Notes under the pieces: model-generated
Databases searched by the model: none
Told to the model about the DNA's origin: nothing
Seen by the model: the letters and a program-made list of their open reading frames with translations, nothing else
In this document: one piece after another, positions 1 through 64,000 of the stretch
How the letters are laid out: the number at the start of each line of letters is the position of its first letter
Numbering within the stretch: position 1 is the first letter of the stretch
Program-made: the position numbers and the translations under genes
Assembly: GCA_944386175.1 (NCBI GenBank)
Contig: CALXAB010000001.1
Span: 47,645 to 111,644, forward strand
Length of the DNA: 64,000 bases
Direction: 5' to 3'
DNA from: an uncultured Clostridia bacterium
Lineage (GTDB): Bacteria > Bacillota > Clostridia > TANB77 > CAG-508

Positions 1-113
1 AATTCCAAAGATTGTTTCTATTATGTATCCAAAGAAACTATAAATAATAAAATAGAAAAATATTTTCCATATGCTGTTTCCTAATATTGTTTTTTCTTTT
101 TTAGTTTCCATAT
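1..113 (-). CDS. 5' end of a membrane protein gene running off the window (N-term METKKEKTILGNSIWKIFFYFIIYSFFGY)
   Basis: Found by reading the reverse complement by hand. RBS gaggggaat precedes the ATG at 113. Hydrophobic N-terminus. Truncated by the window edge. Confidence 0.3.
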
Positions 114-199
114 TCCCCTCATTTCTTTTTTAGATTATATTATATTTAAAATGTAATGACAAGATATTATTATTAAATATTTTATAAAAAATTATTTTG

Positions 200-235
200 C
201 GAAAAACTTTATTTACATAATATCATATTATATAT
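200..235 (+). promoter_or_regulatory. Candidate sigma-K-type promoter upstream of dpaB (AC at 206-207, 16-nt spacer, CATATTATA at 224-232)
   Basis: Matches the sigK consensus -35 AC / -10 CATAnnnTA. spoVF is sigK-dependent in Bacillus. Identified by eye only. Confidence 0.3.
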
Positions 236-264
236 AAAGGTTGATTGAAAGGAGGAATGTATTC

Positions 265-843
265 TTGGACTTAAAAGGAAAAAAAATAGGATTTGTACTT
301 ACTGGCTCGTTTTGCACATTTCAAAAAGTAATACCTAAAATGAAAGAATTAAAAAAATTAGAAGCGGAAATAATTCCAATTATGTCCTATAACAGTTATA
401 CTTTAGACACAAAATTTGGTAAAGCTAAAGATTTTATACAAGAAATCGAAAATATTAGTGAAAATGAAATAATTCATACAATACAAGGAGCTGAACCAAT
501 TGGTCCTAAAAAAATGACTGACATAATGATTATTGCTCCATGTTCTGGAAATACTATGGCAAAATTGGCTTGTGATATAATAGATACTCCAGCGGTAATG
601 GCTGCTAAGTCTCATTTAAGAAATGAAAGACCATTAGTAATTGCACCTTCTACTAATAATGGTCTAAGTGGAAATGCTGAAAATATAGGTAAATTATTAA
701 ATAGAAGAAATTATTATTTTGTGCCTTTCAGGCAAGATAACCCAATTACTAAACCTAGGTCTATAGTTTTTGATTCAGAATATATAATTAGAACTATAGA
801 GAGTGCTTTAAATGGAGAACAAATTAGTCCTATATTATTATAA
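265..843 (+). CDS. dpaB: Dipicolinate synthase subunit B (flavoprotein, SpoVFB/DpaB)
   Basis: About 195-200 aa flavoprotein. The motifs KKIGFVLTGSFCTF, MIIAPCSGNTMAKLA and VIAPSTNN are typical of the DpaB/HFCD flavoprotein family. The likely start is the TTG at 265, 9 nt after the aggagg RBS; the ORF track's 241 start is a less likely TTG. No dpaA lies upstream in the window. Confidence 0.75.
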   Translation: MDLKGKKIGFVLTGSFCTFQKVIPKMKELKKLEAEIIPIMSYNSYTLDTKFGKAKDFIQEIENISENEIIHTIQGAEPIGPKKMTDIMIIAPCSGNTMAKLACDIIDTPAVMAAKSHLRNERPLVIAPSTNNGLSGNAENIGKLLNRRNYYFVPFRQDNPITKPRSIVFDSEYIIRTIESALNGEQISPILL

Positions 844-891
844 AATCTGTGCCAATTTTACGAAAATCAAAATTGTGTGCAATGGATTTTC

Positions 892-927
892 TCTATTAGG
901 AAAAGTCAGCATGACTTTCCTAATAGA
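892..927. terminator. Bidirectional rho-independent terminator hairpin between convergent dpaB and the GH25 gene
   Basis: Near-perfect 16-bp inverted repeat TCTATTAGGAAAAGTCA-gc-TGACTTTCCTAATAGA in the 100-bp gap between the convergent genes. Confidence 0.55.
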
Positions 928-941
928 TATCAAATCATTTA

Positions 942-2198
942 TTAAATTTGTAATAACTGTCCTGGATAGATTATATTAGGATTTTGAATCCCATTTATTC
1001 TAACCAAATAATTTACTGAAACTCCATATCTCCTTGCTATTGATGTTAAGGTATCTCCTCTTTTTACTACATATGTACTACTAATATTTTGTATAGGATT
1101 TAAATCCTGTATATTACTTTCTGTTATTCTAAGTTTTTGACCTGGATAAATTAAATTTGGGTTTTGTATGTTGTTTAATTCTACAATATGATTTACTGTT
1201 ACATTGTATGATTGTGCAATTCCTGACAATGTATTACCTCTTTGTACTGTATAAATTATATCGCCTGTACCTCTTGTTTCTTCTCCTCTAACTGTTGAAT
1301 TAGTTAATATTCTGATGGTTTGACCTGGAAAAATTAAATTTGGATTTTGTATATTGTTTATATTAGCAACCTCTTGGACAGTTGTTCCATATTTTCTTGC
1401 TATTTCCCATAATGTTTCTCCTCTTTTTATTGTATAATTTATAGTTTTAGTATTTGTTATTTCCTTTGGATTTTCTATTACAGGTATTTCTGAAACTTCA
1501 TCTAAAAATATTTCTTCTGAATATTTATCCATATCTACAAATCCATTTATTCCGCGTACTCTACCTCTATCTGAATATTGAATTCCTAAAAATTTTTCCC
1601 AGTTTGTTTGAATATTTTCTAGCTCTCTATAATCTCCATAATATGCAAGCCATAATCCATAATTTTCTGATAATTCTCTTCCAAATAAATTTTGTGCATT
1701 ACTTAGATCACTATACAAAATAACTTCTTTATTTGTTAGTCTTTTTGTAGTTTCTAAAAATACCTCTGCAATTTGGTTTATTTCTTCCACTCCTACTCCA
1801 CCAAATACTTCATAGTCTAATACTAATTTACAATCTGGAGCTTTATTAGCTATTACAGAAACAAAAAACCTCGCTTCTTCTATAGCTTGTTCTGTATTTG
1901 TCGCAGTTAAAAAATGATAAAATCCTACTTTTAGTCCATTAGCTTTTGCATTTTCATAGTTTATATCAAAATATGCATCTTTTATATTTGAACCTTGGCT
2001 TGCTTTTATATATACAACATCTACACCATCACTTTTTACTCCTTCATAATCTATGTATCCTTGCCAGTTACTAACATCAATTCCTTGATATTCTAAAGTT
2101 GATATTGGAGTTATTGCATATACAAAATTAGTATTCATGAATAATATGACTGTAATAATTACTAGAAAATTTAAAATAATACTTATTTTTTTCCTCAT
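942..2198 (-). CDS. Secreted GH25 muramidase (lysozyme) with three C-terminal LysM peptidoglycan-binding repeats
   Basis: N-terminal signal peptide. The GH25 signature GIDVSNWQG...[11 protein letters not shown]. Three repeats of about 44 aa each with the YxVxxGDTLxxIAxxYG...PGQxLxI pattern of LysM. Confidence 0.85.
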
Positions 2199-2365
2199 AA
2201 AAAACCTCCATTACACATATTTAATTTATTATATGTAATAAAGGTTTTAGTGTTAATTTGCTGTATTAGTATTTGTAATATTTCATCAAATAAATCAATA
2301 CTATTTTTAGTTAAATTAATAGTTCTTTTTTTACTCATTTTATAATAATATTTAATGGTGATATT

Positions 2366-3877
2366 TTGAGAAAAGCTAAAGTTTTATTAATAAATGGATC
2401 AATACTTACAATATCAGCGCTTTTTATGCGTTTTGTTGGATTAGGTTTTAATGTTTATTTATCTAATAAATTAGGTGCTGAAACAATTGGAATTTTTACA
2501 TTAATTATGTCTGTTTATTTATTTTTCGTAACTATTGCTACTTCTGGCATTAGCATGGCTACTACTTGTATTGTGTCAGAAGAATTAGAAAAAAATAATA
2601 AACAAACAGCTTTTCAAAGTCTAAGAACTTCAATGAGTTTAAGCCTAACACTAGGTATAATCTCAGGTATTTTAATAATGCTTTTTTCCGATTTTATTAT
2701 TTCAGTTTGTTTAAATAATTTAGTTAGTAAAAAAATACTTTTCTATATAGCTATTGGGCTTCCTTTTATTGCTATGTCATCTTGCATTAATGGATATTTT
2801 TCTGCTATTAGAAAAGCTTATAAAACAGCTTTTGTGCAAAGTTTTGAACTTGTTTTTAAAATTATTGTAACAATAATTTTATTACCAAAATCTATTTCAA
2901 AAGGTGTTGAAGATATTTGTATTTCTTTAATTTTAGCTGATGTTATTGCTGAGATTGCTTCTTTTACTGTTATATATATTTGCTATTTATATGAAAAAAA
3001 TCGCTATTTTTCTTTTAGAAGTAGCTATGGCAATTTTAGAAGAATTGCTAAACTGTCTGTACCTGTTGCTTTGACTTCATATATACGTTCTGCTTTATCT
3101 ACAATAAAACAATTAATAATACCTACAAGACTTGAAAAATCTGGTCTTTCTTCTTCAATGTCTTTTGCTAGCTATGGAATTATCCAAGGTATGGTAATGC
3201 CTATTTTAGTTTTTCCTAATATATTTATAACTTCATTTAGTAATTTACTTATACCTGAATTTTCTAGATTTCATGCTACTAGCTCTAATAATAGATTGTC
3301 CATTATATGTGATAAAATATTTAAATTAACTTCTGTTTTTTCTATATGCGTATCTTTCATCTTCCTATTATTTGCAAATGAACTAAGTTTAGCAATATAT
3401 CAGAATTTAGAAAGTGCTACATGGATTAGGTTTTTATCACCTTTAGTATTTTTTATGTATATGGATACTGTAATAGACGGCGTTTTAAAAGGTATGCAAA
3501 AACAAGTTTTTGTTATGTTTGGAAATATTACAGATTTAATTGTTACTATTATTTTATTATACTTCTTACTACCTGTATTAGGCATTTGGGGATTCATCGT
3601 GTCTATCATAGTTAGTGAATTGTTGAATTTTACTATAAGTTTTATACAATTATGGAAACTTATAAAATTTAAAATAGATTTTAAAAATTATCTTTTAAAA
3701 CCTATTTTTGCTGGATTATTTAGTTACTTTATATTACATATATTTTCTTTAGTAAATACTAATTCTACTTTTACACTAATTATTACTATCGCATTTTTTT
3801 GTTGTTTTTATTTTATTGCATATATCTTACAAAATTTAAAGGATTTACCAATTTGGGGACGCGTCCAAAATTGGTAA
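2366..3877 (+). CDS. spoVB: Stage V sporulation protein B-like polysaccharide/lipid-II flippase (MOP/MurJ superfamily)
   Basis: 503 aa with about 14 TM helices. The N-terminus KAKVLLINGSILTISALFMRFVGLGFNVYLSNKLGAETIGIF is typical of SpoVB. It sits in a sporulation context, convergent with spoIIIAH. Confidence 0.7.
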   Translation: MRKAKVLLINGSILTISALFMRFVGLGFNVYLSNKLGAETIGIFTLIMSVYLFFVTIATSGISMATTCIVSEELEKNNKQTAFQSLRTSMSLSLTLGIISGILIMLFSDFIISVCLNNLVSKKILFYIAIGLPFIAMSSCINGYFSAIRKAYKTAFVQSFELVFKIIVTIILLPKSISKGVEDICISLILADVIAEIASFTVIYICYLYEKNRYFSFRSSYGNFRRIAKLSVPVALTSYIRSALSTIKQLIIPTRLEKSGLSSSMSFASYGIIQGMVMPILVFPNIFITSFSNLLIPEFSRFHATSSNNRLSIICDKIFKLTSVFSICVSFIFLLFANELSLAIYQNLESATWIRFLSPLVFFMYMDTVIDGVLKGMQKQVFVMFGNITDLIVTIILLYFLLPVLGIWGFIVSIIVSELLNFTISFIQLWKLIKFKIDFKNYLLKPIFAGLFSYFILHIFSLVNTNSTFTLIITIAFFCCFYFIAYILQNLKDLPIWGRVQNW

Positions 3878-4612
3878 TTATTTAGTAGCTATATGTATAT
3901 TTTCAATTGCTGCCTTCATTTCTCTTGAAATAATATTTTGAATTTGTGCAACTTCTTCTTGTTTTAATTCTTCTGCTTCAATTATTACACTTATACTATC
4001 TCCATTTACAAATACAATGTTATTTGAAAATCCCTTTGTTGTTATTAAATTTTCACAAATCATTATACTATTTTTAGTTTCATTTATTTTTGTTATTTCT
4101 TGTGTAGCTGTTTGTTTCTGAGTTTCTAATGAATTACTACTATTTAATACATTTTCATATGTTTCTATCATTTGTGAATACATTGTGTCTCTTTCTAATT
4201 TTGATTTTACAAAATAGTCATTATCATTATTATTTTGTTGAGTAGTACTTGTATTTATAGTTGTTTCATTTGTAGTTGAATTAGTATTTCCATCTGTATT
4301 TATAGTATTTTGATTCAATTGTGTGTTTTCTGTTAGAGCTGTTTCATTCGTACTATTTGATATTGTGTTTGTTTCTTCTTTTGATACTACATCATTACTA
4401 CTTACTAATTGTGCATCTCCTATATCCGCTAACTGTGTATCATCATTTGATTCCATTTGCATACTTGTTTCTAAATCTGTATTTTTTGTGTTTGTTGTAT
4501 AATTTAAATATCCTGCTGTAACTAACATTAAAGCTATAATATAAATAATAACTTGATTCTTTTTTAATATTTTTTTCATAGGCTTTCTCCTTAAAATATA
4601 TTTTTTGTTCAC
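3878..4612 (-). CDS. spoIIIAH: Stage III sporulation protein AH
   Basis: Last gene of the spoIIIA operon. N-terminal TM anchor, a polar low-complexity linker and a C-terminal YscJ/FliF-like domain (VFVNGDSISVIIEAEEL). Confidence 0.75.
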   Translation of the reverse strand: MNKKYILRRKPMKKILKKNQVIIYIIALMLVTAGYLNYTTNTKNTDLETSMQMESNDDTQLADIGDAQLVSSNDVVSKEETNTISNSTNETALTENTQLNQNTINTDGNTNSTTNETTINTSTTQQNNNDNDYFVKSKLERDTMYSQMIETYENVLNSSNSLETQKQTATQEITKINETKNSIMICENLITTKGFSNNIVFVNGDSISVIIEAEELKQEEVAQIQNIISREMKAAIENIHIATK

Positions 4613-4684
4613 TTACATATATAGAATTTGTTCATAAAATTTTTTTTTCTTAAATGAATTCTTATTTTTATTTTGTTTTTAATA

Positions 4685-5323
4685 TTAATTCATTTCAAAA
4701 ACTTGAATTTTATGTGTGGCAAGTCCTGTTACTGCTTCAACAGCCTGGATAATGCTTGTTTTTACTGTTGCGTCATTTGCTCCTTTTGCAGTAACTATTG
4801 CACCTTCAACTTTTGGCTGGACTATTTTTTGGGTTATGGGTGTTTTTTCTCCATTTTCTTCTTGATATATTACTTCTTTTTGTGAATCTGTTTCTTGAAT
4901 TTTCCTTGTCCCCCCTGATGTATCACTTTCTTCTGTGTTACTTACTTTTGAATTTTCATTATACATCGGTACTATTTCGTTTGATTCAGAATAATTTATA
5001 AAAACTTGTACATCTCCTACCCCTTTTATTTTTGTAAGTATTTGTTCTAGGCTTTCTTTTAGATTGCTATTAGTAGTGTTCTGTATATTATCATTCATGT
5101 TTATAGTATTATTAGTGTTATTTGATGCTAATTGTTTTGTAGATGTATTGTTAGTATTTTTACTGGTGTTTTTATTTCCATTCCATATTATATTTATTGC
5201 TACAATTGTTATTATAAGTATTATTAAAAATACAACTAAATTTTCAATTTTTCTTTTATTATTTCCTTCTTTTCCTTCCCCTTCTTCTTTGTTAAAGACG
5301 TTTTTTAATTTATCTCTAAACAT
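4685..5323 (-). CDS. spoIIIAG: Stage III sporulation protein AG
   Basis: Position in the operon. N-terminal TM. C-terminal ring-building motif domain (EGAIVTAKGANDATVKTSIIQAVEAVTGLATHKIQVF). Confidence 0.75.
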   Translation of the reverse strand: MFRDKLKNVFNKEEGEGKEGNNKRKIENLVVFLIILIITIVAINIIWNGNKNTSKNTNNTSTKQLASNNTNNTINMNDNIQNTTNSNLKESLEQILTKIKGVGDVQVFINYSESNEIVPMYNENSKVSNTEESDTSGGTRKIQETDSQKEVIYQEENGEKTPITQKIVQPKVEGAIVTAKGANDATVKTSIIQAVEAVTGLATHKIQVFEMN

Positions 5324-5955
5324 TTTTCACTCACCCCATATTCTTCTATTAAAAATTTTTTTATATTTTGAATATCTGCATTGGTAATTTTTATTGTATT
5401 TTCACTATTATTCGTTGTTTCATTATTATTTGTACTTTTACCATTATTTTCTGTTTTAGTTTCTATTGGTTTTATTTTTTGGACTTCTACAACTATTTTA
5501 TCTTCTATTGTATTATCTTGTTCTTTTTCGTTTTTCTGATTGTTTTCTCCTTTTTTTACATTTAATTTGATTTTTGTTATTTTTGTTTCTTCTTCTTCAT
5601 TTCCTATTTTAGCTTCTACATCACATTCTGTTACATCATATCCTTTTTCTTGCATTTTATTTTTTATATCTTTTTCTAATTCTTCTGAATATAATTGTAT
5701 TATTCTTTTATCCATAGAAGTTTGATCTACAGGTGTTGCTTGTGTTGTTTTATAATTTTCTAAATCTATATTTCCTATGTCCAATATTTCCTTATTCTTT
5801 ATGAATGGTGATATTATACTAAATAATATATATATTCCCATTATCATTCTTATATATTTTTTTGTTTTATTATTTGGTAACAACATTTCTAAAATAGACA
5901 CTATAACTATGGCTACTCCTAAACTTTTTGCCCATGAACTTAAAAATTCTACCAT
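5305..5955 (-). CDS. spoIIIAF: Stage III sporulation protein AF
   Basis: Position in the operon. Two N-terminal TM helices and a charged C-terminal domain. Size 216 aa versus 206 aa in B. subtilis. Confidence 0.7.
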   Translation of the reverse strand: MVEFLSSWAKSLGVAIVIVSILEMLLPNNKTKKYIRMIMGIYILFSIISPFIKNKEILDIGNIDLENYKTTQATPVDQTSMDKRIIQLYSEELEKDIKNKMQEKGYDVTECDVEAKIGNEEEETKITKIKLNVKKGENNQKNEKEQDNTIEDKIVVEVQKIKPIETKTENNGKSTNNNETTNNSENTIKITNADIQNIKKFLIEEYGVSEKCLEIN

Positions 5956-5964
5956 TTTCTCTCC

Positions 5965-7137
5965 TTATCTATACATCATCCCTGTATTTGATATTTTTAA
6001 TACTAAGGCTGTTCCAATTATTAACAATACAGAAAGTGAGCATAATATTGCAAGAAAGATTTTAAATATATCTCCTATTTGTTCTAGTAAATCAACTATC
6101 TTGCTATCCGCTATTGGTTCTGTTACGGCCGACAGAATTTTGTATGCTATAGTAAGGATTGTAAGTTTTAATATTGGTATTATACATATCCCAACTACAA
6201 TAATTACTCCTACAAATCCAACTGCATTTTTTAATATTATTCCACATCCTAAAACTGTATCCACTGCGTCTCCTAATATTTTTCCTACTACAGGTATTGC
6301 TGAACTTACTACTGCTTTTGTAGTCTTAGCCGTTATTCCATCAACACTACTTGATAGAGTTCCCTCTAATGAAACCATTGCTACAAATACTGTTAATATA
6401 ATTCCTAGAAACCACACTATTCCTGATTTTAAAAATTTTGCAATTTTTCCTATTTGTACTTTATCAGATATTTTTGAAATTATTACTAAACTTACAACAA
6501 CTAGAACTAATGGTATTAAGATTGTTTGTATTATATTTCCTATAAAGTTTATTAGAAATAATGTTATTGGTTCTAATATTGTAGTTGTAGCTATACTTCC
6601 TGTATATATCATTAAAGTCATTAATAGTGGGACTAAAATATTCATAAATCCTACTAAATTATTGCTTGTATCTTGTACAATTTTTACTATGTCAGAAAAA
6701 TTGGACATTATTATTGTTATTATTAATATGTATTGAACATAATATATTATTTTTGATATATTATCATTTTCTAAGCCATCACTTATGGATTTTAATATAC
6801 TATGTATAATTATAATTGCTAATATTCCAGCTATTGCACCTAGTGCTGATGTGAATTCTTTTCCTAATAAATTTAATATTTTATTTATAATTGTATTGTT
6901 ATTTATCTCTCCTTTTAATGCATCTTGTAAAATTTTATTTATATCAATATCTTCAAAAAAATCTCCTGTGTATTGTTTTGACTCTTGTATAAAATTATTA
7001 ATTCCAAATTCTTCTTGTTGCTCTGTTAATGTCTGATTTTGATTATCAATTTCATTTGTATTTTCATTTGCATATATTTTTTGCATTGGAAAATTTATTA
7101 GTATTATAGTTATAAATAAACAAACTATTTTTCTCAT
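5965..7137 (-). CDS. spoIIIAE: Stage III sporulation protein AE (polytopic membrane protein)
   Basis: 390 aa with a signal sequence and multiple TM helices. Matches SpoIIIAE in size and position. Confidence 0.8.
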   Translation of the reverse strand: MRKIVCLFITIILINFPMQKIYANENTNEIDNQNQTLTEQQEEFGINNFIQESKQYTGDFFEDIDINKILQDALKGEINNNTIINKILNLLGKEFTSALGAIAGILAIIIIHSILKSISDGLENDNISKIIYYVQYILIITIIMSNFSDIVKIVQDTSNNLVGFMNILVPLLMTLMIYTGSIATTTILEPITLFLINFIGNIIQTILIPLVLVVVSLVIISKISDKVQIGKIAKFLKSGIVWFLGIILTVFVAMVSLEGTLSSSVDGITAKTTKAVVSSAIPVVGKILGDAVDTVLGCGIILKNAVGFVGVIIVVGICIIPILKLTILTIAYKILSAVTEPIADSKIVDLLEQIGDIFKIFLAILCSLSVLLIIGTALVLKISNTGMMYR

Positions 7138-7149
7138 TAGTAGCTCCTT

Positions 7150-7554
7150 TTATGGTAATATTTTTAATACTATTTCTAACAATGCTGATATTATTGGAAT
7201 AGACATAGCTATAATTATTATTTTGCTTCCTATTTCTACTTTACTTGCAATTGCTGCTTCTCCTGCATCTCTACAAATACTTACTGCAAATTCTGCTAAA
7301 AATGCTATTCCTGTAATTTTTAATAGTAATGCAAGAAATTCTGTATTTATTGACGCCTTATTTGCTATAGAATTTAATAATTGTACTATGTCTGCTAGTT
7401 TGTCTGCAATTAATAAGATAATTACTATTCCTGTTAATATACTTACATATATAGCAAATTCTGGTCTATATTGTTTTAAAATTATAATTATTATTAGAGC
7501 AATCAGAGCAATACCAATAATTTTTATAATATCCATTTTGCTTGCTCCTTTCAT
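7150..7554 (-). CDS. spoIIIAD: Stage III sporulation protein AD
   Basis: About 130 aa with four TM helices, at the expected position. The true start may be the internal MDIIKI. Confidence 0.75.
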   Translation of the reverse strand: MKGASKMDIIKIIGIALIALIIIIILKQYRPEFAIYVSILTGIVIILLIADKLADIVQLLNSIANKASINTEFLALLLKITGIAFLAEFAVSICRDAGEAAIASKVEIGSKIIIIAMSIPIISALLEIVLKILP

Positions 7555-7604
7555 ATACTGCTTTTATCTCGTATAAGAAGAATCAAAGATTGTTATTACA
7601 TTTA

Positions 7605-7799
7605 TTATAGATTAAATATTGTCCTTACTGTATCAAATAATCCACTTATTTCTTTTATTACCATTGTTAATACTATTACTAATCCAGCTAAAGTCGTCAT
7701 CATTGCTTGGTCTTCTCTTCCCGCTCTTACTAAGACTTGGTGTAATACTGCTACTAGTATTCCTATTGCCGCTATTTTGAATAATAAATTTATATCCAT
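7605..7799 (-). CDS. spoIIIAC: Stage III sporulation protein AC
   Basis: 64 aa with two TM helices, at the conserved position. Size matches SpoIIIAC (68 aa in B. subtilis). Confidence 0.75.
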   Translation of the reverse strand: MDINLLFKIAAIGILVAVLHQVLVRAGREDQAMMTTLAGLVIVLTMVIKEISGLFDTVRTIFNL

Positions 7800-7970
7800 A
7801 AACTTCTCTCCTTTGTAGGTTCTTTGTGAATTTTACTTATCATATTGACTATTTTCTTTTTGATTTTCTTTATTTTTGTTTTATATATTCTTTGATTTTT
7901 TATATTTTTGATTTACTAAATTTACATTAAAATTATTACTATTACTAAACCAATTGTTGTGCCTAATCTA

Positions 7971-8501
7971 CTATATAATTTTTCGTTTTTTACTTTTTCT
8001 TCTCCGTGCTTCTTTTATTTGACTCTCTAAGAAATTTTGTGTTATTTCTATTTGACTAACTTGTCCTTCTACATCTGTTTGTCCTAGTAATTTAGATAAG
8101 CTTTTTAATATGTTTATATCTTCTTTTTTTAAGTTTGTTTTATTTTCTTCAAGTATTTCATCTAATGTTTCTTCCCACGCAATAGTAGCTGTTAGAGTAT
8201 TCATTTTTTCTTTTGCTTTTGAAAAAATAAGACCTATATTTTTTCTTGTATTTTGTGATATTTCTTCAAATATTTCTGGTATTGGCTCATATGTAAATTT
8301 TATTTTGCTTTTGAATATGTTTAATGAATTTTGTATTTCTTCTAACTCTTCTAATCTATATACATATTTTTTTGATAAAAACTTTCCTATTAATGCTGAT
8401 ATTATAAATACTAAAAATAACATAAATATTTTTATCATTTCCATTTTTATCTCATTCCTTTCTGATGTATACTCTTTACTGGTTGTCCTTTTATATTTCA
8501 T
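7971..8501 (-). CDS. spoIIIAB: Stage III sporulation protein AB
   Basis: Membrane-anchored protein of about 170 aa directly downstream of spoIIIAA. The real start is probably the internal MEMIKIF. Confidence 0.7.
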   Translation of the reverse strand: MKYKRTTSKEYTSERNEIKMEMIKIFMLFLVFIISALIGKFLSKKYVYRLEELEEIQNSLNIFKSKIKFTYEPIPEIFEEISQNTRKNIGLIFSKAKEKMNTLTATIAWEETLDEILEENKTNLKKEDINILKSLSKLLGQTDVEGQVSQIEITQNFLESQIKEARRRKSKKRKII

Positions 8502-8534
8502 ATATATTATATTCAGTTAATATTCTTATAGAAC

Positions 8535-9404
8535 CTATAAAAATATTATTTTTTCTATTTGCTTATTTTCTATTAATTTATATATTTCTTTATTATTTTT
8601 AACATCTTCTATATTTCGTCCATGCATTGTAAAAATTCCTTTTATTCCAGCTGTTGTTGCTTCTTGTATTGCTTCTATATCTTCTTTTGAGCCTATTTCA
8701 TCACATGCTATTATCTCTGGTGCCATTGTTCTTATCAAAATTTTCATTCCTTTATATTTAGATACATTTTCTATTACATCTGTCCTCATTCCTACATCAT
8801 TTTGTGGTATTCCTTTATACATTGCTGCAATTTCTCCTCTTTCGTCTACAACTCCACATGTTTTACCTTTAAAATTCAGATTTTCCATTCCATTGCTTAG
8901 TCTTCTTATTGTATCCCTTAATATTGTGGTTTTTCCTTTTCCTGGTGGTGATACTATTAATGTTGTAAAAATTGTATGATTTTCTATATCTAGTATTTCT
9001 TTTATAATTTTATTACTACAATTTAGTATTTGTCTTGCTATTCTAAAATTTAGACTTGTTATATATTTTAAATTTATTATTTTCCCATTTTCTTCTACTG
9101 CTGTTCCTGTAATTCCTACTCTATGTCCACCTTTTACAGTTATAAAACCTTCACATATTTGATTTTTGTATGCATATATGGAATTTTCACATATTTTTTC
9201 TAAAGTTTGAAGTATTTCTCTTTGATCTACTATATGATTTATTACAACATCTTCATATCTTAATTTTAAAATTATTGGTTTTTGTACTCTTATTCGTATT
9301 TCCTCTATGTTTTCTCTTATTATTTTATTGTCTTCAAATATATTTTTTAATATATTGTATATATCTATTGGGAAATACCTTATTACTTCATATATTCCAC
9401 TCAT
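8535..9404 (-). CDS. spoIIIAA: Stage III sporulation protein AA (secretion-type ATPase)
   Basis: 289 aa with the Walker A motif VSPPGKGKTTILRD. First gene of the operon. Confidence 0.85.
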   Translation of the reverse strand: MSGIYEVIRYFPIDIYNILKNIFEDNKIIRENIEEIRIRVQKPIILKLRYEDVVINHIVDQREILQTLEKICENSIYAYKNQICEGFITVKGGHRVGITGTAVEENGKIINLKYITSLNFRIARQILNCSNKIIKEILDIENHTIFTTLIVSPPGKGKTTILRDTIRRLSNGMENLNFKGKTCGVVDERGEIAAMYKGIPQNDVGMRTDVIENVSKYKGMKILIRTMAPEIIACDEIGSKEDIEAIQEATTAGIKGIFTMHGRNIEDVKNNKEIYKLIENKQIEKIIFL

Positions 9405-9553
9405 TTTTTCTCCTATTTTTTATTTATTTTATGTTTTTTTATATAACAATTTATTTATATGATATAAATTATATTTCATCACATTTAACACAAAAAAACA
9501 TATAATATTATTTTTCATAATATTATATGTTTTAGATTTTATTTTTAGAACTA

Positions 9554-11422
9554 TTATTTTTTATTTATAACTACTCTATATATAATTCCTGTGTCTGTAT
9601 CTTTTTCAAATTCTATTCTATAATAACTTTCTGGTTCTATTGAACTTTTTATAAATACTATATTTTGATCTGTTACTTCATATTCTGTACCATCAAAATT
9701 TATCTCTTTTATTTTTTGAGTTCCTTCTTCTTCATTATTTGTTTGAATTACTGTCAATAACCCTCTTGTTGTTGTTCCCATAGAGTTTGTACTTTGATAT
9801 GGTTCAAATTTAGCATTAAATGCTGATATCTCTATTCCTTCTAATTCTGATATAGAACTTTCTGCTATACTATTTGCAGAATTTAAGATTGACATAGTTG
9901 GGATAAATTTTAGTAATGGATTTTCTGTCTCACTAAGTCCTAATTCTTCCATTTGCTCTTTGTTTACTTGTGTAATCCTTTCTATTATTGAACTCATTAA
10001 ATTATCTACTTGTGATTGGTCATATTCACTTAATATTATCGCATTTCTGTTTGTCAATTCTTCTATATTGGCTGTTTCTACAAAATTTACTTTATTATTT
10101 AACTGATATTTATATGCTATTTTTTGTGTTTCTTCATTATCATTTTCACTAATGTTTGTGTTATTACTTTCAATTTCGCTACTTTCAGATCCATTTTCTA
10201 TATTTGTATCTTCTTCATTAGAAGTATTAGTATTTTCAAGTTCTGCATTTATATCCTCTTCGCTATTTAATTCATTATCTGTTGATTCATTCTCATCTTG
10301 ATATGATGTTTCTATATTTTTAGTTTTTGAATTCATAATATTTAATTCTAAAGTGTAAGTCTCTTCAATATTTTGTAATGAATTTAGTCCTTTATATTCC
10401 ATAGTAAAAACTATATTCTCATTATCTTCTATATTTGCTAAAGTTATTGAATATTTTAAATTTTCATCATCACTATTTTTTTCTATAATAAATGAGTTAT
10501 CATTATCTTTTATTTCAATCTTAGATAAACTATTATTGCTTGTATATAAAATAATATCAATACTATCATTTTGGTTGTTTGTATCCTCATTAAGCTCTAC
10601 AATAATATTATCTATATCAGCTGATGTAAGATTTGTAGAAAACATTTCATTTATATTACTTAATAATTGTTGATCATTTTTCAAATTTTCTAATAAAACA
10701 ATTTCTAAATCATTTAATTCTTGGTATGTTAAAGTCAATTTGTATCCATTATCAACTTTTGAAAATTTATCATCTGATAATCTCGAATTTATTATTTCAA
10801 TATATTTATCTAACTCAACTTTTAGTTGTTCTTTGTTAATAGTTTTTGATAATTCTAAATTCCCAATATTATTTGATAAATTACCTTGTACTTGTATATC
10901 TGATATATTTTCAGCTATATATTTACTTCCAATATATTTTGTTTGCACTCCCATAGTATCTGATAATTTTCTTACTGTAAGAGGGAAAACAACATCTGGA
11001 GAATAATTTATATTTATATTTTGTTCAAAATTTTTATTTTTTAAATCTAATATACCATCAAAAGATATGTTCATTTGATTTAATATTTCATATTCACTTT
11101 GATTTGCTTCATTTGTTACATTACACGTTAAATCTCCACTATTTTCATATGGTTCACTTATTATCTTATTATAATATTCTATTATATCATTCGAAATAAA
11201 TCCCTTTTTTTCATCTATTATTTGTGAAGCATACTCAAAAAATATTTGTTTTTTACTTCTAATTAAATCTGTTGCAAAATACATATATGCAACACCTGAT
11301 AAAATTAATATTAATAGTGTAACTATTATTAAAATTATCACTATTTTTTTGCTTTTGTTTGATTTCATAAAAAACCTCCATTGGAACAACTTATTATATT
11401 TTGATAATTTTATTCTTCCCAA
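9554..11422 (-). CDS. Hypothetical membrane-anchored or secreted protein with an acidic low-complexity region
   Basis: The likely start is the internal MKSNKSKK at 11368. One N-terminal TM/signal anchor. An Asn/Glu/Ser-rich acidic stretch. No family recognised. Confidence 0.4.
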
Positions 11423-12129
11423 TTATGATAAATGTTAGCAACATCATCTAAGTCTTCTAATCTTTCAATTAGTCTTTCCATTTTTTCTACACCTTTTTCA
11501 TCAAGAGTAACTGTTGTTGTTGGCACCATTTGAACTTCTGCTTCCAAAAATTTCAATCCTGATTCTTCTAGTTTTTCACGGACAGATGTAAAATCTGATG
11601 GATCTGTTGTAATTTCATATATTTCTTCTGATGTTTGAAAATCTTCTGCCCCTGCATCTAATGCTAACATCATTAATTCCTCTTCATCCATTGAAGTTTC
11701 TGCTTTTTCTATTATTATAACTCCTTTTTTGTTAAACATATATGATACACAACCTGTTGTTCCTAAATTTCCTCCTGATTTGTCAAATGCATGTCTTACA
11801 TCTGCTGCTGTTCTGTTTTTATTGTCTGTTGCTGCTTCTACAATAACTGCTACACCATTTGGTCCATATCCTTCATATGTAATTTCTTCATAGTTTTCGT
11901 TACTTGTTGATGCTTTTTTTATTGCATTATTTATTGTGTCATTTGGCATATTTGCTGCTTTACATTTTGCAATTACATTTTTTAATTTTGAGTTTCCTGC
12001 TGGGTCTGGTCCTCCTTCTTTTACTGCTATTAATAATTCTCTTCCTAGTTTTGTGAATATTTTTCCTCTTGCTGCATCTGCTTTTCCTTTTTTGGCTTGT
12101 ATGTTGTGCCATTTTGAGTGACCACTCAT
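11410..12129 (-). CDS. yebC: YebC/PmpR family DNA-binding transcriptional regulator
   Basis: [31 protein letters not shown]... is the invariant YebC N-terminus. Size 239 aa. Confidence 0.9.
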
Positions 12130-12310
12130 TTTATTTCCTCCTTCATTTTTCTTTTATTATTAATATCTATTTTTTAGATTAAATAAACTTTCTAGGTTAT
12201 TCTATCATATTTTTTTAGTTTTGTGTAGTATTTTTTTATATTTTTACATTTACGCAGTTAATTTGCATGTTATTATTTTATTATTTAAATTGTAATTTAT
12301 CTCCTACCTA

Positions 12311-12430
12311 TTAAATGAAATGCAAAACAATAGGAATAAGCAGAATTAAAATTACACCTACTGCACATATAGCAATCACTTTTTGAAAACTTCGTTTTTG
12401 TTGTTCACTCATATTATTATACCATTTCAT
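12311..12430 (-). CDS. Small membrane protein of 39 aa (MKWYNNMSEQQKRSFQKVIAICAVGVILILLIPIVLHFI)
   Basis: Not in the ORF track because it is under 60 aa. A strong RBS aggaggtaatagtgt precedes the ATG. Single TM helix. Confidence 0.35.
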   Translation of the reverse strand: MKWYNNMSEQQKRSFQKVIAICAVGVILILLIPIVLHFI

Positions 12431-12488
12431 ACACTATTACCTCCTAATAAATCAAACAAAAAATTACTATTTTTGTTTAACTATTGCC

Positions 12489-12692
12489 TCATCTTTTTAC
12501 TAATTTCTTTACTTCTTCAAACTTTCCAAATCCCACGTCACCTAAATGATATACCGTATCTGTATTCTTAACGACGGAATTCCATCTTTCAATTATACAT
12601 TTGTTCATTTCTTCAATATTTTTAAATGGTCTATTACAGTATTTAATTATATTTGTATGATTAAAATGTGTATCAGCTATAAAATATATCAT
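12489..12692 (-). pseudogene. Truncated metallophosphoesterase (N-terminal 67 aa only)
   Basis: [12 protein letters not shown]...[10 protein letters not shown] are the calcineurin-like phosphoesterase motifs I and II. The ORF ends after 67 aa, whereas homologues are 150-180 aa. Confidence 0.5.
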
Positions 12693-12709
12693 ACACTCTC
12701 CCTTTCTGC

Positions 12710-13564
12710 TTAAACAGTTGAAACTTCTATATCTAAACTTGAAATAAATTCTTTTAGTTCTTTTATTATTTCTTCAAACTTAATATCATTTGCATATTTA
12801 TTCTTTTTAGCATATCCATTCCATAAACTTACAATTCTATCATATGAAGATATATTATCTAAAATCTGTTCATAATCCTTTAAATATCCAAGCGATTCTC
12901 TTTTATCAAATGTATTTTTTATTGATAGTTTTAAATTCTTAATATCAATATTATCTTTAAATTTGCTTAAAAACATATGTACATCATAGTAATCCTTCAT
13001 TCTGCTATTATACTATCCTCTTCTTAAAATGGTTTCAATTTTTTCAGATATGATTGTTTCAGCGTTATATGTATAAATTAATATCTTTTTATTTTCAAAT
13101 AATGATGGATAACTATACTCCAACTCTTTTGGTACAACTTTATCTCCTGTAGAAATATCAATATCTAAATTAATTTTAACATTTTCTAATTTTCCAATTA
13201 AATGATATTTATTTCCACCATATTCATCATCTTCTCTTATATCAGTTATATCAATTAATTCAAACTTCACTCCATCTTTTAAATCAATATTTAATATTTC
13301 GTTTAAAACTTTTGCCATCTGTTCTTTAGAAATATCTAAACCCTTGATTGTTGTATCCATATCTCTTGTAGTTCTATTATTGATTCCAAATAGTGCTGAT
13401 AACAGTAAACCACCTTTTAATATAAAATTTTCTTGATATTTTGAAAGTGAAATTCTTTCTAAGATTCTTTCAAACATAAATCTTTGTAACAATTCATAAT
13501 GATTTAGTTGGTATTTTTTCTCTAGTTCCTTTGATTTTTGTTTAAGTTCTTTATATTTTATCAC
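12710..13564 (-). pseudogene. AbiEii/DUF1814 nucleotidyltransferase toxin (type IV TA), interrupted by an in-frame TAG at 13013-13015
   Basis: The 183-aa and 96-aa ORFs are in the same frame, separated only by a TAG and four codons. Both halves align colinearly with the intact AbiEii at 53266-54111. Confidence 0.75.
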
Positions 13565-14153
13565 TCATCAAAACCTCCATTATAATAGTTAATTTCTCAT
13601 ATACATTAAATATTTTAGCATATTCATCTAATAGTTTTAAATTTTTATCCTTTAAATTAAAATAACTTTTCAAAATTTTATTATATAATTCTATATCGTA
13701 CTCATCTTGTTTTTTTAGCATATCACATATACATCTTTCTAAATTATATACAATTATAGGATTACCATATGGACTTGTTATAGTAATTTTACCTATATTT
13801 AACTTTTCTTTAGATACATAGTGAATTTTTACATTTTCTCTAATTCTTTTATGAGAATATGTAGTAACATCAAGTTCATATGGTACTCTTTCACTAATTC
13901 CCAGCAAGTGAAACGCAGTATTGTATGAATAAATAATATTGTTATAACGTTTTTGCAAAATATAGTATTCATCTTCAATTAATTTATTATCAATATATAA
14001 ACCTCTTGATACTCTTCTAATTATTCCTTTTTTAATTAATTCCGGAATATATATTCTTTGAATTCCGTTTTGCTCTATTTCACTAGATGTTATATAACCA
14101 TTATTTCTTTTTAAAAATTTTTCTATTTTTTTTATATTCATATTAACCTCCAT
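13551..14153 (-). CDS. AbiEi family antitoxin/transcriptional regulator
   Basis: About 200 aa, overlaps the downstream AbiEii. Homologous to the paralogue at 54108-54701 (GYITSSEIEQNGI vs GVIETYQVEDIGI; RVSRGLYI vs RVARGVYI). Confidence 0.75.
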   Translation of the reverse strand: MEVNMNIKKIEKFLKRNNGYITSSEIEQNGIQRIYIPELIKKGIIRRVSRGLYIDNKLIEDEYYILQKRYNNIIYSYNTAFHLLGISERVPYELDVTTYSHKRIRENVKIHYVSKEKLNIGKITITSPYGNPIIVYNLERCICDMLKKQDEYDIELYNKILKSYFNLKDKNLKLLDEYAKIFNVYEKLTIIMEVLMSDKI

Positions 14154-14391
14154 TACAAACGTACTACCATTTTATCATATTGTTGTACGTTTGTAAATGT
14201 TATACTTGAAATTTATTAAATTTCTTATTAACCAATATAGTTTATAGTGTATTTTTACACCATATCATATCATTTTGAATAACAATACATTTTATATCAA
14301 TAATTTACTTGTTTCAATTTTACTTATTTCTTTGTTATAAACTTACTTTGAAATTTACAAACATTTACATTTTTTAGCAAAAAAATATAGC

Positions 14392-14435
14392 CAATAGTGG
14401 AATATTTTTATTCCACTATTGACTACTTTTTTATC
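14392..14435. terminator. Perfect 12-bp-stem hairpin (CAATAGTGGAAT/ATTCCACTATTG) flanked by T-runs on both strands
   Basis: Seen directly in the sequence. It lies in a 900-bp ORF-free gap. Confidence 0.4.
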
Positions 14436-15049
14436 TATTTTTTTCATTTGTGTAGTATTTTTACAAATATTTTTTGTATTTTACTTATGTGAGTTGTACA
14501 TTTTTTATTGTTTAAATTTATTTATAATCTTAATCTCATTGATCTTTCAAAAAACATTATTAATTGTACAAAAAGCTTTGAATGAAAAAAATTCAACCTA
14601 CTTTTTTGTTACCTATATTAAATATATTTTTTTATAAAAGCCATAAAATAAATTTTATTTATAAATTCATTTTATAGCTTAATTCTAATCAATTTGCTCT
14701 AAATTAATTAATTCATTTTCTTTAAATGTTAATTTTAGTAAACATGGTGATTTTATATTTAGTATTTTTTCATTTTATAAACAAGTGTAAATGTTAAAAT
14801 AAGATTTTTAGTTTATCAAAAACATAGGAAATGGAGAAACCACAAAGTGGTTTGTCTATTGAAATATGAAAAATACATCTACAACAGTCAAATTACAGAG
14901 GTGTTTTTCTTTTGTTGGTTATTTTTGTTTGCTAATATTATTACTAATGCAATAATTAAGGCAAACGTAATGATAGTTAACCCTATTAATGAATAATATA
15001 GTTTGTATAGCACCTAAAATAATTCCAAGTTCTGTTAGAGTTCTTGATA

Positions 15050-15877
15050 TTATTCACTTATTGTATATCCCGTAGTATCTGGTTTCGTAATATCTGTATC
15101 TTTAACCACACCAAATTCATATTTATAATCTGTTGTTCTATTATTTTGATTATCTATCATCTTTATTGCTAATCCAGTATCTACATCAATAAATTTTTCT
15201 GTATTGCCATCTCTTATTAAATAACATTCTTTTCTATTAAGTTCTATTTTATCTATACTTGTTGTAATTGCCATAAATAAGTTTTCGAATATATTTTGAC
15301 CAGTAAAGTAAACAGGATTAATGGTTATATCCGTTGAATTATTCAAAGTTTTTGTTGTCCCATTATCTATTAATGCTATTTTTTCTGTTTCCGACTTATA
15401 TAATATTATGTTAATAGTATCGTTTACTTCTGAAAATATACTCATTTTTCCCAAAGTTACGCCATTCTTATTAAATGATTCTAAAATACTCATTTGCCCA
15501 TTAGAATATGTTTCTGTTTTGGTATGATAATTTGTTTGATTTTTCATATCATTTGCTCGGTTTGATAAATTCATAAGTATCATTGTTTTTCTTCCTACTA
15601 CTATAATGAATAATATAACTACAATTAGTAAAATATTTCTTAAAAGTTTAAGTTTTCTGTTAAATTTTTTAATATATTTAACTTCTCTATTATCTCTTTT
15701 TGAACTATTTAGTTTTAAATCCTTTTGCATATTTTCAAATATGTTTTTACATTCTGTACATTCATTTAAATGTTCTTCAATGTATTTGTTTGTTTCTTCA
15801 TTTGTAAGTTTTTCTATATAATTTGGCAATAAATCTTGGATAATTTTACAATCTTTTTTTTCTTTCATACTAATCAA
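15050..15877 (-). CDS. Anti-sigma factor with a zinc-finger (zf-HC2-like) N-terminus and one TM helix
   Basis: Contains HLNECTECKNIFENMQ (CxxC...H). Co-located with, and overlapping, the ECF sigma gene. A single TM helix follows the cytoplasmic domain. Confidence 0.6.
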   Translation of the reverse strand: MISMKEKKDCKIIQDLLPNYIEKLTNEETNKYIEEHLNECTECKNIFENMQKDLKLNSSKRDNREVKYIKKFNRKLKLLRNILLIVVILFIIVVGRKTMILMNLSNRANDMKNQTNYHTKTETYSNGQMSILESFNKNGVTLGKMSIFSEVNDTINIILYKSETEKIALIDNGTTKTLNNSTDITINPVYFTGQNIFENLFMAITTSIDKIELNRKECYLIRDGNTEKFIDVDTGLAIKMIDNQNNRTTDYKYEFGVVKDTDITKPDTTGYTISE

Positions 15878-16418
15878 CCTCCTTTAATTGATTTTTTCCA
15901 CGATAAAATGTTACTCTAGCCCAGTTTTCTGTTTTATTCAAAATAATTCCTATCTCTTTAAAACTTAGTTCTCCAGTTATCCTTAGATACATTACTTCTC
16001 TTGTTTTATCATCTAAAGTTTGCATTTTTTTATATAATGAAATTTTTTCATCATTTGCAATAACTTGTTCTTCTACTGTATCTAATGCTTGTACATTTAT
16101 TAAATATTTCTCTTCTGTATTTATAACTTTTTTATTCTTTCTGCATTCATCATACCATAGATTTTTAGCTATCTGACATAACCATACTGCCATTTTACAT
16201 TCGCCTTTGTATGTATTTATTTTCTTTACAGCTTTATAAAAAGTTTCTTGCGTAAGTTCTTCAGAGATATCATTATTATGACTTAAACAGAATAGATATT
16301 TGTTTACTATTTCAAAATACTCTTCGTATATTTTTTCGATATCCTGCATAACTTTTGTCCCCCTTATATATGACGTATAAAAATTCGATTCGTTACAAAG
16401 TTTGTTAAATTTTTTCAT
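15870..16418 (-). CDS. ECF-family RNA polymerase sigma-70 factor
   Basis: Region 2 (ELTQETFYKAVKKINTY) and region 4 HTH (LSFKEIGIILNKTENWARVTFYRGKNQL). The likely start is MQDIEKIYEEY at about 16349. Confidence 0.75.
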   Translation of the reverse strand: MKKFNKLCNESNFYTSYIRGTKVMQDIEKIYEEYFEIVNKYLFCLSHNNDISEELTQETFYKAVKKINTYKGECKMAVWLCQIAKNLWYDECRKNKKVINTEEKYLINVQALDTVEEQVIANDEKISLYKKMQTLDDKTREVMYLRITGELSFKEIGIILNKTENWARVTFYRGKNQLKEVD

Positions 16419-16649
16419 TTTTTTATTCTATTATATCAAAAATAGCAGATTTTTGTACTTAAAATGAAATCTCCTTATTAAACTTTTTTGTCTAATAATT
16501 TGAGTTCACTTCATTTTTTTCTGCTATTAATTAGAACTATAAATTATTATTTTGTAATTACAATATGTTGACTATTTAAACACATTTTATAACTAGTTAA
16601 GCTTACTAAATGGCTAATTTTGTATTTATTATTATATGTTTTATCTTTA

Positions 16650-17355
16650 TCACAACTCCATTTCTTGACTATCTAATATTTTTGTACATTTTTCTCTTTC
16701 TTTTTTTATTCCTTCTTGTATTGATGTTTTTATCAATGCTTTTAAATGTTCTGGTTCTGGATAATCTTTCTTATCTAAGGCTGCAAGAACAAACTTGTCT
16801 CTTATACTAAACCTTGTTATTTTTCCTTGTTCATTAGTAACTCTTAAAAGTTGATCTAATAAAATTCCAATATCCATAGGAAAACCATGCTCTCTTGAAT
16901 ATCTCTCAGCAAAAGCAAGTGTTGTTCGTGTATTACCATCTCTAAAAGGATGTACTCTCCACATTTTTACAATATTGTCTGTAAATTCTGCTGTTACTTC
17001 ATCAATATTTTTACCTGACCAATTAGAATTATTCAGTACAGTAAGAACTTTATCTAACTCTCCGCTCAATATTTTGTGGTTCAGAATATTCTAAGCTTAG
17101 ACCTGGAATAACTACTTCTTCTTTGTATATAGGAACTGTTCTAAACTCTCCTGCCCATTCAAATATATCTTCAAAAATATGTTTATGGAGTCTTTTTATA
17201 TAATCAATATCATATTTTTACTTAAATTCTTCTCCTACATCTATTAATTTTACAAAACCTATATCTTTTTCAGCACTATTTAACTCATCATATTCTTTAA
17301 TTCCTAGTTTATTTTTTAGAGTTCCGTTATCTTGAATATATGGATCTTTCATATT
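16650..17355 (-). pseudogene. Fic/DOC family protein broken by stops and frameshifts
   Basis: The Fic motif HPFRDGNTRTT lies in the 139-aa ORF. The N-terminal part (MKDPYIQDNGTLKNKLGIKEYDELNSAEK..., then ...FEWAGEFRTVPIYK...) lies at 17070-17355 in other frames with intervening stops. Confidence 0.65.
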
Positions 17356-17398
17356 TTATTACATTCCCCCATTAACAAAATTATAATTTAAAATCATC

Positions 17399-17596
17399 TT
17401 ATTTGTTCTTATTATATCTATTAATTACTCTTTCTTGCAATTCCTTTAGTTCTATTTCTCCTTTTATATATTGTTTAGCTAAAGCGATTGTTTCGTCTGT
17501 AGGTATATCCGCACCTGACATTGAAATACCTAAAGCTTTTTTTAATAGTTCTTTTCTCTCTTCAACACTTGTTTCATTAACTTTATAACTACTCAT
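17399..17596 (-). CDS. Small antitoxin-like protein resembling the VbhA family (class I Fic antitoxin)
   Basis: 65 aa, immediately upstream of the fic pseudogene. The C-terminal GEIELKELQERV resembles the VbhA GEITLDEL motif. Confidence 0.45.
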   Translation of the reverse strand: MSSYKVNETSVEERKELLKKALGISMSGADIPTDETIALAKQYIKGEIELKELQERVINRYNKNK

Positions 17597-17736
17597 ATTA
17601 ACTTTCCTTTCTCTTTCGGATATATTTTATCACATTTTATTTATTTTGTGTAGTATTTTTTCTATCTATGGTCTTACATATATTGTGCATATGTAAATCT
17701 ATCATTATCAATATTCATTATCTTTTACTTTTCTAA

Positions 17737-18819
17737 TTATTTTTCTACTCCTAACAAAAAATCATCAAATAATTTTTCTATGTATTCGGAAGGAATATCT
17801 TTATCCTGATTTTCTTTTTTATTTTTTAGCATAGTTATCAAATCATTCTCATTTAATGTTAATATTAATTGCCCCTGGTCTCTTAAAATTCCTTTGCATA
17901 TGCTTTTAGCATTTTTATTAATTCCTTCCCTACTTATCACTATTGCAACTGTTCGTAATGTATTTTTATTTAAATATTTATTTGTAGTCTCAATTTGGTC
18001 CTGTGTAATTTTACTATTGTAATTTTTAAATTCAAATATAATATATCTAGATTTATATATTTCATACAACATTTTCCAAAATCCATCTTGCTGTTTTACT
18101 TTTCCTAATAAATCTATTCTATGCAAATTATTATCACAATTTATCTGTGATTTCCAACCATATATATAATCTCCAAATAGATATTTTAATACTTTTTCTC
18201 CTATTTTTTCAAATTCTTTTGAGCCTTCTTTTCCTTTTTTTATATTCTTTATCTCATTTATATATTTGTCTTCTATGTTTATACATTTCTCTTTTTCTGG
18301 ATTTTCTACATAGTTCATATATTTTTCTAAATCTATTTTTTGCGGAACATAATCTATAATTGAAAATGTTAACATATTCTTTAGCTGTTCCAGTAGATCT
18401 TGATTGTTCTTTATCAAGTACATAATATTAGCAATATCTATTATAATTATATTGTCTTTTTTATAATAATCCTTTTGTTGTTCATCAACACTTCCAAATA
18501 TAATAACAAATGAATACTTATTTAGTTTTTCTTTTGGATAAATTTCTCTATAACTTTTCAATTGGTTTATTGCACTAATAATAGTATTTTTTGAATTGTT
18601 CTTTACTTCTTTTATTTCTACTAATATATCAAGATTATTAGCACTTTTTAAAACAAAATCTATTATTTTATTTTTGATTCGCAATTCTTTTTTATATTCA
18701 ATACTTAAATATTGAAACATTTTTTCTATAAAATCATCTACTTGTTGAAAAAAGAAAACAAACATATTCATTCCTTCATCTCCTATCTCTATATATAGAT
18801 TATTTTTCGATATTTTCAT
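17737..18819 (-). CDS. Hypothetical protein with two tandem PD-(D/E)xK nuclease-like motifs
   Basis: IDFVL...LDILVEIKEVK at the N-terminus and IDLLG...IIFEFKNY in the C-terminal half both fit the hydrophobic-D...ExK restriction-endonuclease fold signature. Confidence 0.4.
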   Translation of the reverse strand: MKISKNNLYIEIGDEGMNMFVFFFQQVDDFIEKMFQYLSIEYKKELRIKNKIIDFVLKSANNLDILVEIKEVKNNSKNTIISAINQLKSYREIYPKEKLNKYSFVIIFGSVDEQQKDYYKKDNIIIIDIANIMYLIKNNQDLLEQLKNMLTFSIIDYVPQKIDLEKYMNYVENPEKEKCINIEDKYINEIKNIKKGKEGSKEFEKIGEKVLKYLFGDYIYGWKSQINCDNNLHRIDLLGKVKQQDGFWKMLYEIYKSRYIIFEFKNYNSKITQDQIETTNKYLNKNTLRTVAIVISREGINKNAKSICKGILRDQGQLILTLNENDLITMLKNKKENQDKDIPSEYIEKLFDDFLLGVEK

Positions 18820-19154
18820 TTATCTTTTTTTAATTTATTAACAGCTTTAATAAATACACTAAAAAACATACTCTAAAAATACTATTCCATCTAAATGATT
18901 ACATTCATGTTGCACTAATCTTGCAAAAAATCCATTTAATTGTTTTTGTATTTTTTCCCCATTCTTATTATAATAAGTTATTCTTCATCACATTTTTTGT
19001 TAAGAATAGGCTCTCCTACTTCTCTTACTTTTAAGACTTTTTCCATGTATATTTTCCTCTTTTAAAATAATATTTCTTTATAAATTTCTACTTGTTGTAG
19101 TATAAACTAATATTACATTTAATTTTTTCATTTATAATCTTCTCCAAAATTTTT

Positions 19155-19991
19155 TTATATATTATCAGTATTAATTCCTAATTTTTTAAAATTTGCATTA
19201 ATTCTTGTCATGTCTCTATATCTTCCTTCTTTTAGTTCAAATCTGTAATTTTCTTTTTCTATATTTATCTTCTCATCATTCAGTTCTTTTTCTATATTAT
19301 ATGGGAGTTTTATAAATTGAAAAGAAATCTCTGATGTATAATCTTTACTTCCATATTCTCCTTCAATAATTAAATAAAAAGCTTTTGTTGTTTCTAAAAC
19401 ATTGCTATCTTTATTCCTATTTCTAATAACATCAAAAGAATTTCCTACACTTCCAACATTTATTATTGTTTTATTATATATTTTGTCCATATATGGGTGA
19501 TGAATATGCCCATATATTACAACATCTGCAATATTTTGTGATACTGTTTTTTCAGTTGGTAAAAACATTTGATATTTAGTATCTATACTATCAACATTTA
19601 ATATAGCTTTATTATTTACTTTTGGTGTTGCATGAAATACCCTCACTAAACTTCCACTCATATAAAACTCATAACAAAATGGTAGGTTTAATAAGTATTC
19701 TTTATCTTCTTTAGCTAATAATGACTGATTCCATTTAATTCTTTTTTGCTCTTGTTTAGGCATATTTCCTATATTTTCATGACTTTTTGAAAAATGTTCA
19801 TCACAATTTCCTTGTAATACCACATCACAGTTTTCTTTTATCAATTCAACACATTCTTTTGGATGTACTCCTTTGGCTATAATATCACCTAAACATATAA
19901 TCTTATCTACATTTCTTTTTTCTATATCTTTTAAAGTTACCTTTAATGCTTCTAAGTTGCCATGTATATCTGAAATTATTGCTATCCTCAT
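19155..19991 (-). CDS. Metallophosphoesterase (calcineurin-like) with a C-terminal extension
   Basis: Contains MRIAIISDIHGN...LGDIIAKG...GHIHHP motifs. 278 aa. Confidence 0.75.
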   Translation of the reverse strand: MRIAIISDIHGNLEALKVTLKDIEKRNVDKIICLGDIIAKGVHPKECVELIKENCDVVLQGNCDEHFSKSHENIGNMPKQEQKRIKWNQSLLAKEDKEYLLNLPFCYEFYMSGSLVRVFHATPKVNNKAILNVDSIDTKYQMFLPTEKTVSQNIADVVIYGHIHHPYMDKIYNKTIINVGSVGNSFDVIRNRNKDSNVLETTKAFYLIIEGEYGSKDYTSEISFQFIKLPYNIEKELNDEKINIEKENYRFELKEGRYRDMTRINANFKKLGINTDNI

Positions 19992-20094
19992 ATTTAATTC
20001 GACCTCTTTTCCTTATAACCAATTTATATCACAAAAAGCTAAATTTTCATAGTATTTTACCAATATTTCCAAACATATTTATCCTTAAATTTTA

Positions 20095-20345
20095 ATATAA
20101 TTTTATAAGTACACTTAGTGAACTTTTTCTTAAAAATCACTTCTTTTTTGTTCATTTAGTGAACTTTTGCACTCTAAAAAGCGTTTTTTATCCATTCACT
20201 CGGTGAATTTTTGCATCAGATCTGCATAAAATTTTTGTTTTTTTATTAACTCTTGAAGGCTTGCCCTTCAATGTGTATATGCGTTGCGTAATGCACGCTA
20301 TCCTGCCTTTAGTATTCACTTTAGTTCACCTTATCAAAATTAATT
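20095..20345. repeat. Remnant (right half) of the parS-like palindrome array family, with no recombinase attached
   Basis: About 85-90% identical to the distal 210 bp of the arrays at 36380-36890, 43200-43625 and 50940-51350, including the shared terminus ...TTAACTCTTGAAGGCTTGCCCTTCAATGTGTATA...CCTGCCTTTAGT. Confidence 0.7.
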
Positions 20346-20452
20346 TATGTAAATTGTTGAATTATTTCCTTTTTTATGCTATATTAACTGTATCGTTTCA
20401 AAATCTTCTTTATAAAATTTCTACTCAAAATTATTTCAAAGGAGGTGTATTT

Positions 20453-20791
20453 GTGGATTTAAATCTATTGGAACCTATTATTAATAATCTTGATAAAGCA
20501 ATTCATAAGACTAACTTAAAAGACTCTTTTATAGACGAGTTTATTCATGATTTACAAAGAAGTATTTTAAGGCAAAACCTTGATTATGATTATAGTAAAT
20601 TACCTAAAAATACCATATTTGAAGTCGACTATATTGAAAATGGATTTGCTTCTTGTTTAGATACTGCACAAAAACATTCAGAAAAATATTATATTCCAGA
20701 AGAGTTACTTGATGAAACTGCCAAAAATGCAGATTATATTCAACTTGACGGTAACAAATATACTGCTGTTTCTAATCCATATAAAAATTAG
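20453..20791 (+). CDS. Hypothetical protein of about 112 aa
   Basis: The GTG start lies 7 nt after the aaaggagg RBS. The upstream part of the ORF-track ORF (20261-) runs through the repeat and is not coding. Confidence 0.45.
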   Translation: MDLNLLEPIINNLDKAIHKTNLKDSFIDEFIHDLQRSILRQNLDYDYSKLPKNTIFEVDYIENGFASCLDTAQKHSEKYYIPEELLDETAKNADYIQLDGNKYTAVSNPYKN

Positions 20792-21758
20792 TTTCTGCAT
20801 AAAAATAAGAACATATTTGAAACATGCTCTTATAACTTATCTTATTTGCTCCATCTAAATTTAAATCTTTTCTTTTTTCTATTATAATATTATTTCCATC
20901 ACTCTTTAGCCATATAGTTCCATCATCTTTTGTTATAAATATATTATCTTCTTCTATTCCAATATTTTTTAGTCTTTCTAAAACATTTAAGTTTGGATGA
21001 TTATACCCTTCATTATTTCCAGCAGATATGATTGCATAAGTAGACTTTACTATATTTAAAAATTCACTAGATGTAGCATCTTCTGCTCCATGATGTGCAA
21101 CTTTTAATACATCAATTTTTTCTAAACCTTCTATTTTACTGTCTAAGTTATTTGTTAAATCTCCTGTAAATAAATATTTTGTATTTATATATTCAAGTTC
21201 AATTACTATTGATGTATCATTTAATTTATTTTTGTCAGTTGGATCTGAATTATCAACATTTAAACACTTCCACTTTGCTTTTCCTAAACTATATTCGATG
21301 TCTTGCGATTTCTCTATCTGTTGCTTGTTAATATTATTTTCTTTTATATAGTCTTCTAATTCAGTATAAAATCTTTTTCCTTGATATGTACTATATGGCA
21401 TATACAATGTTTTTACATTTATATTTGTTAATACTTCTTGCATCCCACCAATATGGTCTTCATCTATATGTGTTCCAATTAAATAATCTAATTCAACTAT
21501 TCCCTGTTCTTTCAAAAATTTTGATATATATTCTCCATCAGAGCCATTTCCACAATCTATCAACATATTGACATCATTATTCGTGACTAATATACTTTCA
21601 GCTTGTCCTACATTAAAAAAAATTATATTTAATTCTGAACTATCAATTCCAATATTTCCATATTTATTATTTAAGTTCACTTCTATAAATATTAAGAAGA
21701 TTAATACTAGTATAATTAATAATACTGTTAAAATAGATTTTAAGTTTTTCTTATTCAT
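20772..21758 (-). CDS. Membrane-anchored MBL-fold metallo-hydrolase of the ComEC/Rec2-related family
   Basis: N-terminal TM. HIDEDHIGG metal-binding motif and KVAHHG later in the sequence. 328 aa. Confidence 0.65.
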   Translation of the reverse strand: MNKKNLKSILTVLLIILVLIFLIFIEVNLNNKYGNIGIDSSELNIIFFNVGQAESILVTNNDVNMLIDCGNGSDGEYISKFLKEQGIVELDYLIGTHIDEDHIGGMQEVLTNINVKTLYMPYSTYQGKRFYTELEDYIKENNINKQQIEKSQDIEYSLGKAKWKCLNVDNSDPTDKNKLNDTSIVIELEYINTKYLFTGDLTNNLDSKIEGLEKIDVLKVAHHGAEDATSSEFLNIVKSTYAIISAGNNEGYNHPNLNVLERLKNIGIEEDNIFITKDDGTIWLKSDGNNIIIEKRKDLNLDGANKISYKSMFQICSYFYAETNFYMD

Positions 21759-21767
21759 ACTCTCCTC

Positions 21768-22589
21768 CTATACATTTGCAACTTGTAATGTTTCAAAATA
21801 ATCTAGTACACTTTTAACTACCTCTTCTATTGGTAGTTCTAGCCAATTGTTTTTAGCAGTATTTAAACTCTTCAAATAATTTTTGTTATGTAATATTCTA
21901 TTTAATCTTTTAAATATATCCTCTAAGTTATTTTCTTTCATAGTTTCATCACTAAATATAAAAGTATTAAAACATTTTATCAATTTATTCTTATTTAAAT
22001 TTTCATTATTTATTAAATAATAGAAATCAAATATATCTTTGTATCTTGTAGAGATAAAACCAAATTTTAATAATGATTTCAATTTTTCTGAAAAAATTTG
22101 CTCTTTAGAATTTATTAGTAAAGTAACACTTTCTTTGATATTATTTAGATCAAAACAATATTCTTCTTGTTCAATATCAAAATTTTTATGCACTCCTATA
22201 TCTAATTTTGTTTCAATTTTATTATGTCTTTTATCTTTTAATTCAATATATACTCTTTTTCCATTATAATCTTGATGACTTAATTCTTCAATTGGAGCTA
22301 TAATTTTTATTGTTATATCTGATTCTTCATGATTCAACTTATCTATAAAATTTTCTATGGACTCATTTGATAAAGAATACTTTATAAAATCTAAGTCTAA
22401 ATCTCTTGTAGCTCGACGACTATCTTTAGAAATATTATGCATAACTACTCCACCTTTTATAGTTATATTTCTATTTAAAGAACTTTTGGATATTTTGGCT
22501 AGTATAATATCTTGACATACTTTGGCAGATGCATCTAAATGTTCATATCCATCTTTAATATAGTTATCTCTCATTTCTTTTAAATTCAT
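21768..22589 (-). CDS. AbiEii/DUF1814-like nucleotidyltransferase toxin (divergent second family)
   Basis: 273 aa. KGGVVMH...RATRDLDLD fits the nucleotidyltransferase GG...D.D motif. Overlaps the upstream AbiEi-like gene by 1 nt. Confidence 0.6.
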   Translation of the reverse strand: MNLKEMRDNYIKDGYEHLDASAKVCQDIILAKISKSSLNRNITIKGGVVMHNISKDSRRATRDLDLDFIKYSLSNESIENFIDKLNHEESDITIKIIAPIEELSHQDYNGKRVYIELKDKRHNKIETKLDIGVHKNFDIEQEEYCFDLNNIKESVTLLINSKEQIFSEKLKSLLKFGFISTRYKDIFDFYYLINNENLNKNKLIKCFNTFIFSDETMKENNLEDIFKRLNRILHNKNYLKSLNTAKNNWLELPIEEVVKSVLDYFETLQVANV

Positions 22590-23140
22590 TAAAACACCTC
22601 TCTTTGTAATGATTCATATATGTGTTCTTCATGTGGGAACATTTCTATATATTCTTCAATTTTACTTATATCTAAGCTATTTATAATTTTTCTGTAATTA
22701 GAAATTATTTCTTTGTAATAGTCAAATGCAAGTTGTTTTTTATTTCTGATTAGTTCTATTAACATTCTTTCCTTATCATATATATTTACTGTTACACCTT
22801 CTATATCAATTTGAGCTTTACCAATTTCAAATAATTTTTCTGAAACAAAGACTTGTACAATTTTATCGTCCTTAATTCTTAATGCATTTCTTTTTGTTGC
22901 TAAGTTTAATTTAGTTGGGATAACATCTGTTAAATTATGAAAATAAAATGCACTATCCATTGTAAAAATTGCATTTTTATACTTTTTTGATAATATTTCT
23001 AAATAATTTACATTTTTTGTATCTGAATATATATTTTTTTCAATTTTATATATTTCTTCTCTTTGAATTGCTTTCCTTATTTGATAGTCTGATTTGTATT
23101 TTTCCTTTATTTCTTTATGATTATATATCATTTTTACCAC
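22589..23140 (-). CDS. AbiEi-like antitoxin partner
   Basis: 183 aa, overlaps the toxin-like gene by 1 nt. Similar size and architecture to the other AbiEi copies. Confidence 0.5.
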   Translation of the reverse strand: MVKMIYNHKEIKEKYKSDYQIRKAIQREEIYKIEKNIYSDTKNVNYLEILSKKYKNAIFTMDSAFYFHNLTDVIPTKLNLATKRNALRIKDDKIVQVFVSEKLFEIGKAQIDIEGVTVNIYDKERMLIELIRNKKQLAFDYYKEIISNYRKIINSLDISKIEEYIEMFPHEEHIYESLQREVF

Positions 23141-23203
23141 CCATATGTATTTTAAACTAAAAACTCACACTTGTCAAGTTTGTGTGAGTTTTTAGTTTAA
23201 TTT

Positions 23204-23755
23204 TTATAAATAACTTACTATATCTTCAAATGTATCATGTCCACTTTCACTATTGATATGCCCACCATTTGGTATCAGAACTTGTTCTGTAGCAATTTTA
23301 TTTGCAAAATCGTTTTCTACTTCATATTTTACATATGGATCATTGTCTGAGTAGAAACATATAATTTCATTAGCATATTTTTTTACATTTTCTAAATTAT
23401 CAAAATACATTGTTCTATTTACTGTGTCATATTCTTCATTTATTCCTAAATAATTGTTAAATCCACATACAAATATTAATTTTTTAACTTTTACTTTATT
23501 TTGGGCTAAAAATTTGGATATAAATACTGGTGCAATACTATGCCCTATTATTGTTGTGTTTTCGTTTATTAATCCTAAATCTAAGTAATTTTTCAATAAT
23601 TTGCTCCAATTCTCATAATTTTGAAATCCTACTCCAATTGGAAAGTCTGGTACATATACTTGTTTTCCATCATCTTCTATAAAATCATGTAACCAACCAA
23701 ACCAATTTGAGTATGGGCTTCCAAATGATCCATGTATTATAAAATAATTTTCCAT
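23204..23755 (-). CDS. Alpha/beta-hydrolase of the RBBP9/YdeN (DUF1234) serine-hydrolase family
   Basis: The nucleophile motif IIGHSIA within a 183-aa alpha/beta fold. Confidence 0.6.
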   Translation of the reverse strand: MENYFIIHGSFGSPYSNWFGWLHDFIEDDGKQVYVPDFPIGVGFQNYENWSKLLKNYLDLGLINENTTIIGHSIAPVFISKFLAQNKVKVKKLIFVCGFNNYLGINEEYDTVNRTMYFDNLENVKKYANEIICFYSDNDPYVKYEVENDFANKIATEQVLIPNGGHINSESGHDTFEDIVSYL

Positions 23756-23768
23756 TTACTTTTCCTCC

Positions 23769-24008
23769 TTAATATGTTGCATCTTGTATTCTATATTCTG
23801 TATAGTCAACAAGTTCAACCAATTCATCTAATATTTTTTCTTTTAATTCGTTGTAATCTTTTTTATTGATGTACGAATCTTCTCTTTCAAACTCATTTTC
23901 TGCTGGGTTTATATTATTAATTTTTATATCATTATTGCATAGCAATTGTTCTACTTCATATAAAATTTCTTCTGCTATTTCTTCACACCATGAATTACTA
24001 ACTAGCAT
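23769..24008 (-). CDS. Hypothetical acidic protein of 79 aa
   Basis: The ORF overlaps the upstream 135-aa ORF by 11 nt, suggesting a co-transcribed pair. Confidence 0.35.
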   Translation of the reverse strand: MLVSNSWCEEIAEEILYEVEQLLCNNDIKINNINPAENEFEREDSYINKKDYNELKEKILDELVELVDYTEYRIQDATY

Positions 24009-24405
24009 TTTTTAATACCTCCACATCATAACAATATTTTTTTAAAATTTTTAAATCTAGTTCTATTACAGGTAACAAAATTAATTTAACAGCAATTCTT
24101 TTAACTATTTTCTTCATAATACCTAGTTCCAACAAAACACTTATTAAGTTTGTATTTGAATAGCTGTCTATTACAACTTGATTTTCTGGTAAATCTTCTT
24201 CTACATCAACTGTTACATTTGAAATTTGTGATAAGTTTGTATCATCTTCTATATAACCATATATACATAAACTCATTTTTCCTTTTCTGTATTCTCCTTT
24301 ATCAAAAAAACAGTTTTTGTATTTTACGCAATTTGATTCATAGTTAAATGTTTTCAAATAACTCCCTCCTTTTTTATAAATTTTTATTATTGTATTCAAA
24401 AACAA
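23998..24405 (-). CDS. Hypothetical protein of 135 aa
   Basis: ORF preceded by a ggagggag RBS. No recognisable domain. Confidence 0.35.
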   Translation of the reverse strand: MFLNTIIKIYKKGGSYLKTFNYESNCVKYKNCFFDKGEYRKGKMSLCIYGYIEDDTNLSQISNVTVDVEEDLPENQVVIDSYSNTNLISVLLELGIMKKIVKRIAVKLILLPVIELDLKILKKYCYDVEVLKNAS

Positions 24406-24765
24406 TAAACTACCCTCCTTTCTTTTTAAAACAAAAAAATAACAAGTTAGATTTCTCTTTCCTGTTATTTTATCTTGTTATATTTACTTTTAAGCACAAT
24501 TCCCCTATAGCCATGTTAAAACTATAAGAGACATTTTATAAAGTGCCACTTACTTTACCTTTGCTTGTAAGCAAAGGTATGCTGATAAATCAGCTTACCC
24601 TATTACTAGGTGTTACTTCATCAGTAACTATTTTTGAATACACATATATTATAATACATAATTTTTTTTTGTACAATATATACATATAATTTTTTTAATT
24701 GCTTACATATCAACTATTTAAAGTCTTTTTTATATCCACAATATTTTGAAGTAAACTTTTTATAA

Positions 24766-25515
24766 CTATTTCTTAATCAATTTTTTACTATAAAATTCAT
24801 AGTACTTATCATCTATGTTTTGGATCTTTTCTATCAATTTATTATATTTTTTTCTTCTTACTCCTATTTTTAAAGGTTTAACTATTTTCAATTCCTCTTT
24901 ATCCATACCATCAGATTTATAAAATCTCAATATTTCATACCTTATTGTGTCAAATTCACTTTGTGTATATATTTTATTCTTTTCTATTTCTATCCCTAAT
25001 TTTTTTAATATTTTTAATTCTTTACTATTTAACTCATCATATAAACTTATAATTTTTTTATTAGTGTATTCTTCATACCATTCTTCATATTCCATACTTA
25101 TCTCTCCTTTAATTACTTTATCATTTTTAAGTAGTTTCTCTATTTTTCTTATCTCTTCTATTATTATTGTATCATCATAATACGGTTTTTCTATATATCC
25201 TCCTATTTTTAATTTTTCATCTTTTTTAATAATATAATCTTTTTTGTCTGATGAAATAATCAAAAAATATGGTGAATATTGATTTTTACTATATTTTTTA
25301 ATTATGTCTAATCCTGTATATTTATAGTTTTTTCTCATTAAATCTGTAATAACTATGTCTGGTTTTAGAGTATCAATCATTATAACTTCATCATAATCAT
25401 TATTAGCAAGTCCTACTATCTCTATTTCTTCAAATTTACCTAAATATTTAGCAATTTGGTTACATATTGTTGAGTTATCATCTGCAATCAATACTTTTAT
25501 TGTATCATTTTCCAT
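24766..25515 (-). CDS. Orphan response-regulator receiver-domain protein with an atypical C-terminal half
   Basis: KVLIADDN...DIVITDL receiver signature. No recognisable output domain. No histidine kinase adjacent. Confidence 0.55.
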   Translation of the reverse strand: MENDTIKVLIADDNSTICNQIAKYLGKFEEIEIVGLANNDYDEVIMIDTLKPDIVITDLMRKNYKYTGLDIIKKYSKNQYSPYFLIISSDKKDYIIKKDEKLKIGGYIEKPYYDDTIIIEEIRKIEKLLKNDKVIKGEISMEYEEWYEEYTNKKIISLYDELNSKELKILKKLGIEIEKNKIYTQSEFDTIRYEILRFYKSDGMDKEELKIVKPLKIGVRRKKYNKLIEKIQNIDDKYYEFYSKKLIKK

Positions 25516-25626
25516 ACTTTCTCCTTTCTCGTATAAATTTTAATTTAACATTTTTATATAGACCATGAATATGGTCTATATTTATGAAAAAAATTGCTAT
25601 ATTATAAAAAGAAAGGATTTACAAAT

Positions 25627-25884
25627 ATGTTATTAAATGATGCAATTAAAATACGAATAGAATATTTTTTAAATAGAAATGGATTATCTTCATTATGGGA
25701 TTTATATAAAGTATCTGGTGTACCTAAATCAACTATTAATTCATTGTTTTCTTCACAGACAAATTCTCTCCCACGTCTTTCAACATTACTGCATTTATGT
25801 GAAGGTTTAAATACAAACTTGAAAGAGTTTTTTAATGATGATATATTTCTTGATGTTGAAGATTATACAGAAGATAAAAAATAG
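25627..25884 (+). CDS. XRE-family HTH transcriptional regulator
   Basis: The HTH is LYKVSGVPKSTINSLF. Start chosen at MLLNDAIKIR. Confidence 0.5.
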   Translation: MLLNDAIKIRIEYFLNRNGLSSLWDLYKVSGVPKSTINSLFSSQTNSLPRLSTLLHLCEGLNTNLKEFFNDDIFLDVEDYTEDKK

Positions 25885-26064
25885 TTTTCTGTATTGTCTT
25901 TTTTTTGTAAAATTTCTTTATTTTATATTTTTATAGCACTTTTTATTTTATTCGAATTTTATCATTTTTTTATCAATACTTATATTGTATTTTTGCCATA
26001 ATATCAATATAAGTTTGTTCTGTTTGACTTAAAATTCCTATATTATTGATAAAAAAGGAGATTT

Positions 26065-26424
26065 TTGATGAAAAAAAATGACAACTTAAAATTTATTGGA
26101 AATAATATTCAACTTGCAAGGCTAAAAAGAGGCTTAACTCAAGAGACTTTAGCAGAAAAGTGTGATGTTTCTACTAATTATATTAGCTCTTTAGAACGTG
26201 GTCTTACTTCTGGTAGTATTCCTCTTATAATAAGCATTTGTAATGTTTTACAAGTTACTCCAAATTATTTATTTAATTATTCATCTAATACTGAAAATTT
26301 TAATGATAATGTTGATATAATTAATCCTGAAATACTTATTTGTTATTCTAAATTAAAGGATGAAAATAAAATATTTGTAAATCAAACAATACGCCATCTA
26401 TATGGTATGCAAAAAAAGAGATAA
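26065..26424 (+). CDS. XRE-family HTH transcriptional regulator
   Basis: LTQETLAEKCDVSTNYISSLERG is a canonical Cro/C1-type HTH. Confidence 0.7.
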   Translation: MMKKNDNLKFIGNNIQLARLKRGLTQETLAEKCDVSTNYISSLERGLTSGSIPLIISICNVLQVTPNYLFNYSSNTENFNDNVDIINPEILICYSKLKDENKIFVNQTIRHLYGMQKKR

Positions 26425-26488
26425 ATAAAATAAAGAGGGAGTAGTATATATTTGTTAAATCAACATTTATATCTACTCCCCTTTCAAC

Positions 26489-27163
26489 TTAGTCTTTCGG
26501 GTCTTTAATAACAATTCTAAAAGAGATGTCTGGACTTTCTCTTTCTGGGTCTGCCCATGTTCTGAAAATAGGAGAATGTTTTTCACCTGTGTTAAAGCAT
26601 GAGCCATGTCCTCCCCTAATAATTCTATGATGGTCATACAGTTCAGATTTTTCTGTTGTCCATGTATATGCATTTCCCCAGAAACAATCTAAACGGTTAC
26701 GCATCCAATTAGGATTTGAGCCTGTTTTCTTTAAAATAAATGGATTGGTATAATTCCCAATATCATCATTTCCTTTAATAAAAACTTCCTCAAAAGTTGC
26801 TGCACCTGTTTGTACTAACCACATAGCAATTCGGTTATATTCTTCGTTTCCTATTACAGTTCCATCCATCTTTTTTGCTAATTCCATTGCATCAGGAAAT
26901 TTAATATTTACACATGGATATTTTCCTGCAATTGAATATGGATTTCCTTTGTTGTCTATAGATATCTCATATCTTGAAATCCAAAAACCTCTTACATATA
27001 ACCCATCTGCTGTGTACCCTGATGGAATTCTTAAAAGATGATTTCCATTATCATCTTCTATTACATATCCATCATTAATAGTTCCTTCTTTGAAGTGATA
27101 TTTCTCTAAAACATCTACTTCAATCCGATCACCATCACAATACTCTACAAATCTTTCTCTCAT
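26489..27163 (-). CDS. Formylglycine-generating-enzyme (SUMF1/EgtB/PvdO) family protein
   Basis: FGE-sulfatase-like C-type-lectin fold, with motifs including RGGHGSCFN...RTW and WGNAYTWT. 224 aa. Confidence 0.55.
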   Translation of the reverse strand: MRERFVEYCDGDRIEVDVLEKYHFKEGTINDGYVIEDDNGNHLLRIPSGYTADGLYVRGFWISRYEISIDNKGNPYSIAGKYPCVNIKFPDAMELAKKMDGTVIGNEEYNRIAMWLVQTGAATFEEVFIKGNDDIGNYTNPFILKKTGSNPNWMRNRLDCFWGNAYTWTTEKSELYDHHRIIRGGHGSCFNTGEKHSPIFRTWADPERESPDISFRIVIKDPKD

Positions 27164-27291
27164 GTTAATGACCTCCTATATAAAGACTTGTTAATAAGAT
27201 ACCAATTAGCTTTTGCTAATTGGTATTATTATATATTATGGTATTGATTTTGTCAACATAATTAAATTTTAATCAATTTATACTTTTAAAA

Positions 27292-27975
27292 TTACTTTCC
27301 AAAAATTCTACTTGCTTCTACTTGATTATATAATGCTTCTTCATTATCATAATAGAAAGCCCATTCTTTATCTCCATATGAAAAGTGCCACCACTCACCA
27401 TCATATGGAGCAAATCCTTCTTTCATCATAATTTTTCTTAATAATTTCCTATTATTTTTTGCTTCCTCTGATATATTTTCAGTTTCATAATAGCATTGTA
27501 TAGTACTATAATCTAATATATCTGAACCAAAATCTAATATTTTATTTTCAACATCATCATATATAGCTGCATCAACTGCTCCACCTGTCGGATGTCCTGA
27601 AACAACTGGTACAGCAATTTTCTCATGTATGTATTCATACATCTCTATTTCATCTTCAAATTTATCCTTTACTTCTTCTAGGATTTCATTAAAATATTTC
27701 TCTTGTTTTTTCATATCTCTAAAACCATATACTACTATTATTTTATAATTTTCATTTACTTCTTTTAACTTTTTTGCAACATTTATAAGTTTTTTATAAA
27801 CAGTTTTTCTTACAGCTATTTGATGTCCATATTCCAACATATTTCTTCTTTCTTGATATTTTCCAATCACTAGGTCATCTTCTAATGGAAGTAGTACAAA
27901 TTCTTCTTTGTCTGTTTCTTCATTAAAGTTCTCAATAGTTATCAAATCTTCATATCTTACAAAATTATTTGCCAT
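27292..27975 (-). CDS. D-alanyl-D-alanine dipeptidase (VanX/DdpX, peptidase M15D)
   Basis: SGHPTGGAVD and EWWHF match the VanX zinc-binding and catalytic motifs. 227 aa. Confidence 0.8.
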   Translation of the reverse strand: MANNFVRYEDLITIENFNEETDKEEFVLLPLEDDLVIGKYQERRNMLEYGHQIAVRKTVYKKLINVAKKLKEVNENYKIIVVYGFRDMKKQEKYFNEILEEVKDKFEDEIEMYEYIHEKIAVPVVSGHPTGGAVDAAIYDDVENKILDFGSDILDYSTIQCYYETENISEEAKNNRKLLRKIMMKEGFAPYDGEWWHFSYGDKEWAFYYDNEEALYNQVEASRIFGK

Positions 27976-27997
27976 TTGTATATTTGTCCTTTCTTTC

Positions 27998-29317
27998 CTA
28001 TTTTTTATTTTTTTGTAGTATTTTTATAGTTTCATCTAGCGTTATAGTATTTTGTTCCCCTGAATTCATATCTTTTAATGTTATTACATTATTTTTTATT
28101 TCTTCATCTCCTATAATTATTACATAATTTGCATTAATATTATTAGCATACTTGAATTTTTTTCCTATCTTTTGTTGTTCAATATTAATTTGTACATTTA
28201 TACCCTTTTCTCTTAGTTTTGCAGCTACTTTTGCACACATTTCACAGTCATCTGTCATTGAAATTATTAATACTTCTGCAATTGTTTCTTCAGTTGCTGA
28301 AATTATTTTATTATCTATTAGTTGAAAAAATAGCCTTGATAATCCTATTGAAATCCCTACTCCTGGCATTTTTCTATCAGTATAAAATTCTGTTAAATTG
28401 TCATATCTTCCTCCTGAACATATACTTCCTAAGTTTTTATATTGATTTAAAAATGTTTCATAAACTGTTCCTGTATAATAATCTAACCCTCTAGCAATAC
28501 TCAAATCAATTTTATAATTCTCTTCTGGAACTCCAAATATTTCAATAAATTTAGAAACTTCTTTTATTTCTTTTATACCTTCATTAAATATTTCATTATT
28601 AATTTGCATATTTTCTAATTCTTTTATTTTTTCTTCATTGTTTCCTCCTATACCCAAAAATTTAATTATAACATTAGCTTTTTTTTCTGGCATAAGTACT
28701 AATAATTCTTTTTTTACTTCTTCTTTTCCTATTTTTTCTATTTTATCAATTATTCTTAATATTTCAGATGATATATCTTCAAGTTTTAAACTTGAAAAAA
28801 GTCCATTTAATATTTTTCGATTATTTATACATATTGTAAAATCATCAAATCCTAACTTTTTAAAGGTATTATATATAATAGATGGAATTTCTGCATCATT
28901 TATTATTGACAATTCACCATCTCCAATAATATCAACATCACATTGATAAAATTCTCTATATCTTCCTCTTTGAGGTTTCTCACCACGATATACTTTTCCT
29001 ATTTGGTATCTTTTAAATGGAAAACTTAATTTATCATAGTATTCAGTTACATATTTAGCTAATGGTACTGTTAAATCAAACCTCAAAGCTAAATCTGTAT
29101 CTCCTTTTTCAAATCTATAAATTTGTTTTTCCGTTTCTCCTCCAGCTTTGGCCAGTAAAACATTTGCATCTTCTATTATTGGTGTATCTAATGGTACAAA
29201 ACCATATTGTTCGTAAGATTCTTGTATTATCGCTCTCATTTTATTAAATAATATTTGTTCATTAGGTAATAATTCCATAAATCCTGGTAAAGTTTTTGGT
29301 TGTATTTTCCCTTTCAT
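27998..29317 (-). CDS. hisS: Histidyl-tRNA synthetase, second copy in the window
   Basis: 439-aa class II aaRS. Motif 1 region ...GFVPLDTPIIE, the HisRS histidine-binding region GGRYD and a C-terminal anticodon-binding domain. Confidence 0.85.
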   Translation of the reverse strand: MKGKIQPKTLPGFMELLPNEQILFNKMRAIIQESYEQYGFVPLDTPIIEDANVLLAKAGGETEKQIYRFEKGDTDLALRFDLTVPLAKYVTEYYDKLSFPFKRYQIGKVYRGEKPQRGRYREFYQCDVDIIGDGELSIINDAEIPSIIYNTFKKLGFDDFTICINNRKILNGLFSSLKLEDISSEILRIIDKIEKIGKEEVKKELLVLMPEKKANVIIKFLGIGGNNEEKIKELENMQINNEIFNEGIKEIKEVSKFIEIFGVPEENYKIDLSIARGLDYYTGTVYETFLNQYKNLGSICSGGRYDNLTEFYTDRKMPGVGISIGLSRLFFQLIDNKIISATEETIAEVLIISMTDDCEMCAKVAAKLREKGINVQINIEQQKIGKKFKYANNINANYVIIIGDEEIKNNVITLKDMNSGEQNTITLDETIKILQKNKK

Positions 29318-29329
29318 TCTAACTCCTCC

Positions 29330-29980
29330 TTAATAATCTCCTTTAATATTTTTTTTCTTTTTATTTCCTTGTTTTTTATGTCTTTCAATTAATTTATCTT
29401 CTATTTCTTGTATTGAAACATTAGATTTAAACATTAATACTAGTGTATGATATATTAAATCAGAAATTTCTCCTATCAATTCTTTTTTATCTATGTTTTT
29501 CGCAGCTATTACTGTTTCAGTTGCTTCTTCACCAACTTTTTTGCATATTTTATCTATTCCTTCATCTAATAAATAATTAGTATATGAATTTTCCTTTGGA
29601 TTAATATTTCTATCAATTATCTGATTATAAATATCCTGTAAGATATTTGTATCATCATTATTTTCATAAGAAACTATTTCCTTAAAAAAGCATGAATAGT
29701 TACCAGTATGACATGCTCCTTTTCCTTCCTGCTTTACATAAATCAACAATGTGTCGTTGTCACAATCTAAATACATGCCTTTTATTTCTTGAATATTTCC
29801 TGATGTTTCTCCTTTATGCCATAATTCTTTTCTACTTCTTGAATAAAAACATGTTTGTTTGTTTTCTATCATATATTTATAACTATCTTCGTTTACATAT
29901 GCTAACATCAATACTTCTTTTGTTTTATAATCTTGTACTATTGCTGGAATTAACTCCATCTTTTTAAAATCTGGCTTCAA
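29330..29980 (-). CDS. hisI: Bifunctional phosphoribosyl-AMP cyclohydrolase / phosphoribosyl-ATP pyrophosphatase (HisIE)
   Basis: HisI N-terminal domain ([27 protein letters not shown]...C...C zinc ligands) plus a HisE C-terminal domain. Confidence 0.85.
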
Positions 29981-30082
29981 TATTCTTCAACTCCTAAAAT
30001 ATTTATATTACTTATATATTGTTATTTTTATTGTGGGGAAAATAATACAATTATTTTCCCCTTTGATTAAACACTTTAAATC

Positions 30083-31447
30083 TTAAAGCTCTTTATCAAG
30101 GTAGATTTTTAAATCTTCCTCTTTTCTCTCTTTCTGTAATCTTCTCATCTTGTCAACACTACTTACACCTTCAAGTAATTTAAATCCTAATTTCACGGCA
30201 ATATTATAGGACATAGATTTACCTATTTCGAGAGTTTTCATATATACTCTTTCATAACCATCCTCTTTCATTACTTCAATAGCATATTTCATTAACTCTG
30301 TCCCAATTCCTTTTCCACGAAACTCTTGTAAGACTGTTATATCAGCAAGATATGCTGTTTTTTCTGGATTATCATAATGGACAGGATGCCTATCTTTTAA
30401 TAACATTTTTCTAAAAGTTACTGTTCCTATACATTCATCTCCAATATAATATCCATAAACATGACCGTATTTTGTTAGTTCTTCATATTCTTCTTTGATT
30501 AAATCATCTGTCCAATCCTCACAATATGGGGGATTACAAAATACTTTATATGCTTTTATAAAGTCTTTTATTTTATCTGGTGTTATTGCTTTGATTCTCC
30601 GTGCCATCATAGTTTTTTCCTCCTCTAATTCAATTGAATATTTTTTTCCATCAGTTTCAACATTGCCTAAAATAGTAGCCTTTTCAAAATTCCCTTCTTT
30701 ATAGATTATGTCTGCTGTAATAATCAATCCAGAAGGCTGTAAAACATCAATTTTTACACTTTCATTTTTTAAATAAGCTTCTACAATACATGTAGCTGTT
30801 GTCCCAGACCCACATGCTGTTTCATAGAAAAGTGTATGAATTTCCTTAACCCATACAATTGGATTAATCTTTATTACACCTTTTTCTTTTTCGCAGAACA
30901 TAACTCCTACTGCTTCACTATATTCAAGATGATATTTATGAATATAGTGCATCCCCATTGCTTTTAAATCCTTCTTATTAATAAGATATTTTTTAGCAAT
31001 TTCATCTTGAATAACTACAGTTACCATACCATTCATTTTTACAATAAAAATTCCTGGCTCTTTTTCAGTGATTACATCATCACCATGATAAAGTGGAATT
31101 TCGCACCATGCCTTTCCTTCTTCATCAACTCCTGCATTAATCAAATCTTTAGAATTTACAAACATTTGTAAATTCCCTGATTTACCATTTAAATAAATGG
31201 TTGCTGCACTTCTTGTTGCATTACCACAAAACTCTCCCCCTGCCATTTGCAATTCAGGTTTATGATTTAATTCAATAAACCCAACCTGCTCAACATTAGA
31301 ATGTTTTGCCATAATCAAATCGTTGATTTTCTTTCTCTGTTTTTGTGTATATTCCAATCCATAAACGAATGCTGTATCATTACCAGCTGGTCTATAAATT
31401 GAATATTCCACATTAGTTACAGATGCTTTGCAATGTTTTTCGTTCAT
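30083..31447 (-). CDS. Fusion of a DapF-family PLP-independent amino-acid racemase/epimerase with a C-terminal GNAT N-acetyltransferase
   Basis: AGNDTAFV, GGEFCGNATRS and TACGSGTTA correspond to the DapF/HisR-type GNDF, CGNG and ACGSG two-cysteine motifs. C-terminal ...FRGKGIGTELMKYA... is the GNAT acetyl-CoA-binding motif A. Confidence 0.6.
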   Translation of the reverse strand: MNEKHCKASVTNVEYSIYRPAGNDTAFVYGLEYTQKQRKKINDLIMAKHSNVEQVGFIELNHKPELQMAGGEFCGNATRSAATIYLNGKSGNLQMFVNSKDLINAGVDEEGKAWCEIPLYHGDDVITEKEPGIFIVKMNGMVTVVIQDEIAKKYLINKKDLKAMGMHYIHKYHLEYSEAVGVMFCEKEKGVIKINPIVWVKEIHTLFYETACGSGTTATCIVEAYLKNESVKIDVLQPSGLIITADIIYKEGNFEKATILGNVETDGKKYSIELEEEKTMMARRIKAITPDKIKDFIKAYKVFCNPPYCEDWTDDLIKEEYEELTKYGHVYGYYIGDECIGTVTFRKMLLKDRHPVHYDNPEKTAYLADITVLQEFRGKGIGTELMKYAIEVMKEDGYERVYMKTLEIGKSMSYNIAVKLGFKLLEGVSSVDKMRRLQKERKEEDLKIYLDKEL

Positions 31448-31579
31448 AATGTTCTCCTTTCTTTGAATTGAAGGTAAGTATAAAATATTTATACTTAGTA
31501 ATGAATAAATTACATTAATTATTATATATTCATTTTATGTAAAAGTCAAGAAAATCCAGTATATTCAAGACTTTTACGG

Positions 31580-32206
31580 TTATTTATTATTTTGTTTTTC
31601 TATTAAATCAATTAAATTTAAAATTTCTTCCTTCTTATACTTAAATTTAGTCTTATTACAAATTAATCTTGTACTTACATCTGCTATTTTCTCTATAACT
31701 TCTAAGCCATTCGCTTTCAATGTTGCTCCTGTTTCTACTATATCTACTATTGCATCTGTTAATCCAACTACTGGTCCTAATTCAACTGACCCTTCAAGTT
31801 TTATTATTTCAACATCTTCATCTTTACTTTCAAAATAGTTTTTAGCAACACTAGGATATTTTGTTGCTATCCTTTTTCTTCTATTTAATTTTAGATTTTT
31901 ATATTCAGGATAACTACAGACTGCAAATGAGCATTTTCCTATTTCCAAATCTAGTAATTCATAATAATTTTTAAAAGAATTTTCCAGTAATGTATCACTA
32001 CCTACAATTCCTATATCAACAATACCATGTTCAATAAAGGTAACTACATCGTTTGACTTTGCAAATATTATTATCATTTTATCTTCTACGTTTATTTGTA
32101 ATTCTCTTTTTTTATTTATCATAGATTCTACATTATATCCTAATTTTTCTAACATTTCTGTCATCTTTTTTTCTATTCTACCCTTTGTTAAGGCTATCTT
32201 TAACAT
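31580..32206 (-). CDS. hisG: ATP phosphoribosyltransferase, short form (HisG-S)
   Basis: About 205 aa HisG short form overlapping hisZ. Start taken at [10 protein letters not shown]. Confidence 0.85.
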
Positions 32207-33176
32207 TTTGTTCACCTGCTCTTTCTACTGCTTTTAATATATTATCCATATAATAAGCCATTCCTATGGCTGGTACATCCTTTCCGAAATTGTTATATAA
32301 TTTGTCATATCTTCCACCACTTATTATAGGTTCTTCTACAAATTTACTATATACTTTAAATATAATTCCTGTATAATATTCCATATTAGGAACACAAGCC
32401 AAATCAAACAAATCTTGTTGTTTCATATTCATGGTTTCATACAATTCTTTCAATTCTATTAGACTATTCTTTAATTCATTATCTCTTAATTTTTCTATGG
32501 TTCTTACTAATATTTCTATATTTCCATTAAGTCTTGGTAAAGATATTAAAAAATTGCTTATATTTTTATCTATATTATATTTATCACAAAATTTTTTTAA
32601 TCCACTTATATTTTTTTGTAGTAATAGCTGCGAAAACTCTTTCTTTTTTTCAGATCCAACTATTTGGCATAATCTATTATAAAAACTAGCTGAACCAAGT
32701 TCTATCTTTAAATCCTTTAATCCAAAAAGTGGTAAAGATTTTTGTAATAATGATATACACTCTACATCTCCTTCTATTGCTTTTTTTCCAATTAATTCTA
32801 TCCCTACTTGGTATATTTCGCTATTCTTTCCTTTATGTTCCTTTTCTTTTCTATATACTTTTCCAAAATAGCAATACCTTTTTATTTCATCTTTTTTTTG
32901 TGATACATAGTATCTAGCTATTGGAACTGTAAAATCCCATCTTAAAGCAACATCTTTTCCTTCTTTATTTATATATTTGAATAAAGTACTCTCATCTAAA
33001 TTCTTATATACACTTTTATATAATTCCACATATTCAAATGTTGGCATCAGCATTTCTATATATTTTTCATCATAGAATATCTTTCTCAATTTACTTTCAA
33101 AATTTCTTAATTTATTAACATTCTCAGTAATTACCCCACTACTTTCTTCTGGTATTGAAAATTTGTATAATTCCAT
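32178..33176 (-). CDS. hisZ: ATP phosphoribosyltransferase regulatory subunit HisZ
   Basis: A 332-aa HisRS-like catalytic core ([16 protein letters not shown]) without an anticodon-binding domain. Directly upstream of the short-form hisG. Confidence 0.8.
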
Positions 33177-33482
33177 AAAAATTCTCCTTTCACATTAAAA
33201 AGCTATATAGTTAAATAATATCTTTCTATGAATATTATCTACCTATATAGCTTTATATTTTTATATAGGCACATCAAAATCGACTTGTGCCTATACATTA
33301 TATTAGACACAAGTTTAAAAATGATGATGCACTTTATTTATATTTTTAGTTATATTCTTCATTTTTATTCCTCTTTTTTCTTATTTTTAATTATAATACA
33401 TTATTTTTTTATATATGTCAAGTACAAAATTCATTTTTTTTAACATGCTATAACCAATTATGATTATAGCATGCTTTAGATT

Positions 33483-33767
33483 TTACTTAGAGAAAGATAT
33501 AATTGCATAATGTCGCTTTGCATCAATTTGATAATAAGAATGCCCCCTAATATTAATTGGCTTTTCTATTGTTTTAATAGAAATTTTCAGCCCATTACCA
33601 TTTGCCCAGCTTGTTAGTTCTCTTTCCATAGCAACATCTACATCCCTTTTTTCTTTTTCAATCTGAACTTTCTTGAAAAATACTAATGCTACTTTTACTT
33701 TGAACTTAATCCATTCCGTATCAAACCGTGACCTTTCTCTTCTTTTTCTACTTTCAAATTTTGACAT
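33483..33767 (-). CDS. Hypothetical basic protein of 94 aa, possibly a gene fragment
   Basis: ORF only. Arg/Lys-rich N-terminus. No recognisable domain. Confidence 0.3.
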   Translation of the reverse strand: MSKFESRKRRERSRFDTEWIKFKVKVALVFFKKVQIEKEKRDVDVAMERELTSWANGNGLKISIKTIEKPINIRGHSYYQIDAKRHYAIISFSK

Positions 33768-33873
33768 ATAGATTTACCTCCTACTATTTATTTTATTTAT
33801 TTTATCACATACACTTATATTTTTCAATTAAAATTTTAGGAAGCCATGCATTATACACAGCTCCCTATGATTT

Positions 33874-35205
33874 TCAGTCCTTATTATTAGTTTCGATAAA
33901 TTGCATAATCCCTTCATAGTCAAAGATACCGAACTCTCGATTGTTTCCAGTTTCCATATCCTTGACTTGGATTTTTTGCTGTTTGATTTCATCTTCCCCA
34001 ATAATAATAACGTAAGGAATGTTCATTTTGTTGGCATAATTCATACTTTTTTTCAGTTTCTGAGTCTTTTTTTCCATTTCTGTTTTGATTCCAACTTCAC
34101 GCATTTTAGTAACAAACTTAAATGTCTGTTCTTCTGTTCCCATTGGAATCACAAACAAATCAACGGTAGAAAACTTTTTGTCAGAATTCTTTAAGACTAA
34201 AATTTCATATATAACATCTAATCCAAAAGACATTCCAACTGCTGGATATTCATTTCCATCATCAATGAATGTTGTAATAATTTTATCGTATCTGCCTCCT
34301 CCTCCTATGCTCATGTTGAAATCTTGTACACCAACTTTTCTGTCTTTCAGGAAAATCTCCCAAACTGTACCAGTATATATATCAATCCCTCTTGCCAAAT
34401 AAGGAGCAAATTTCATGCATTTTTCGGCCTCTGTTCCTGACAGATAATCATATAATGCATCAATTTCTTTTATCCCTTCGGCAATCATTTCATTATCATA
34501 TACTGATAATAATCTTTTTAATGTTACATAATCAGAGTTTAGAACATTTTTCAATGCCTCCACTTTATTGGCATCAATACCAATAGCTGCAAACTCTTCA
34601 AATAATTCTTCCTCTGTGAGTTTGGCAAACTTATCAATCAACATGATTGATTTTCTTAATATTTCTTCCGAAACATCACCAAAAATAGAGAAGATGATAC
34701 CACTCAATAGCTTTCTGTTGTTGAATTCTATTTCAATGTCAAGTCCTAGCTCTTTATATGCTTCGCTTGTCATTGTCATGTATTCTGCTTCTGCTAAAAC
34801 ACTTTTAACTCCAACAACATCAACATCGCATTGGGTAAATTCTCTGTTTCTACCTACCTTAACTGGACCATCTCTAAAAACTTTTCCAATCTCATACCGT
34901 TTAAAGGGTAAGGTAACTCCTTTATTTGAACTAATCAATTTAGAAAAAGTGATTGTCAAATCATACCTTAAACCCAGTTTTCTTTTTCCTTGATCACTCA
35001 ATTTGTACATCTCGTTCAGAATATCTGCACCTTCTGAATATTTAGATGCCAATAAGTCATACATACAAAGAATTGGTGTTTCGACTGGTGAAAATCCGTA
35101 CTTTACAAAGATGCTTTGCAATACACTTTTGATTTTTTCCCGGATAATTTGTTTTTCCGGCAAATAATCATAAGTCCCCTTTAAGTTTTCAAAATTTCTG
35201 CTCAT
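33874..35205 (-). CDS. hisS: Histidyl-tRNA synthetase
   Basis: 443-aa class II HisRS with an anticodon-binding domain (GGGGRYD...FVIPMG). It is a paralogue of the copy at 27998-29317. Confidence 0.85.
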   Translation of the reverse strand: MSRNFENLKGTYDYLPEKQIIREKIKSVLQSIFVKYGFSPVETPILCMYDLLASKYSEGADILNEMYKLSDQGKRKLGLRYDLTITFSKLISSNKGVTLPFKRYEIGKVFRDGPVKVGRNREFTQCDVDVVGVKSVLAEAEYMTMTSEAYKELGLDIEIEFNNRKLLSGIIFSIFGDVSEEILRKSIMLIDKFAKLTEEELFEEFAAIGIDANKVEALKNVLNSDYVTLKRLLSVYDNEMIAEGIKEIDALYDYLSGTEAEKCMKFAPYLARGIDIYTGTVWEIFLKDRKVGVQDFNMSIGGGGRYDKIITTFIDDGNEYPAVGMSFGLDVIYEILVLKNSDKKFSTVDLFVIPMGTEEQTFKFVTKMREVGIKTEMEKKTQKLKKSMNYANKMNIPYVIIIGEDEIKQQKIQVKDMETGNNREFGIFDYEGIMQFIETNNKD

Positions 35206-35450
35206 AAAATTACTCCTTTCTGAAAATCATGGAAAATCATACTTTTAATTTTCCTTAGTCTATATGAACATTCTTCGCAATTATTATACTGTATTTTACT
35301 AAATTTGTCAATTATTTACATAATTTTTTCACCTAAAAAAGCACATTATATCAATACTTTTGATACAATATGCTTTAATAATTTTAATATAAATTATTAT
35401 TTTATATTTAATTATTTATATAGTATTTATAATTTTTATATGTTACATTA

Positions 35451-36125
35451 TTAAAATTCCCTTATATCATATCTAAAATATAGTCCATCCATTTTTATTT
35501 TATGAAAATCTTTTATTATATTTTCTTTGACTTTATTAAAATCTTTTCCTACTCTTCTTAATGCAAATACTCTACCTCCTGAAGGATATAGTATATTATT
35601 TTTTGATATTATATGTTCCCCTATAATATCTGTTGTATTTTTTACTTTGTTCATACCTAAAATTGGTTCATCAAAACTACTTCTTTCTACTTCTGGATAT
35701 CCTGCTGAAAATCCATACATTGCTATAGAAAAGCAGTCTTTTTTCCAACAATTATTTATCTTTTCTACATCTTCATAAAAGAAATTTATTATATCTATAA
35801 AAGGTTTATTCAGTAACCCTAATAAAGCTAACCACTCTGGATTACCTGTTCTTGTATTATATTCTAATACATATACTTTTTTATCTTCGGTAACCATTAT
35901 TCCTATATATAAAATATAGTTATATTCCATATTTTCTTTTTTCATACCTCTTATAGTTGGTTCTATTATATCTTTTTTTAATTGTTCTTCTTTTTCTGTG
36001 CTAACTCTTGCATAAGCACATACTCTTAAATTACCTTTTATAACTTCTCCTGTTGTTCTATTAATTCTTCCTTTTTTCTTCTCTATTACTTGTACTTTCA
36101 AATTTAACCTCTCTTTCTCAAGCAT
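35451..36125 (-). pseudogene. purD: Chimeric ORF: the first 48 codons of a large serine recombinase, including the catalytic RVST, fused in frame to the C-terminal ~175 aa of phosphoribosylamine-glycine ligase (PurD)
   Basis: The N-terminus MLEKERLNLKVQVIEKKKGRINRTTGEVIKGNLRVCAYARVSTEKEEQ is identical, apart from one I-to-N substitution, to the start of the intact recombinase at 48681-50573. The remainder (VLEYNTRTGNPE...YGFSAGYP...SGGRVFALRRVG...GLYFRYDIR) aligns with the PurD ATP-grasp C-terminus. Confidence 0.7.
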
Positions 36126-36168
36126 AGAGAATCTTTATGTTTGTATTATATACTAAAATTTTATATTT

Positions 36169-36354
36169 TTAAATACCTATGTGGATTAAATTATATTCTT
36201 TTAAAATATTTTGTTTTAGTTCTAAATATCTTTTCTCTTTAATTAATCCTGCATTATATGTTTTATTTAGAATTGCTATTTTAATGCTACAATTAAAAAT
36301 ATTTTCATTTAGTTTTACATTTTTCGTATTATCAAATTTTACTTCGTACAACAT
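36169..36354 (-). CDS. Small conserved protein of 61 aa encoded immediately upstream of the serine recombinases
   Basis: A strong RBS agaggagga precedes it. It is paralogous to 50617-50802 and, more distantly, to 42882-43058. Confidence 0.5.
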   Translation of the reverse strand: MLYEVKFDNTKNVKLNENIFNCSIKIAILNKTYNAGLIKEKRYLELKQNILKEYNLIHIGI

Positions 36355-36379
36355 AAAAATCCTCCTCTGCTTGAATTAA

Positions 36380-36890
36380 ATTTCAAAAAAGAGCGACAAA
36401 AAAGCCAGCCGGCTAGCTAGACTGACTTCTTTGTCTTACATTTTTTGATAATACAATTATATTATGCTGTTCTATAAAGTTCAATTCCCGTTTTTTTCCC
36501 TTTTTTCTATTTTAATTGATAAAGCGTTGACTTTTTAGTTAGTACACTAAGTAAACTTGTGTAAAAATTTTTTTAATTATTTTTTACTTTATTATTTTTG
36601 AGTTCACTTAGTGTACTTTTTGTTTTGTATTTAAAAACCTTAGTTCACTTAGTGAATAAAAAACTAACTTTCAAGTACACTTGGTGAACTTTTTCTTAAA
36701 AATCACTTATTTTTCGTTCATTTAGTGAACTTTTGCACTCTCAAAGGCATTTTTTAGCTGTTCATTCGGTGAATTTCCGCATCAAATTTGCTTAAAATTT
36801 TTGTTCTTTTGTTAACTCTTGAAGGCTTGTCCTTCAATGTGTATAGGCGATGTGTGCACACTCGCTTTCCTGCCTTTAGTATTGTTTTTT
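36380..36890. repeat. Array of parS-like 15-bp palindromes (GTTCAC-N3-GTGAAC and variants, 6 sites) plus a conserved hairpin
   Basis: Sites TAGTACACTAAGTAAAC, GTTCACTTAGTGTAC, GTTCACTTAGTGAAT, GTACACTTGGTGAAC, GTTCATTTAGTGAAC and GTTCATTCGGTGAAT. The region is about 95% identical to 50940-51350. Confidence 0.8.
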
Positions 36891-36891
36891 A

Positions 36892-38670
36892 TCATATATT
36901 AATTACTTTTTGTTGACTCATATATAATTTATAATAATTTCCTTTTATGCTCATTAATTCTTCATGAGTTCCATATTCTACTATTTCTTTATCTTTAATA
37001 AAAAATATTCTGTCACTATCCACTATTGTAGATAATCTATGAGCAATCGTTATTACAGTTTTATTTTTAACCATTTCTTTTGTTAGATTTTGTAGCATTT
37101 TTTCTGTTTTTACATCAATCTTACTTGTTGCTTCATCGAAGATTAATATTTTAGGGTTATTAATAATTGTTCTTATATAGCATAATACCTGTTTTTCTCC
37201 ATCTGATAGATTTTTTCCATTACTACTTAATTTTGTATTGTATCCATCTTCTAAACTCATTATCCAATTATGTACATTCAATCTTTTACATATTTCTATT
37301 ACTTTATCATCAGTTATATTTTCATTTCCATATTTTAAATTTTTCATAATGCTTGTACTAAATAAGTAATTTTCTTGTTGCATAATAGCTATCTGTTTTC
37401 TAAGTCTATTTAGTTTTATATTTCTAACATCTTCTCCATCAATAAAAATATTTCCTGAATCTATATCATAAAATCTTCCAATTAGATTTGTAATAGTGGT
37501 TTTTCCACTTCCTGTACTACCTACAATAGCTACTTTTTCTTGCGGTTTTACTTTAAAAGATATATTATTTAAAACTTTATTATTTTCTATATAAGAAAAA
37601 CTAACATTTTTAAATTCTATTTCACCTTTTATTTTGATGTCTTTAGCATCTATTTTATCTTTTATATCTATTTTTTCATCCATTGTTTCAAATATTCTCT
37701 CTAAATATGTAATTGAATTAATAAAATCATCTAATGTTTTAAATAAGTCTTCTATAGGTTGCCAAAAGTTAGATGAATAACTTCCCATAGCAACAATAGT
37801 TCCAACTGATGTAGTTGGATATAAAAACATCGCTCCTACAAAATATATTGTTGCAGTTACCCAATGTGACATTGTTTGTACACTACACCATCCAATATTG
37901 CCAAATTTTATTTGTTTGCAACTTGCATCTTTCCAACTTCTACTTAAATCATTAAATATATCTTCATTCTTTTCTTCTCTATTAAATGCTTGGGTTATTT
38001 GCATTCCTTTTAATGTTTCTAATAGATATGCATTAGTATTAGAATTTTTATTATTAATTAGTAATTTATTTTTTCTCTTTATCTTAGCTGTTGAAGCAAA
38101 TATAAAAATAAGTATTACTATTCCAACTAATGCGATTAATGTTAGTTTCACACTTGTTAAAAACATAAATATCAGAATAATAAGCATATTAAATATGTTT
38201 AAAAATGTTGTTACTAATTTATCTGTAATTAGAGTAGAAACATCTTCTGCATATTCTGTTAGTCTAACTAGTATTTTTCCATGAGGTCTTGTGTCGTAAT
38301 AATTAACTGATAAATACTGAATATGTGAAAACAAATCATTTTTTATATCTTCTACAATATTTTGATTTACTTTAGCCAACATTTTTTTATACACTTTAGT
38401 TACAATAATAGACAATAATACTAAAAATAATGCTAATAATATTATGATAAACAATTTTTCATAATCGCTATTAGGAATAACATCATCGATTACATATTGT
38501 AGTATTTTAGTGATAAATAAAGTAGCTATAATAGATATACAATTTAAAATAAATATAATAATCAATTTTGATTTATATTTTTTTATGTATGTTAAACCTC
38601 TTTTATAATTAGAAAGACTGAATGAAGTATTTTTTTCATCTTGGTCATATTTGTTTACACTCATATACAT
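36892..38670 (-). CDS. ABC exporter, fused permease-ATPase subunit (type I exporter half-transporter)
   Basis: Six TM helices followed by an NBD with Walker A GSTGSGKTT, signature LSDGEKQ and Walker B ILIFDEA. Confidence 0.85.
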   Translation of the reverse strand: MYMSVNKYDQDEKNTSFSLSNYKRGLTYIKKYKSKLIIIFILNCISIIATLFITKILQYVIDDVIPNSDYEKLFIIILLALFLVLLSIIVTKVYKKMLAKVNQNIVEDIKNDLFSHIQYLSVNYYDTRPHGKILVRLTEYAEDVSTLITDKLVTTFLNIFNMLIILIFMFLTSVKLTLIALVGIVILIFIFASTAKIKRKNKLLINNKNSNTNAYLLETLKGMQITQAFNREEKNEDIFNDLSRSWKDASCKQIKFGNIGWCSVQTMSHWVTATIYFVGAMFLYPTTSVGTIVAMGSYSSNFWQPIEDLFKTLDDFINSITYLERIFETMDEKIDIKDKIDAKDIKIKGEIEFKNVSFSYIENNKVLNNISFKVKPQEKVAIVGSTGSGKTTITNLIGRFYDIDSGNIFIDGEDVRNIKLNRLRKQIAIMQQENYLFSTSIMKNLKYGNENITDDKVIEICKRLNVHNWIMSLEDGYNTKLSSNGKNLSDGEKQVLCYIRTIINNPKILIFDEATSKIDVKTEKMLQNLTKEMVKNKTVITIAHRLSTIVDSDRIFFIKDKEIVEYGTHEELMSIKGNYYKLYMSQQKVINI

Positions 38671-40379
38671 TCCTCCATATTATTTACTTGAATATCATAA
38701 ATTTCTTTATATTCTCCATTCTTATTCAATAATTCTTCATGTGAACCACTCTCTATGATTTCTCCGTTTTTCATTACAAATATGACATCAGCATTTTTTA
38801 CAGAAAGAATTTTTTGTGCAATTATAATTTTTGTACATCTATATTTCAAATTATTAATATTTTCAGTAACTTCTAATTCAGTTTCAAAATCTAGTGCGGA
38901 AGTTATATCATCTAATATTAATATACTAGGTCTCTTAGCTAATGCTCTTGCCAAAGATAAACGCTGTTTTTCACCTCCTGATAAACTCACTCCATTTTCT
39001 CCTATTATTGTATTAATATCCTCTGGTAAATCAAATACATAATCAGCTTTAGCCAATTTTAAACATTTTTTTATTTCTTCTTCTTTTAAATCTTCATTTC
39101 CAAAACTAACATTATTGGAAATAGTATCAGAAAACAGAAAAGGAGTTTGAGAAACATAACCGATATTTTTTCTTAATGATTTTAATGTATATGTATTTAT
39201 TAAATTATCGTCTATTTCTATCTTTCCACTTGAACATTCTATCAGTCTTAACATCAGTTTTCCAATAGTAGATTTTCCACTCCCTATTTCTCCAATAAAT
39301 GCATAAGTCTTATTGGGCTTTAAATCTAAATTAATATTTTTTATAACTTTCCTATTATTAAGTTTGACATTAACCCCTTTAAAAATAATATTTTCCCAAT
39401 TATTTAATATTAAACTTCCTTTATCTTTTATTTTAGGTTCAGTTTCTAATAATTTTCTTACTTTTGATACAGATACTCTAAATTGTTGCCATTCATTTAT
39501 AAAACCACTTAATTCTATAAACGGTTTTCTTATAGTGCCTATAAAAGAATTAATAATAATAAATTGTCCCATTGTCGTGTAACCTTTTATAACAAATATT
39601 CCCCCAAATAAAGTTAATAATATTTGCATACAATATGATAAAAATGTGACTATATTGTCATAAGAGATATTCATATTTTGTATTTCTAAATTCTTATTTT
39701 TCAAATTTCTATTCTTTACTTTAAAGTTATCTATTTCTTTTTGTTCTGTTGCAAATGTTTTGATTAATCTATTTCCTTCTATATTTTCTTGTATATAATT
39801 ATTTAGGTTTGACAAACTTTCTCTTTGATCTTTATATAATTCCTTTGATTTTTTTATATGTTTTTTAGATATAACTGCAATTATAGGAGTAGGTATTAAA
39901 ATAATTAGTGTTAAAATTGGGTTTATATATAGGCAGTAAATTGTAGTTAAAATACTAGTAGTTAACATGCTTATAGATTGTTTTATCACAAAACACATAT
40001 TATGATGAATAATGCTATTATCTGTTGTTAAAAGCGTGCTTATTTCTCCCAAAGTTTTTTCTTCGTAAAAATCTTGATTTAATTCATTCAATTTTTTATA
40101 ACATTCAACTTTTAACTTATGTGCTAAATTAAATCTAACATGATCCATTATTAATATTCCAAAATAAGTTATCAGCCTACCTATAAAATACATACTAATA
40201 GATATAATAAAAAGGTATGGAATAATAGAAAAATTACTCTCATATATACCTTTATCTATTATTTCTCCTAATAGTATAACTGGTAATATTTTAGAAATTC
40301 CTCCACCTAATATTATCATTAAATTTGAAATCCAATATCTAAAATTATATTCTTTAATAAATTTTAATACCCATCTCAT
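38661..40379 (-). CDS. ABC exporter, fused permease-ATPase subunit (heterodimer partner)
   Basis: Six TM helices followed by an NBD with GEIGSGKST, LSGGEKQRLSLARAL and ILILDD. Confidence 0.85.
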   Translation of the reverse strand: MRWVLKFIKEYNFRYWISNLMIILGGGISKILPVILLGEIIDKGIYESNFSIIPYLFIISISMYFIGRLITYFGILIMDHVRFNLAHKLKVECYKKLNELNQDFYEEKTLGEISTLLTTDNSIIHHNMCFVIKQSISMLTTSILTTIYCLYINPILTLIILIPTPIIAVISKKHIKKSKELYKDQRESLSNLNNYIQENIEGNRLIKTFATEQKEIDNFKVKNRNLKNKNLEIQNMNISYDNIVTFLSYCMQILLTLFGGIFVIKGYTTMGQFIIINSFIGTIRKPFIELSGFINEWQQFRVSVSKVRKLLETEPKIKDKGSLILNNWENIIFKGVNVKLNNRKVIKNINLDLKPNKTYAFIGEIGSGKSTIGKLMLRLIECSSGKIEIDDNLINTYTLKSLRKNIGYVSQTPFLFSDTISNNVSFGNEDLKEEEIKKCLKLAKADYVFDLPEDINTIIGENGVSLSGGEKQRLSLARALAKRPSILILDDITSALDFETELEVTENINNLKYRCTKIIIAQKILSVKNADVIFVMKNGEIIESGSHEELLNKNGEYKEIYDIQVNNMEECI

Positions 40380-40511
40380 TTATATTTTTTCTCCAATATT
40401 TATTATATTTTTATATTACTTTTCATATTCTATCATAATTTTATTTCTTTCTCAATAAAATTATAAAGTTTCAAAATATATTTATCCTTACATTTGCTTA
40501 ATTATGAAAAA

Positions 40512-40586
40512 ATCCGCAATAGAAATAATGTCAAGAGCGAGTGATAATGAGTTTATTTACTCTTGATATTATTTTTATTGCAGATT
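40512..40586. promoter_or_regulatory. Long palindromic operator (24-bp arms, 22-bp spacer) with inward-facing TTGACA boxes and divergent promoters
   Basis: CTCCAATAGAAATAATGTCAAGAG ... CTCTTGACATTATT. On the + strand, TTGATA-N17-TAAATT. A near-identical copy at 57947-58026 has TTGACA-N17-TAAAAT. Confidence 0.6.
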
Positions 40587-40821
40587 AAATTTACCCTGCA
40601 AATGTATGAGGCAAAAAATAAGTATCAGTACATATCTACCGACACTTAAATTTATAAAGATTCTCTATTACTTATTTCATAAATTCTTTCTAGCAATTGA
40701 AATAACTGATAATTTTACATATCTACAATTAAACACAACCTATATATGTCATGCTTATCATAGACACAATCTCAAATTCCCTAGTATTTCAAACACTTCT
40801 ATCAATTTTCTAAAATTTAAT

Positions 40822-41004
40822 TTATGTGTTTCCACTTACCACATCTGCAACTACTTTAACTTTCACATCTGAATTTTGATGTTTTTCTCTTCCATATCTT
40901 CCTTTTTTCTCGAAAGTTATAATCTCTGAAAACATATCAAATTCAAGTATTACCTGTCCTGTTTTAGTTGTAGCACTGCCACACATTCCACATGTGTTGG
41001 TCAT
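40822..41004 (-). CDS. Questionable small ORF (60 aa, MTNTCGMCGSATTK...) inside the conserved transporter leader
   Basis: A paralogous sequence at about 58370-58560 is conserved in translation, but that copy has no start codon. It could be a leader or regulatory RNA rather than a protein. Confidence 0.2.
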   Translation of the reverse strand: MTNTCGMCGSATTKTGQVILEFDMFSEIITFEKKGRYGREKHQNSDVKVKVVADVVSGNT

Positions 41005-42679
41005 CTCTGGTTGCAGTAAGTTTTAAATGTTGTTTATCTCCTGTTGCAGTAAAATTGTCTTTACAATTTATTTCTGTTCCGTTTTTACAAATAAACCTTA
41101 TTGTATATGGATTTATTGTACCATTTTCTAATGTTTCCCCAATTATTACTTTCTCTATTATACATTCAAAAATATCTTTATCAAAATTTTTCATTATTTC
41201 CATATCTTTAAATAAACCTTTAAACTTGTTTAATCTATGTTTAATACTTTCATTTCTGTTTGTGTCTTTTAGTAGGTTTTGTATTTTCTGTTCTACTTTT
41301 AATAGTTCTATGTTTAGCTCATCATATTTTAAAGTATATTGTTCTTTATTTATTCTGCCTTCTAAGTTTAGTTCTAATAGATTATTAAGTTTCTTGTTTA
41401 TTTTCTCTTTGTCTTTTTCTAGCTTATTTACTACTGTTTCTGTAGTATTTTCTTTTAAGACATTTTCTATTTTTTCTAAAAAATCTTCTACTACTTTTTT
41501 ATTGTTGTTACAGAGTATTCTATATCCTTGTACAAAACAATCTTCTAGTATTTCTTCTGGTATTGCTTTACAGTATGGGCATTCTTCTTTTCCATGTTTT
41601 GCTCTTTTGATACATTGCCATACTGCTTTTTCATATTTTCTTTTTGAGTTCCAGTTTCTTCTTGTAAGTAAGCTACCACAAAATCCACAATATAATTTAC
41701 TACTAAAAGCATATTTCTTACTATAGTTATTATTTCTTCTTCCTGTTTCTCTTGTTCCTACTCGTTTTATTCTTATTTCTTGTACTCTATCAAATAACTC
41801 TTTACTAATAATTGGCTCATGATGTTCTTTTATATAATGCTTTTCTGCTTCTCCTAAATTGCTTAATCTTTTATGTGATATTGGATCTATTGTAAATGTT
41901 TTTCCCATTAGCACATCTCCAATATATTTTTCATTTTTTAGTATTCCTCTTATTGTTGATTCGTTCCAATTATCATTACCTTTTGGGGATTTAATGCCTT
42001 TTGCTTTTAGTTCTTTTGCTATTGTACTTGAACCTATTCCGTCTACATATCTTTCAAATATATATTTTATAACTTCTGCTTGTTCCTCATTTATAGTTAT
42101 CTGTTTTGTTATTAAATCATAGTTATAACCGTAACAACCATTATAGCCAATTAACTCTCCCCTGTCTTTCTTCATTTTTAGTCCAAGCAATACATGTGAA
42201 GATATGTTCTCACTTTCTTGTTGTGCCATAGCACTTAATACTGTTAGTAGCATTTCTCCTGTTCCTGATAGAGTATTTAGATTTTCTTCTTCAAATAAAA
42301 CTGCAATGTTCTTTTCTTTTAGCATTCTTACATATTTTAAAGTATCTAATGTGTTTCTAGCAAATCTTGATATGGATTTTGTTAAAATCATATCAAATTT
42401 TCCAGACATTCCATCTGTTATCATTTTCATAAAGTCTGTTCTTTTAAAATCTAATGTGCCACTTATAGATTCATCTGCATATATTCCTGCAAATTGCCAT
42501 TCAGATTTGCTATTGATTTTTTCATCATAATACTTTAATTGTGATTGGTAACTATTTAATTGTTCTTTATTTCCTGTACTAACTCTACAATATGCACATA
42601 CTCTTAATCTTTCTTTGATTGTTGTACCTGTTACTCTGTTAATTCTTCCGTTTGTTTTCTCTATGACTTGAATTTCCAT
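40964..42679 (-). CDS. Large serine recombinase (resolvase domain plus recombinase and zinc-ribbon domains), 571 aa
   Basis: Catalytic RVCAYCRVSTG...YQSQ motif near the N-terminus, a C4 zinc ribbon (CGFCGS...C..C) and a coiled-coil C-terminal region. It is 60-70% identical to the recombinase at 48681-50573. Confidence 0.85.
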   Translation of the reverse strand: MEIQVIEKTNGRINRVTGTTIKERLRVCAYCRVSTGNKEQLNSYQSQLKYYDEKINSKSEWQFAGIYADESISGTLDFKRTDFMKMITDGMSGKFDMILTKSISRFARNTLDTLKYVRMLKEKNIAVLFEEENLNTLSGTGEMLLTVLSAMAQQESENISSHVLLGLKMKKDRGELIGYNGCYGYNYDLITKQITINEEQAEVIKYIFERYVDGIGSSTIAKELKAKGIKSPKGNDNWNESTIRGILKNEKYIGDVLMGKTFTIDPISHKRLSNLGEAEKHYIKEHHEPIISKELFDRVQEIRIKRVGTRETGRRNNNYSKKYAFSSKLYCGFCGSLLTRRNWNSKRKYEKAVWQCIKRAKHGKEECPYCKAIPEEILEDCFVQGYRILCNNNKKVVEDFLEKIENVLKENTTETVVNKLEKDKEKINKKLNNLLELNLEGRINKEQYTLKYDELNIELLKVEQKIQNLLKDTNRNESIKHRLNKFKGLFKDMEIMKNFDKDIFECIIEKVIIGETLENGTINPYTIRFICKNGTEINCKDNFTATGDKQHLKLTATRDDQHMWNVWQCYN

Positions 42680-42699
42680 CTTTCCTCCGTTCCGCCTAG

Positions 42700-42770
42700 A
42701 GATAAAACTTAATAATTTTATTTTATAGAAAAGTGCATTTTAATGCATCTTTTCTATAAAACAAGGTTAA
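42700..42770. promoter_or_regulatory. Perfect 13-bp inverted repeat (TTTTATAGAAAAG / CTTTTCTATAAAA) plus two more hairpins in the leader between the small ORF and the recombinase start
   Basis: Seen directly in the sequence. It is absent from the paralogous module at 50574-50617. Confidence 0.35.
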
Positions 42771-42881
42771 TTTACCTATATTTGCCCGAGCTTTAGCTCG
42801 TGGCATTTGAGCCTAGAAATCTTTGATTTCGTTAAGGCTCAATTATCTTATATCATTTTTTAGATAAAAAGTAAATTGTTC

Positions 42882-43058
42882 TTACAAAAGTTTATAATCT
42901 TTTAAGATTTTTCTTTTTATTTCAATATATTCTGAATCTAGTATTAAGTTTTCTCTAAACAAATTATTTAAAAACAATAATTCCATGCTACAGTCTAGCA
43001 TATTATTATCTTTTAGTTGTTTAGAGTTATCTACTTCTATTTTATAATTATGTAGCAT
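42882..43058 (-). CDS. Small conserved protein of 58 aa upstream of a serine recombinase
   Basis: Start taken at MLHNYKIEVDN. It is colinear with the 61-aa paralogues (ML.E.K.DN.K...N.F.C...Y.E.K..IL.EY.L). Confidence 0.45.
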   Translation of the reverse strand: MLHNYKIEVDNSKQLKDNNMLDCSMELLFLNNLFRENLILDSEYIEIKRKILKDYKLL

Positions 43059-43199
43059 GAAATTGCTCCTTTTCTTTAAATTTGAAAAGAAAAAGAACAA
43101 AGAAACTAGAATCTTTCTAATCCCTTTGCTCTTTCTCTTTCATACTACCATTATATTATCGTGTTTTTATATAGTCAATTCCATTTTTATTCCCTCTTT

Positions 43200-43625
43200 T
43201 CTATTTTTGATATAATTCTAGTATCTAATTTTATAAGTACACTAAGTAAACTAAAAATTGTATAATTTTAAATTGCAGTTCACTTGGTGTACTAGAAAAA
43301 TATAACAAAAGTTCACTAAGTGTATTTGTAAATTTTGTTTTATTTTCACATTCACTTAGTGAACTAAATTCAAAAATATTATTCAATATCAAGTACACTT
43401 GGTGAACTTTTTCCCAAAATAAGTGAATTTTTTTAATTTTTTAATTCACCATTTTTAATTTTGAACGAAGAATAGCGGGTTTGAGCCAGTTCACCGAGTG
43501 AATTTTTACATCATATTTGCATAAAATTTTTGTTTTTTTATTAACTCTTGAAGGCTTGTCCTTCAATATGTATAGGCATTTTGTTAAGAATGCTATCCTG
43601 CCCTCATTTTCAATGAGGTATTTTG
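43200..43625. repeat. parS-like palindrome array (GTTCACTTGGTGTAC, GTTCACTAAGTGTAT, TTCACTTAGTGAAC, GTACACTTGGTGAAC, AGTTCACCGAGTGAAT)
   Basis: Same family as the 36380-36890 array. It ends with ...TTAACTCTTGAAGGCTTGTCCTTCAATATGTATAGGC. Confidence 0.75.
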
Positions 43626-43788
43626 CTCTTAAAATGTACTTATTCTACTTAATTAAATATACTTATCCTTAAATCCTCTTAATCGAAAAACAATGTGCTT
43701 TTAAAAATAAGTCAAGGTTGTGCGATAGCACATTTATTTAAACCTTGACTTGTTTTTATAAAGCACATTATACTTTTCTAAAAGGATT

Positions 43789-45240
43789 TTAACTATTTAT
43801 AAAAAATTGAATTATTGCAAATATTCCCATATCTGAAATTGTTTTTATTGCATCTACATTAGCAATAACTTTATAAGGGTGATGAATTACTAAATCTAAA
43901 TAGTTTTTCATTCCTTCATTATTAAAACATGTCTCCCATGCTCTTGAAATAGTATCGTCATCAATAAGATTTTGTTTATCTATTGATATTTTATTTATAA
44001 TCTTCTCTAATCTCAAGTCCAAATTATTATTTGCAGATTTCCATTTTTCCCATTTTCCTTTGTTTATTAAAAAATAGATGCTTGATTGTTCTAATAATGA
44101 GCGGATTAAAAAGCAATATGATATTGGGTAATTTTTATATAAATTTCCAAATGATAAATGCTGAATTTCATAGCATAGATTTTTAATCCCTTTAGCTCTA
44201 TCATTACTATATTTTAGTTTGCTACAATTAATATTTTTAAATAAAATACTATTGTCTTTTCTTGTTAATCTGATTTTATTAAATGCTATACTTTCATTTA
44301 TTTTATTTTTTACTATTTCACTTTCATTGGCATTATTATGTTTTTCTTCTCTACCATTAGAAAATATCTTCATTTGTTCATTTTTATTTTCTAAATTTTC
44401 ATTTATTTTATCTTTGCTGTCAAACCTTTCACTAACATTATTTTCTATATTGCCATACAAATATTTTTCTATATTAGCATTATTTTTTATTGTGTTACTT
44501 GTAATCCTACCACTTACAATATCTTGAACAATTCGTAATACTTTCTTGTCTAATTCATTTATTGAAGACAATGGCATTAAAACATTGTTATTAAAAGAAA
44601 TATTCAGATATTCTTTACCAACTTTTGAAGAAACAATCTTTTCAAACTTATTTACTGAAAAATTATTGTCAACTCCATCAAATGCTTTTTTACAAAATCC
44701 TTGTAATTGTGAAAATATATTTTTTACTCCCATTTTATCTTCAAATCTTTTTATTGAAGCTGTATCCCATTTTAAAGCTCCTGTATCAGTTGTATGTACA
44801 TTTCTTATATATCCAGCACAATCTTCAAATGAAGTGGCCACATAACAAGGAATTTGAAAATATTCTTCTCCTTGAATTCCTGCACTCATTGCATATATGC
44901 TTCTTATTTGTGTATATGAAAAGTATTTAAAAGATTCTACCAATTTAGGATTTTTTAAGATTTTCATTGCTGTTAATCTTCTATTACCATCCCATGCCAC
45001 AAATTTTTCTTTTTTCTCATCATAAGTGACTGTAACTATTGATTGTGGATACCAACCATTTGTGTAAATATCACTAATTAACTTATGCATTGCCTTCGCT
45101 TCTTTAGAATTTCTCACCAATTGTTGCATTATAAAAAGTTCATCCGCTATCATAATTTGTGTATGTCTTGGATTCTCTGGATTTACTAATATTTTTTCTA
45201 TGTCTATTAGTTGATGTTCTCTCATATATAATTCCCCCAT
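43789..45240 (-). CDS. ParB/Srx-superfamily (DUF262-like, DGNRR motif) protein with a long C-terminal extension
   Basis: LVNPENPR and VAWDGNRRLTAM are the ParB N-terminal-domain boxes. A possible His-Me/HNH-like DLVIHHP lies near the C-terminus. Confidence 0.55.
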   Translation of the reverse strand: MGELYMREHQLIDIEKILVNPENPRHTQIMIADELFIMQQLVRNSKEAKAMHKLISDIYTNGWYPQSIVTVTYDEKKEKFVAWDGNRRLTAMKILKNPKLVESFKYFSYTQIRSIYAMSAGIQGEEYFQIPCYVATSFEDCAGYIRNVHTTDTGALKWDTASIKRFEDKMGVKNIFSQLQGFCKKAFDGVDNNFSVNKFEKIVSSKVGKEYLNISFNNNVLMPLSSINELDKKVLRIVQDIVSGRITSNTIKNNANIEKYLYGNIENNVSERFDSKDKINENLENKNEQMKIFSNGREEKHNNANESEIVKNKINESIAFNKIRLTRKDNSILFKNINCSKLKYSNDRAKGIKNLCYEIQHLSFGNLYKNYPISYCFLIRSLLEQSSIYFLINKGKWEKWKSANNNLDLRLEKIINKISIDKQNLIDDDTISRAWETCFNNEGMKNYLDLVIHHPYKVIANVDAIKTISDMGIFAIIQFFINS

Positions 45241-45294
45241 TTTTTACCTTATAAAGTCTTTCGTAAATCCCTCATCATTCTTAAGTATATTATT

Positions 45295-46812
45295 CTATTT
45301 TTTTGCAATATATTTTTGATTTTTAGTATTTGGTTTATCTGGTATAGTCATTTGCAATTTTCCACTATCTAATAATGGTCTCATGTATTTTAAATAGAAA
45401 TTTCTTCTGTCTTTTAATCCTAAATATGCCATTATTTCTTTTGTTGTTTTTGGTTCTCTACAAAATTCTAATATTTTATCTTGATGGGTATCTTGGTGGA
45501 TATCTTGGTGGGTTGTTGGTCGGTCTTTTATCTCATTTTCAAATCTATCATGTATAAATATTGTTGTAATAAAATAATCTCTTGTTTCATTTGTTTCAAA
45601 CTCTGGTTCTTTTGAGCCATTATTTTTCAATGCTCTTTTTATTTTTGGAATACCTGTATTTCTACCTTCTGTTAATTTTAATTCTTTTAAAAACTCTCCA
45701 ATTCTACGATTTCTATATTTTCTTGCTATCATATTTTTATCTTCAATTGATTTTTCGCTTATTGAACGGTCTGGTCCTGGATAACTTACAATATGAATTC
45801 TATCTTCCATTATTCTTACTTCTACTGGTTCCCTTACATCATATCCTCTATGATAAACTGCATTTACTAATGCTTCTTCTATTGCTTGATATGGATAATT
45901 AAAAAATCTTACAGCCTCCGCTTGTCCATCTATCTTTAAAATTTTTTCCATAATAACAGTATTTTTAATATATGTTAAAGCACTTTTTATCATAGTATCA
46001 ATAGGTCCTTTAAATATTTGCTCTGTCATATCATCACCTTCTGGACCGTTTCTTAAATCTACTACTTCTATTTGTGAATATGGAAAGAATTTTTGTGGCT
46101 CATCATTAAAAAACATTAACCCTACATTTAAAGGTTTCATATATTCTGGTGTTCCATCTACTATTCTCATACTTTTACATAAATCTATAAAACTCATTGT
46201 TTCGGATTCTTTTAATAGTTCACTCTTTATCTCATATAAGTAATTTTGAATTAGTGGTAGTTTTAAATCTTGAATTTGTGCCTCATGATTCATTCTATCA
46301 TCGAATGGTATTACTCTTGCCATATCATATAATTCTTTTTGCTCTACTTCTGTAGCTTTTACTGTACTGGACATTTTTCTAATATAATATGAATATCCTT
46401 TTGAAAAATCTTTATCTAGTGTTGTTGGACATTTGTATGGTCTATTCTGACCACCAAAACACCATACTACTAGTATATTTTTACCTTTATATTGAGCAAC
46501 ATCTACAATTGGTGTATAGGCTGGCTGTATCATTTTACATTTTGTTAGCAATTCTTTTTGAATTTTATCTATTTCAGATAATTGTAGCCCTTCAAAATCT
46601 TTCTTAGGTCTACCATTTGCTTCTTCAACACCTATTAAAATATATCCTCCACCCCAGTTATCTATATCATTTGCAAAAGCACAAATTGTATGTAATATTG
46701 GTTCTGGATTCCAGTTTCTCTTTAATTCTAATCTTGCATTTTCTACAATGTTTTCATTTAGTATATTTTCTATACTTGTAGGTAATCTCATCTTCTCACC
46801 TTTCTTTTTCAA
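45295..46812 (-). CDS. COG2865-type Schlafen-like (AlbA_2) ATP-binding / HTH protein
   Basis: An N-terminal AlbA_2/Schlafen-like DNA-binding domain (LELKRNWNPEPILHTICAFANDIDNWGGGYILIGVEE), a central HATPase_c_4-like region and a C-terminal HTH. Confidence 0.55.
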   Translation of the reverse strand: MKKKGEKMRLPTSIENILNENIVENARLELKRNWNPEPILHTICAFANDIDNWGGGYILIGVEEANGRPKKDFEGLQLSEIDKIQKELLTKCKMIQPAYTPIVDVAQYKGKNILVVWCFGGQNRPYKCPTTLDKDFSKGYSYYIRKMSSTVKATEVEQKELYDMARVIPFDDRMNHEAQIQDLKLPLIQNYLYEIKSELLKESETMSFIDLCKSMRIVDGTPEYMKPLNVGLMFFNDEPQKFFPYSQIEVVDLRNGPEGDDMTEQIFKGPIDTMIKSALTYIKNTVIMEKILKIDGQAEAVRFFNYPYQAIEEALVNAVYHRGYDVREPVEVRIMEDRIHIVSYPGPDRSISEKSIEDKNMIARKYRNRRIGEFLKELKLTEGRNTGIPKIKRALKNNGSKEPEFETNETRDYFITTIFIHDRFENEIKDRPTTHQDIHQDTHQDKILEFCREPKTTKEIMAYLGLKDRRNFYLKYMRPLLDSGKLQMTIPDKPNTKNQKYIAKK

Positions 46813-46842
46813 ATGTCCGTTTTTTCGGACTTATAAAATTTT

Positions 46843-47259
46843 TTATTTCATATAATCTCTAATTTTAAATAATAACTCATCATCTAATATCTCTGTTGAG
46901 GCAAAATTATTTAAAGTATTATTATCTTCCCAATCTATATCAAATAAATTTATCACTTTATCATATCTTGGGAAAGCATGATAATGAACAAATGGATCAT
47001 GCATCATCATAATCATATAATTAAACTTTATTGCTCCAAACCTGTCTCTACATAGTTCTTCATACCATTTTATTACTTTTGGAAATTCAGCACCTTCATC
47101 TTGTAACATTCCACTTACATTTTGTGTTTCTCTTTTCAATAAAATAACTACATCTCCTAATGTTGTTTGTTTTTGCCTAACACAAACAATCCAATACTTA
47201 AACTCTTTAATACAAAGTTCCTCTGGTCTAAATTTTTTCATAAATTCTAAATTGTCCAT
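46843..47259 (-). CDS. HIT-like small hydrolase (tentative)
   Basis: 138 aa with DPFVHYHAFP, which resembles the histidine-triad HxHxH motif. Confidence 0.3.
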   Translation of the reverse strand: MDNLEFMKKFRPEELCIKEFKYWIVCVRQKQTTLGDVVILLKRETQNVSGMLQDEGAEFPKVIKWYEELCRDRFGAIKFNYMIMMMHDPFVHYHAFPRYDKVINLFDIDWEDNNTLNNFASTEILDDELLFKIRDYMK

Positions 47260-47282
47260 TGATAAGACCTCCTCTTACATTT

Positions 47283-47920
47283 TTATTTTTTAAACATATC
47301 ATTTAAATTATGTGATATTAATTTTAAATTATCTATATTTTCCCCTTCAATAACATAAGGCGTACAATGTTGTATTTGCAATTCAAATACTCTTTCTCTT
47401 GGTTCAATCTTAAACATATTTAAAAATAAGCACCTTATTGCATGATAATGTGAGAATATTCCTATTGTTATATCATCATTAAAATCTAACGAATCAAGAA
47501 ATCTTTTACATCTTATACTAACATCAGTATAGTTTTCTCCTTTTGGTGCTTTTTGTACGAAATCTGTTCTAAATTTATTAAATTTTTCATCTGTAATATA
47601 TTCATTATATTCATTAGAAGCTAATAAATCCTTCTTTTCCTTCAAATATTCCTAAACATCTTTCTCTTAAATCTTTACTTAAATTTAGTTCATATCCTGG
47701 TTTAGCTAATTTTGCTGTTTGTATTGCTCTCATTAAATCTGAAGAATAAACTTTTTTAATACTTTTAATAATATCATTTTTTGCTAAAATACTTGCTTGA
47801 TTCTTTCCTTATTCTGTTAAACTCGTCAATTCATTATCTAAAGTTCCTGTGTATAAAGCTGTTCCTTCATCATTTATCACGTTTGCCATTGTTTGTCCAT
47901 GTCTAATTATAACTATTCTC
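47283..47920 (-). pseudogene. Histidine phosphatase (phosphoglycerate-mutase-like) gene broken by frameshifts
   Basis: The N-terminus MRIVIIRHGQTMANV (RHG catalytic motif) at 47920 runs into a stop after about 37 codons. Downstream pieces in other frames end with the 120-aa ORF. Confidence 0.55.
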
Positions 47921-47921
47921 A

Positions 47922-48506
47922 TTAATTGTTACCTTCCTTTTTATTCTTTATTGTTTCAATATATTCTTTAACATATGCGTTCATATCTCTATCAAATAGT
48001 TCTTTTGAATATTCTAATCTTAATAGTTCTTCTCTTAAGATTGGCAAATATACTTCTATAATTTCATCTAACGCCTCTGGTTCTTCTTCAATACATCTTT
48101 TCCATCTATTTTTTCCGATATAAGCAATTTTGTCTGCATCTCTTACAATTTTTCCTTCAACTGTTGGAGGAATACATTTTCTCTTATGATTTACTACTGC
48201 TGAATAACATTGTTCTATTATTTCATTACTATAACTTAACTTTTCCATTTCTTCTTTTAGAATTCTTCCGCTTTCTTCTTCATGTCCTTTATCTGTAACA
48301 GACCTTCCAACATCATGCCAATATGCAGCTATAATACATATTTCTTTATTAGCTGGTATCTCTTCTAATAATTCTTTTACATAGTTTACGACATCAATAG
48401 TATGACCTATAAAATGTAGAGGATCATTTTCACATACTTTCATTTTTTCTATAGCTATATCAATTAATTTTTTATTTTTATTATATATTTCTTCGTAAAT
48501 ATCCAT
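47922..48506 (-). CDS. HD-domain phosphohydrolase
   Basis: H...HD signature (IGHTIDVV...AAYWHDVGR). 194 aa. Confidence 0.65.
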   Translation of the reverse strand: MDIYEEIYNKNKKLIDIAIEKMKVCENDPLHFIGHTIDVVNYVKELLEEIPANKEICIIAAYWHDVGRSVTDKGHEEESGRILKEEMEKLSYSNEIIEQCYSAVVNHKRKCIPPTVEGKIVRDADKIAYIGKNRWKRCIEEEPEALDEIIEVYLPILREELLRLEYSKELFDRDMNAYVKEYIETIKNKKEGNN

Positions 48507-48680
48507 TCTATCTAAATTCTCCCTATCTCTATTCTTTTATATTTTGACCATATTTTACCATAAAACAATAAAAAAATAAAGCATATAACAAATTAAATTA
48601 TTACATACTTTACCTTTCAAGTTTTATCTCCAAACATTTTTATTTTTCGTTGACAAATCGTTGACATTATCAACAAGAAA

Positions 48681-50573
48681 TTATACTACTCCGCACACCA
48701 TGTCAACTTCTATCGTTACTTTAATTTTATGATTTTCTGTTCTTTTAACCTTATTTTTGCCTTTTCTATCAAAACTAATAAAATCTTCAAAAGCAGTAAA
48801 TTGGGCTATTGTATCGAATCTTTCAGACATAGCACCGAGCAACACTCCACATGGCTCACACCCAGTCTGTAGATAGTTTTGGCTTACCTCGTATGATGAC
48901 TGTTGCAAACTACCTTGATTTTTATCTTTTTGACATTTGATTTCGTTTCCAGATTTTAGGATAAATGTTATTACTCTTGGATTTACATCTCCATTTTGTT
49001 CTTTTTCTCCTATTATAACTTTTTCTATCATTAATTCAAAAACATCTTTATCAAATGTTGGCATTATTTCATCATCTTTAAATAGACTTTTAAACTTGTT
49101 TAATCCTTGATTTAAACTAATTGAATCTTCTAACTCTAGTTGTAAATGTTCTTGCTCTTTTTCTATTTTGTTTATCTTGTTTTGTAATTTTGCCTTTTTA
49201 TCTTTTAATGTTTCAAGTGTTATTGTTCCATTCAAGTTTAAATCAATTAACTTGTCTATCTTTTCTTTTAAAGTTTGTTTTTCTTCTTCTAATTTTTTAA
49301 TAGAACTTTCATTACTTTCTTCTTGTATGATTTCTTCCATTTGTTTTAAGAATGTTTTGATTAGTTTTTTGTTATTATTACATAAAAGTTTATAACTTTC
49401 TGTAAATGCTTCTTCTATAATGTTTTCTTTCATTGCTTTACAATATGGGCAATTTTCTTTTCCATGTTTTACAAATTCCATACAATGCCATACCGTAATA
49501 CTATTTTTTGTTCCAGAGTGCCAGTTTCTTCTTGTTAATAAACTTCCACAAAAACCACAATATATTCTACTACTAAAAGGATATTTTCTGCTAAAGTTTC
49601 CTTTTCTTCTTCCAGAGCCTCGTACTCCTCCTCGCTTTTGTAATATTTCTTGTGCTTGATTAAACATTCTTTCTGAAATAATTGGTTCATGATGTTCTTG
49701 TATGTAATACTGATTTTCTTCTCCCATATTGACTACTCTTCTATGTGAGATTGGATCTGTTGTATATGTTTTTCCTTGTAAGACATCTCCTTTGTATTTT
49801 TCGTTTTTCAAAATACCTCTTATAGTTGAGTCATGCCATTGTTTCTTTCCTGTTGGTGTTTTATATTTCATAGCAGTTAGTTCTTTTGCAATTGTTGTGC
49901 AACCTACTCCTTGACAGTATCTTTCAAAGATATATCTTACTATTTCTGCTTCTTGATAATTTACTGATATTTTCTTTGTTTCTTTATCATATACATATCC
50001 TAAACATCCATTATATCCAATTAATTCTCCTCTTTTTTGTTTCATCTGTAATCCTAGTTTTACATGAGAAGATATATTTTCGCTCTCCTGCTGTGCCATT
50101 GCACTCATTACTGTTAGCATTACTTCGCCAGATAATTCTAAAGTATTGATGTTTTCTTCTTCAAAATAAATAGTGATTCCTTTTTCCTTTAATAATCTTA
50201 CATACTTTAAAGTATCTACTGTATTTCTTCCAAATCTTGATATTGATTTTGTAATTATCATGTCAAATTTGTTTTCTGTTGCATCTTGCATCATTCTCAT
50301 AAAGTTATCTCTTTTATAGTCAAGTGTTCCTGTTATCCCTTCATCTGCATAAATCCCTACATAAGTCCAATCACTTCTTGATTTTATTTTTTCTTCATAA
50401 TATTTTAGCTGAGAATTATAACTATTTATTTGTTCTTCTTTTTCTGTACTAACTCTTGCATAGGCACATACTCTTAAATTGCCTTTTATAACTTCTCCTG
50501 TTGTTCTATTAATTCTTCCTTTTTTCTTCTCTATTACTTGTACTTTCAAAATTAACCTCTCTTTCTCAAGCAT
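48681..50573 (-). CDS. Large serine recombinase, 630 aa
   Basis: Catalytic RVCAYARVSTEKEEQ...YNSQ motif, a zinc-ribbon CGFCGS...CPYC and a coiled-coil. It is paralogous to 40964-42679. Confidence 0.85.
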   Translation of the reverse strand: MLEKERLILKVQVIEKKKGRINRTTGEVIKGNLRVCAYARVSTEKEEQINSYNSQLKYYEEKIKSRSDWTYVGIYADEGITGTLDYKRDNFMRMMQDATENKFDMIITKSISRFGRNTVDTLKYVRLLKEKGITIYFEEENINTLELSGEVMLTVMSAMAQQESENISSHVKLGLQMKQKRGELIGYNGCLGYVYDKETKKISVNYQEAEIVRYIFERYCQGVGCTTIAKELTAMKYKTPTGKKQWHDSTIRGILKNEKYKGDVLQGKTYTTDPISHRRVVNMGEENQYYIQEHHEPIISERMFNQAQEILQKRGGVRGSGRRKGNFSRKYPFSSRIYCGFCGSLLTRRNWHSGTKNSITVWHCMEFVKHGKENCPYCKAMKENIIEEAFTESYKLLCNNNKKLIKTFLKQMEEIIQEESNESSIKKLEEEKQTLKEKIDKLIDLNLNGTITLETLKDKKAKLQNKINKIEKEQEHLQLELEDSISLNQGLNKFKSLFKDDEIMPTFDKDVFELMIEKVIIGEKEQNGDVNPRVITFILKSGNEIKCQKDKNQGSLQQSSYEVSQNYLQTGCEPCGVLLGAMSERFDTIAQFTAFEDFISFDRKGKNKVKRTENHKIKVTIEVDMVCGVV

Positions 50574-50616
50574 AGAGAATCTTTATGTTTGTATTATATA
50601 TTAAAATCTTATATTT

Positions 50617-50802
50617 TTAAATACCTATATGAGTTAAATCATATTCTTTTAAAATATTTTGTTTTAGTTCTAAATATCTTTCCTCTTTAATTAGTCCTGC
50701 ATTATATGTTTTATTTAGAATTGCTATTTTAATGCTACAATTAAAAATATTTTCATTTAGTTTTACATTTTTCGTATTATCAAATTTTACTTCGTACAAC
50801 AT
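50617..50802 (-). CDS. Small conserved protein of 61 aa upstream of a serine recombinase
   Basis: About 95% identical to 36169-36354. Start at MLYEVKFDN. The upstream extension in the ORF track is not supported. Confidence 0.5.
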   Translation of the reverse strand: MLYEVKFDNTKNVKLNENIFNCSIKIAILNKTYNAGLIKEERYLELKQNILKEYDLTHIGI

Positions 50803-50939
50803 AAAAATTCTCCCTTGCTTAAATAAAATTTCAAAAAAGAGCAATAGAAAAAGCCAGTCGGCTAGCTTCGACTGACTTCTTTGTCTGACATTTTTTGATA
50901 ATACGATTATATTATGATGTTCTATAAAGTTCAATTCCC

Positions 50940-51350
50940 GTTTTTTTCCCTTTTTTCTATTTTAATTGATAAAGTGTTGATTTTTTAGTTAGTACACTAA
51001 GTGAACTTGTGTAAAAATTTTTTTAATTATTTTTTACTTTATTATTTTTGAGTTCACTCGGTGTACTTAGTTTTTTATTATATCAATTTTTAGTACACTT
51101 AGTGAACTAATTATAAATTATTTCATAAAATTTAGTACACTTGGTGAACTTTTTCTTAAAAATTACTTATCTTTCGTTCATTTAGTGAACTTTCACACTC
51201 TAAAAGAGATTTTTTAGTCATTCATTCGGTGAATTTTTGCATCAAATTTGCTTAAAATTTTTGTTCTTTTATTAACTCTTGAAAGCTTGACCTTCAATGT
51301 GTATATGCGTTGCGTGATGCACGCTATCCTGCCTTTAGTGTTCACTTTAT
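50940..51350. repeat. parS-like palindrome array (the full copy, contiguous with the intact recombinase module)
   Basis: About 95% identical to 36380-36890 over roughly 0.9 kb when the small ORF and the recombinase 5' end are included. Confidence 0.8.
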
Positions 51351-51355
51351 ATCCT

Positions 51356-53209
51356 TTAATTAGTATTAGATTCTGATGTAGTTTTATTTACAACACCCAA
51401 GTTCTTAATACTATCTTGTAAACTTTCATCTGGAATAAAGTTTCTACAATTTTCTAATTTATAAAATTCCCCTAATTTATCTATATCTTTATATAAGAAA
51501 TAAAAATAGTTTTTTAATGCATTTTCTGTTGTTTCTAATCTAGGTCTTAATGAGTATGCTCTTTTCTTCTTATAGAAATAGTTTTCATTAAATAATTTAT
51601 ATAAATTATTTAGTTCATCACTATCTAATGTTATTTTGTGAAATCTCGTTTCTTTGAAAATATAATTTATTTTATCAATGTCTATATTTAAATCATCAAC
51701 ATATTCTCTAATGTTATTCTTGCTTATTATAGTTATTATAGATAATGTAATACTCATAATTATATAATCCATAAATTCTTTTGATAAATTCATTGTCCTA
51801 AATATTTTTATTGATCTAATATCATTGTTTTCAATCATTTTTAAAAACATTATAATGATTGGTTCACCCTTTATAAGATATGGTATAAATATTTCTTCTT
51901 CATGTATATTTTTTCTTTGCAGAAAATCATTAATACTTCTATCTGGAAATTTTTCCCTATGTTCCATTAATCTAATATTATCGTATAATTCTTCTAGTAC
52001 TCTGTACTTTTCATTTTTAGTTAAATTCTTATTTTCAATAACACATGTATATACAGATTCTAAATATCTATTACTAGTAAACATATATATAGAATCATAT
52101 TTATATAATCTACAATAGCTAAAATCTATAACATTTTCATATAGAAAAATTAAATACATATCTAATTTAATAATTCTCCATACAAGATTTATATATTCTT
52201 TTTCTTGACTTTCAGTTTGAATATATTTTATTTTATCTATTAAATTTGCAATATTTTGCATTTTATAATCATCATGAACAGGCACAAATTCATAATAAGC
52301 AAACATTGTATAAAGTTTACAATATATATTTGCAGCCTCTATATGTTTATTATATAAAATCAAATGCGAAACTATTTCATGTATAGCACTAATCAAATCA
52401 CTTCTAAAAATCATTTCTGTATAATATTCTTGAAGAATTTTTTTGTTATTAAATAAAGTTAAATCTATAAGATTCATTATGTTGTGAATATTATAATTAT
52501 AATCATTATCATTTTTTTGTATTAATACTAATGTTTGATTCTTTAAGTCTGTGATATCTTTGCACCCATGGCTATTTAGAGGAATCGCCTTTTTTATATG
52601 CTTCTTTTGTTTCTCTAAATACATACATAGTAAACTGTTTCCAAACCAATTTTTATGAGTGTAAAACCAAATCATTTTAATACACATATAAAATATAACT
52701 ACAAGAGAAAGCAAAAAATTTATTAATATTAGTATTTGACTACTGCCTTTTAGGCATTGTATAATATTTACAAATAATAGGAGAACTAAAATTATAAAAA
52801 TTTTTAGCAATGATAAAAAACTATTGTTAGGGAAAATAACATTAATATGTTTTTTTCCCAATATATAACTTTCAGACAACCCAGATAATAAAGATATTAC
52901 TGAAATTATTATCAATGTATTACTAATTTGAGCTACTAATATATCATTTGAATCAATGTTAAATTCTTTATTCAAGTCTAATATATTTTCAATTTTGTAA
53001 TCATTAATAGCATAAAAAATTACAAACATACTAAATATAACTATACTAAACATAAAAATAATCATTAAAAAATTCATAATTTTTTGTTTAACTACAAAAT
53101 ATTTTTTATTATCATATATTTTATACCATTTTAAAAATTCTTTTATTTTATAATTTTTATTTAAAATAAATCTTCTTATTTTTTTTAATTTACCATTAGA
53201 ATCTTCCAT
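51356..53209 (-). CDS. Hypothetical polytopic membrane protein of 617 aa with a large cytoplasmic C-terminal domain
   Basis: About five predicted TM helices in the first 200 aa. No recognisable domain. Adjacent to an AbiE pair. Confidence 0.4.
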   Translation of the reverse strand: MEDSNGKLKKIRRFILNKNYKIKEFLKWYKIYDNKKYFVVKQKIMNFLMIIFMFSIVIFSMFVIFYAINDYKIENILDLNKEFNIDSNDILVAQISNTLIIISVISLLSGLSESYILGKKHINVIFPNNSFLSLLKIFIILVLLLFVNIIQCLKGSSQILILINFLLSLVVIFYMCIKMIWFYTHKNWFGNSLLCMYLEKQKKHIKKAIPLNSHGCKDITDLKNQTLVLIQKNDNDYNYNIHNIMNLIDLTLFNNKKILQEYYTEMIFRSDLISAIHEIVSHLILYNKHIEAANIYCKLYTMFAYYEFVPVHDDYKMQNIANLIDKIKYIQTESQEKEYINLVWRIIKLDMYLIFLYENVIDFSYCRLYKYDSIYMFTSNRYLESVYTCVIENKNLTKNEKYRVLEELYDNIRLMEHREKFPDRSINDFLQRKNIHEEEIFIPYLIKGEPIIIMFLKMIENNDIRSIKIFRTMNLSKEFMDYIIMSITLSIITIISKNNIREYVDDLNIDIDKINYIFKETRFHKITLDSDELNNLYKLFNENYFYKKKRAYSLRPRLETTENALKNYFYFLYKDIDKLGEFYKLENCRNFIPDESLQDSIKNLGVVNKTTSESNTN

Positions 53210-53265
53210 ATTTTGCTCCCATTTTCATATATTCATTTAATTATTCTATGTATGTAGTTATTAGA

Positions 53266-54111
53266 TTATTTTTTTAATTCATTCTTTATTTCTTCTAATA
53301 CTCCCATCGTATCTTCATAATTAATATCTTCTGCATAACTAAATTTAGATTGATAATTCTTCCAATGCTCTTTCAGAACATCACTTTCTTTTATAACTTC
53401 CATTATCTCATTTATATTATTTAATTTATCCATTGAACCTCTATATTCAAATTTCTTCAATATAGCTTGTCCTAATAATTCTTTATTAAAATTTTGTTGT
53501 TGAGTAGTCCATAATATATAAATATCATAAAAATCTCTCGCTCTTGTAGTATCTATATTTCTTGATATAATTGTTTCAAATTTATCAGCTATTACTGTTT
53601 CCATATTATATGCTAATATTTCTATTGAACGATTTTCAAACATTAAATCGAACTTATAATTTACTTCTTTTGGAACAATTACATCTCCTGTTGTTATATC
53701 TAATTTCATTGGTACAACTAACTTATCAAATTTAGCATCTAAAGCTACTCTGTATCCTCCATATTCATCTTCTTGTCTTATTTCTTTTATACTTCTAAAT
53801 TCAAATGCTACTCCATCATCTAAATCTATATTAAAAATTTCATTTAAGATATTTTCAAGATTATCCTTTTCTAAATCAAATCCTTTTATCGTTGCATCCA
53901 TATCAAGAGTATTTCTCATGTCTATTCCAACTATTGCTGTTATTAACATTCCTCCTTTTAATACAAATTTATATTTGTATTTTGATACCGAAATTCTTTC
54001 CAATAGTCTTTCTAGCATATAGTTTTGTAAAATAATGTTTTCATTCACATCTACTTTATCTGACATATTCTTTATCCATGCTTTTAATTGTGCTCTATTT
54101 TTTGCTATCAC
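53266..54111 (-). CDS. AbiEii/DUF1814 nucleotidyltransferase toxin (type IV TA), intact
   Basis: 281 aa. The GG...D.D region (KGGMLITAIVGIDMRNTLDMD). Overlaps the upstream AbiEi gene by 4 nt. Confidence 0.8.
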   Translation of the reverse strand: MIAKNRAQLKAWIKNMSDKVDVNENIILQNYMLERLLERISVSKYKYKFVLKGGMLITAIVGIDMRNTLDMDATIKGFDLEKDNLENILNEIFNIDLDDGVAFEFRSIKEIRQEDEYGGYRVALDAKFDKLVVPMKLDITTGDVIVPKEVNYKFDLMFENRSIEILAYNMETVIADKFETIISRNIDTTRARDFYDIYILWTTQQQNFNKELLGQAILKKFEYRGSMDKLNNINEIMEVIKESDVLKEHWKNYQSKFSYAEDINYEDTMGVLEEIKNELKK

Positions 54112-54701
54112 AATAACACCTCCAAGTATTTTCTTACTTCATCTTCAATATTAAATAATTTTGCATATTTGTGTAGTTTAATAGAGTTTCTATCTTTTCT
54201 TTCAGCATATCTTTTCATCGCATCTGTAAATAAGGCAATTTCTATTTTTTTCTTATTTCTGATAATGTCACATATTGTTCTCTCTAAATCATAAACTTTA
54301 ACTTTGTTTCCATATGGTGTATTCATTTCTATTATTCCTAATTCATATAATTCATCTTTTAAATAGAAAAATTGATAGTTTCTATCTTTTAGTAATTTAG
54401 TATTATAGTAACTAGGTATAGTCAATTGATATTTTATGGGAGTTCTATCACATAAATCATGAAAATACAAAGCTGTCTCATGAGAGAATATCCCTTTTTT
54501 ACAAATTGCTTGTGTGATAAAATAATTATCTTCAAATGTATCTGCTCCAATATATACTCCTCTTGCTACTCTATCTATCAATCCCTTTTCTATCATCCTT
54601 GTTAAAATCTTATTATTTATCCCAATATCTTCTACTTGATATGTTTCAATCACTCCATTATTATTTTTTAATAATTTTTCTACTTTTTCTATATCATCCA
54701 T
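54108..54701 (-). CDS. AbiEi family antitoxin
   Basis: 197 aa with an N-terminal wHTH (RVARGVYI). Overlaps AbiEii. Confidence 0.75.
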   Translation of the reverse strand: MDDIEKVEKLLKNNNGVIETYQVEDIGINNKILTRMIEKGLIDRVARGVYIGADTFEDNYFITQAICKKGIFSHETALYFHDLCDRTPIKYQLTIPSYYNTKLLKDRNYQFFYLKDELYELGIIEMNTPYGNKVKVYDLERTICDIIRNKKKIEIALFTDAMKRYAERKDRNSIKLHKYAKLFNIEDEVRKYLEVLL

Positions 54702-54810
54702 AAATTTTCTCCTTTGCCGTTTTCATTCGTAAATATTATATCATTTACGAATAAAAACGGCAACAATATTTAAAAAATTAATAGCACAAAATTAAAATTT
54801 GTGCTAAAAT

Positions 54811-55296
54811 CTAACTTTCAAAGTAAAATGCTAACCTTGAATTATTTCTAATATATTTCTCCTCAAAATTATTATTTGTAAAATTTTTTATAGTCTTTCT
54901 CCAAAATTTTTGAGCTCTTTCATTTTTTAATAATGTTCTAACTTCCCATTTTCCTTTATATAACTCAAACATTTTATTTGCCATATATGTACCTGCTCCC
55001 ATTTTTCTATACTTGTTAAGAATAAAAAATTCAGCTATTTCGTTCATATTTTCTTCATTAAATCTATGTAAAACAAAACCTGCTAATTCATTATCACATT
55101 TTAATATATATGGATGTCTATTTTCTTCTTGCCAGTATCTTTCAACATATTTATTCATTACATATAATCCAGAATCTAGCATTGTAAATGTTGCTGTCTC
55201 ATCTTCAAAAAAGCTAAGCTCATATGTATATAATTGCATTAAATTATATATTATATTTTTGTCTTTTTCATCAACTTTTATTAAATCAAATCTCAT
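54811..55296 (-). CDS. GNAT family N-acetyltransferase
   Basis: 161 aa. The NKYRKMGAGTYM motif A. Confidence 0.6.
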   Translation of the reverse strand: MRFDLIKVDEKDKNIIYNLMQLYTYELSFFEDETATFTMLDSGLYVMNKYVERYWQEENRHPYILKCDNELAGFVLHRFNEENMNEIAEFFILNKYRKMGAGTYMANKMFELYKGKWEVRTLLKNERAQKFWRKTIKNFTNNNFEEKYIRNNSRLAFYFES

Positions 55297-55325
55297 TTTC
55301 TTCTCCTTATTTAAATAATAAAAAA

Positions 55326-55949
55326 CTATTTTTCAATTTCATTATCATATATACTTTTATATTCTTCAAACTTAGCCTTTGCTCTTGGTAGTCCTGCATC
55401 CACTGCCATCTTTAAATAATATTCTGATAATCTTAAATTTTTCTCTGTTCCAACTCCATTATAATAAAAATTTGCTCCTAAATCATAAATTGCTGGAAGA
55501 TGTCCTTGTATTGCACAGTCATGTATTAATTCAAATGCTTTCTTTTCATCTCTTTCAATATTTCCAAATCCAAAATAGTAATAAGCTCCTAAACAAAATT
55601 TTGAAAATGCTTGTCTTCTCGGTGTTTCTTGTTCTTCATTTATAAGACTTAATAGTGATTCATAAGCCTCAATATGTATCTGTTTTGCTTTTTCTTTATC
55701 TTGTTCCACTCCATCTCCAAAATGATAGCAAGCACCAACTCCATATGCACAACGAGGATCTCCTAAGTCTTTTCCTTTTTCATACCAGTACATTGCTTTT
55801 TCAAAACTTTGCTCTGCTCCATTTTCTTGACTATCATAACTTCTTCCTAGAATATAGCACGCAAGTCTATCTCCATTTTTAGCTTTCATTTCTAAATCTT
55901 CTATGTTAAATATCATTGGCTTTATTATATTATTCACTTTTAGCTTCAC
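55326..55949 (-). CDS. Sel1-like / TPR repeat protein
   Basis: Repeated AxxGxxYxxGxGVxxDxxKA units. Confidence 0.6.
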   Translation of the reverse strand: MKLKVNNIIKPMIFNIEDLEMKAKNGDRLACYILGRSYDSQENGAEQSFEKAMYWYEKGKDLGDPRCAYGVGACYHFGDGVEQDKEKAKQIHIEAYESLLSLINEEQETPRRQAFSKFCLGAYYYFGFGNIERDEKKAFELIHDCAIQGHLPAIYDLGANFYYNGVGTEKNLRLSEYYLKMAVDAGLPRAKAKFEEYKSIYDNEIEK

Positions 55950-56481
55950 CTAATTTCTTTAATAAAATATATCTTTTTATATTTTCATCTTTTTTATACC
56001 AAGTTTGTTCCTCATATCCTAAGTCTTTTAAATTTCTTAAACTATAAATATTTCCAAAAGTTACTTCTGCAATAATGTTACTTATTCCTTTTTCTTTAGC
56101 CCTTCCTTCAAGATATTTTACTAATGTTTTCTGTAATCCATATCCTCTATACTCTGGTAATACAATAACTCCATCTATATCAGCACAATTACCTTTGATA
56201 TTTGTAATCATTTGCTTTAATTCTTTCATTCTGCTTGAAACTGATAAAAAAATCCATGCAATCATTTTATTATCTATAAAAGCACCATATATCTCTCCAT
56301 CATTTATAGGGTTGTTTAATATCCTTAAATATGTTTCTTTTTTAAAAGGTAAAAAATAACCTTTTTCCTCCTCTTTAAAATTATCTATTACAATATTTTG
56401 AATATTATATATGTCATCAACGTCATTCGAATTGCATTTTCTAATTTTTAGTTTTTCCTTAGAAAATTGATTAATTTCCAT
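55930..56481 (-). CDS. GNAT family N-acetyltransferase
   Basis: 183 aa. The RGYGLQKTLVKY motif A. Confidence 0.65.
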   Translation of the reverse strand: MEINQFSKEKLKIRKCNSNDVDDIYNIQNIVIDNFKEEEKGYFLPFKKETYLRILNNPINDGEIYGAFIDNKMIAWIFLSVSSRMKELKQMITNIKGNCADIDGVIVLPEYRGYGLQKTLVKYLEGRAKEKGISNIIAEVTFGNIYSLRNLKDLGYEEQTWYKKDENIKRYILLKKLGEAKSE

Positions 56482-56498
56482 ATTTTAATTCACCTTCG

Positions 56499-57494
56499 TT
56501 ATTTTGTTTTTTCAAAAATATCACTCCAAAAGTCATTGTTGCTAAATTCTAATCCTTTTTCACTTTCATAATACCAAAATTTATCTTCTTCCGATATTTC
56601 TCCTTTACTCATCAAATGACTTAACTGTAAAATTCCCATTGCATTTGCAATATCAAATAATATTGGAAATACTTCTTTTTCATAGCTTGTCAATTTATTA
56701 TATTTCTCATACTCATTTAATATCATCCTTATCTTGTTTTTGGTATCTTCAGTATCATTTGGGTTTAAACATAAGTTACAACTACTTACAGCTAAATCAA
56801 TAATTCTAGGAAGATAATTTGACACTGCAAAATCTATTATCCATAATTTTCCATTATTATCTTTCATAACATTTGTACTTATTATATCTCCATGTGTAAA
56901 AGCATGTGGTAATTTTTGCATATCAATATTTTTAAATTTTACTATCAATTCATTTAACCTTGTGTAATCATTTTCACTTAAATGTTGTTTTTTATCCTCA
57001 AACTCTTGTGCAAAATTTATAATTGCCCATTTGTCATAAATAAACTCTGAATCTAATTTTTGGTTATGTATAATCGCCATTTGTCTTATAATTTCTTTTA
57101 TTTCTTCTTCACTTGGAATAATTCCTAAATCAAAAAAGCTATTACCATTTATGTACTGAAATACACATAATCTATATTTGATATTTTCTATTTCAATTAC
57201 ACATTCACTTTCATTATTTACTTTATACAGTTTTGGTGTATTTATTTCTGTTTTTTCTGCTAATTCAATTCTCTCAATATAGTTTTTACAATCTGTATCT
57301 GTTCTTTCTTTATGAAATATTTTTACACAATATTTTCCTGTTGTTGTCTTTAATATATAATTGAAATCTTCATACCCAACTGTAATAATCGTATCTGATA
57401 CATATTCTCCTAAATTATACATATTACATATATGTTTTGAAACTGTACTTAAATCAGTGTTTAGATTAATCCTATCTTTAAATTCTTCTTCCAC
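56499..57494 (-). CDS. Phosphotransferase-family (APH/choline-kinase-like) kinase
   Basis: HGDIISTNVM...IIDF matches the APH catalytic loop HGD...N and the DFG-like motif. Confidence 0.65.
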   Translation of the reverse strand: MEEEFKDRINLNTDLSTVSKHICNMYNLGEYVSDTIITVGYEDFNYILKTTTGKYCVKIFHKERTDTDCKNYIERIELAEKTEINTPKLYKVNNESECVIEIENIKYRLCVFQYINGNSFFDLGIIPSEEEIKEIIRQMAIIHNQKLDSEFIYDKWAIINFAQEFEDKKQHLSENDYTRLNELIVKFKNIDMQKLPHAFTHGDIISTNVMKDNNGKLWIIDFAVSNYLPRIIDLAVSSCNLCLNPNDTEDTKNKIRMILNEYEKYNKLTSYEKEVFPILFDIANAMGILQLSHLMSKGEISEEDKFWYYESEKGLEFSNNDFWSDIFEKTK

Positions 57495-57500
57495 TAATAT

Positions 57501-57833
57501 TTATACCTCCATGTACCATTGTTTAAGAAATATACATTTATTGCTCTTATTTAATTTTATTTGATATATCATGTCATATAATATTGTATCTTTCAAAATA
57601 AAATTAACTATACAACATTCATCATTTTCACATAGTATATTGAACTCAATATCATTTGTGTTTTGCCCTTTTATTTCTTCCCATATTTCTCTAATTTTTT
57701 TCATGTTATTTATTTTTTCTATAGGCGACTCATAATACTCCACTTTTTCATCAAATAAGTTAATTATCTTGTCTATATCTTTCTGTTTCCAATTATTTAG
57801 TAATTCATCACACCATTTATAATAATCTCTCAT
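57501..57833 (-). CDS. Hypothetical protein of 110 aa
   Basis: ORF only. No recognisable domain. Confidence 0.35.
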
Positions 57834-57939
57834 ATTCTATTCTCCTAATCTTTACTGTATATAATATATCATAAATTCCTTAATTTTACAATGAAATCGC
57901 CAATATTTTAATATTACATATATCTTTACATTTGCTTAA

Positions 57940-58545
57940 CTACCCCAAAATCTCCAATAGAAATAATGTCAAGAGCGAGTGATAACAAGTTCATTTACTC
58001 TTGACATTATTTGTATTGGAGATTAAAATTGCTTTGCAAATGTATAGCACAAATTTTTCGCTTTTTTCGTGATATAAAATTCCATCGGACGAAAATTTCA
58101 ATTTTTTCGTCCGATAAATTTTTATAAGCCGAATTTCATTAAATTTTCGTCCTATAAAAAATAAGCATCAGCAGATATCTACCAACACTTAAATTTATAA
58201 AGATTCTCTATAACTTATTTCATAAATTCTTTCTAACTATTAAAATAACTAATAAATTCACATATCTACTAACCACCTCAACCTATATATGTTTTTCTTG
58301 CCATAGATACAATCTCAAATTTCCTAGTATTTCAAACACTTTCATCAATTTTCTAAAATTTAATTTATGTGTTTCCATTTACCATATCTGCAACTACTTT
58401 AACTTTCACATCTGAATTTTGATGTTTTTCTCTTCCAAATCTACCTTTTTTATTAAAAGTTATAATCTCTGAAAACATATCAAAATCAAGTATTACCTGC
58501 CTTTCTTTAGTTGTAGCACTGCTACACACTCCACATGTGTGGTCG
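57940..58545. promoter_or_regulatory. Second copy of the conserved transporter leader (palindromic operator at 57947-58026), with an extra ~110-bp insert carrying three TTTTCGTCC repeats
   Basis: About 90% identical to 40508-41002. Identity ends at CCACATGTGT-GGTC (58531-58544). Confidence 0.6.
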
Positions 58546-58597
58546 CTTATAAATTCAATTACAAAATTTTTTTTTGAATATTAAAAATTTTTTATGT

Positions 58598-60187
58598 TTA
58601 TGCTCTTAACTTAAATGTTTTTGGTGCATATTTATATGCCACAAACAATGAAATCAAAGAATAAAGTATGCAAAAAACAATTGTTGCTATTCCAAAAGAA
58701 AATGTAGGTAGTTGTATTTGTATCATATACCAACATACAAAATAAGTTATTCCTTGTACCACTGTATATGTACTACTTTTCATTTCTGTGCTAACATTAT
58801 AAGGTTGAAGTAAATAGTACATTACTAAATAGTGGACTGAAAAAAATACACTCATTGCTATTATAGATATTATCAAAATAGCATAATTTAATGAATTATT
58901 TGTTCCACCAGATAAGTATAGTAATAAAGCTAATCCTAATCCTATTAGTGTTGCTGGTAATAGATTTATTACTATTAAAGTTTTTAATCTTTCTTTAAAT
59001 ATTCCAAGTATAACTTTTGGTGTTCTATATATTCTATATGTAAGCATACTGTAGTCGCAATTCATGAACATTGCTTGGGTAACAGATGAACTCCTATTTA
59101 TACAATACATGATAAACACAAAATATGGCAAATATACCATTAATATTTTATTTATTCTATCCTTAAGTCCGTTATTTATCAAAATCCCAATAATTAGTGC
59201 AATAAAAATAAATAATATAACAATCGATTGTTTTTTTACTGCTTTTGTTAAAATCTTGCTATGTCTTTTTACAAATAAATCATGAAAATATGCAAATCCA
59301 GATTTATTACTTGTATAGTTTTCATTCAATTCTATTTGTTTTAGACTTACATTTTTTATAGCTTGTGTTCCAGTATTTTTCTCTTGCATATATACATTGT
59401 TTTCTGTCAATATTTGTTTATACATCTTTTTATAATCTTTAAAATTATGTATTTTTATTAAACTGTAAATTCCTATTATTATTGAAATAATAAATATAAC
59501 TAAGAAAATATTCTTGTTTAATACTATATTTATAGCTGGTAATCCATAAGCTAATAATAGACACACTCCTACAAATCCCCAGACAAATTTTGTTGGTAAG
59601 TTTTCATTTGATGCCTTGTTTGTCTTCTTAAAGTAATATATGCTGTAATTCATTACAATTAGCTTTATTGCTACCACAAAAAATGGTAATACTATTTGAA
59701 TCCACAAGGGTACTTCTGTTATCATTCCAAATAAAATTGTAAATGGTAAAAAGCCAATAATCAGTTTTAATAATTGATAATAGTAATTAGATAAGCCATA
59801 TTCTCTTGCATTTATATTCATTAAAACTATTGCATAATATTTGTCTTTTGTTGGATTTAACATATATGTGTTTAAAACTCCTCCACATAGTGTTAAAAAG
59901 GTAAATAAATGTATAAACATATCTGATTGATTTGTTTTATACCATGATAATGCCATAAATATCATGGCTACAATATATATGATTTTTCCAATAAATATAC
60001 TTAATATTTCATATAATATACTTATAATATTTGCAAATATTTTTAATCCTTTATTTTTATATAAACTATTTGGCAATATTTTTTTAATAATTGGGAGTTG
60101 TTTTATAGAATAAATAATACTATTTATTCTATATGTATTTTTTAATTTAAAGGATGTTATAAATGTTTCTATCATATTAAATTTCAT
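58598..60187 (-). CDS. ABC-2-type polytopic membrane permease of 529 aa (putative)
   Basis: About 12 TM helices. Immediately downstream of an ABC ATPase gene. Confidence 0.5.
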   Translation of the reverse strand: MKFNMIETFITSFKLKNTYRINSIIYSIKQLPIIKKILPNSLYKNKGLKIFANIISILYEILSIFIGKIIYIVAMIFMALSWYKTNQSDMFIHLFTFLTLCGGVLNTYMLNPTKDKYYAIVLMNINAREYGLSNYYYQLLKLIIGFLPFTILFGMITEVPLWIQIVLPFFVVAIKLIVMNYSIYYFKKTNKASNENLPTKFVWGFVGVCLLLAYGLPAINIVLNKNIFLVIFIISIIIGIYSLIKIHNFKDYKKMYKQILTENNVYMQEKNTGTQAIKNVSLKQIELNENYTSNKSGFAYFHDLFVKRHSKILTKAVKKQSIVILFIFIALIIGILINNGLKDRINKILMVYLPYFVFIMYCINRSSSVTQAMFMNCDYSMLTYRIYRTPKVILGIFKERLKTLIVINLLPATLIGLGLALLLYLSGGTNNSLNYAILIISIIAMSVFFSVHYLVMYYLLQPYNVSTEMKSSTYTVVQGITYFVCWYMIQIQLPTFSFGIATIVFCILYSLISLFVAYKYAPKTFKLRA

Positions 60188-60296
60188 TCCTTTCTCGCTT
60201 TACTATAAAGGCACAAATAGTTATGAAAGTAATTTTATTTCAAACTAATCTTATCCCTTTCTAGTAAAAATTTAATTAGAAATTAATCTTATAACT

Positions 60297-60995
60297 TTAC
60301 TCTTCTTTTAATGCTTCTATTATTTTATTTTTCAAATGTTGATTATCTAAATTATTTTTATCTATTTCTTCTAACATGCCTTTATTTAAAATAACAATTT
60401 CATCACATAAATCTAGTGCTAATTCCATGATATGTGTAGAAAATATAATAATATGGTCTTTTTTTATTTCTCTTAGCATTTGTTTCATTTCTTCTGCAAC
60501 AACTACATCAAATGATGTTAAAGGTTCATCTAATAACAATACATTTGGACTTGCTATTATATTAACAAGCATTTGCATTTTATTTTTCATACCATGCGAA
60601 TAATCTTTTAATAATTTATCCCTATCTTCTTGCTCTATCTTCATAAAGCCAAAATATTCATCTATTGTTTTCTCATTTTTTATTCTATTTTTATTGATAT
60701 CTATGAAAAATTTTAAAAATTCTCTTGCTGTTAAAAATTCTGGAACATTTGGAGTAGATAATACATATCCTATGTCTTCTGCTTCCATTTTTCTTTTATT
60801 ATTATTGTCTTCTATATAAAATTCTCCTGCATCTATTTCTATATCTTCATTTAAACAATTAAAAAATGTTGTTTTTCCTGCTCCATTTCTACCAAGTAAA
60901 CCATAAATTTTACCTTTTTCAAATTCAAAATTTATGTCTTTTAAGACTTCTTTTTTTTCAAAACTTTTTTTTAGATTTTTAACGACTAATTTCAT
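60297..60995 (-). CDS. ABC transporter ATP-binding protein
   Basis: Walker A GRNGAGKTT and Walker B LLLDEP. 232 aa. Confidence 0.8.
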   Translation of the reverse strand: MKLVVKNLKKSFEKKEVLKDINFEFEKGKIYGLLGRNGAGKTTFFNCLNEDIEIDAGEFYIEDNNNKRKMEAEDIGYVLSTPNVPEFLTAREFLKFFIDINKNRIKNEKTIDEYFGFMKIEQEDRDKLLKDYSHGMKNKMQMLVNIIASPNVLLLDEPLTSFDVVVAEEMKQMLREIKKDHIIIFSTHIMELALDLCDEIVILNKGMLEEIDKNNLDNQHLKNKIIEALKEE

Positions 60996-61097
60996 ACACT
61001 TCTCCTTTAATTCTATCTTTAATTATTTCGTCAATAGAATACCATATATATATAAATTAGTCTAGTATCTTTTATTATAATTTTTTCATTTTTCAAC

Positions 61098-63194
61098 TTA
61101 TTCCTCCTCTTTAATAATATTTTTACTTCCAAAATATGTTGCTAAAAAATATATTCCATAAATTACTCCTATAATAATTGCTGTTGCTATAGTAGAAGGC
61201 AACAATTCGTCTGGTGAAGCAAGTACAGCAAGCATTGATAATATAAATTTAATTCCAAATATTGAATGTACTATTGCTAAAACAAGTGGCAACATAAAGA
61301 AAATAAATATCTGCCTAAATAATGCTTTATTTATCATTTTTTCATCACAACCTATTTTTCTTAAAATTGTATATCTTTGTTTGTTATCAGAACTTTCAGT
61401 TAATTGTTTTAAAGCTAAAATTGCTGAACTTGCAATTAGAAATACAATTCCTAAATAAATTGCTATAAATATGATAATTGTTGCTAATCCTTTACTTGCT
61501 TCTTTTAAACTAATTTTAGATGTTCCATCAAGGTTAATTCCTTTTTCTTTTATATTATTAATAAATTCTGTGTCTCCATTTCCTATTAATGTATTTTCTA
61601 TTTCTTGTTTACCCGCTTCTGTATCTGCATTATAGTTTGCTACTAAAAGGTATTGTTCTGTATATTGATTTTGTACCTCAAAACTATCTGGTACTAATAT
61701 AATTCCTGCATTCATATTACTTGAAGACATAAATATAAATCCATATTTACATTCATTATATTTTGAATGATATCTTTTGCCATTTATTTCTATATCTGAG
61801 TTATTTTTTAATGCTTGATTTCTTAAATTGGTCATTTGGTCAAAATCGCAAAGTACCATATATTCATCATCATTTAAACTATATTGTTCTTCTCCATATA
61901 ATGTAGCTATTTTGTTATAATCAGAAAGTTTTATAACTGATTCTGGTGTATCATAAGTTAGCATTGAAAATTGATTTTTAGCTGTTTCGTAATAATCTCC
62001 CAAACTAGTTTTTAAAGTCCATTCTGGTATTGCATAAATTGGAACTTCTACAACATCTTTTAATGTATTCATATCATAGCCATTTGTTTCTAAAGTATAG
62101 CTTACAGGATGTTTTGAATCTTCTATTTGTGTTTGCGTATTATATATTGTTTTTCCACTATATGAACTCACATAACTTTCTGGAAGATATGCTGTTTTAT
62201 ATAAATTTACATCTACTGGTGTAAGTTCTTCTAGTTGTGAATCTAATGCCGATTTTATAGATAGACTTCCAGATAATACACTTATTGTCATAAATAACAT
62301 TAAACAAATGATACTCATACTGATTATATTTGTATTAACTTTATTATTTAATTGCCTTAATACAAACATATTTGTTCCTTTTAAATATACTTTTTTACTT
62401 GATTGTATCATTCGTAATATAAACCCTGATAATGACCAAAATATGCCGATTGTCCCTATAATGCCCATTAGTATAGGTTTTAATAATTTATCTGCTGTAT
62501 TTAATTCATATACTCCGCCTGTTACTCTCCAATACGCATATCCTAGTATTCCAGCTGATATTAGAAATACAAGTATTGAAATAATTGGATTTTTCATTTT
62601 TACTTTTTCATTTTTTCTTATAGCAGTTAATAAATTAATTAATTTATATCTTGAAATTGTTAGTGTGTTAAAAATAATAACTGCTAAATACATAACTGCA
62701 AAATAAATACATGTTTTTATGCAAGCATCTTTTGAAAATACAAAAGTAAATTCGCTCATATCTGCTTCAAATAGTTTTGCAACTAAAATAGACATAAATT
62801 GTGAAGCAAATACACCTATAAATATACCAACTGCTAATGATAAAATTCCAATTAATATAGTTTCTAAAAGGATAATTCCTGATATTTGCCTTCTTCCCAT
62901 ACCAAGTGTCATATATATTCCAAATTCTCTTTTTCTTCTATTTACTAAAAAGTTATTGGCATATACAATTAAAAATCCTAATACGATTGCTACAAAAACT
63001 GACATCATTCCAAGTAAATCAACTAATAGAGTTATCATTTCTCTTGTTGAAGTAGATACTTTTATCATTGCTTGTTGACTATCTAATGAGTTAAACATAT
63101 AGAAAATTGCTACTCCTAATACTAATGTTAAAAAATATATTGCATAATCTTTAAAACTTTTTTTCATATTTCTTATAGATAATTTAAATAACAT
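61098..63194 (-). CDS. FtsX-family permease (BceB/MacB-like, 10 TM helices with a large extracellular domain)
   Basis: 698 aa with two FtsX domains. Overlaps the upstream ABC ATPase. Confidence 0.75.
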   Translation of the reverse strand: MLFKLSIRNMKKSFKDYAIYFLTLVLGVAIFYMFNSLDSQQAMIKVSTSTREMITLLVDLLGMMSVFVAIVLGFLIVYANNFLVNRRKREFGIYMTLGMGRRQISGIILLETILIGILSLAVGIFIGVFASQFMSILVAKLFEADMSEFTFVFSKDACIKTCIYFAVMYLAVIIFNTLTISRYKLINLLTAIRKNEKVKMKNPIISILVFLISAGILGYAYWRVTGGVYELNTADKLLKPILMGIIGTIGIFWSLSGFILRMIQSSKKVYLKGTNMFVLRQLNNKVNTNIISMSIICLMLFMTISVLSGSLSIKSALDSQLEELTPVDVNLYKTAYLPESYVSSYSGKTIYNTQTQIEDSKHPVSYTLETNGYDMNTLKDVVEVPIYAIPEWTLKTSLGDYYETAKNQFSMLTYDTPESVIKLSDYNKIATLYGEEQYSLNDDEYMVLCDFDQMTNLRNQALKNNSDIEINGKRYHSKYNECKYGFIFMSSSNMNAGIILVPDSFEVQNQYTEQYLLVANYNADTEAGKQEIENTLIGNGDTEFINNIKEKGINLDGTSKISLKEASKGLATIIIFIAIYLGIVFLIASSAILALKQLTESSDNKQRYTILRKIGCDEKMINKALFRQIFIFFMLPLVLAIVHSIFGIKFILSMLAVLASPDELLPSTIATAIIIGVIYGIYFLATYFGSKNIIKEEE

Positions 63195-63951
63195 CGTTCA
63201 AATCACCTCCAAGAAGTGTTTGCACCTCAATTATTTTTTCAAAGAATTGTTTTCTTGTGTCTTCACCTTTAATTAATTCATTAAATATCTTTCCATCTTT
63301 TATAAAGATAATTCTTTCTGCATAACTTGCTGTGAAAGCGTCATGTGTAACCATTAAAATGGTTGCTCCTAAATTTTTATTTAAATGTTCAAACGTTTCT
63401 AGTAATTGTCTTGCTGATTTTGAGTCTAATGCTCCTGTTGGTTCATCCGCTAGAACTATTTTAGGGTTTGTTATAATTGCTCTGCTACTAGCCACTCTTT
63501 GTTTTTGTCCTCCTGATATCTGATATGGATATTTATTTAAAATATCTGATATATCAAGTTTTTTTGCTACTTCTTTTACTTTTTTATCTATTTCATGAGA
63601 ATTTACCTTTTGAATTGTTAATGCTAGTGCAATATTTTCATAAGCAGTTAAAGTATCTAGTAAATTAAAATCTTGAAATATAAAGCCTAATTCTTCTCTT
63701 CTAAACTTATTTAGCTTATTTCCTTTTAATCTTGTAATGTCTTGGTTATTAATTATAATTTTTCCGGCTGTTACTCTATCAATTGTTGATATACAATTTA
63801 ATAATGTTGTTTTACCAGATCCGGATGCCCCCATTATACCAACAAATTCTCCTTCTCCTACATTAAAACTAATTCCATCTATTGCTTTTGTTAAATTTGA
63901 TTTGTTACCATAGTATTTTTCTATGTTTTTTACCTCTAATACATTACTCAT
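63184..63951 (-). CDS. ABC transporter ATP-binding protein (BceA/MacB-type)
   Basis: GASGSGKTTLLN, QISGGQKQRVA and LADEPTGALD. The KYYG motif near the N-terminus is typical of BceA. Confidence 0.85.
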   Translation of the reverse strand: MSNVLEVKNIEKYYGNKSNLTKAIDGISFNVGEGEFVGIMGASGSGKTTLLNCISTIDRVTAGKIIINNQDITRLKGNKLNKFRREELGFIFQDFNLLDTLTAYENIALALTIQKVNSHEIDKKVKEVAKKLDISDILNKYPYQISGGQKQRVASSRAIITNPKIVLADEPTGALDSKSARQLLETFEHLNKNLGATILMVTHDAFTASYAERIIFIKDGKIFNELIKGEDTRKQFFEKIIEVQTLLGGDLNDVI

Positions 63952-64000
63952 TATAAAATTTTCCTCCTTTTTCTTAGTTAAAATTGTAATTGTTTTTCGA

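Follow-up and report, generated by a model that had tools for sequence, protein, structure and literature searches.

Why should an exact 16-mer, AAAAATACTACACAAA, stand upstream of several unrelated genes within 5.4 kb? The window, that is, the whole 64-kb stretch of DNA that was analysed, contains this sequence three times, at 12220-12235 (copy 1), 14447-14462 (copy 2) and 17645-17660 (copy 3), with no further exact copy. All three lie on the minus strand, as a preliminary description of this DNA had reported; there the 16-mer was proposed to be a shared -35-region or operator element for an alternative sigma factor or regulator. With a 3rd-order Markov model, 0.0012 occurrences per 64 kb were expected, and the mean number of 16-mers with at least three copies per simulated window was 0.17. 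The three copies have in common only the 16-mer, the promoter spacer and the -10, without wider similarity, and the 16-mer has no internal symmetry. All of them fit one promoter module, that of yebC, which is seen at copy 1 as follows (all on the minus strand).

11410-12129, minus strand: yebC, YebC/PmpR/TACO1 family, 239 aa (PF20772, PF01709), the gene served by copy 1
12199-12255, minus strand: copy 1, predicted working promoter of yebC, orthologous to promoters in relatives
12220-12235, minus strand: 16-mer of copy 1, with CTACACAAA at 12220-12228, followed by a 12-nt spacer
12206-12207, minus strand: TG of copy 1
12199-12204, minus strand: -10 hexamer of copy 1, TAGAAT

On the upstream side of copy 1, an AT-rich, UP-like tract is followed by an A-tract and then by CTACACAAA. 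Inside CTACACAAA, the hexamer TACACA takes the place of the -35, with exactly 17 bp separating it from an extended -10 (T-R-T-G-n-TAnAAT). The -35 and A-tract that make up the 16-mer form the upstream half of the yebC promoter. From its end 90 nt lead to the yebC ATG at 12129, which is preceded by a GGAGG ribosome-binding site; this distance had been described correctly, as had that of copy 3. A -10-like hexamer about 17 bp downstream had been claimed for each copy, and this held for copies 1 (TACACA-17-TAGAAT) and 3 (TACACA-17-TAAAAT), both of which carry the TG (TATGa in copy 1, TGTGa in copy 3), while it failed for copy 2. Judged by its architecture of TACACA, 17 nt and an extended -10, the promoter appears to be of the housekeeping sigma-A type. 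The sigma-A RNA polymerase would initiate about 7 nt after the -10, and copy 1 would drive yebC.

The link to yebC came from a genome scan with the bare 16-mer, which gave mostly single chance matches, and in which the exact 16-mer lay 67-272 nt upstream of yebC in at least 11 species. Independently of the motif, 80 loci were picked solely by YebC protein similarity (73-93% identity). The module was present upstream of yebC in 64 of the 80, which gave 44 distinct orthologous promoters. Among these 44, each position of CTACACAAA was 89-100% conserved, the distance from CTACACAAA to the TG was 12 nt in every one, TRTGnTAnAAT was invariant, and the positions flanking the module carried no information. 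The spacing of 17 bp to the -10 hexamer was likewise invariant (44/44), which bears out the earlier proposal of a -35-region promoter element. In one lineage TACACA is replaced by TTGGCA, as expected of a -35 hexamer. Across a clade of low-GC, spore-forming gut Clostridia, yebC is thus preceded by this conserved module, whose spacing does not vary. In a protein search for distant YebC orthologues, the matches listed were all at least 89% identical.

Both strands of about 1 Mb of related sequence, all of it from yebC neighbourhoods, were scanned for the full pattern. It occurred 64 times at yebC and once elsewhere, in locus L162, and the 64-kb window held no others. The extra copy in L162 is a tandem duplicate upstream of yebC, and the two copies there bracket a histidine phosphatase-AbiEi-AbiEii cassette. 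Within these neighbourhoods the pattern is confined to yebC and this one duplicate; it is therefore not a regulon motif, and the idea of a signal shared by unrelated genes was not upheld. The degenerate copy that had been placed at 28004-28017, before hisS2, actually lies at 28010-28025, within the last codons of hisS (27998-29317). With one mismatch and without a correctly spaced -10, it appears to be a chance match. In viral contigs the motif was matched nine times, mostly in coding-like sequence and never adjoining yebC, giving no phage connection.

Gram-positive housekeeping sigma-A promoters combine an AT-rich UP element with an extended -10 (the "-16 region", TRTGnTATAAT). The yebC module is like these in its TRTG-n-TAnAAT and 17-bp spacer, in the A-tract and AT-rich tract that span about -60 to -38, and in its location 50-270 nt upstream of a gene with a ribosome-binding site. 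Unlike them, it has TACACA within the invariant CTACACAAA instead of TTGACA, and its conservation is far stricter than that of a usual -35. TACACA matches TTGACA at 4 of 6 positions, and a plain sigma-A -35 gives no explanation for its invariance. The strict keeping of the non-consensus CTACACAAA suggests that an additional factor besides sigma-A may read the site. The motif is not known to fit any of the DnaA, Rex, CRP/FNR, TnrA/GlnR, NrdR, PhoP and ComK boxes. In a literature search for CTACACAAA, the sole bacterial promoter case among the matches listed was a set of mutagenesis primers, matched on the reverse strand and irrelevant here. A generic promoter scan (74 sites vs 62 expected) is uninformative at 25% GC. 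Against Rfam, neither the window, at gathering thresholds, nor the long yebC leader had a match, and the matches to a 230-nt repeat were all below threshold and due to chance.

Copy 3 is an intact module in front of other genes.

17624-17662, minus strand: copy 3, intact promoter module with A-tract, CTACACAAA (17645-17653), 12 nt, TG and TAAAAT (17624-17629)
15050-17596, minus strand: genes downstream of copy 3
17399-17596, minus strand: vbhA
17218-17352 and 16650-17069, minus strand: split fic
16372-16397, minus strand: putative ECF-type promoter TGTAAC-N16-CGTC, immediately upstream of the sigma gene (1 match vs 0.02 expected)
15870-16349/16418, minus strand: ECF sigma
15050-15877, minus strand: zf-HC2 anti-sigma

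This copy was identical in 10 population contigs. It precedes vbhA, whose ATG at 17596 lies 48 nt from the end of the 16-mer and has the ribosome-binding site AAGGAAAG. Copy 3 probably drives the vbhA-fic toxin-antitoxin operon, and its transcription may continue into the ECF sigma/anti-sigma pair. Downstream of copy 3, the leader showed no significant similarity to yebC leaders (51 of 200 shuffles scored as well), and the descent of copy 3 is therefore traced through the ~40-nt module only. When the yebC leader or first codons were sought after copies 2 and 3 in the window, none were found. Among the population contigs, a haplotype breakpoint coincides exactly with the 5' edge of copy 3, some 10 bp ahead of the -35. 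As a candidate recombination site it was rejected: it is the deletion end of an HD-domain gene, of which the start codon and fragments remain.

Copy 2 had been placed before AbiEi, and its surroundings give another picture.

14618-14790, minus strand: remnant of a histidine-phosphatase gene (3' end and its terminator), upstream of copy 2
14425-14499, minus strand: copy 2, putative stranded and decayed yebC promoter, with the 16-mer at 14447-14462
14378-14426, minus strand: intrinsic terminator (18-bp stem plus T-run; -26 kcal/mol, z = -11.3), directly after copy 2
14153-14197, minus strand: AbiEi's own predicted promoter TTTACA-17-TGaTAAAAT, lying within the inverted repeat TTTACAAACGTAC / GTACGTTTGTAA
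13551-14153, minus strand: AbiEi
13013-13564 and 12710-13000, minus strand: split AbiEii, forming with AbiEi the cassette between copy 2 and copy 1

The ~50 nt 5' of the copy 2 motif are identical at 48 of 50 positions to the yebC promoter of locus L146, with the match starting at about -68, and the histidine-phosphatase gene of which copy 2 has a remnant upstream directly adjoins the yebC promoter upstream in L109 and L149. Copy 2 has a spacer shortened by 2 nt and has lost the TG as well as the last T of its -10, which leaves TAAAAA at the wrong spacing. The copy lies 293 nt from the AbiEi start. Since the terminator and AbiEi's own promoter and operator, the latter ~250 nt further on, come in between, copy 2 is not the AbiEi promoter. 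An analogous TTGACA-17-TATAAT with an inverted repeat is found in L128. AbiEi's predicted promoter (14153-14197) lies outside the 16-mer system, and given this promoter copy 2 would not be needed for AbiEi. We infer that copy 2 is a decayed relic, inactive and followed by a terminator.

The upstream flank of yebC is where neighbouring genes change. Over 36 loci, the yebC neighbours belonged to 25 protein clusters on the upstream side and 7 on the downstream side, and strain haplotypes differ in the cassette between the anti-sigma gene and yebC. In L110 a promoter, leader and the first 9 yebC codons lead into an island with Gabija and an ATPase, beyond which stand a second promoter and an intact yebC. 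In L028 a promoter, leader and 10 yebC codons run into sequence homologous to the stretch after copy 2 in the window. Stranded promoters in relatives are seen around both AbiE and Gabija cassettes. Junction positions vary from case to case; they are found just behind the -10, within yebC at codon 9-11, and 75 nt upstream of copy 1. In their spacers, copies 1 and 3 are similar to promoters from different species; neither is therefore a recent copy of the other.

We concluded that the three 16-mers are paralogous copies of one promoter. The best explanation as a whole, which we hold to be probable, is that they are copies of the yebC promoter stranded by cassette acquisition in its upstream flank. 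The 16-mer would be present three times because toxin-antitoxin cassettes accumulated in front of yebC, and this accumulation makes it an ordinary promoter with an unusual history instead of a shared regulatory signal. The flank would be a hot spot for foreign cassettes (AbiE and VbhA-Fic here, Gabija in relatives), each arriving with the yebC promoter or 5' end of its donor and anchored by homology in yebC. Each acquisition would strand the resident promoter further upstream, to be co-opted as in copy 3 or to decay as in copy 2. Homology-anchored insertion is our model of the acquisition mechanism.

Variable defence and toxin-antitoxin islands are known at hot spots beside core genes, where homology-facilitated illegitimate recombination acts through flanking homology. 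The yebC locus is like these in its single hypervariable flank, in its strain-level cassette replacement, and in its cargo of AbiE, VbhA-Fic, Gabija and Wadjet-like genes without a recombinase gene. It is unlike them in that the incoming DNA would bring a second yebC promoter, sometimes with the first 9-10 codons, so that promoters pile up in tandem. In integrative elements such as many prophages and ICEs, attP carries the end of the target gene and integration restores the gene. L110 and L028 are similar in that the yebC promoter, leader and first 9-10 codons are duplicated on either side of the island; they differ in their varying junctions and in that no integrase was found, and the window copies keep only a 40-70-nt promoter. 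TnGBS and ISLre2 elements insert 15-17 bp upstream of the -35 boxes of sigma-A promoters. The cassette boundaries here are also near a sigma-A-type promoter, the haplotype boundary at copy 3 included, but a DDE transposase and terminal repeats are lacking, and that boundary is explained by a deletion.

These comparisons bear on whether the 16-mer or the promoter module is itself an attachment or crossover site, with the copies being att-type direct repeats left by integration. The bracketing of cassettes by copies in the window (3/2/1), L162 and L110 would fit this, as would the L110 and L028 junctions, which agree to within 6 nt in their position in yebC (codon 9-11), and the tandem GG[AC][AG]CAAT repeats after these junctions, also present in the long yebC leader and resembling integrase arm sites. 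The breakpoint at copy 3 would count too, were it not the end of a deletion. However, neither the ORFs at 12.1-18.8 kb of the window nor the L110 island include an integrase or transposase between or adjoining the copies, the crossover is not constant, L175 has the long leader with the repeats and no island within 10 kb, and the motif is kept in island-free genomes, which points to promoter function. We therefore regard an att site as quite improbable. A wider version, that the yebC promoter and 5' end are a dedicated landing pad for site-specific cassette integration with promoter capture, is slightly less so but unlikely as a whole. Non-autonomous defence or toxin-antitoxin cassettes may integrate at yebC codon 9-11 or at the promoter and bring their own replacement for promoter, leader and first codons; the GG[AC][AG]CAAT repeats may act as recombinase arm sites, and each integration may hand the resident housekeeping promoter to new cargo. 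A factor, perhaps YebC, could moreover use CTACACAAA as its operator and so couple cargo expression to translation status. If true, this would be an undescribed promoter-capturing system of island accretion.

Autoregulated ECF sigma promoters have an AAC-containing -35 and a CGT-containing -10. The ECF sigma/anti-sigma pair downstream of copy 3, between copies 2 and 3, and the sharp bounds of the motif at -35 could suggest that the 16-mer is the -35 of this or another alternative sigma, or a dispersed regulon motif. Both ECF elements are absent from the three copies, whose -10 is of the housekeeping TRTGnTAnAAT form, and are present in the TGTAAC-N16-CGTC site of the sigma gene itself (16372-16397), which is likely the target of the local ECF sigma and unrelated to the 16-mer. 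The module is also kept at yebC in loci without such a pair in the regions examined, and in the ~1 Mb of yebC neighbourhoods it is absent from unlinked genes. The alternative sigma factor, which had been proposed at first, and the regulon are thus very improbable. Still less probability, next to none, falls to a chance low-complexity AT-rich word or an interspersed repeat such as a MITE. The genome has 25% GC, and another A-rich 17-mer, AATAATAAAAGAAAAAT, does recur three times by chance; it is unrelated to the 16-mer, because two of its copies sit in Lys-rich coding sequence. The expected count and the keeping of the motif across species at one orthologous position refute this reading, and the similarity does not extend as in a mobile repeat.

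A further possibility would add to the promoter reading without replacing it, namely that CTACACAAA is an operator overlapping the -35 for a dedicated regulator, possibly through YebC autoregulation, with vbhA-fic under the same control. The non-consensus -35 region is invariant over the 44 promoters, while AbiEi promoters of the same genomes use TTGACA or TTTACA, and autoregulation typically involves a motif found at one gene only. Some promoters from several lineages, copy 2 included, have a dyad TACAAA-N5-TTTGTA situated 5-7 nt 5' of the motif; it is almost confined to yebC promoters and may take part in many lineages. The TTGGCA lineage has a dyad TTTGCC-N6-GGCAAA over the -35. The upstream dyad is, however, missing from copy 1 and many orthologues, its distance to the motif varies, and the 16-mer itself lacks symmetry. 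An 8-bp site, SSTAGACR, has been quoted for a YebC-family protein (PMC5561223) and resembles [G]CTACACA with one mismatch, a weak resemblance, and recent work treats YebC as a translation factor, not a transcription factor (PMC12234827, PMC11990639). We hold the operator only tentatively, as a doubtful but real possibility.

The practical value of these results is modest. They define the native yebC promoter for an uncultured clade of gut Clostridia, and its constrained, non-consensus -35 region points to a further layer of control of yebC, whose product is at present considered a translation factor for proline-rich sequences. They also advise caution in genome scans, as short exact repeats before unrelated genes can stem from descent: here the promoter of a core gene was probably duplicated and stranded by cassette insertion, a history in which no shared regulator takes part. 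Should stranded promoters prove to be a general pattern, this would show how toxin-antitoxin and defence cassettes gain expression from a housekeeping promoter, and islands in this clade would have a hot spot in the upstream flank of yebC.

The 16-mer TTTGTGTAGTATTTTT (minus strand AAAAATACTACACAAA) occurred as exact matches solely at 12220-12235, 14447-14462 and 17645-17660 of the 64-kb window (copies 1, 2 and 3), confirming the threefold recurrence reported in the preliminary description. The window has 25% GC and an excess of T on the plus strand; a third-order Markov model gave 0.0012 expected occurrences against the three observed, and in simulated windows the mean number of 16-mers present at least three times was 0.17. 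The degenerate copy proposed as a further site was dropped: the single-mismatch copy at 28010-28025 was treated as chance because it lies at the end of the histidyl-tRNA synthetase gene (27998-29317), inside the final codons, and no -10 stands at the right distance from it.

Copies 1 and 3 shared a common layout on the minus strand, composed of an A-tract, CTACACAAA, 12 nt, and T-R-T-G-n-TAGAAT or TAAAAT, which places a 17-bp spacer between TACACA and an extended -10. The yebC start was located 90 nt past the end of copy 1, and the vbhA start 48 nt past the end of copy 3. In copy 2, the spacer was 2 nt shorter, the TG and the final T of the -10 were missing, and an 18-bp hairpin with a T-run followed directly (-26 kcal/mol, z = -11.3). 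The AbiEi start was 293 nt beyond copy 2. The suggestion that each copy stands before a gene start with a -10 therefore held for copies 1 and 3, but not for copy 2. AbiEi and the ECF sigma gene, the latter located between copies 3 and 2, have promoters of their own:

14153-14197, minus strand, AbiEi promoter TTTACA-17-TGaTAAAAT in an inverted repeat
16372-16397, minus strand, ECF-type promoter TGTAAC-N16-CGTC directly before the ECF sigma gene, found once in the whole window where 0.02 matches were expected

The likely start of the ECF sigma gene is the ATG at 16349. The inverted repeat embedding the AbiEi promoter is 12-13 bp long, with arms TTTACAAACGTAC / GTACGTTTGTAA; in the related locus L128 (4830-4890), the AbiEi promoter was TTGACA-17-TATAAT and the arms were TTGACAACCATACC / GGTATGGTTGTCAA. 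The position of the repeat is kept while its sequence differs, as would be expected of an antitoxin operator.

The exact word was then scanned in one genome per species, which returned mostly single chance matches. In at least 11 low-GC Clostridia species, the 16-mer was found ahead of a yebC orthologue (67-99% amino-acid identity of YebC) at a distance of 67-272 nt, and in every case the same extended -10 came next. To avoid motif-search bias, 80 metagenomic loci were picked by YebC protein alone (73-93% identity), and the module was present upstream of yebC in 64 of them. Among 44 distinct promoters from the module-bearing loci, CTACACAAA showed per-position conservation of 89-100%, the A-tract was kept, and the three bases preceding CTACACAAA (ATA in the window) varied freely. 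TG was at the 12-nt distance in 44/44 promoters, T-R-T-G-n-T-A-n-A-A-T was invariant, and positions further out carried no information. TACACA was replaced at the identical place by TTGGCA in one lineage, and other lineages had CTACCAAAA or ATACACAAA. This pattern resembles the behaviour of a -35 element in a housekeeping extended -10 promoter. The upstream AT pattern (A-rich, T-rich, then the A-tract) is presumably comparable to an UP element, and the yebC module appears to agree in most features with a Gram-positive housekeeping extended -10 promoter carrying a UP-like tract; TACACA, which agrees with TTGACA at 4 of 6 positions, is the putative -35 hexamer. The 16-mer is thus part of a conserved promoter module belonging to yebC. 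No description of this yebC promoter was found in the literature searched.

The 16-mer or the full pattern was also observed before unrelated genes in distant Firmicutes and one viral contig (L099, L039, L113 and L214), including a Ruminococcus gene of unknown function, a pyruvate formate-lyase-like gene of Bacillus kwashiorkori and a rapZ-like gene of Gemella. The distance from the 16-mer to the -10 was sigma-A-like in these cases, which are either chance or reuse of a good promoter sequence, the numbers being too small to separate the two. Viral contigs showed neither enrichment nor a link to yebC.

Other identities of the 16-mer had been considered, including an element for an alternative sigma factor or for a regulator shared by several genes. 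Neither agreed with the results. The -10 is of the housekeeping extended type, and the ECF sigma gene has its separate, classical promoter; neither of the ECF promoter elements is present in the three copies. When both strands of the 80 loci and the window (~1 Mb) were scanned, yebC promoters accounted for 64 occurrences of the full pattern and copies 1 and 3 of the window for two more, which left a single other occurrence, in L162; the bare core CTACACAA was otherwise confined to scattered positions, most of them within coding-like sequence. A dispersed operator or regulon motif was rejected on this basis. The tests for a mobile repeat also failed, and the flanks of the three copies could not be aligned outside the motif, save for their A-richness.

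CTACACAAA was kept far more strictly than a usual sigma-A -35, and neighbouring promoters had TTGACA or TTTACA. A dyad, TACAAA-N5-TTTGTA, was present just upstream of the motif in many lineages, and in the TTGGCA lineage a dyad spans the -35. It is plausible from these patterns that a factor binds at this promoter, and YebC itself would be an obvious candidate. However, YebC is described as a translation factor in recent papers; the sole published site of the YebC family that we found, SSTAGACR, as quoted in PMC5561223, resembles the motif only loosely.

The start of yebC itself varied among relatives. One extra C was present right after codon 2 in L124, L149, L146, L197, L079 and L110 (~935-965), giving ATG-AGT/TCT/AGC-C-GGx versus ATG-TCA-GGA, with lineage-dependent serine codons and the remainder of the gene intact; yebC of the window has no extra C. 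The zero frame reads AUG-Ser-CGG, and CGG is very rare in these genomes. The extra C might be due to repeated inactivation or to errors in assembly; alternatively, translation of this translation-factor gene might begin with a programmed +1 frameshift. No paper connecting YebC with programmed frameshifting was found.

Pfam supported AbiEi, a truncated AbiEii, the ECF sigma factor, a zf-HC2 anti-sigma factor, a Fic fragment, VbhA and HisRS. The spoIIIA operon comes after yebC, which identifies the organism as a spore former within the Clostridia; its closest named relative among the matches listed was Clostridium sp. CAG:440. Several island genes in the regions 12489-13564 and 16650-17352 looked degraded. 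AbiEii was split (183 aa and 96 aa), a 67-aa ORF at 12489-12692 looked like a phosphoesterase N-terminus without a Pfam match, and fic was split into 44 + 139 aa, where other strains have 100 + 139 aa. The minus strand at 53266-54701 encodes another AbiEi/AbiEii pair (197 aa and 281 aa), which appears intact and had ~68% DNA identity to the pair beside yebC. The window also contained four copies, 73-88% identical, of a ~230-nt intergenic repeat (20086-20323, 36674-36883, 43357-43602 and 51100-51360, minus-strand register). This repeat carried a GAAGG-N-CCTTC hairpin together with several short dyads of the form TTCAC...GTGAA; it had ordinary fold stability (z = -0.75), no copy in the yebC loci of relatives and no Rfam family match.

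The origin of the extra copies was traced in related loci. In L162, the locus of the sole extra full-pattern match, one promoter copy stands before a histidine-phosphatase gene, AbiEi and AbiEii, and another, whose spacer is almost the same, stands before yebC. Upstream of copy 2 in the window, we found a remnant of the histidine-phosphatase gene and its terminator, and the same gene was directly upstream of the yebC promoter in L109 and L149. The 50 nt preceding copy 2 matched the yebC promoter of L146 at 48/50 positions. The spacers of copies 1 and 3 were akin to promoters of different species, so these copies are not recent mutual duplicates and look imported. The window thus holds three paralogous promoter copies, one of them decayed. 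Across 36 loci, the upstream neighbours of yebC formed 25 protein clusters, versus 7 for the downstream gene, and at least two unrelated versions of the segment from the anti-sigma gene to yebC occurred within the species.

Comparison of 12298-15003 with L122, L204, L206 and L208 showed strain-level haplotypes, in which the histidine-phosphatase remnant, copy 2 and the AbiE segment were swapped for cytidylate-kinase-like, abhydrolase and Rce1-like genes with either DUF1706 plus flavodoxin or MerR. Some strains have an HD-domain gene of ~750 bp immediately ahead of copy 3 on its upstream side, which is deleted in the window (17662-17701 vs L206:3356-4106). Judged by sequence features, putative defence genes were directly upstream of yebC in L110 (1509-7136; an ATPase + RloB-like pair, and a Gabija-like pair of a 659-aa OLD-type ATPase and a 567-aa UvrD-like helicase) and in L079 (232-5465; a Wadjet-like set including a 1116-aa SMC-like protein).

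L110 carried a promoter copy, the yebC leader and the first 9 yebC codons, then a 6-kb island with the predicted Gabija and ATPase/RloB-like pairs, and past it another promoter with a long leader ahead of intact yebC. In L028, a promoter, leader and 10 yebC codons were joined to a homologue of the sequence after copy 2. Site-specific integration might explain these two loci, since their junctions are no more than 6 nt apart and both are followed by tandem GG[AC][AG]CAAT repeats that are also present in the long yebC leader. However, no recombinase gene was found and the junction positions differ between cases; on the present evidence, an att site fails as well.

The long leader, of 230-290 nt with 2-4 tandem GG[AC][AG]CAAT (or GCGTAAT) repeats followed by a conserved CGTTTC...GAACCTCGAAA block, was found between promoter and yebC in a subset of species, at L008, L063, L079, L104, L110, L146, L175, L190 and L201-L203. 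The repeat variant was uniform within a locus and different between species, and the module was also behind the truncated yebC' in L110 (1026-1060) and L028 (6388-6410). It had no Rfam match, and it may provide a series of binding sites for a protein, either in DNA or in the RNA leader.

We propose that the sigma-A holoenzyme would use the module, with yebC expressed from copy 1, copy 3 co-opted for vbhA-fic and possibly reading on towards the sigma and anti-sigma genes, and copy 2 silent. With lower confidence, incoming cassettes might bring along the yebC promoter or 5' end of a donor through recombination anchored in yebC, the other end being joined illegitimately either just past the promoter already there or within the first codons, so that promoters would pile up with the newest adjoining yebC. 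We concluded that the feature is a promoter specific to its lineage and under unusual constraint, present in triplicate probably as a result of island growth.

Follow-up and report, generated by a model that had tools for sequence, protein, structure and literature searches.

The integrative mobilizable element SGI1 carries sites for helper-encoded proteins next to its own promoters, and its likeness to the islands described here lies in an element devoid of a binder gene, with palindromic sites for the protein of another element beside the promoters of maintenance genes (PMC10954446). Members of the SGI1 family feature parS for the helper ParB, as well as AcaCD-dependent promoters. SGI1 has two 22-bp sites, a tyrosine integrase and a known binder, the IncC ParB, whereas the islands have 3-8 phased 17-bp sites, and no partition genes were found in them. 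The islands carry sites but no candidate binder gene in the conserved module, which is the arrangement of helper-dependent cis sites in integrative mobilizable elements.

Repeat arrays serve as both operator and centromere in plasmid R1 (parC/ParR) and in pSM19035 (omega operators). Several phased, promoter-proximal sites are found there as in the islands; on the plasmids, small dimers occupy them cooperatively. The plasmid sites, however, are short direct or heptad repeats overlapping the promoter, and their binder is a product of the controlled operon; the islands have 17-bp palindromes located 50-110 bp or more upstream, and no self-encoded binder. The core GTTCAC-N3-GTGAAC is identical to that of lambda-type origin iterons, present as 4-7-copy arrays in phage contigs. 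Phage arrays have a two-turn spacing and reside inside the initiator gene, whereas island arrays are non-coding and spaced by 3-4 turns, are not accompanied by an initiator or an unwinding element, and have just two one-mismatch matches to the DnaA box in 39 copies.

As in SCC, which grows by tandem accretion at one site, cargo mobilised by a large serine recombinase (LSR; Ccr in SCC) is lined up head-to-tail, with repeated cores in between. The SCC site lies in rlmH, outside ccr, whereas the island core lies within the LSR gene, and ~55 C-terminal residues are exchanged. An attP within a coding gene is known from Mx8 intP, SSV1 int and the integration-dependent immunity of mycobacteriophages, and there, as in the islands, integration alters the C-terminus of an element protein. 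The known cases are tyrosine integrases or repressors, that of the islands a serine recombinase; no serine recombinase with attP inside its own gene was found in a literature search.

Palindromic sites and their organization

The window, i.e. the whole 64-kb stretch of DNA analyzed, which comes from an uncultured gut Clostridium, contains 20 matches to GTTCACNNNGTGAAC (up to 2 mismatches), every one inside four clusters; shuffled controls gave a mean of 0.68 and a maximum of 3 matches. The GTTCAC-N3-GTGAAC palindromes of the original prediction are therefore real, and the five or six expected in each of three regions are found there, counting one degenerate site in array 4. Every gene in the window is on the minus strand, as are the arrays:

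20109..20208, minus strand: array 1, three palindromes; a shortened remnant, with no promoter, small ORF or LSR after it
36542..36774, minus strand: array 2, six palindromes
43237..43503, minus strand: array 3, six palindromes
50992..51234, minus strand: array 4, five palindromes with up to 2 mismatches (50992-51190) and a degenerate 3-mismatch site at ~51220

Array 1, truncated and with three sites, bears out the view of 20095-20345 as a stranded partial copy. The consensus derived from 162 sites is symmetric and 17 bp long, A-GTWCAC-Y-N-A-GTGWAC-T. In the sequence logo of these sites 13 of the 17 positions carry 1.1-2.0 bits, the central 3 bp 0.2-1.4 bits, and the flanks 0.6 bits at most, except for 0.78 at position -2. 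Arrays are not called as tandem repeats by TRF; this, and the low information of the flanks, indicate that selection acts on the sites only, the spacers being not conserved. Site-to-site distances group at 32-33, 41-44, 60-63 and ~95 bp, i.e. at whole helical turns. Symmetry of the logo, conservation restricted to the sites and whole-turn spacing are consistent with the predicted role of the palindromes as sites for a dimeric DNA-binding protein.

Sites with at most one mismatch were found neither in the remaining window nor in ~60 kb of DNA from related hosts that carries no island. The arrays are, as proposed, non-random and closely linked to LSR operons. They are not ordinary rho-independent terminators, as a terminator scan flagged the leader hairpin and hairpin H0 (see below) and none of the palindromes, and variant half-sites disrupt the pairing of the stem.

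Module copies and boundary blocks

Thirty-nine copies of the module (32 distinct) were found in gut metagenomes and MAGs; in each a common hairpin block is followed by 2-8 sites. The order in the 32 distinct copies is covarying hairpins, 3-8 phased 17-bp palindromes, promoter, leader terminator, small ORF, LSR. Three LSR families, mutually only ~30-34% identical and associated with unrelated small ORFs, have this boundary, array, promoter and leader in common upstream of them. The element is absent from IMG/VR and had no BLAST match in 72,556 plasmids. No obvious partition, phage or conjugation cargo genes were noticed in related element loci, the ORFs of which were read by eye and not Pfam-scanned. 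Anti-phage systems, AbiE and Lamassu among them, abound in the island cargo.

A common boundary sequence had been predicted, and all four clusters do end at a block with CTCTTGAAGGCTTGnCCTTCAA and ...TCCTGCC. The predicted ending ...CCTGCCTTTAGT holds in three copies only, copy 3 having CCTGCCCTCATTTTC and a conserved block which extends ~190 nt further (long variant). The blocks are:

20253..20323, minus strand: boundary block 1, H1 and H2
36819..36883, minus strand: boundary block 2, H1 and H2; begins 8 nt past the stop codon of the ABC transporter gene
43548..43775, minus strand: boundary block 3, long variant, with a three-tier hairpin terminator (~43690-43775), H0 (43602-43618), GGCAGG, H1 and H2 (43548-43566)
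51279..51342, minus strand: boundary block 4, with GGCAGGATAGC, covarying hairpin H1, CTATACACA and invariant hairpin H2 (51279-51297)

Compensatory changes were observed at 4 of the 6 pairs of H1, and none of 500 shuffles attained the score observed. The distance from H2 to the first site is +63 in 31 of the 39 module copies. TATCCTGCC is found 7 nt after H1 in four copies, from the window and of the L001 type; most copies read TTTCCTGCC at this nick-like motif, and hence miss the conserved A. In short-variant copies homology stops ~10 nt beyond the motif. The block is not the end of the element, as had been supposed, since the recombination core is ~1.9-2.3 kb away, in the 3'-terminal part of the LSR gene.

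Promoter, leader and helical phasing

A near-consensus predicted sigma-A promoter, followed by a conserved hairpin and T-run, separates arrays 2 to 4 from the small ORF:

36456..36484, minus strand: promoter 2, TTGAAC-17-TATAAT
43150..43178, minus strand: promoter 3, TTGACT-17-TATAAT, matching the consensus at 11 of 12 positions
50906..50934, minus strand: promoter 4, TTGAAC-17-TATAAT; 72 bp from the start of the last palindrome down to the -35 hexamer
~36400-36419, minus strand: leader hairpin equivalent 2, placed by the homology offset between copies 2 and 4, not by the scan
43091-43135, minus strand: leader hairpin equivalent 3, from the terminator scan
50850..50869, minus strand: leader hairpin and T-run 4, a terminator or attenuator between promoter 4 and the small ORF

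Between the start of the last site and the -35 hexamer there are either 60-63 or 71-74 bp, the two distances differing by one helical turn. The phase of the sites relative to the promoter is most coherent for a period of 10.5 bp (R = 0.365, n = 120), a coherence which is only moderate, with statistics inflated by kinship among copies. Situated 50-110 bp or more ahead of the hexamer, the sites leave the core promoter uncovered, which rules out simple occlusion.

Genes downstream of the arrays

The genes following the arrays, and the left junction of the islands, are:

35965..36125, minus strand: LSR stub, with the first ~49 codons (35977-36125) retained and joined to a PurD C-terminal fragment; the ORF continues to 35451
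36169-36354, minus strand: small ORF paralogue
40964..42679, minus strand: LSR-3, 571 aa; core at 40984-40994, with the tail after it (40826-40989) in the +1 frame
42882-43058, minus strand: small ORF paralogue
48681..50573, minus strand: LSR-4, 630 aa; the body ends at the core (48843-48853), the last ~55 codons being the tail of the next element
50617..50802, minus strand: small ORF, 61 aa; a two-helix hairpin in the model, conserved LSR partner
58365..58537, minus strand: left island junction, where host homology ends, with the core (58527-58537) and an orphan LSR tail ORF (58365-58529)

Resolvase, Recombinase and Zn_ribbon_recom domains were detected by Pfam only in 40964-42679 and 48681-50573, and the LSR N-terminal domain matches PDB 3g13 at 1e-57. 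Instead of the four serine-recombinase modules predicted there are two intact LSRs, the third copy being a stub fused to a purD fragment, and array 1 having no LSR. A small ORF followed by a large recombinase, expected downstream of three arrays, is accordingly found at arrays 3 and 4, but at array 2 the recombinase is the stub only. The ORFs 36892-38670 and 38661-40379, considered as recombinases, encode ABC exporters according to Pfam.

The ParB-like nature ascribed to ORF 43789-45240 was not substantiated, as it has no match in Pfam, no PDB sequence match, and matches only a PHROG of unknown function. ParBc, CbiA, ParA, ParB, ParM and ParR domains were missing from the ORFs scanned with Pfam in the interval 19155-63951, exclusive of 21768-33176; the three elements are located within this interval. 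parS is a 16-bp palindrome with contiguous half-sites, TGTTNCAC and GTGAAACA. Half-sites in the islands are 3 bp apart and lack the extra T, and neither ParA nor ParB is encoded; the parS, ParB or KorB flavour initially attributed to the arrays is not supported.

The small ORF had been listed among candidate binders. It has no Pfam or PHROG match, and its model is a plain two-helix hairpin without a DNA-binding fold and with no fold match below E = 1; the 12 N-terminal residues show an alternating strand-like pattern, modelled with low confidence. Homologues reside directly upstream of LSRs in ~29 array-free loci of diverse Bacillota. A plain helical hairpin, common beside LSRs devoid of arrays, does not look like the binder, which is probably supplied in trans.

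Attachment core and tandem islands

The junction core CATGTGGARTG occurs at each of the three positions listed above (58527-58537, 48843-48853 and 40984-40994); it lies within the 3' end of LSR genes, 1.9-2.3 kb from the arrays. The arrays are at this distance not the attachment sites of the LSRs. They were also rejected as accessory sites of the res type, which are dimer sites less than 100 bp from the crossover site, bound by the recombinase: the core is more than 1.9 kb distant, and one type of array serves LSRs only ~30% identical.

At least three small integrative elements are arranged in a head-to-tail tandem within the window, the recombinase frame of each entering the C-terminal tail of its neighbour. 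As the core is inside the LSR gene, neighbouring elements exchange the ~55 C-terminal residues of the recombinase. Two different tails (at L017:3366 and L021:6126) adjoin one and the same host-left flank, both junctions being present in L017. No empty attB was recovered.

Function of the arrays

The arrays are best read, with a probability of roughly 40%, as cooperative regulatory sites controlling recombinase expression through a binder provided in trans. The observations behind this reading are the conservation of the sites, their phasing, the fixed architecture, the linkage to three LSR families and the lack of a self-encoded binder; from these we infer that a protein binds and that transcription is what it acts upon, and likewise the sign of its effect and its origin. 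Each array would be the upstream control region of the promoter of a recombination operon, encoding the small helical-hairpin protein and the LSR, and its 17-bp palindromes would bind a dimeric sequence-specific protein. No candidate binder gene was found in the conserved module by Pfam, PHROG, tblastn for O-like genes, or structure model and fold search; since the module does not encode the binder, this would come from outside, and may be provided by the host or by a co-resident helper element, either a phage or a conjugative element. Sites would lie on a single face of the helix, in register with one another and with the -35 box, so that bound dimers could cooperate, wrap or loop the DNA. 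Wrapping or looping would in turn determine how active an intrinsically strong sigma-A promoter is, the leader terminator hairpin may act as a second checkpoint ahead of the small ORF and the LSR, and the controlled output would be LSR expression, leading to excision or integration.

Against a regulatory role, it is not obvious why a near-consensus promoter should require an activator, and the same core palindrome makes up origin iterons in phages. The array might copy phage iterons recognised by a lambda-O-like initiator. Replication of the excised island by an infecting or induced phage would then amount to satellite-like amplification; alternatively, the array would act as a natural ori decoy, titrating the initiator. 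A scan for two perfect sites retrieved 12 viral-contig loci of 25-65% GC, each with 4-7 sites at 21-22 bp; 5 of 6 array-containing ORFs scanned match O-like or DnaD-like replication-initiation families in PHROGs, two match HTH_36 or HTH_34 in Pfam, and the extended site GTTCACTnAGTGAACT is found also in one low-GC phage, L011. The anti-phage cargo of the islands fits as well, and phage satellites using an LSR have a precedent in the PLEs of Vibrio cholerae. Mimicry is nonetheless rather unlikely, given the spacing, the location upstream of a promoter in non-coding DNA and the scarcity of DnaA boxes noted above. Moreover, tblastn found no O-like gene in the window or in element loci, no AT-rich unwinding region stands out against a 75% AT background, the elements are missing from IMG/VR, and 15 dispersed, operator-like copies of the same palindrome are found in an unrelated high-GC phage contig. 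As the palindrome also occurs as operator-like sites, the identity of the motif alone cannot name the family of the binder. It is improbable that the operon is autoregulated by its own products, either the LSR or the small ORF, as a dimer like those of ribbon-helix-helix (RHH) proteins with the N-terminal strand formed on dimerisation. Arrays of this kind most commonly serve autoregulation, the small ORF opens the operon, and an RHH strand, for which its 12 strand-like residues would qualify, would escape a monomer model. The model is, however, a bare hairpin without significant structural neighbours or domain matches, at the C-terminus there is a motif resembling oligomerisation motifs of the SHOCT type, pairs of small ORF and LSR are widespread without arrays, and identical arrays precede ~30%-identity LSRs with unrelated small ORFs.

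A centromere-like set of sites, used by a partition adaptor in trans or as operator and centromere in the manner of R1 parC, would stabilise the excised circle. Multiple phased sites flanking a promoter, as in R1 parC and omega-type operators, and the parS copies for the helper ParB in SGI1, itself an integrative mobilizable element, are consistent with it. Its probability is low, since partition domains are missing from the ORFs scanned and partition genes are not obvious in the cargo of related loci read by eye, the geometry of the sites is unlike parS, ORF 43789-45240 has no ParB signature, and no sign of replication of the excised form was seen, which leaves nothing for partition to act on. 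That the first site keeps a fixed distance to covarying hairpins also counts against the regulatory reading, as it points to a composite cis site, combining ssDNA or RNA structure with protein sites, nearer to an oriT or ori than to a plain operator. The covarying hairpin and ...TCCTG/CC (slash, nick) could mark where a relaxase nicks, with the palindromes as sites for an accessory relaxosome protein encoded by a co-resident conjugative element, in which case the islands would be mobilizable. Covariation of H1, the constant distance of the first palindrome from the hairpins, the resemblance of TATCCTGCC to the MOBP nick consensus (YATCCTG/Y) and the end of short-variant homology just beyond the nick-like motif are in favour. 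Most copies have lost the conserved A, though, wobble pairs show no preference for the putative nicked strand, the long variant runs ~190 nt past the motif, plasmids gave zero BLAST matches, and neither relaxase nor MobC-like genes are apparent among cargo ORFs of element loci inspected by eye, not by Pfam, so that a relaxosome region is very improbable.

Beyond cooperative control of the recombinase operon, the array may sense a protein, for instance an O-like initiator of a phage or the regulator of an ICE, that is made by an invading or co-resident element, its binding triggering excision, and perhaps amplification, of islands with defence cargo, combined with a state switch based on attP within the LSR gene. 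This is unlikely; if true, integration would remove or swap the last ~55 residues of the LSR, attP being within the recombinase gene, and a different recombinase would be made in each of the three states, circular, singly integrated and tandem. The control of directionality would then be set by the state of integration, and not by a separate regulator alone.

Distribution and sequence of the palindromes

The window is about 25% GC and carries almost all its genes on the minus strand. A search of the whole window for GTTCACNNNGTGAAC, allowing up to two mismatches, gave 20 matches, all within four clusters, against a mean of 0.68 and a maximum of 3 in dinucleotide shuffles. The palindrome repeats claimed by the original prediction are thus confirmed, and the four regions align, sharing the block ...TTGAAGGnCAAGCCTTCAAGAGTTAA... 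and GGCAGGA[T/A]AGC.

Palindrome arrays in the window
20109-20208, array 1
36542-36774, array 2
43237-43503, array 3
50992-51190, array 4

The logo drawn from 162 sites is a 17-bp palindrome, A-GT[T/A]CAC-[T/C]-N-A-GTG[A/T]AC-T, with 1.1-2.0 bits at 13 of the 17 positions, 0.2-1.4 bits in the central 3 bp, and no more than 0.6 bits in the flanks, position -2 (0.78 bits) excepted. Tandem Repeats Finder detected no unit repeat in the arrays; the spacers between palindromes are therefore not conserved, and a tandem-repeat origin was discarded. Complementarity is broken in variant half-sites such as GTACAC and GTTCAT, which argues for recognition by a protein over hairpin formation; terminators or simple hairpins were likewise discarded as explanations.

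Start-to-start distances between sites group at 32-33, 41-44, 60-63 and about 95 bp, i.e. at whole helical turns, and the last site starts 60-63 bp before the -35 hexamer in nine copies and 71-74 bp before it in eight. Phase coherence of the site-to-promoter distances is maximal at a 10.5-bp period (R = 0.365, n = 120), spacing and phase statistics being inflated by the common ancestry of the copies. Cooperative dimers on one helix face would be expected to give such a pattern. Sites with at most one mismatch were found neither elsewhere in the window nor in about 60 kb of island-free DNA of related hosts, so that, on this small sample, a large host regulon is unlikely.

Organization of the module

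Relatives were gathered with four kinds of query: the large serine recombinase (LSR) protein, the invariant hairpin (in a metagenome scan), the small ORF and the flanking host gene. The 39 module copies recovered, 32 of them distinct, come from human-gut metagenomes and MAGs labelled Candidatus Merdicola or uncultured Clostridium (about 25% GC), and the order of the parts is constant throughout. Two variants of the upstream edge occur. The short one begins at CTAAAGGCAGG, a few nucleotides past the stop codon of the last cargo gene. The long one, found in the majority of copies, window copy 3 included, begins about 190 nt earlier and opens with a three-tier hairpin and T-run, which form a bidirectional terminator; hairpin H0 (CCTCATTnAAAATGAGG) comes after it and overlaps GGCAGG. 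Hairpin H1, the next part, has compensatory changes in four of six pairs and 92% of cells paired, a covariation reached by none of 500 shuffles. It is followed by CTATACACA, the invariant hairpin H2 and about 40 nt of AT-rich DNA; the first palindrome lies at +63 from H2 in 31 of 39 copies. This hairpin block marks where the conserved backbone begins upstream; the element itself does not end there. Two to eight palindromes per copy, an A-rich stretch and a near-consensus sigma-A promoter (TTGAYT-17-TATAAT) come next, then a leader hairpin with T-run, whose sequence varies by subtype while pairing is kept, and finally RBS, an ORF of 58-61 aa and the LSR gene.

Promoters and leaders of the window copies
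50906-50934, minus strand, near-consensus sigma-A promoter
50850-50869, minus strand, leader hairpin and T-run
43150-43178, minus strand, near-consensus sigma-A promoter
43091-43135, minus strand, leader hairpin and T-run
36456-36484, minus strand, near-consensus sigma-A promoter
about 36400-36419, minus strand, leader hairpin and T-run (placed by homology of copies 2 and 4)

The leader hairpin, about 25 nt past the operon promoter and ahead of the RBS of the small ORF, could be an attenuator or a small RNA of about 55 nt. Searches for known RNA families and tRNA/tmRNA targets gave none at gathering thresholds, and only spurious miRNA-like hairpin matches at E < 1. The stretch that separates the small ORF from the LSR start contains a further promoter-like site (TTTAAA-17-TATAAT, 50593-50621, minus strand), which overlaps an inverted repeat and may be a regulated promoter of the LSR itself.

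In several copies (L098, L102, L097/L110, window array 1) the array breaks off part-way and unrelated DNA follows; the array of L102 runs directly into the final 42 codons of an LSR tail. Deletions seem to have ended in the arrays repeatedly. In L123 (3175-3405) a 76-aa zinc-finger ORF, MqsA-like by eye, splits the first palindrome from the rest of the array, and L017 and L117 have insertions of about 1.1 kb between array and small ORF.

Recombinase genes and cargo of the window

Four serine-recombinase modules had been proposed. Pfam finds LSR domains in two ORFs only, 40964-42679 (LSR-3, 571 aa) and 48681-50573 (LSR-4, 630 aa), both on the minus strand; ORFs 36892-38670 and 38661-40379, taken for recombinases, are ABC exporters. 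The arrangement of array, small ORF and LSR holds for arrays 3 and 4, and fails for array 2, below which only the small ORF and the first 49 or so LSR codons remain, the latter fused in frame to a C-terminal fragment of PurD. Array 1 stops after the third palindrome and has no operon, and is indeed the remnant it was said to be. The window LSRs are unremarkable within the Firmicutes mobile-element LSR family; the N-terminal domain matches PDB 3g13, and relatives in plasmids and phages reach 48% identity. As only the C-terminal fragment is present, purD was discarded as integration target; the repeat 40469-40912 / 57907-58455, considered as a purD 5' end, is instead LSR tail plus non-coding DNA.

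Downstream of the tails, a non-coding stretch of about 500 nt is conserved (40416-40830 and 57852-58365, minus strand). A 14-bp inverted repeat in it, AATAATGTCAAGAG...CTCTTGACATTATT, has TTGACA embedded, and the stretch may be the control region of the cargo promoter. Segments 12972-13489 and 53513-54030 are 68% identical in DNA, and a second AbiEii-like gene, apparently split (13013-13564 / 13551-14153), lies outside the module region. A histidine-related cluster (27292-35205) sits between array 1 and the LSR stub. Its counterpart in a near-identical island copy (L134:11150-19063) includes, by Pfam, two HisRS-type genes, hisZ-like, hisG, hisIE and a VanY-type peptidase; 33874-35205, the sole ORF of the cluster scanned in the window itself, is HisRS-type. 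The cluster may belong to the host, or to the cargo of a decayed fourth element.

A proposed att core within the recombinase gene

LSR homologues align colinearly as far as ...SEPC (LSR-4 type) or ...HMWSV (LSR-3 type); beyond this point they diverge, and an immediate stop, a short junk tail or one of three tail families of about 55 aa is found. Bodies and tails are freely combined among the database homologues, and a common core, CATGTGGARTG, marks the switch in the DNA.

Core CATGTGGARTG in the window
48843-48853, minus strand, inside LSR-4
40984-40994, minus strand, inside LSR-3
58527-58537, minus strand, no LSR body upstream, followed by an orphan tail ORF

At 58527-58537 the sequence flanking a conserved host membrane-protein gene is homologous only up to 10-15 nt before the core. 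The same host-left flank meets two different tails at the core in two relatives (L017:3366, L021:6126), and L017 has both junctions of an element of about 6.3 kb. Homologues of the flanking gene, which encodes 529 aa, yielded no empty attB; in related species this gene has different downstream genes and no core. We infer that attP lies in the 3' part of the LSR gene, so that integration would truncate or swap the recombinase C-terminus. The hairpin "boundary", earlier considered as att site, is superseded by this core.

The LSR-3 tail after the core (40826-40994, minus strand) is intact in the +1 frame, the ORF stopping at ...WQCYN. This ending recurs in 11 of the LSR-3-type homologues listed, and proteins P0072 and P0078 are in frame through the tail; frameshifting or a deliberate short form could be involved.

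With attP in the LSR gene, the window would read as tandem elements, possibly with a decayed fourth one ending at array 1.

Putative tandem elements
58537 to 48843, E1: APH, GNAT, Sel1, AbiE, 617-aa protein
48843 to 40984, E2: HD, His_Phos, AlbA_2-type regulator, 483-aa protein
40984 to about 35965, E3: two ABC exporters, LSR deleted after codon 49

Candidate binders of the array

The small ORF has no Pfam or PHROG match and no named homologue among 182 relatives. It is predicted to fold as a two-helix hairpin (pLDDT 78), for which no structural neighbour scored below E = 1, and a SHOCT-like motif is seen at the C-terminus of this 58-61-aa protein. Homologues lie directly upstream of LSR genes in about 29 array-less loci from diverse Bacillota (L018-L086), which makes the small ORF a conserved LSR partner and a candidate, RDF-like, recombination directionality factor (RDF); fold and distribution speak against it as array binder. 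Boundary, array, promoter and leader likewise precede two further LSR families (L123; L124 and L106), about 30-34% identical to the window LSRs, devoid of the C-terminal tail and accompanied by unrelated small ORFs. Since one cassette serves LSRs so divergent, the LSR is an unlikely binder. A binder encoded by the module is accordingly given little credence, one candidate being a bare hairpin widespread without arrays and the other diverging to such low identity. Island cargo is highly variable (AbiE, Lamassu, HD, NUDIX, GNAT, ABC exporters and others). As the module contains no candidate, the binder most likely comes in trans.

Proposed function of the array and alternatives

We assign a probability of about 0.4 to the best-supported reading, in which a trans-acting dimeric protein uses the array as a cooperative face-of-helix platform and controls the promoter of the small ORF and LSR. 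Dimers would bind the phased palindromes cooperatively on one helix face, the bound array would control the strong operon promoter, and the leader terminator would act as a second gate. Control of a promoter by arrays of phased sites is in itself known. The precedent for element-borne sites of this sort is the SGI1 family of integrative mobilizable elements, in which sites for a DNA-binding protein of the helper adjoin the element's own promoters (PMC10954446). The literature searched appears to contain no description of this cassette, of three LSR families sharing it or of the missing self-encoded binder.

The islands might instead mimic a phage origin. A scan of viral contigs, two perfect sites being required, gave 12 loci of 25-65% GC, each with 4-7 sites at 21-22 bp.

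Phage palindrome arrays on IMG/VR contigs (L005-L016)
L012:11814-11890
L009:13988-14086
L011:45-135

Five of six array-containing phage ORFs scanned match O-like or DnaD-like replication initiation families of PHROG, and where coordinates were compared (e.g. L012, L016, L007, L008) the array is inside the putative initiator gene. Because of this location, the arrays of the examined loci are taken as lambda-type origin iterons, the iteron being widely shared; the extended site is common to islands and one low-GC phage, and no relatives of the initiator of this phage were found in INPHARED. These iterons speak for an origin mimic. Yet the islands encode no O-like protein, have neither DnaA boxes nor an unwinding region, space their sites at 3-4 turns and are absent from IMG/VR. 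Moreover, a high-GC phage contig (L126, IMGVR_UViG_3300014969_000021, GC 0.65) has 15 copies of the same palindrome, GT[T/C]CACTSAGTGAAC, 12 perfect and three with one mismatch, dispersed every 0.5-1.5 kb or so over 13 kb and resembling a stoperator-like operator set. Iterons and dispersed operator-like sites both use the palindrome, whose sequence alone therefore does not name the binder family, and an origin mimic is unlikely. A centromere used in trans is more doubtful, on a par with a self-encoded binder, and the parS-like, ParB/KorB-bound arrays first proposed were rejected: site geometry differs from parS, no Par genes are present among the window ORFs scanned (19155-21768 and 33176-63951), and ORF 43789-45240, put forward as ParB-like, has no Pfam domain, no PDB sequence relative and only a PHROG of unknown function. 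Slightly less probable still is a relaxosome or oriT region; the covarying hairpin and TCCTGCC would suit it, but the MOBP-type nick site is weakened, its conserved A missing from most copies; the long variant extends some 190 nt past the motif, wobble pairs in the hairpin show no preference for the putative nicked strand, and no homology of the array to plasmids was found.

Significance

Control of LSR excision and integration is usually attributed to RDFs alone. The module described is a conserved, portable cis-regulatory cassette of hairpins, phased palindrome array, strong promoter and leader terminator, shared by three unrelated LSR families of one gut clade. On the proposed reading it needs a trans factor, and is therefore a handle for finding the signal from host, phage or conjugative helper. 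More surprising than the cassette is a by-product, the putative att core inside the LSR gene. It would account for many odd C-termini of such LSRs in databases, and bears on the mining of LSRs and att sites for genome engineering, since a protein annotated in an integrated copy may be chimeric or truncated.

Follow-up and report, generated by a model that had tools for sequence, protein, structure and literature searches.

The window analysed here, a stretch of 64,000 nucleotides from an uncultured low-GC gut Clostridia bacterium, carries on its minus strand, where all features described below are located, a string of six genes in the order hisZ, short hisG, a CntK/HisR-like racemase fused to a GNAT acetyltransferase (Rac::GNAT), hisIE, a full-length histidyl-tRNA synthetase (HisRS) and an M15 dipeptidase. 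All six were found where the original prediction had placed them, and profile matches to Pfam and NCBIfam/TIGRFAM models upheld both the identities it had assigned and its statement that the histidine pathway is represented at the locus by steps 1-3 only. HisZ (32178-33176), the regulatory subunit of ATP phosphoribosyltransferase and a HisRS paralogue without the anticodon domain, matches PF13393 and scores 249 bits against TIGR00443, slightly below the cut-off of 272 bits. Its gene is overlapped by the reading frame of hisG (31580-32215), which encodes the short form (211 aa) of the catalytic subunit of ATP phosphoribosyltransferase, i.e. step 1 (TIGR00070, 193 bits, cut-off 76). HisIE (29330-29980) is the bifunctional PR-AMP cyclohydrolase/PR-ATP pyrophosphatase of steps 3 and 2 (NF002747, 268 bits, cut-off 187). 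BLASTP searches with E. coli HisD, HisC and HisB and with the HisH, HisA and HisF of a relative gave no match to hisD, hisC, hisB, hisH, hisA or hisF in the 64 kb window.

The fusion protein (30083-31447, 454 aa) consists of a cofactor-independent racemase domain (residues 1-275, 30623-31447) and an acyl-CoA-dependent N-acyltransferase domain (residues 276-454, 30083-30622). Residues 12-265 match the CntK model NF033599 (E 4e-24) and the Fusobacterium HisR model NF052224 (E 4e-23), with scores far under the equivalog cut-offs (86 vs 300 bits and 82 vs 400 bits, respectively); the identical protein P0001 is annotated with PF26317 (CntK_N), and the domain also matches the CntK structures 6l4l/6jis and the HisR structures 9cr6/9cr1. 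In the family alignment N23, E53, E72, C74, G75, N76, E209, C212 and S214 are invariant. Read from the alignment, these positions appear to correspond to the catalytic cysteines and the proposed histidine-contacting residues of CntK and, judging from shared motifs, probably to those of HisR as well. The domain thus belongs to the two-cysteine, PLP-independent type, as had been predicted. CntK of the S. aureus staphylopine pathway and HisR of F. nucleatum share with the racemase domain the CntK_N Pfam family, both catalytic cysteines and the Glu and Asn proposed to bind histidine; however, they are distant relatives, and only the window protein is fused to a GNAT. The surroundings differ too, since CntK sits among metallophore genes and HisR among folate-related genes while the window racemase stands beside HisRS and peptidase genes, with neither cntL nor cntM found near it. 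The GNAT half (residues 285-423 match Acetyltransf_1, E 3e-15) has an invariant R-G-K-G-I-G CoA motif and one invariant Tyr, presumably at the site of the catalytic Tyr found in most GNATs. Its model (pLDDT 89.7) is closest to generic GNAT folds (TM about 0.7, 11-18% identity), among them the free-amino-acid N-acetyltransferases PAT/BAR and ArsN, the putative acetyltransferases YncA and PA4866, and RimI. Our best guess for its reaction is alpha-N-acetylation of a free amino acid, D-His or an analogue.

The synthetase of the string, hisS_B (27998-29317), has intact motifs and an anticodon domain, scores 406 bits against TIGR00442 (cut-off 287) and is 62% identical to the HisRS adjoining the complete his operon of L104 (loci of relatives are given by L numbers). 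Upstream of the string there is another full-length class II HisRS gene, hisS_A (33874-35205, 443 aa, PRK12420 type), which the original prediction had missed. Its product also has the HGTP_anticodon domain, motif 2 and motif 3 (GGGRYD), scores 331 bits against the same model and is 38% identical to HisS_B, so that both copies, whose anticodon regions had been proposed for inspection, contain this domain and pass the hisS equivalog cut-off. A promoter-like site precedes hisS_A (35283-35311, TTGACA-17-TATAAT, 12/12, by consensus match), and neither a leader nor a T-box was found between the two. Next to hisS_A lies a small conserved ORF (33483-33767, 94 aa) with a basic N-terminus, without a Pfam or NCBIfam match and without similarity to TrpR/HisR-type regulators; it is kept at the same position in L013 (80%), L007 (56%) and L001 (40%), and a relative (49%) adjoins the complete his operon in L104.

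The last gene of the string encodes an M15 (VanX/DdpX-like) zinc dipeptidase (27292-27975, PF01427, E 2e-19). Aligned to VanX (1r44), its segments SGHPTGGAVD and EWWH fall on SSHSRGSAID and EWWH, which we take to hold the zinc ligands and the catalytic Glu of VanX. The protein scores 57 bits against the VanX equivalog model, far under the cut-off of 320, and D-Ala-D-Ala is therefore probably not its substrate. VanX and DdpX (M15D) are of the same Pfam family and there is a similarity in logic, in that a starvation-induced dipeptidase frees a D-amino acid that a racemase can convert; stationary-phase cells of E. coli express ddpX for the utilisation of D-Ala-D-Ala. The linkage is different, however, as VanX and DdpX are associated with cell-wall or van genes and the window enzyme with HisRS, HisG and a His-type racemase. 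Beyond the string follows a gene (26489-27163, 224 aa) with a promoter-like site of its own (27228-27256) and a palindrome (27198-27227). Its product had been called an FGE-like enzyme. The fold part of this description stands, since the model (pLDDT 90.9) matches PvdO, FGE and the C-terminal domain of EgtB (TM about 0.5); the sequence match is weak (PF03781, E 0.04, below cut-off), the gene lies outside the predicted interval of 27292-33176, and we reject a formylglycine-generating enzyme because the invariant Cys and the conserved Cys pair are absent. The family is small (37 clusters); its gene adjoins the module in 11 loci and is placed between hisS and M15 in L009-L012.

Just 5' of hisZ we found a leader and attenuator (33197-33362) that had been overlooked before. 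The leader peptide ORF (33315-33362, MKNITKNINKVHHHF followed by a stop, ribosome-binding site AAGAGGA) has 15 codons with His-His-His-Phe at the end; no other short ORF of the window combines HHH with a ribosome-binding site, and the peptide is conserved in L013, L014, L015, L007, L019, L020 and L102. A promoter-like site (33393-33421, TTGACA-17-TATTAT, 11/12, by consensus match) is located upstream. The attenuator RNA (33197-33314) contains the hairpin CUUGUGUCU/AGGCACAAG and an intrinsic terminator (33197-33256) followed by a U-run, and it can alternatively pair as AGGCACA:UGUGCCU and CCUAUAUA:UAUAUAGG. Its minimum free energy is -43.8 kcal/mol (z -6.2; none of 200 shuffled sequences folds as well), the pairing segments are all invariant in 7 loci, and the same architecture is present in 18 loci. 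Taken together, leader, alternative hairpins and terminator predict that the cassette is switched on when His-tRNA is scarce, with a switching logic that would be analogous to that of the enterobacterial his attenuator. Further promoter-like sites before Rac::GNAT (31521-31549) and before the FGE-fold gene, as well as a hairpin that follows Rac::GNAT, make a single transcript of the string less certain.

It is interesting to compare this arrangement with the starvation-induced second aminoacyl-tRNA synthetases thrZ and tyrZ of B. subtilis. In both cases one amino acid is served by two full synthetases, of which one stands behind an ordinary promoter and the other behind a sensor of tRNA charging. 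The sensor is a T-box in B. subtilis and a leader-peptide attenuator in the window, where no T-box was found, and the inducible hisS_B is embedded among biosynthesis and salvage genes, outside of which hisS_A stands.

The same leader family also precedes the complete hisZGDCBHAFIE-PHP operon of L102 (leader MGNKINIVKVHHHF), and a degenerate copy precedes the decaying operon of L104. On the contig L105, which carries a HisF assigned by NCBI and UniRef to Thomasclavelia spiroformis, the his operon has a similar leader, MKKIINLQLHHHHWIA, and a terminator upstream; a His attenuator of this species has been described (PMC9413887). Scanning metagenomes with the leader DNA gave matches only before hisZ, Rac or hisS_B. 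The attenuated hisZGDCBHAF(IE) operons of Firmicutes (Ashniev et al. 2022, PMC9413887; L102, L105) have in common with the window the leader type with 3-4 consecutive His codons, the alternative hairpins and terminator, the first genes hisZ and short hisG, and hisIE. By contrast, the window is devoid of hisD, hisC, hisB, hisH, hisA, hisF and the PHP phosphatase, and Rac::GNAT, hisS_B, M15 and the FGE-fold gene stand in place of the missing genes; racemase, peptidase and hisS genes are not mentioned as attenuator targets in the main text of that study.

The relatives show that the cassette is a remodelled canonical operon (leader-hisZ-hisG-hisD-hisC-hisB-hisH-hisA-hisF-hisIE-PHP). In L001 hisG and hisH flank Rac::GNAT, which takes exactly the position of hisD-hisC-hisB in L102; in the window, L007, L013 and L014 hisHAF is missing as well. 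After hisIE the window continues with hisS, M15 and the FGE-fold gene, and L007 retains a PHP gene downstream of the latter. At 35451-36125 we also noted what remains of a purD-like ATP-grasp ligase gene, its 3' part, which the original prediction had passed over. Collinearity with L013 (Clostridium sp. CAG:440) stops at window position 35999, inside this gene, and the remnant marks a breakpoint at which a ligase cluster that relatives have upstream was lost.

Another reading would be that the lineage is turning into a histidine auxotroph, with hisZ, hisG and hisIE as functionless leftovers beside unrelated passengers. Signs of decay do exist: L104 has truncated hisG and hisD genes, a split hisC and a degenerate leader, split genes are also seen in L102 (hisA), in L019 (hisIE) and, for M15, the FGE-fold protein or ligases, in other relatives, and the purD-like gene of the window is truncated beside a mobile-element region. 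Several relatives carry split or truncated copies (L009, L010, L015, L016, L019, L023), which also weighs against the histidine-limitation reading given below: some lineages can do without the gene set, unless these are assembly errors. In the window, however, all cassette ORFs are intact, the leader is intact and invariant, and lineages as distant as L020 and L023 still share the hisZ-hisG...hisIE arrangement that has no hisDCBHAF. dN/dS is 0.06-0.18 across hisZ (0.06-0.12, vs L013, L007 and L001), hisG (0.08-0.11), hisIE (0.08-0.12), Rac::GNAT, hisS_A (0.06, vs L013 and L007), hisS_B (0.14-0.18) and M15 (0.06-0.13); values of 0.06-0.14 are seen against L013, L007 and L001 at a synonymous divergence of 0.5-1.3. 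The purifying selection on hisZ, hisG and hisIE argues for their continued use, and we find decay a very improbable explanation. If hisDCBHAF were absent from the whole genome, HisZG and HisIE would stop at ProFAR and the strong conservation would need another explanation.

In 80 species-representative genome loci with the closest racemase relatives, a full HisRS occurs within 4 kb of the racemase in 37, M15 in 37 and M20 in 10, and at least one of these three partners in 58. Racemase, peptidase (M15, or M20/S12) and HisRS recur together across Clostridia and candidate-phyla (CPR) bacteria, with a hydrolase partner that varies among M15, M20 and S12. Several of these genes are also joined by fusion: Rac::GNAT in the window and in CPR bacteria, M15::Rac in L004, Rac::M20 in L087, HisRS::Rac in L076, L084 and L091 (the HisRS half of L076 passes the hisS cut-off), and M15 joined to a long-form HisG in L049, L050 and L082. 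In CPR genomes Rac::GNAT-M15-HisRS lies beside a TrpR-family gene (the family of the histidine repressor HisR), and the neighbouring HisRS is found among housekeeping genes. About 17 further loci without his biosynthesis genes have an HHH leader that carries a ribosome-binding site and is followed by a terminator, immediately ahead of a lone racemase, Rac-M15, Rac-M20, HisRS-Rac or GNAT-M15::Rac. The concern that the racemase-GNAT fusion might be a chance passenger is thus answered by gene neighbourhoods, as many genomes have it together with HisRS and the M15 peptidase.

The original prediction had considered a D-amino-acid or aminoacyl-derived metabolite made with a dedicated HisRS paralogue; examples would be N-acyl-D-histidine or a ProFAR-derived compound, for which the truncated HisZG/HisIE branch would be used. 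The fusion does suggest consecutive steps (L-His to D-His to N-acyl-D-His), at least six lineages keep hisZG and hisIE in the absence of hisA and the later steps, and relatives have an adjacent divergent ligase cluster (PurD-like, PanC-like and a HisRS-like protein without the motif 2 and 3 arginines); a precedent is coformycin and pentostatin, secondary metabolites whose biosynthesis draws on early histidine intermediates. But the cassette stands behind the HHH-leader attenuator of the relatives' complete his operons, and this ancestral control points to histidine supply. A dedicated paralogue finds no support, as both HisRS copies are canonical and the CPR neighbour has housekeeping surroundings. 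The ligase cluster is upstream of the leader in L020, and the window keeps just a remnant of it while the rest of the cassette is under selection. Finally, the racemase partners are interchangeable hydrolases, not ligases, so histidine release and salvage fits better than synthesis; we regard a distinct product as very unlikely.

The sensor could also respond to something other than histidine shortage. If D-His or a histidine antimetabolite impaired the charging of tRNA(His), the racemase and GNAT might remove the compound by stereo-inversion and alpha-N-acetylation, M15 might cleave a Trojan-horse dipeptide, and extra HisRS and HisZG flux might out-compete the inhibitor. The GNAT looks catalytically intact, among its fold neighbours are phosphinothricin acetyltransferase and ArsN, which act on toxic free amino acids by N-acetylation, and a second HisRS would be co-induced by a sensor that would also respond to a HisRS inhibitor; relatives have an S66 peptidase near the cassette, and the microcin C immunity protein MccF is a member of S66. 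On the other hand, the fold similarity is generic, many loci have racemase and peptidase without GNAT, the CPR HisRS looks like an ordinary copy, and there is no known candidate toxin, which makes such a resistance function unlikely in our opinion.

We put at about 0.55 the probability that the cassette is a histidine-limitation operon combining regulated pathway entry, salvage of D-His or His-peptides and extra charging capacity. The promoter would drive the leader, and when His-tRNA(His) is scarce the ribosome would stall on the His codons, allowing the antiterminator CCUAUAUA:UAUAUAGG to form in place of the terminator. Readthrough would then reach hisZ-hisG-Rac::GNAT-hisIE-hisS_B-M15, presumably as one co-transcribed string. 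HisZ/HisG and HisIE would start histidine synthesis by its committed entry steps, the other his steps being probably encoded elsewhere in the genome; the CntK/HisR-like racemase may convert D-His to L-His; M15 may act on a dipeptide or acyl conjugate to release histidine, probably in the D-form; and HisS_B would add charging capacity, like starvation-induced second synthetases elsewhere. In the lineage of the window, hisDCB and hisHAF would have given way to racemase, peptidase and HisRS, a portable set of old origin.

Against salvage we note the fusion of the racemase to an active-looking N-acetyltransferase, an activity for which simple salvage has no need; acetylation of D-His by the GNAT, if it occurs, would make the fusion a drain on histidine. 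To our knowledge, a natural supply of D-His or its dipeptides to gut or groundwater bacteria is undocumented, which also counts against it. The N-succinylamino-acid racemase pathway of Geobacillus, where a GNAT, a racemase and an M20 hydrolase carry out an irreversible D-to-L conversion, offers a parallel, as the window clusters the same three activities with M15 as the metallohydrolase (M20 in 10 related loci). It differs in that the Geobacillus racemase has the enolase-superfamily fold, whereas the window enzyme is of the two-Cys DapF-like fold, in which the members characterised so far use free amino acids as substrates, and many related loci have no GNAT. The physiological role of HisR of F. 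nucleatum has been reported as unknown (PMC11602996), and the recurring gene set suggests a role for histidine racemases of unknown function.

The G+C content is about 25% across the whole window and nearly all genes lie on the minus strand. Read along this strand, the region of interest holds the 3' remnant of a purD-like gene (35451-36125) and then a promoter-like site matching the consensus at 12/12 positions (35283-35311), followed by hisS_A, a full histidyl-tRNA synthetase (HisRS) of 443 aa (33874-35205; TIGR00442 331 bits, cut-off 287), by a conserved 94-aa ORF without family match (33483-33767) and by a second promoter-like site with an 11/12 match (33393-33421). The leader ORF MKNITKNINKVHHHF (33315-33362) and a structured leader with a terminator at its end (33197-33314) then precede hisZ (332 aa, 32178-33176; TIGR00443 249 bits, cut-off 272), a short hisG (211 aa, 31580-32215; TIGR00070 193 bits, cut-off 76), the racemase-acetyltransferase fusion gene Rac::GNAT (454 aa, 30083-31447; CntK/HisR models and Acetyltransf_1), hisIE (29330-29980; 268 bits, cut-off 187), hisS_B, a second full HisRS of 439 aa (27998-29317; TIGR00442 406 bits, cut-off 287), an M15 VanX-like dipeptidase gene (27292-27975; PF01427, E 2e-19) and the gene of a 224-aa FGE-fold protein (26489-27163), all on the minus strand.

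These family-model matches bear out the gene list of the original prediction. Its claim that the encoded part of histidine synthesis goes no further than steps 1-3 also holds for the window, where hisZ, hisG and hisIE are the only his biosynthesis genes. BLASTP with E. coli HisD, HisC and HisB, and with HisH, HisA and HisF of a related metagenome locus (L001), gave no match to any of these six proteins in the 64-kb window, and hisD and hisB were absent from the window and from 92 compared loci (±10 kb each). Across the window plus the 92 loci, the HisC probe returned only partial matches, 24-28% identical, to other aminotransferases. The window thus lacks a complete his operon, i.e. all of hisG, E, I, A, H, F, B, C and D plus the phosphatase. 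No tRNA genes were found in the window.

The ORF in the leader upstream of hisZ is 15 codons long, has a good ribosome-binding site and reads His-His-His-Phe-stop at its C-terminus; no other short HHH ORF in the window has such a site. A hairpin, CUUGUGUCU/AGGCACAAG, lies 3' of this ORF. The segment UGUGCCUAUAUA has two alternative partners, the 3' arm of this hairpin and the 5' arm of the terminator, itself a long hairpin with a U-run after it, which closes the leader. In the minimum-energy fold the His-codon stretch is paired with GAUGUGC. The fold energy is -43.8 kcal/mol as opposed to -21.7 ± 3.6 for shuffled sequences (z -6.2), and the pairing segments are invariant across seven related loci, with variation confined to loops and spacers. 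The leader therefore has the anatomy of a ribosome-mediated His attenuator, i.e. a tandem-His ORF, mutually exclusive pairings, a terminator and conservation. The switching itself we infer from the classical his attenuator: a ribosome stalled at the His codons would leave the middle segment free to pair with the 5' arm of the terminator, allowing readthrough, and a ribosome at the stop codon would cover the first hairpin arm, so that the middle segment is sequestered and the terminator forms. The pairing assigned to the putative histidine-responsive readthrough is CCUAUAUA:UAUAUAGG.

Attenuators of this kind have already been published for Firmicutes, where they precede complete his operons; the main text of that study mentions neither racemase nor peptidase genes, nor hisS as an attenuator target (PMC9413887). 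The proteobacterial His leader model of Rfam did not match the window leader, and Firmicutes His leaders are likewise reported to lack a match to the Rfam model (PMC9413887). T-box control of hisS or hisZ, which is usual for Firmicutes aminoacyl-tRNA synthetase genes, was considered and rejected as the covariance-model searches were empty: neither the window nor any of 9 related loci contained a match to an Rfam family, T-box included, at the gathering threshold, and the T-box model had no match at E ≤ 1 in 26000-37000. At the same threshold this interval gave only two chance-level Rfam matches, one of them the attenuator's own terminator hairpin.

Among cofactor-independent histidine racemases, two have to our knowledge been characterised: CntK, which acts in staphylopine synthesis, and the Fusobacterium histidine racemase HisR. 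The racemase domain of Rac::GNAT matches both families over residues 12-265 (NCBIfam CntK E 4e-24, HisR E 4e-23) and in PDB searches (CntK E 6e-17, HisR E 1e-14), and the identical protein P0001 is annotated with PF26317 CntK_N. Its catalytic cysteine pair, C74 (GGEFCGNAT) and C212 (ETACGSGT), parallels C67 and C209 of HisR and is invariant in 20 relatives. Residues N23, E53, E72 and E209 are invariant in the racemase family and correspond to those proposed to contact histidine, N18, E49, E65 and E206 in HisR and E46 and E208 in CntK (PMC11602996), where the CntK correspondence was read from the alignment and that to HisR inferred from shared motifs. The domain is thus a member of the CntK/HisR family, and its sequence predicts histidine racemisation. 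Since its scores are far below both equivalog cut-offs (86 bits versus 300 for CntK, 82 versus 400 for HisR), we place it in a separate subfamily. For Fusobacterium HisR, the describing paper gives the physiological role as unknown and reports a gene neighbourhood that differs from that in the window (PMC11602996).

The GNAT domain (PF00583, E 3e-15) has the GNAT fold, an R/Q-x-x-G-x-G/A motif and the conserved Tyr of its family; among 21 fusions, neither the CoA pyrophosphate-binding motif RGKGIG nor the Tyr in SMSYNIA varies. Its model is confident (pLDDT 89.7) and matches generic GNAT structures, including enzymes that N-acetylate free amino acids. A fold search for the acceptor returned generic GNATs only.

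The remaining proteins of the string are mostly recognisable by their motifs. HisZ, scoring just under its cut-off, contains PF13393 only, with no anticodon domain, and its ORF overlaps hisG; together with a short HisG that lacks the C-terminal regulatory domain, this adjacent hisZ gives the features of a hetero-octameric ATP phosphoribosyltransferase. The anticodon-binding region, proposed as a check on the two HisRS copies, is present in both: each has the PF03129 domain, the motifs GRxREFxQCDVD and GGRYD and a score above the hisS equivalog cut-off. In the M15 protein, the segment SGHPTGGAVD aligns with SSHSRGSAID of VanX (1r44), and an EWWH with the EWWH there; these segments contain the zinc ligands (H-x6-D and H) and the catalytic Glu (E-x-x-H) of VanX. 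The scores stay far below the VanX and DdpX equivalog cut-offs (NF033115 57 bits versus 320, NF007557 46 bits versus 176). The FGE-like enzyme of the original prediction is borne out in fold, the model being confident (pLDDT 90.9) with an FGE-type match at TM ~0.5, but not in sequence, as the PF03781 match is below cut-off (14 bits versus 23, E 0.04) and the copper-binding Cys pair is absent. No Cys is invariant among 26 homologues of this small family, and a genuine formylglycine-generating enzyme was rejected because the conserved Cys pair is missing. A perfect promoter-like site, TTGACA-17-TATAAT, precedes the FGE-fold gene and is directly followed by a palindrome with a 13-bp stem (27198-27256), so that this gene may be regulated apart from the attenuated operon.

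Pairwise dN/dS against three related loci (L013, L007 and L001) is 0.06-0.18 for hisZ, hisG, hisIE, Rac::GNAT, both hisS genes and M15, and 0.17-0.36 for the FGE-fold gene. The rival model of a decaying relic is opposed by this selection on the cassette genes; the low values mean that hisZG and hisIE are being maintained even though hisDCBHAF are not adjacent.

The origin of the cassette can be read from related loci. The closest genome locus, L013 of Clostridium sp. CAG:440, is collinear with window positions 35999-26425 at 86% nucleotide identity. The more distant MAG locus L001 has the same string, but with hisH-hisA-hisF lying between Rac::GNAT and hisIE; all three proteins score above curated cut-offs, and the HisF is 83-84% identical to HisF on two low-GC contigs, L102 and L104, that carry the canonical operon hisZ-hisG-hisD-hisC-hisB-hisH-hisA-hisF-hisIE-PHP. 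The L102 operon is preceded by a leader, MGNKINIVKVHHHF, with the hairpin and terminator design seen in the window. The L104 operon is decaying, with hisG and hisD truncated, hisC split and the leader degenerated to HYH, and a hisS_B-type HisRS gene lies just downstream of it. In a third locus, L105, whose HisF belongs to Thomasclavelia spiroformis by NCBI and UniRef names, the his operon is preceded by a leader of comparable type, MKKIINLQLHHHHWIA, and a terminator, and hisC is not in the operon; a His attenuator has been proposed for this species, with hisC listed at a separate position (PMC9413887). Complete his operons were met only in these other organisms (L102, L104, L105). In the window Rac::GNAT sits exactly at the position of hisD-hisC-hisB, hisHAF have been lost, and hisS_B, M15 and the FGE-fold gene lie 3' of hisIE; in L007 the PHP gene still follows the FGE-fold gene. 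From the comparisons with L001, L102, L104 and L105, the window cassette is a remodelled his operon that has retained its attenuator.

Split or truncated his genes occur at several places, namely hisG, hisD and hisC (L104:5100-8094), hisA (L102:9293-10019) and hisIE (L019:11110-11726), which suggests that the related group is losing histidine biosynthesis at present, unless the split genes are assembly errors. The 94-aa ORF directly upstream of the His leader encodes a basic protein and recurs at L013:7686-7970, L007:1851-2150 and L104:3500-3787, in remodelled cassettes as well as next to a complete his operon. A repressor of the HisR/TrpR type was rejected for this ORF, which has neither similarity to the TrpR-family protein of candidate-phyla bacteria (CPR) nor a Pfam match.

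A conserved five-gene cluster is found just upstream of the cassette in related loci (L001:552-6164, L013:388-5982, L009:866-6553, L020:3-5227, L101:9811-12389). It encodes an S66 (LD-carboxypeptidase/MccF-family) peptidase, a 339-aa protein without family match, a HisRS-like protein that has lost the arginines of motifs 2 and 3, a PanC-like ligase and a PurD-like ATP-grasp ligase; the four recognisable members are all below curated equivalog cut-offs, and the cluster looks like a small ligase pathway. All that is left of it in the window is the 3' half of the purD-like gene (35451-36125, minus strand). The DNA upstream of this breakpoint (36126-50600) looks like inserted mobile DNA: it encodes two large serine recombinases (40964-42679 and 48681-50573), a Schlafen/AlbA_2 protein whose C-terminus is Fic-like (45295-46812) and, at 36892-40379, two ABC exporters. 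Adjoining the breakpoint, the non-coding stretch 36539-36734 contains five copies of a palindromic motif of about 16 nt (AGTTCACTTAGTGAACT-like), spaced 41-73 nt, that look like operator or recombinase binding sites. On the other side of the cassette, at 21768-23140, the gene of an AbiEii-family nucleotidyltransferase toxin (21768-22589) comes directly after an ORF of 183 aa without family match (22589-23140), and the pair is likely a type IV toxin-antitoxin or abortive-infection system.

The question raised by the original prediction, whether the genes inserted among the his genes are mere passengers, was answered by neighbourhood comparison: they form a recurrent set. Our survey covered 80 species-representative genome loci with the nearest racemase relatives, from Clostridia, Patescibacteria (CPR) and MAGs labelled Gammaproteobacteria, and partners were counted within 4 kb of the racemase gene. 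A full-length HisRS was present in 37/80 loci, an M15 peptidase in 37/80 and an M20 peptidase in 10/80, and 58/80 had at least one of the three. Fusions point the same way: Rac::GNAT occurs in the window and in CPR loci (GNAT part confirmed in L054), M15::Rac with a separate adjoining GNAT in L004, Rac::M20 in L087 and HisRS::Rac in L076, L084 and L091, the HisRS half of L076 scoring 337 bits against the cut-off of 287. Furthermore, three loci encode M15 fused to long-form HisG, complete with the C-terminal regulatory domain (L049:11789-13576, L050:9323-11197, L082:9370-11136); these fusions adjoin hisS and the racemase gene, with other his genes absent within 10 kb. Some CPR loci have S12 (beta-lactamase-family) and M29-like proteins between racemase and HisRS. 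The racemase thus has hydrolases from interchangeable families as partners, as would be expected if the job is amino-acid release.

Five loci at 50-57% identity (L009-L012, L059) have hisS, FGE-fold, M15 and Rac::GNAT genes, in this order, and zero his biosynthesis genes. As the set occurs without his genes nearby and the chemistries do not match, Rac::GNAT, M15 and the FGE-fold protein were rejected as chemical substitutes for HisB, HisC and HisD. CPR loci carry the string among housekeeping genes (dnaB, L31, release factor). In seven loci from CPR and from MAGs labelled 'Gammaproteobacteria' (L054, L056, L058, L064, L068, L080, L090; at about 9-14.5 kb of each locus), Rac::GNAT-M15-HisRS is followed by an EamA-family transporter gene, and most of them have upstream a gene of the TrpR family, to which the histidine repressor HisR belongs. 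An ABC-F (ABC_tran_Xtn) gene was also seen near the set at L007:11699-13324 and L011:5227-6870, an association that may be due to chance; the ribosome is the site of action of ABC-F proteins. The L007 copy clusters with a 542-aa family that occurs at 8 loci, and the similar gene in L011 is directly upstream of hisS.

The leader accompanies this set even where the pathway genes do not. HHH leader ORFs with ribosome-binding sites, mostly of the form M..IFLNQLHHHRRSL, lie directly 5' of the set and share its strand, and the hairpin and terminator layout of the window follows each of them. In about 17 further Clostridial loci they precede a lone Rac, Rac-M15, Rac-M20, HisRS-Rac, HisRS::Rac or GNAT-M15::Rac; elsewhere in all the loci, just two more HHH ORFs had a ribosome-binding site. 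A search of metagenome contigs with the window-leader DNA, aimed at other operons under this leader such as a displaced hisDCB, gave 8 loci, in which the recognisable downstream genes were hisZ, Rac or hisS_B. That the same leader stands in front of sets without his genes is the strongest argument for a role of the racemase and its partners in supplying histidine for translation.

The original prediction had also considered that the cassette makes a D-amino-acid or aminoacyl-derived metabolite with a dedicated HisRS. Rac::GNAT might be a dedicated maker of N-acetyl-D-histidine or another N-acyl-D-His at low His-tRNA charging, not a salvage enzyme, with the HisZG-HisIE stub functioning independently of histidine synthesis; the long-conserved stub ends at ProFAR, and a ProFAR-derived product would be a variant of this idea. 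The regulatory context and the interchangeable hydrolases speak against a biosynthetic product, and we consider it improbable. If it were true, it would define a new metabolic or signalling branch controlled by His-tRNA and common to gut Clostridia and candidate-phyla bacteria.

The best-supported interpretation is that the cassette is a histidine-limitation operon with three arms, an account that leaves the GNAT domain outside. A pathway-entry arm would place HisZG and HisIE behind the sensor, with the remaining pathway presumably encoded elsewhere; such splitting does occur, as the L105 operon lacks hisC and M15::HisG stands without other his genes nearby. In the salvage arm histidine, probably as D-His, would be freed by the dipeptidase and turned into L-His by the racemase. 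In the charging arm hisS_B would be inducible and hisS_A would be served by a plain promoter. The promoter-like sites inside the gene string are a weak point of this model, as is the source of D-His, for which we know of no documented example. Detoxification or resistance is one rival model.

A histidine racemase linked to HisRS, M15 or M20 did not appear in our full-text literature searches, which left synonyms uncovered and may have missed a description, and the gene set is unmentioned in the texts searched, including a 2022 survey of Gram-positive histidine regulons. We regard the racemase-peptidase-HisRS set as previously undescribed and widely distributed, and as carried by an amino-acid starvation operon. 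The racemase family thereby gains a concrete context, i.e. repeated linkage, with several fusions, to HisRS and dipeptidases and, in Clostridia, to a sensor of tRNA(His) charging. These links point to D-histidine or D-His peptides as a source of histidine for translation, in organisms that are losing or are already without histidine biosynthesis, minimal-genome candidate-phyla bacteria among them. The locus shows the stepwise conversion of a biosynthetic operon to one for salvage and charging, with the original attenuator kept.

What the first reader, a model, noticed from the sequence alone, without database searches (positions are those of the whole stretch)
35451..36125. In-frame fusion of a serine-recombinase 5' end to the 3' end of purD
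The first 48 codons, including the catalytic Ser motif RVST, are identical apart from one I-to-N substitution to the intact recombinase at 50573. The reading frame then continues seamlessly into the C-terminal ATP-grasp/C-domain of PurD (GNPE...SGGRVFALRRVG...GLYFRYDIR). There are two readings. A recombinase-bearing element may have inserted into purD, with the rest of that element later deleted. Or the element's own crossover site lies inside the recombinase 5' coding region. No purD 5' half is present in the window. The host purD appears inactivated unless a second copy exists.
Basis: seen in the sequence. Interest (0 to 1): 0.6.

Follow-up and report, generated by a model that had tools for sequence, protein, structure and literature searches.

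The report
Deletion scar fusing recombinase and PurD-like genes
The chimeric gene is real, but it is most likely an ordinary deletion scar at the inner edge of a stack of recombinase-borne defence-gene cassettes, where a 10-base chance identity joined a dead recombinase gene to the remains of a PurD-like accessory gene.

Summary
The ORF at 35451-36125 (-) is as described. Recombinase codons 1-48 differ by one residue from the intact large serine recombinase (LSR) rec1 at 48681-50573. They run in frame into the last 176 codons of a GARS/PurD-family protein. The same junction is assembled in 7 independent metagenome samples, so it is not a chimera.

- This LSR family crosses over at a 12-nt core, CATGTGGAGTGT, in the 3' end of its own gene. 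That core marks three cassette boundaries in the window (58537, 48853, 40994) and is absent from the fusion point.
- The fusion point lies in a 10-nt identity, A GAA GAA CAA (35982-35991). Rec1 and the closest intact PurD-like alleles share it in the same frame (E-E-Q). About 18 identities of this length are expected by chance between the two genes.
- No reciprocal PurD-N::recombinase product was found.
- A second family member (P0070) is the same kind of in-frame fusion, at a 14-nt identity whose two parent sequences are both in this window.

Best reading: a microhomology-mediated deletion removed the rest of the innermost cassette's recombinase and adjacent DNA up to codon 250 of the target gene. 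That gene is a sub-threshold PurD paralogue in a histidine-related accessory cluster, not demonstrably housekeeping purD.

The parts
35451..36125 (-). Chimeric ORF: 224 aa from ATG, 216 aa from the TTG at 36101. It joins LSR codons 1-48 to PurD-like codons about 251-426.
   Evidence: The identical product is called on 10 or more contigs.
35982..35991 (-). Junction microhomology A GAA GAA CAA, shared by rec1 and intact PurD-like alleles in the same frame (E-E-Q). The deletion breakpoint lies within it.
   Evidence: About 18 exact matches of 10 nt or more are expected by chance between the two genes.
35451..35981 (-). Remnant of the PurD-like gene: the last 176 codons plus the stop codon. It is 85% identical to intact P0129 residues 251-425.
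35977..36883 (-). Backbone module copy A1 of the innermost cassette (U1): recombinase 5' end, 61-aa small ORF (36169-36354) and operator-like repeat region (36602-36773). It is 91-96% identical to 50425-51349.
36892..40379 (-). Cargo of cassette U1: two ABC exporter genes.
40825..40996 (-). Boundary between U2 and U1: core variant CATGTGGAATGT (40994-40983) followed by tail B1. Here the tail is out of frame with rec2.
40964..42679 (-). rec2, the LSR of cassette U2 (571 aa). It is 58% identical to rec1 and about 91% identical in DNA to the 620-aa recombinase of strain L028.
43789..48506 (-). Cargo of U2: a PD-Lambda-5_A-like gene, a Schlafen/AlbA_2-HATPase gene, an HD-domain gene and others.
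48681..50573 (-). rec1, the intact LSR of cassette U3 (630 aa from ATG). The core is at 48853-48842 and tail 1 at 48851-48684.
50425..51349 (-). Backbone module copy A2: rec1 5' end, small ORF and operator-like repeats.
51356..57833 (-). Cargo of U3: a 617-aa protein, AbiEii/AbiEi, acetyltransferases, a Sel1-like gene, an APH-like kinase and a 110-aa ORF.
57907..58539 (-). Outer boundary of the array: chromosomal left flank, then the core (58537-58526), then orphan tail B2 (58535-58368) and a shared non-coding stretch (repeat B2).
   Evidence: The same left flank carries a different cassette in L028 and L029.
20086..20323 (-). Separate relic of the backbone's distal repeat region, with no small ORF or recombinase after it. 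This is a second probable deletion scar.

Best explanation
The window holds a head-to-tail stack of three small integrative cassettes on the minus strand: U3 58537->48842, U2 48842->40983, U1 40983->35982. Each was built as tail, cargo, operator-like repeats, small ORF and large serine recombinase. They were stacked by site-specific recombination at a 12-nt core (CATGTGGAGTGT) that lies in the 3' end of the recombinase ORF.

The finding is the inner end of this stack. In the innermost cassette U1, a deletion ran from recombinase codon 48 to codon about 250 of a co-oriented PurD-like gene. It removed the rest of that recombinase, its 3' core junction and the DNA in between. In relatives, the genes directly upstream of the PurD-like gene are S66 peptidase, a 339-aa protein, a HisS paralogue and a PanC-like gene.

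The two ends were joined within a 10-nt chance identity, A GAA GAA CAA, which encodes E-E-Q in both genes. That is why the product is seamless and in frame.

The chimera keeps only 48 residues of the recombinase and lacks the N domain and most of the ATP-grasp domain of the ligase, so it is most likely a non-functional relic.

Shown: the anatomy, the family's real crossover core, the microhomology, the lack of a reciprocal product and the reproducibility of the junction. Inferred: that the event was a single deletion, its length, and loss of function.
For: (1) The family's crossover site is elsewhere. Recombinase C-termini are conserved up to ...EPCGV and then diverge. At DNA level the core CATGTGGAGTGT occurs exactly three times in the window, each at a cassette boundary. 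Strains L028 and L029 carry a different cassette at the identical chromosomal left flank, switching sequence right after the core. An unrelated array (L088) is bounded the same way.

(2) The closest intact alleles (L017, L018) read GAT ATA GAA GAA CAA TTA AAA AAA GAT ATA ATA. Rec1 reads GAA AAA GAA GAA CAA ATA AAT. The fusion reads GAA AAA GAA GAA CAA TTA AAA AAA.

(3) Identities of this length are abundant by chance: a mean of 18 matches of 10 nt or more against codon-shuffled controls.

(4) There is no reciprocal product. None of the 64 hits to the PurD-like N-half carries recombinase domains, and none of the top 120 rec1 relatives carries GARS_N. The window has no N-half, PanC-like, HisS-paralogue or S66 gene.

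(5) There is a precedent in the same family. P0070 is rec1 residues 1 to about 389 fused in frame to the C-terminus of the Schlafen-like cargo protein. Both parents are in this window and share the 14-nt ATAGAAGAAGCATT in frame. P0053, P0055, P0056, P0059 and P0072 are further internally deleted or fused recombinases.

(6) The junction is assembled in 7 independent samples, with copy-specific SNPs, and three long contigs span it.

(7) The target cluster decays independently elsewhere: a 5' truncation in L039 and a poly-A frameshift in L005.
Against: - No conspecific genome with an undeleted U1 or an intact PurD-like gene was found. The parental sequence at the junction is therefore inferred from alleles only 83-85% identical in protein.
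- It is not shown that the array's original right-hand junction lay next to the PurD-like cluster. Relatives with the intact cluster have no cassettes or cores within 10 kb, so the deletion could be large or could follow another rearrangement.
- P0053 and P0055 have a recombinase-internal deletion starting one codon from the same point. This hints that the stretch is a preferred breakpoint for a reason I did not establish.
- The 176-codon remnant is still an open frame, so some residual function or a very recent origin cannot be excluded.
Confidence: 0.8

Rival explanations
1. A cassette (or the whole array) first inserted into the PurD-like gene itself, at a secondary or illegitimate site. 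The rest of that cassette and the 5' half of the gene were lost later.
For: The ancestral position of the array's right-hand junction is unknown. LSRs are known to use pseudo-sites (general knowledge). A recombinase remnant does directly abut the gene.
Against: It needs at least two events where one deletion suffices. The junction has no resemblance to the 12-nt core. The break is inside the recombinase ORF, which is not a cassette end in this family. No PurD-like 5' half turned up fused to anything. The array's other end is a canonical, shared attachment junction.
Confidence: 0.12
2. The element's own site-specific crossover site lies in the 5' coding region of the recombinase at about codon 48. 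The fusion is then one att junction of an integrated element.
For: A roughly 900-bp direct repeat ends exactly at codon 48 in both copies. The layout superficially fits tandem elements with a unit length of 14,448 bp. P0053 and P0055 break within one codon of the same point.
Against: The family's crossover core is at the 3' end of the gene and explains every other boundary, in three arrays. The predicted reciprocal junction (target 5' half joined to recombinase from codon 49) is absent from the window and from both database searches. An integrated element would lose its catalytic serine from the recombinase body. The 10-nt identity is no more than chance provides.
Confidence: 0.03
3. The junction is an assembly chimera produced by the roughly 900-bp repeat.
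For: Several metagenomic contigs break inside the repeat or inside the recombinase genes.
Against: The exact 41-nt junction occurs in assemblies of 7 independent samples made with different assemblers. One strain variant carries an extra E-to-Q change downstream. Three long contigs run from rec2 or the ABC genes through the repeat and fusion into the his-like cluster. Copy A1 carries its own SNPs relative to A2.
Confidence: 0.02

Closest known systems
Microhomology-mediated (illegitimate, RecA-independent) deletion that creates chimeric pseudogenes. This comparison rests on general knowledge.
   Same: One copy of a short identity (10 nt here, 14 nt in P0070) is retained at the joint. The parents are co-oriented. 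There is no reciprocal product. The sequence context is purine-rich GAA-repeat codons in an AT-rich genome.
   Different: The parents cannot be shown in the same lineage. The deletion length is unknown.
SCC / SCCmec-type cassette arrays mobilised by Ccr large serine recombinases (PMC11470126)
   Same: LSR-borne cassettes are stacked head to tail at one chromosomal hotspot. Boundaries are marked by a repeated short core. The cargo is enriched in anti-phage defence genes: AbiE, PD-Lambda-5-like and Schlafen-like here, Hachiman in L088. Rec1's best NCBIfam matches are CcrC and CcrB.
   Different: Rec1 scores 133 and 129 bits against cut-offs of 900, so it is not a Ccr. The host is an uncultured gut Clostridia lineage. 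The attachment site is downstream of a membrane-protein gene, not rlmH. Each cassette has one recombinase at its extreme end. The core lies inside the 3' end of the recombinase ORF, so the last roughly 53 residues are exchanged at each junction.
Phosphoribosylamine--glycine ligase PurD (TIGR00877; Pfam GARS_N/A/C)
   Same: Intact relatives have the same three-domain architecture. The fragment aligns to profile positions 235-419.
   Different: The score is below the equivalog cut-off (261.9 versus 288). Identity to annotated PurD is about 28%. The neighbours are PanC-like, HisS-like, hisZ/G/IE and a CntK_N-acetyltransferase rather than pur genes.

Membership tests
Large serine recombinase (functional enzyme) | Resolvase catalytic domain, Recombinase domain and zinc-ribbon domain in one polypeptide | tested here: not met
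   The fusion ORF has no Pfam recombinase hit. It keeps only residues 1-48, which include the RVST serine motif. Rec1 and rec2 have all three domains.
LSR att junction of this cassette family | The 12-nt core CATGTGGAGTGT (or a close variant) at the point where the flanking sequence changes | tested here: not met
   The core occurs only at 58537, 48853 and 40994. There is none at 35982-35991.
LSR att junction of this cassette family | A reciprocal junction exists (target 5' half joined to the rest of the element) | tested here: not met
   There is no GARS_N plus recombinase protein among the 64 N-half hits or the top 120 rec1 hits. There is none in the window.
Microhomology-mediated deletion | A short identity is present in both parental sequences at the breakpoint and is retained once in the product | tested here: met
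   A GAA GAA CAA is present in rec1 and in the L017/L018 alleles, and occurs once in the fusion. The parents are proxies, not the same lineage.
Microhomology-mediated deletion | The parental, undeleted arrangement is demonstrable in a close relative | tested here: inconclusive
   All contigs that carry the identical hisS or ABC proteins already carry the fusion. The P0070 analogue does have both parents in this window.
PurD (TIGR00877 equivalog) | Score above the curated cut-off, and a purine-biosynthesis gene context | tested here: not met
   Intact P0140 scores 261.9 against a cut-off of 288. The context is a his-related accessory cluster.
SCC-type Ccr recombinase | Score above the NCBIfam CcrA/B/C equivalog cut-offs | tested here: not met
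   Scores are 133, 129 and 90 bits against cut-offs of 900, 900 and 700. It works like an SCC recombinase but is not a member.
Site-specific cassette array (SCC-like behaviour) | Excision and circularisation of individual cassettes at the core | not testable with these tools
   This needs outward-facing PCR or read evidence. Only the static junctions and strain-to-strain cassette replacement were seen.

The most novel reading that the evidence does not exclude
This LSR family places its crossover core inside the 3' end of its own ORF. Every integration, excision or stacking event therefore exchanges the recombinase's last roughly 53 residues: a conserved-pattern 'tail' when joined to another cassette, a short arbitrary end otherwise.

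The tail could act as a built-in switch of recombinase activity or directionality. That would be analogous to integration-dependent truncation of phage repressors. It would make these arrays a serine-recombinase counterpart of an integron for defence genes in gut Clostridia.

The fusion in the finding would then be one of many decay products of such arrays.
Probability: 0.25. Interest if true: 0.6.

Novelty: new member of a known kind. Interest (0 to 1): 0.28.

Why it matters
For the finding itself, little is at stake. It is a fixed deletion scar that marks where a cassette's recombinase and part of an accessory biosynthetic cluster were lost. It should be annotated as a pseudogene, not as a recombinase, not as purD, and not as evidence of purine auxotrophy.

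It is useful as a worked example. In AT-rich genomes, GAA-rich codon runs give in-frame microhomology deletions that mimic designed fusions or att junctions.

The surroundings matter more. They show an undescribed SCC-like system of stacked, recombinase-borne defence cassettes in uncultured gut Clostridia. Its crossover core sits inside the recombinase gene, which gives exact boundaries for mining cargo and a testable idea about control of directionality.

Tried and rejected
- An exact look-up of the 224-aa ORF found nothing because gene callers use the TTG start. The 216-aa form P0001 worked.
- The first genome-contig scan, with the C-terminal fragment alone, confirmed no locus. The alignment-based scan found relatives but not the source species. 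The organism is therefore known only as an uncultured Clostridia lineage near Clostridium sp. CAG:440.
- I looked for an intact conspecific allele, or an undeleted U1, through exact look-ups of hisS, the last ABC ATPase, the 525-aa membrane protein and the U1 ABC exporter. Every hit already had the fusion, or a different outer cassette.
- I looked for cassette cores or tails next to the intact PurD-like cluster in relatives. None was found, so the ancestral adjacency remains unproven.
- I considered that the fusion lets the recombinase promoter drive the downstream his-like genes. I dropped this because hisS has its own perfect consensus promoter at 35311->35283.
- I considered that the 10-nt identity reflects attB mimicry. 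I rejected this because such matches are expected by chance.
- One literature search failed on syntax.

Full report
**1. What is at the coordinates**

ORF 35451..36125 on the minus strand encodes 224 aa. Its first 48 residues equal those of the 630-aa large serine recombinase (LSR) rec1 at 48681..50573, apart from I8N. There are 4 nucleotide mismatches in the 144 nt before the junction. From residue 49 the ORF matches the end of the GARS ATP-grasp domain and the GARS_C domain. It also aligns to purD profile positions 235-419.

The duplication is larger than reported. About 900 bp (35977-36883 versus 50425-51349, 91-96% identity) are shared. This stretch includes a 61-aa small ORF and a region full of palindromic 14-mers.

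**2. The junction is not an artefact**

- The 216-aa form of the protein (TTG start) is called on at least 10 contigs.
- The exact 41-nt junction is in loci from 7 independent samples. One strain variant has an extra downstream substitution.
- Three long contigs run from rec2 or the ABC genes through the repeat and the fusion into the his-like cluster.

**3. What the partner gene is**

Full-length relatives (425-432 aa) have GARS_N, A and C domains. They score 261.9 bits against the purD equivalog cut-off of 288. They lie in a conserved cluster:

- S66 peptidase, a 339-aa protein, a HisS paralogue and a PanC-like gene upstream of the PurD-like gene;
- HisS, hisZ, hisG, a CntK_N-acetyltransferase, hisIE, a second HisS and VanY downstream of it.

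The PanC-like and HisS-like neighbours are also below their equivalog cut-offs. This is an accessory cluster of divergent ligases, not a pur operon.

The window keeps everything from the PurD-like codon 251 downstream. It has no trace of the N-half or of the four upstream genes. The cluster is also broken independently in two other lineages: a different 5' truncation in L039 and a poly-A frameshift in L005.

**4. Where this recombinase family really recombines**

Aligning rec1 relatives shows conservation up to ...NYLQxxxEPCGV, followed by abrupt divergence. Some continue into one of several homologous tails of about 53 aa. Others continue into short unrelated ends.

At DNA level the 12-mer CATGTGGAGTGT (one variant reads GGAATGT) occurs exactly three times in the window. 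All three copies are on the minus strand:

| Position | Junction |
|---|---|
| 58537-58526 | intergenic DNA after a 525-aa membrane-protein gene, joined to an orphan tail B2 |
| 48853-48842 | rec1 joined to tail 1 |
| 40994-40983 | rec2 joined to tail B1 |

Other strains (L028, L029) have the identical chromosomal left flank up to the core. They then continue into tail 1 and a different cassette, whose recombinase is about 91% identical in DNA to rec2. An unrelated array (L088-L090) is bounded in the same way.

The window therefore holds three cassettes stacked head to tail:

- **U3**, 58537->48842: AbiE and other cargo, with rec1.
- **U2**, 48842->40983: PD-Lambda-5-like and Schlafen-like cargo, with rec2.
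- **U1**, 40983->35982: two ABC exporters and the truncated recombinase.

**5. The fusion point itself**

The core is absent here. Three sequences compare as follows:

- The closest intact PurD-like alleles read ...GAT ATA GAA GAA CAA TTA AAA AAA GAT ATA ATA...
- Rec1 reads ...GAA AAA GAA GAA CAA ATA AAT...
- The fusion reads ...GAA AAA GAA GAA CAA TTA AAA AAA...

The joint therefore lies within the 10-nt identity A GAA GAA CAA (35982-35991), which is in the same frame in both genes. This explains the seamless reading frame.

Such identities are not special. Rec1 and a PurD-like gene share dozens of exact matches of 9 nt or more. Codon-shuffled controls give a mean of about 18 matches of 10 nt or more.

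**6. No reciprocal product**

- None of the 64 database hits to the PurD-like N-half carries recombinase domains.
- None of the top 120 rec1 relatives carries GARS_N.

**7. The same thing happened elsewhere in the family**

P0070, an NCBI-sourced protein, is rec1 residues 1 to about 389 fused in frame to the C-terminus of the Schlafen-like cargo protein. Both parental genes are in this window, co-oriented and about 3.5 kb apart. They share the 14-nt ATAGAAGAAGCATT in frame at the breakpoints (49406 and 45870).

P0053, P0055, P0056, P0059, P0063 and P0072 are further internally deleted or fused recombinases. A fourth, recombinase-less relic of the backbone sits at 20086-20323. Decay of these cassettes by short-homology deletion is recurrent.

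**8. Conclusion and uncertainty**

The most economical account is a single microhomology-mediated deletion. It ran from codon 48 of U1's recombinase into codon about 250 of the co-oriented PurD-like gene, and is fixed in every sampled member of this lineage.

Several things are not shown:
- the undeleted parent in the same lineage;
- the length of the deletion;
- that the array's original right-hand junction lay beside the cluster. Relatives with the intact cluster have no cassettes nearby.

For that reason I keep about 12% on an earlier insertion into the gene followed by loss, a few per cent on the 5'-att idea, and about 2% on misassembly.

The chimera lacks most of both parent enzymes and is probably inert. 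Downstream, hisS has its own perfect consensus promoter, so no expression rationale is needed for the fusion.

**9. Comparison with known systems**

The scar itself is ordinary illegitimate recombination.

The surrounding array behaves like SCC/SCCmec-type tandem cassettes that carry defence genes (PMC11470126). Rec1's best NCBIfam matches are CcrC and CcrB, but far below cut-off. It therefore works like that system and is not a member of it.

The distinctive trait is that the core sits inside the recombinase ORF, so the C-terminal tail is exchanged at each junction. In L088 the core carries an in-frame TGA and the tail is a separate 54-aa ORF. In the window, rec2 is out of frame with its tail. 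Whether the tail must be translated as part of the recombinase therefore remains open.

Noticed in passing
window 58537-58526, 48853-48842, 40994-40983; L028:11637 and 17941; L088:2487 and 11686: The LSR family's crossover core CATGTGGAGTGT lies inside the 3' end of the recombinase ORF. The roughly 53-aa C-terminal 'tail' is therefore swapped at each junction. Tails fall into at least three homologous types that are 30-50% identical.
   Followed up: partly
window 36602-36773, 43278-43406, 50993-51189, 20109-20163: The palindromic 14-mer TWCACYRARTGWAC occurs 14 times against 0 expected. It is clustered upstream of each small-ORF-plus-recombinase module, and looks like an operator array for an unidentified regulator, possibly the 58-61-aa small ORF product.
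   Followed up: partly
window 20086-20323: A 240-nt relic of the cassette backbone's distal region (87% identical to 51114-51349) has no small ORF or recombinase after it. It sits next to a second AbiEi/AbiEii pair (21768-23140). This looks like another deletion scar on the far side of the his-like cluster.
   Followed up: partly
window 49406 and 45870; protein P0070: An NCBI-sourced protein is the in-frame deletion product of rec1 and the Schlafen-like cargo gene, joined at a 14-nt identity that is present in both genes of this window.
   Followed up: yes
window 40964-41060 versus L028:17900-18121; L088:11686-11857: Rec2 (571 aa) is frameshifted relative to its ~91% identical (DNA) homologue in L028 (620 aa), which leaves tail B1 out of frame. 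In L088 the core carries an in-frame TGA, and the tail is a separate 54-aa ORF starting at ATG.
   Followed up: partly
window 27998-35976; L015, L017 and L005: A conserved cluster holds sub-threshold PurD-like, PanC-like and HisS-like paralogues together with hisZ, hisG, hisIE, two HisS genes, a CntK_N (histidine racemase-like)-acetyltransferase fusion and VanY. It may encode a pathway for a histidine-derived product.
   Followed up: no
L039:1392-2331; L005:2880-2915: The PurD-like gene is inactivated independently in other lineages. L039 has a 5' truncation with a 102-aa membrane ORF in place of the upstream genes. L005 has a poly-A frameshift.
   Followed up: partly
window 43789-48506 and 51356-57833; L088:5505-9262; L028:11971-15648: Cassette cargo is dominated by defence or toxin genes: AbiEi/AbiEii, a PD-Lambda-5_A-like gene, Schlafen/AlbA_2-HATPase, Hachiman (HamA plus helicase), PemK and an Apyc1-like MBL protein. 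There are also an APH-like kinase and acetyltransferases.
   Followed up: partly
window 35283-35311 (-): A perfect sigma-70 consensus (TTGACA-17-TATAAT) lies in the spacer between the fusion ORF and hisS.
   Followed up: no
L017:47-335 and 7380-7668 (also L018, L019): A 289-nt repeat beginning GTGCGACAGGCATG... lies both upstream of the S66 gene and downstream of the PurD-like gene in relatives. It may be the 5' end of a group II intron-like or other structured element.
   Followed up: no
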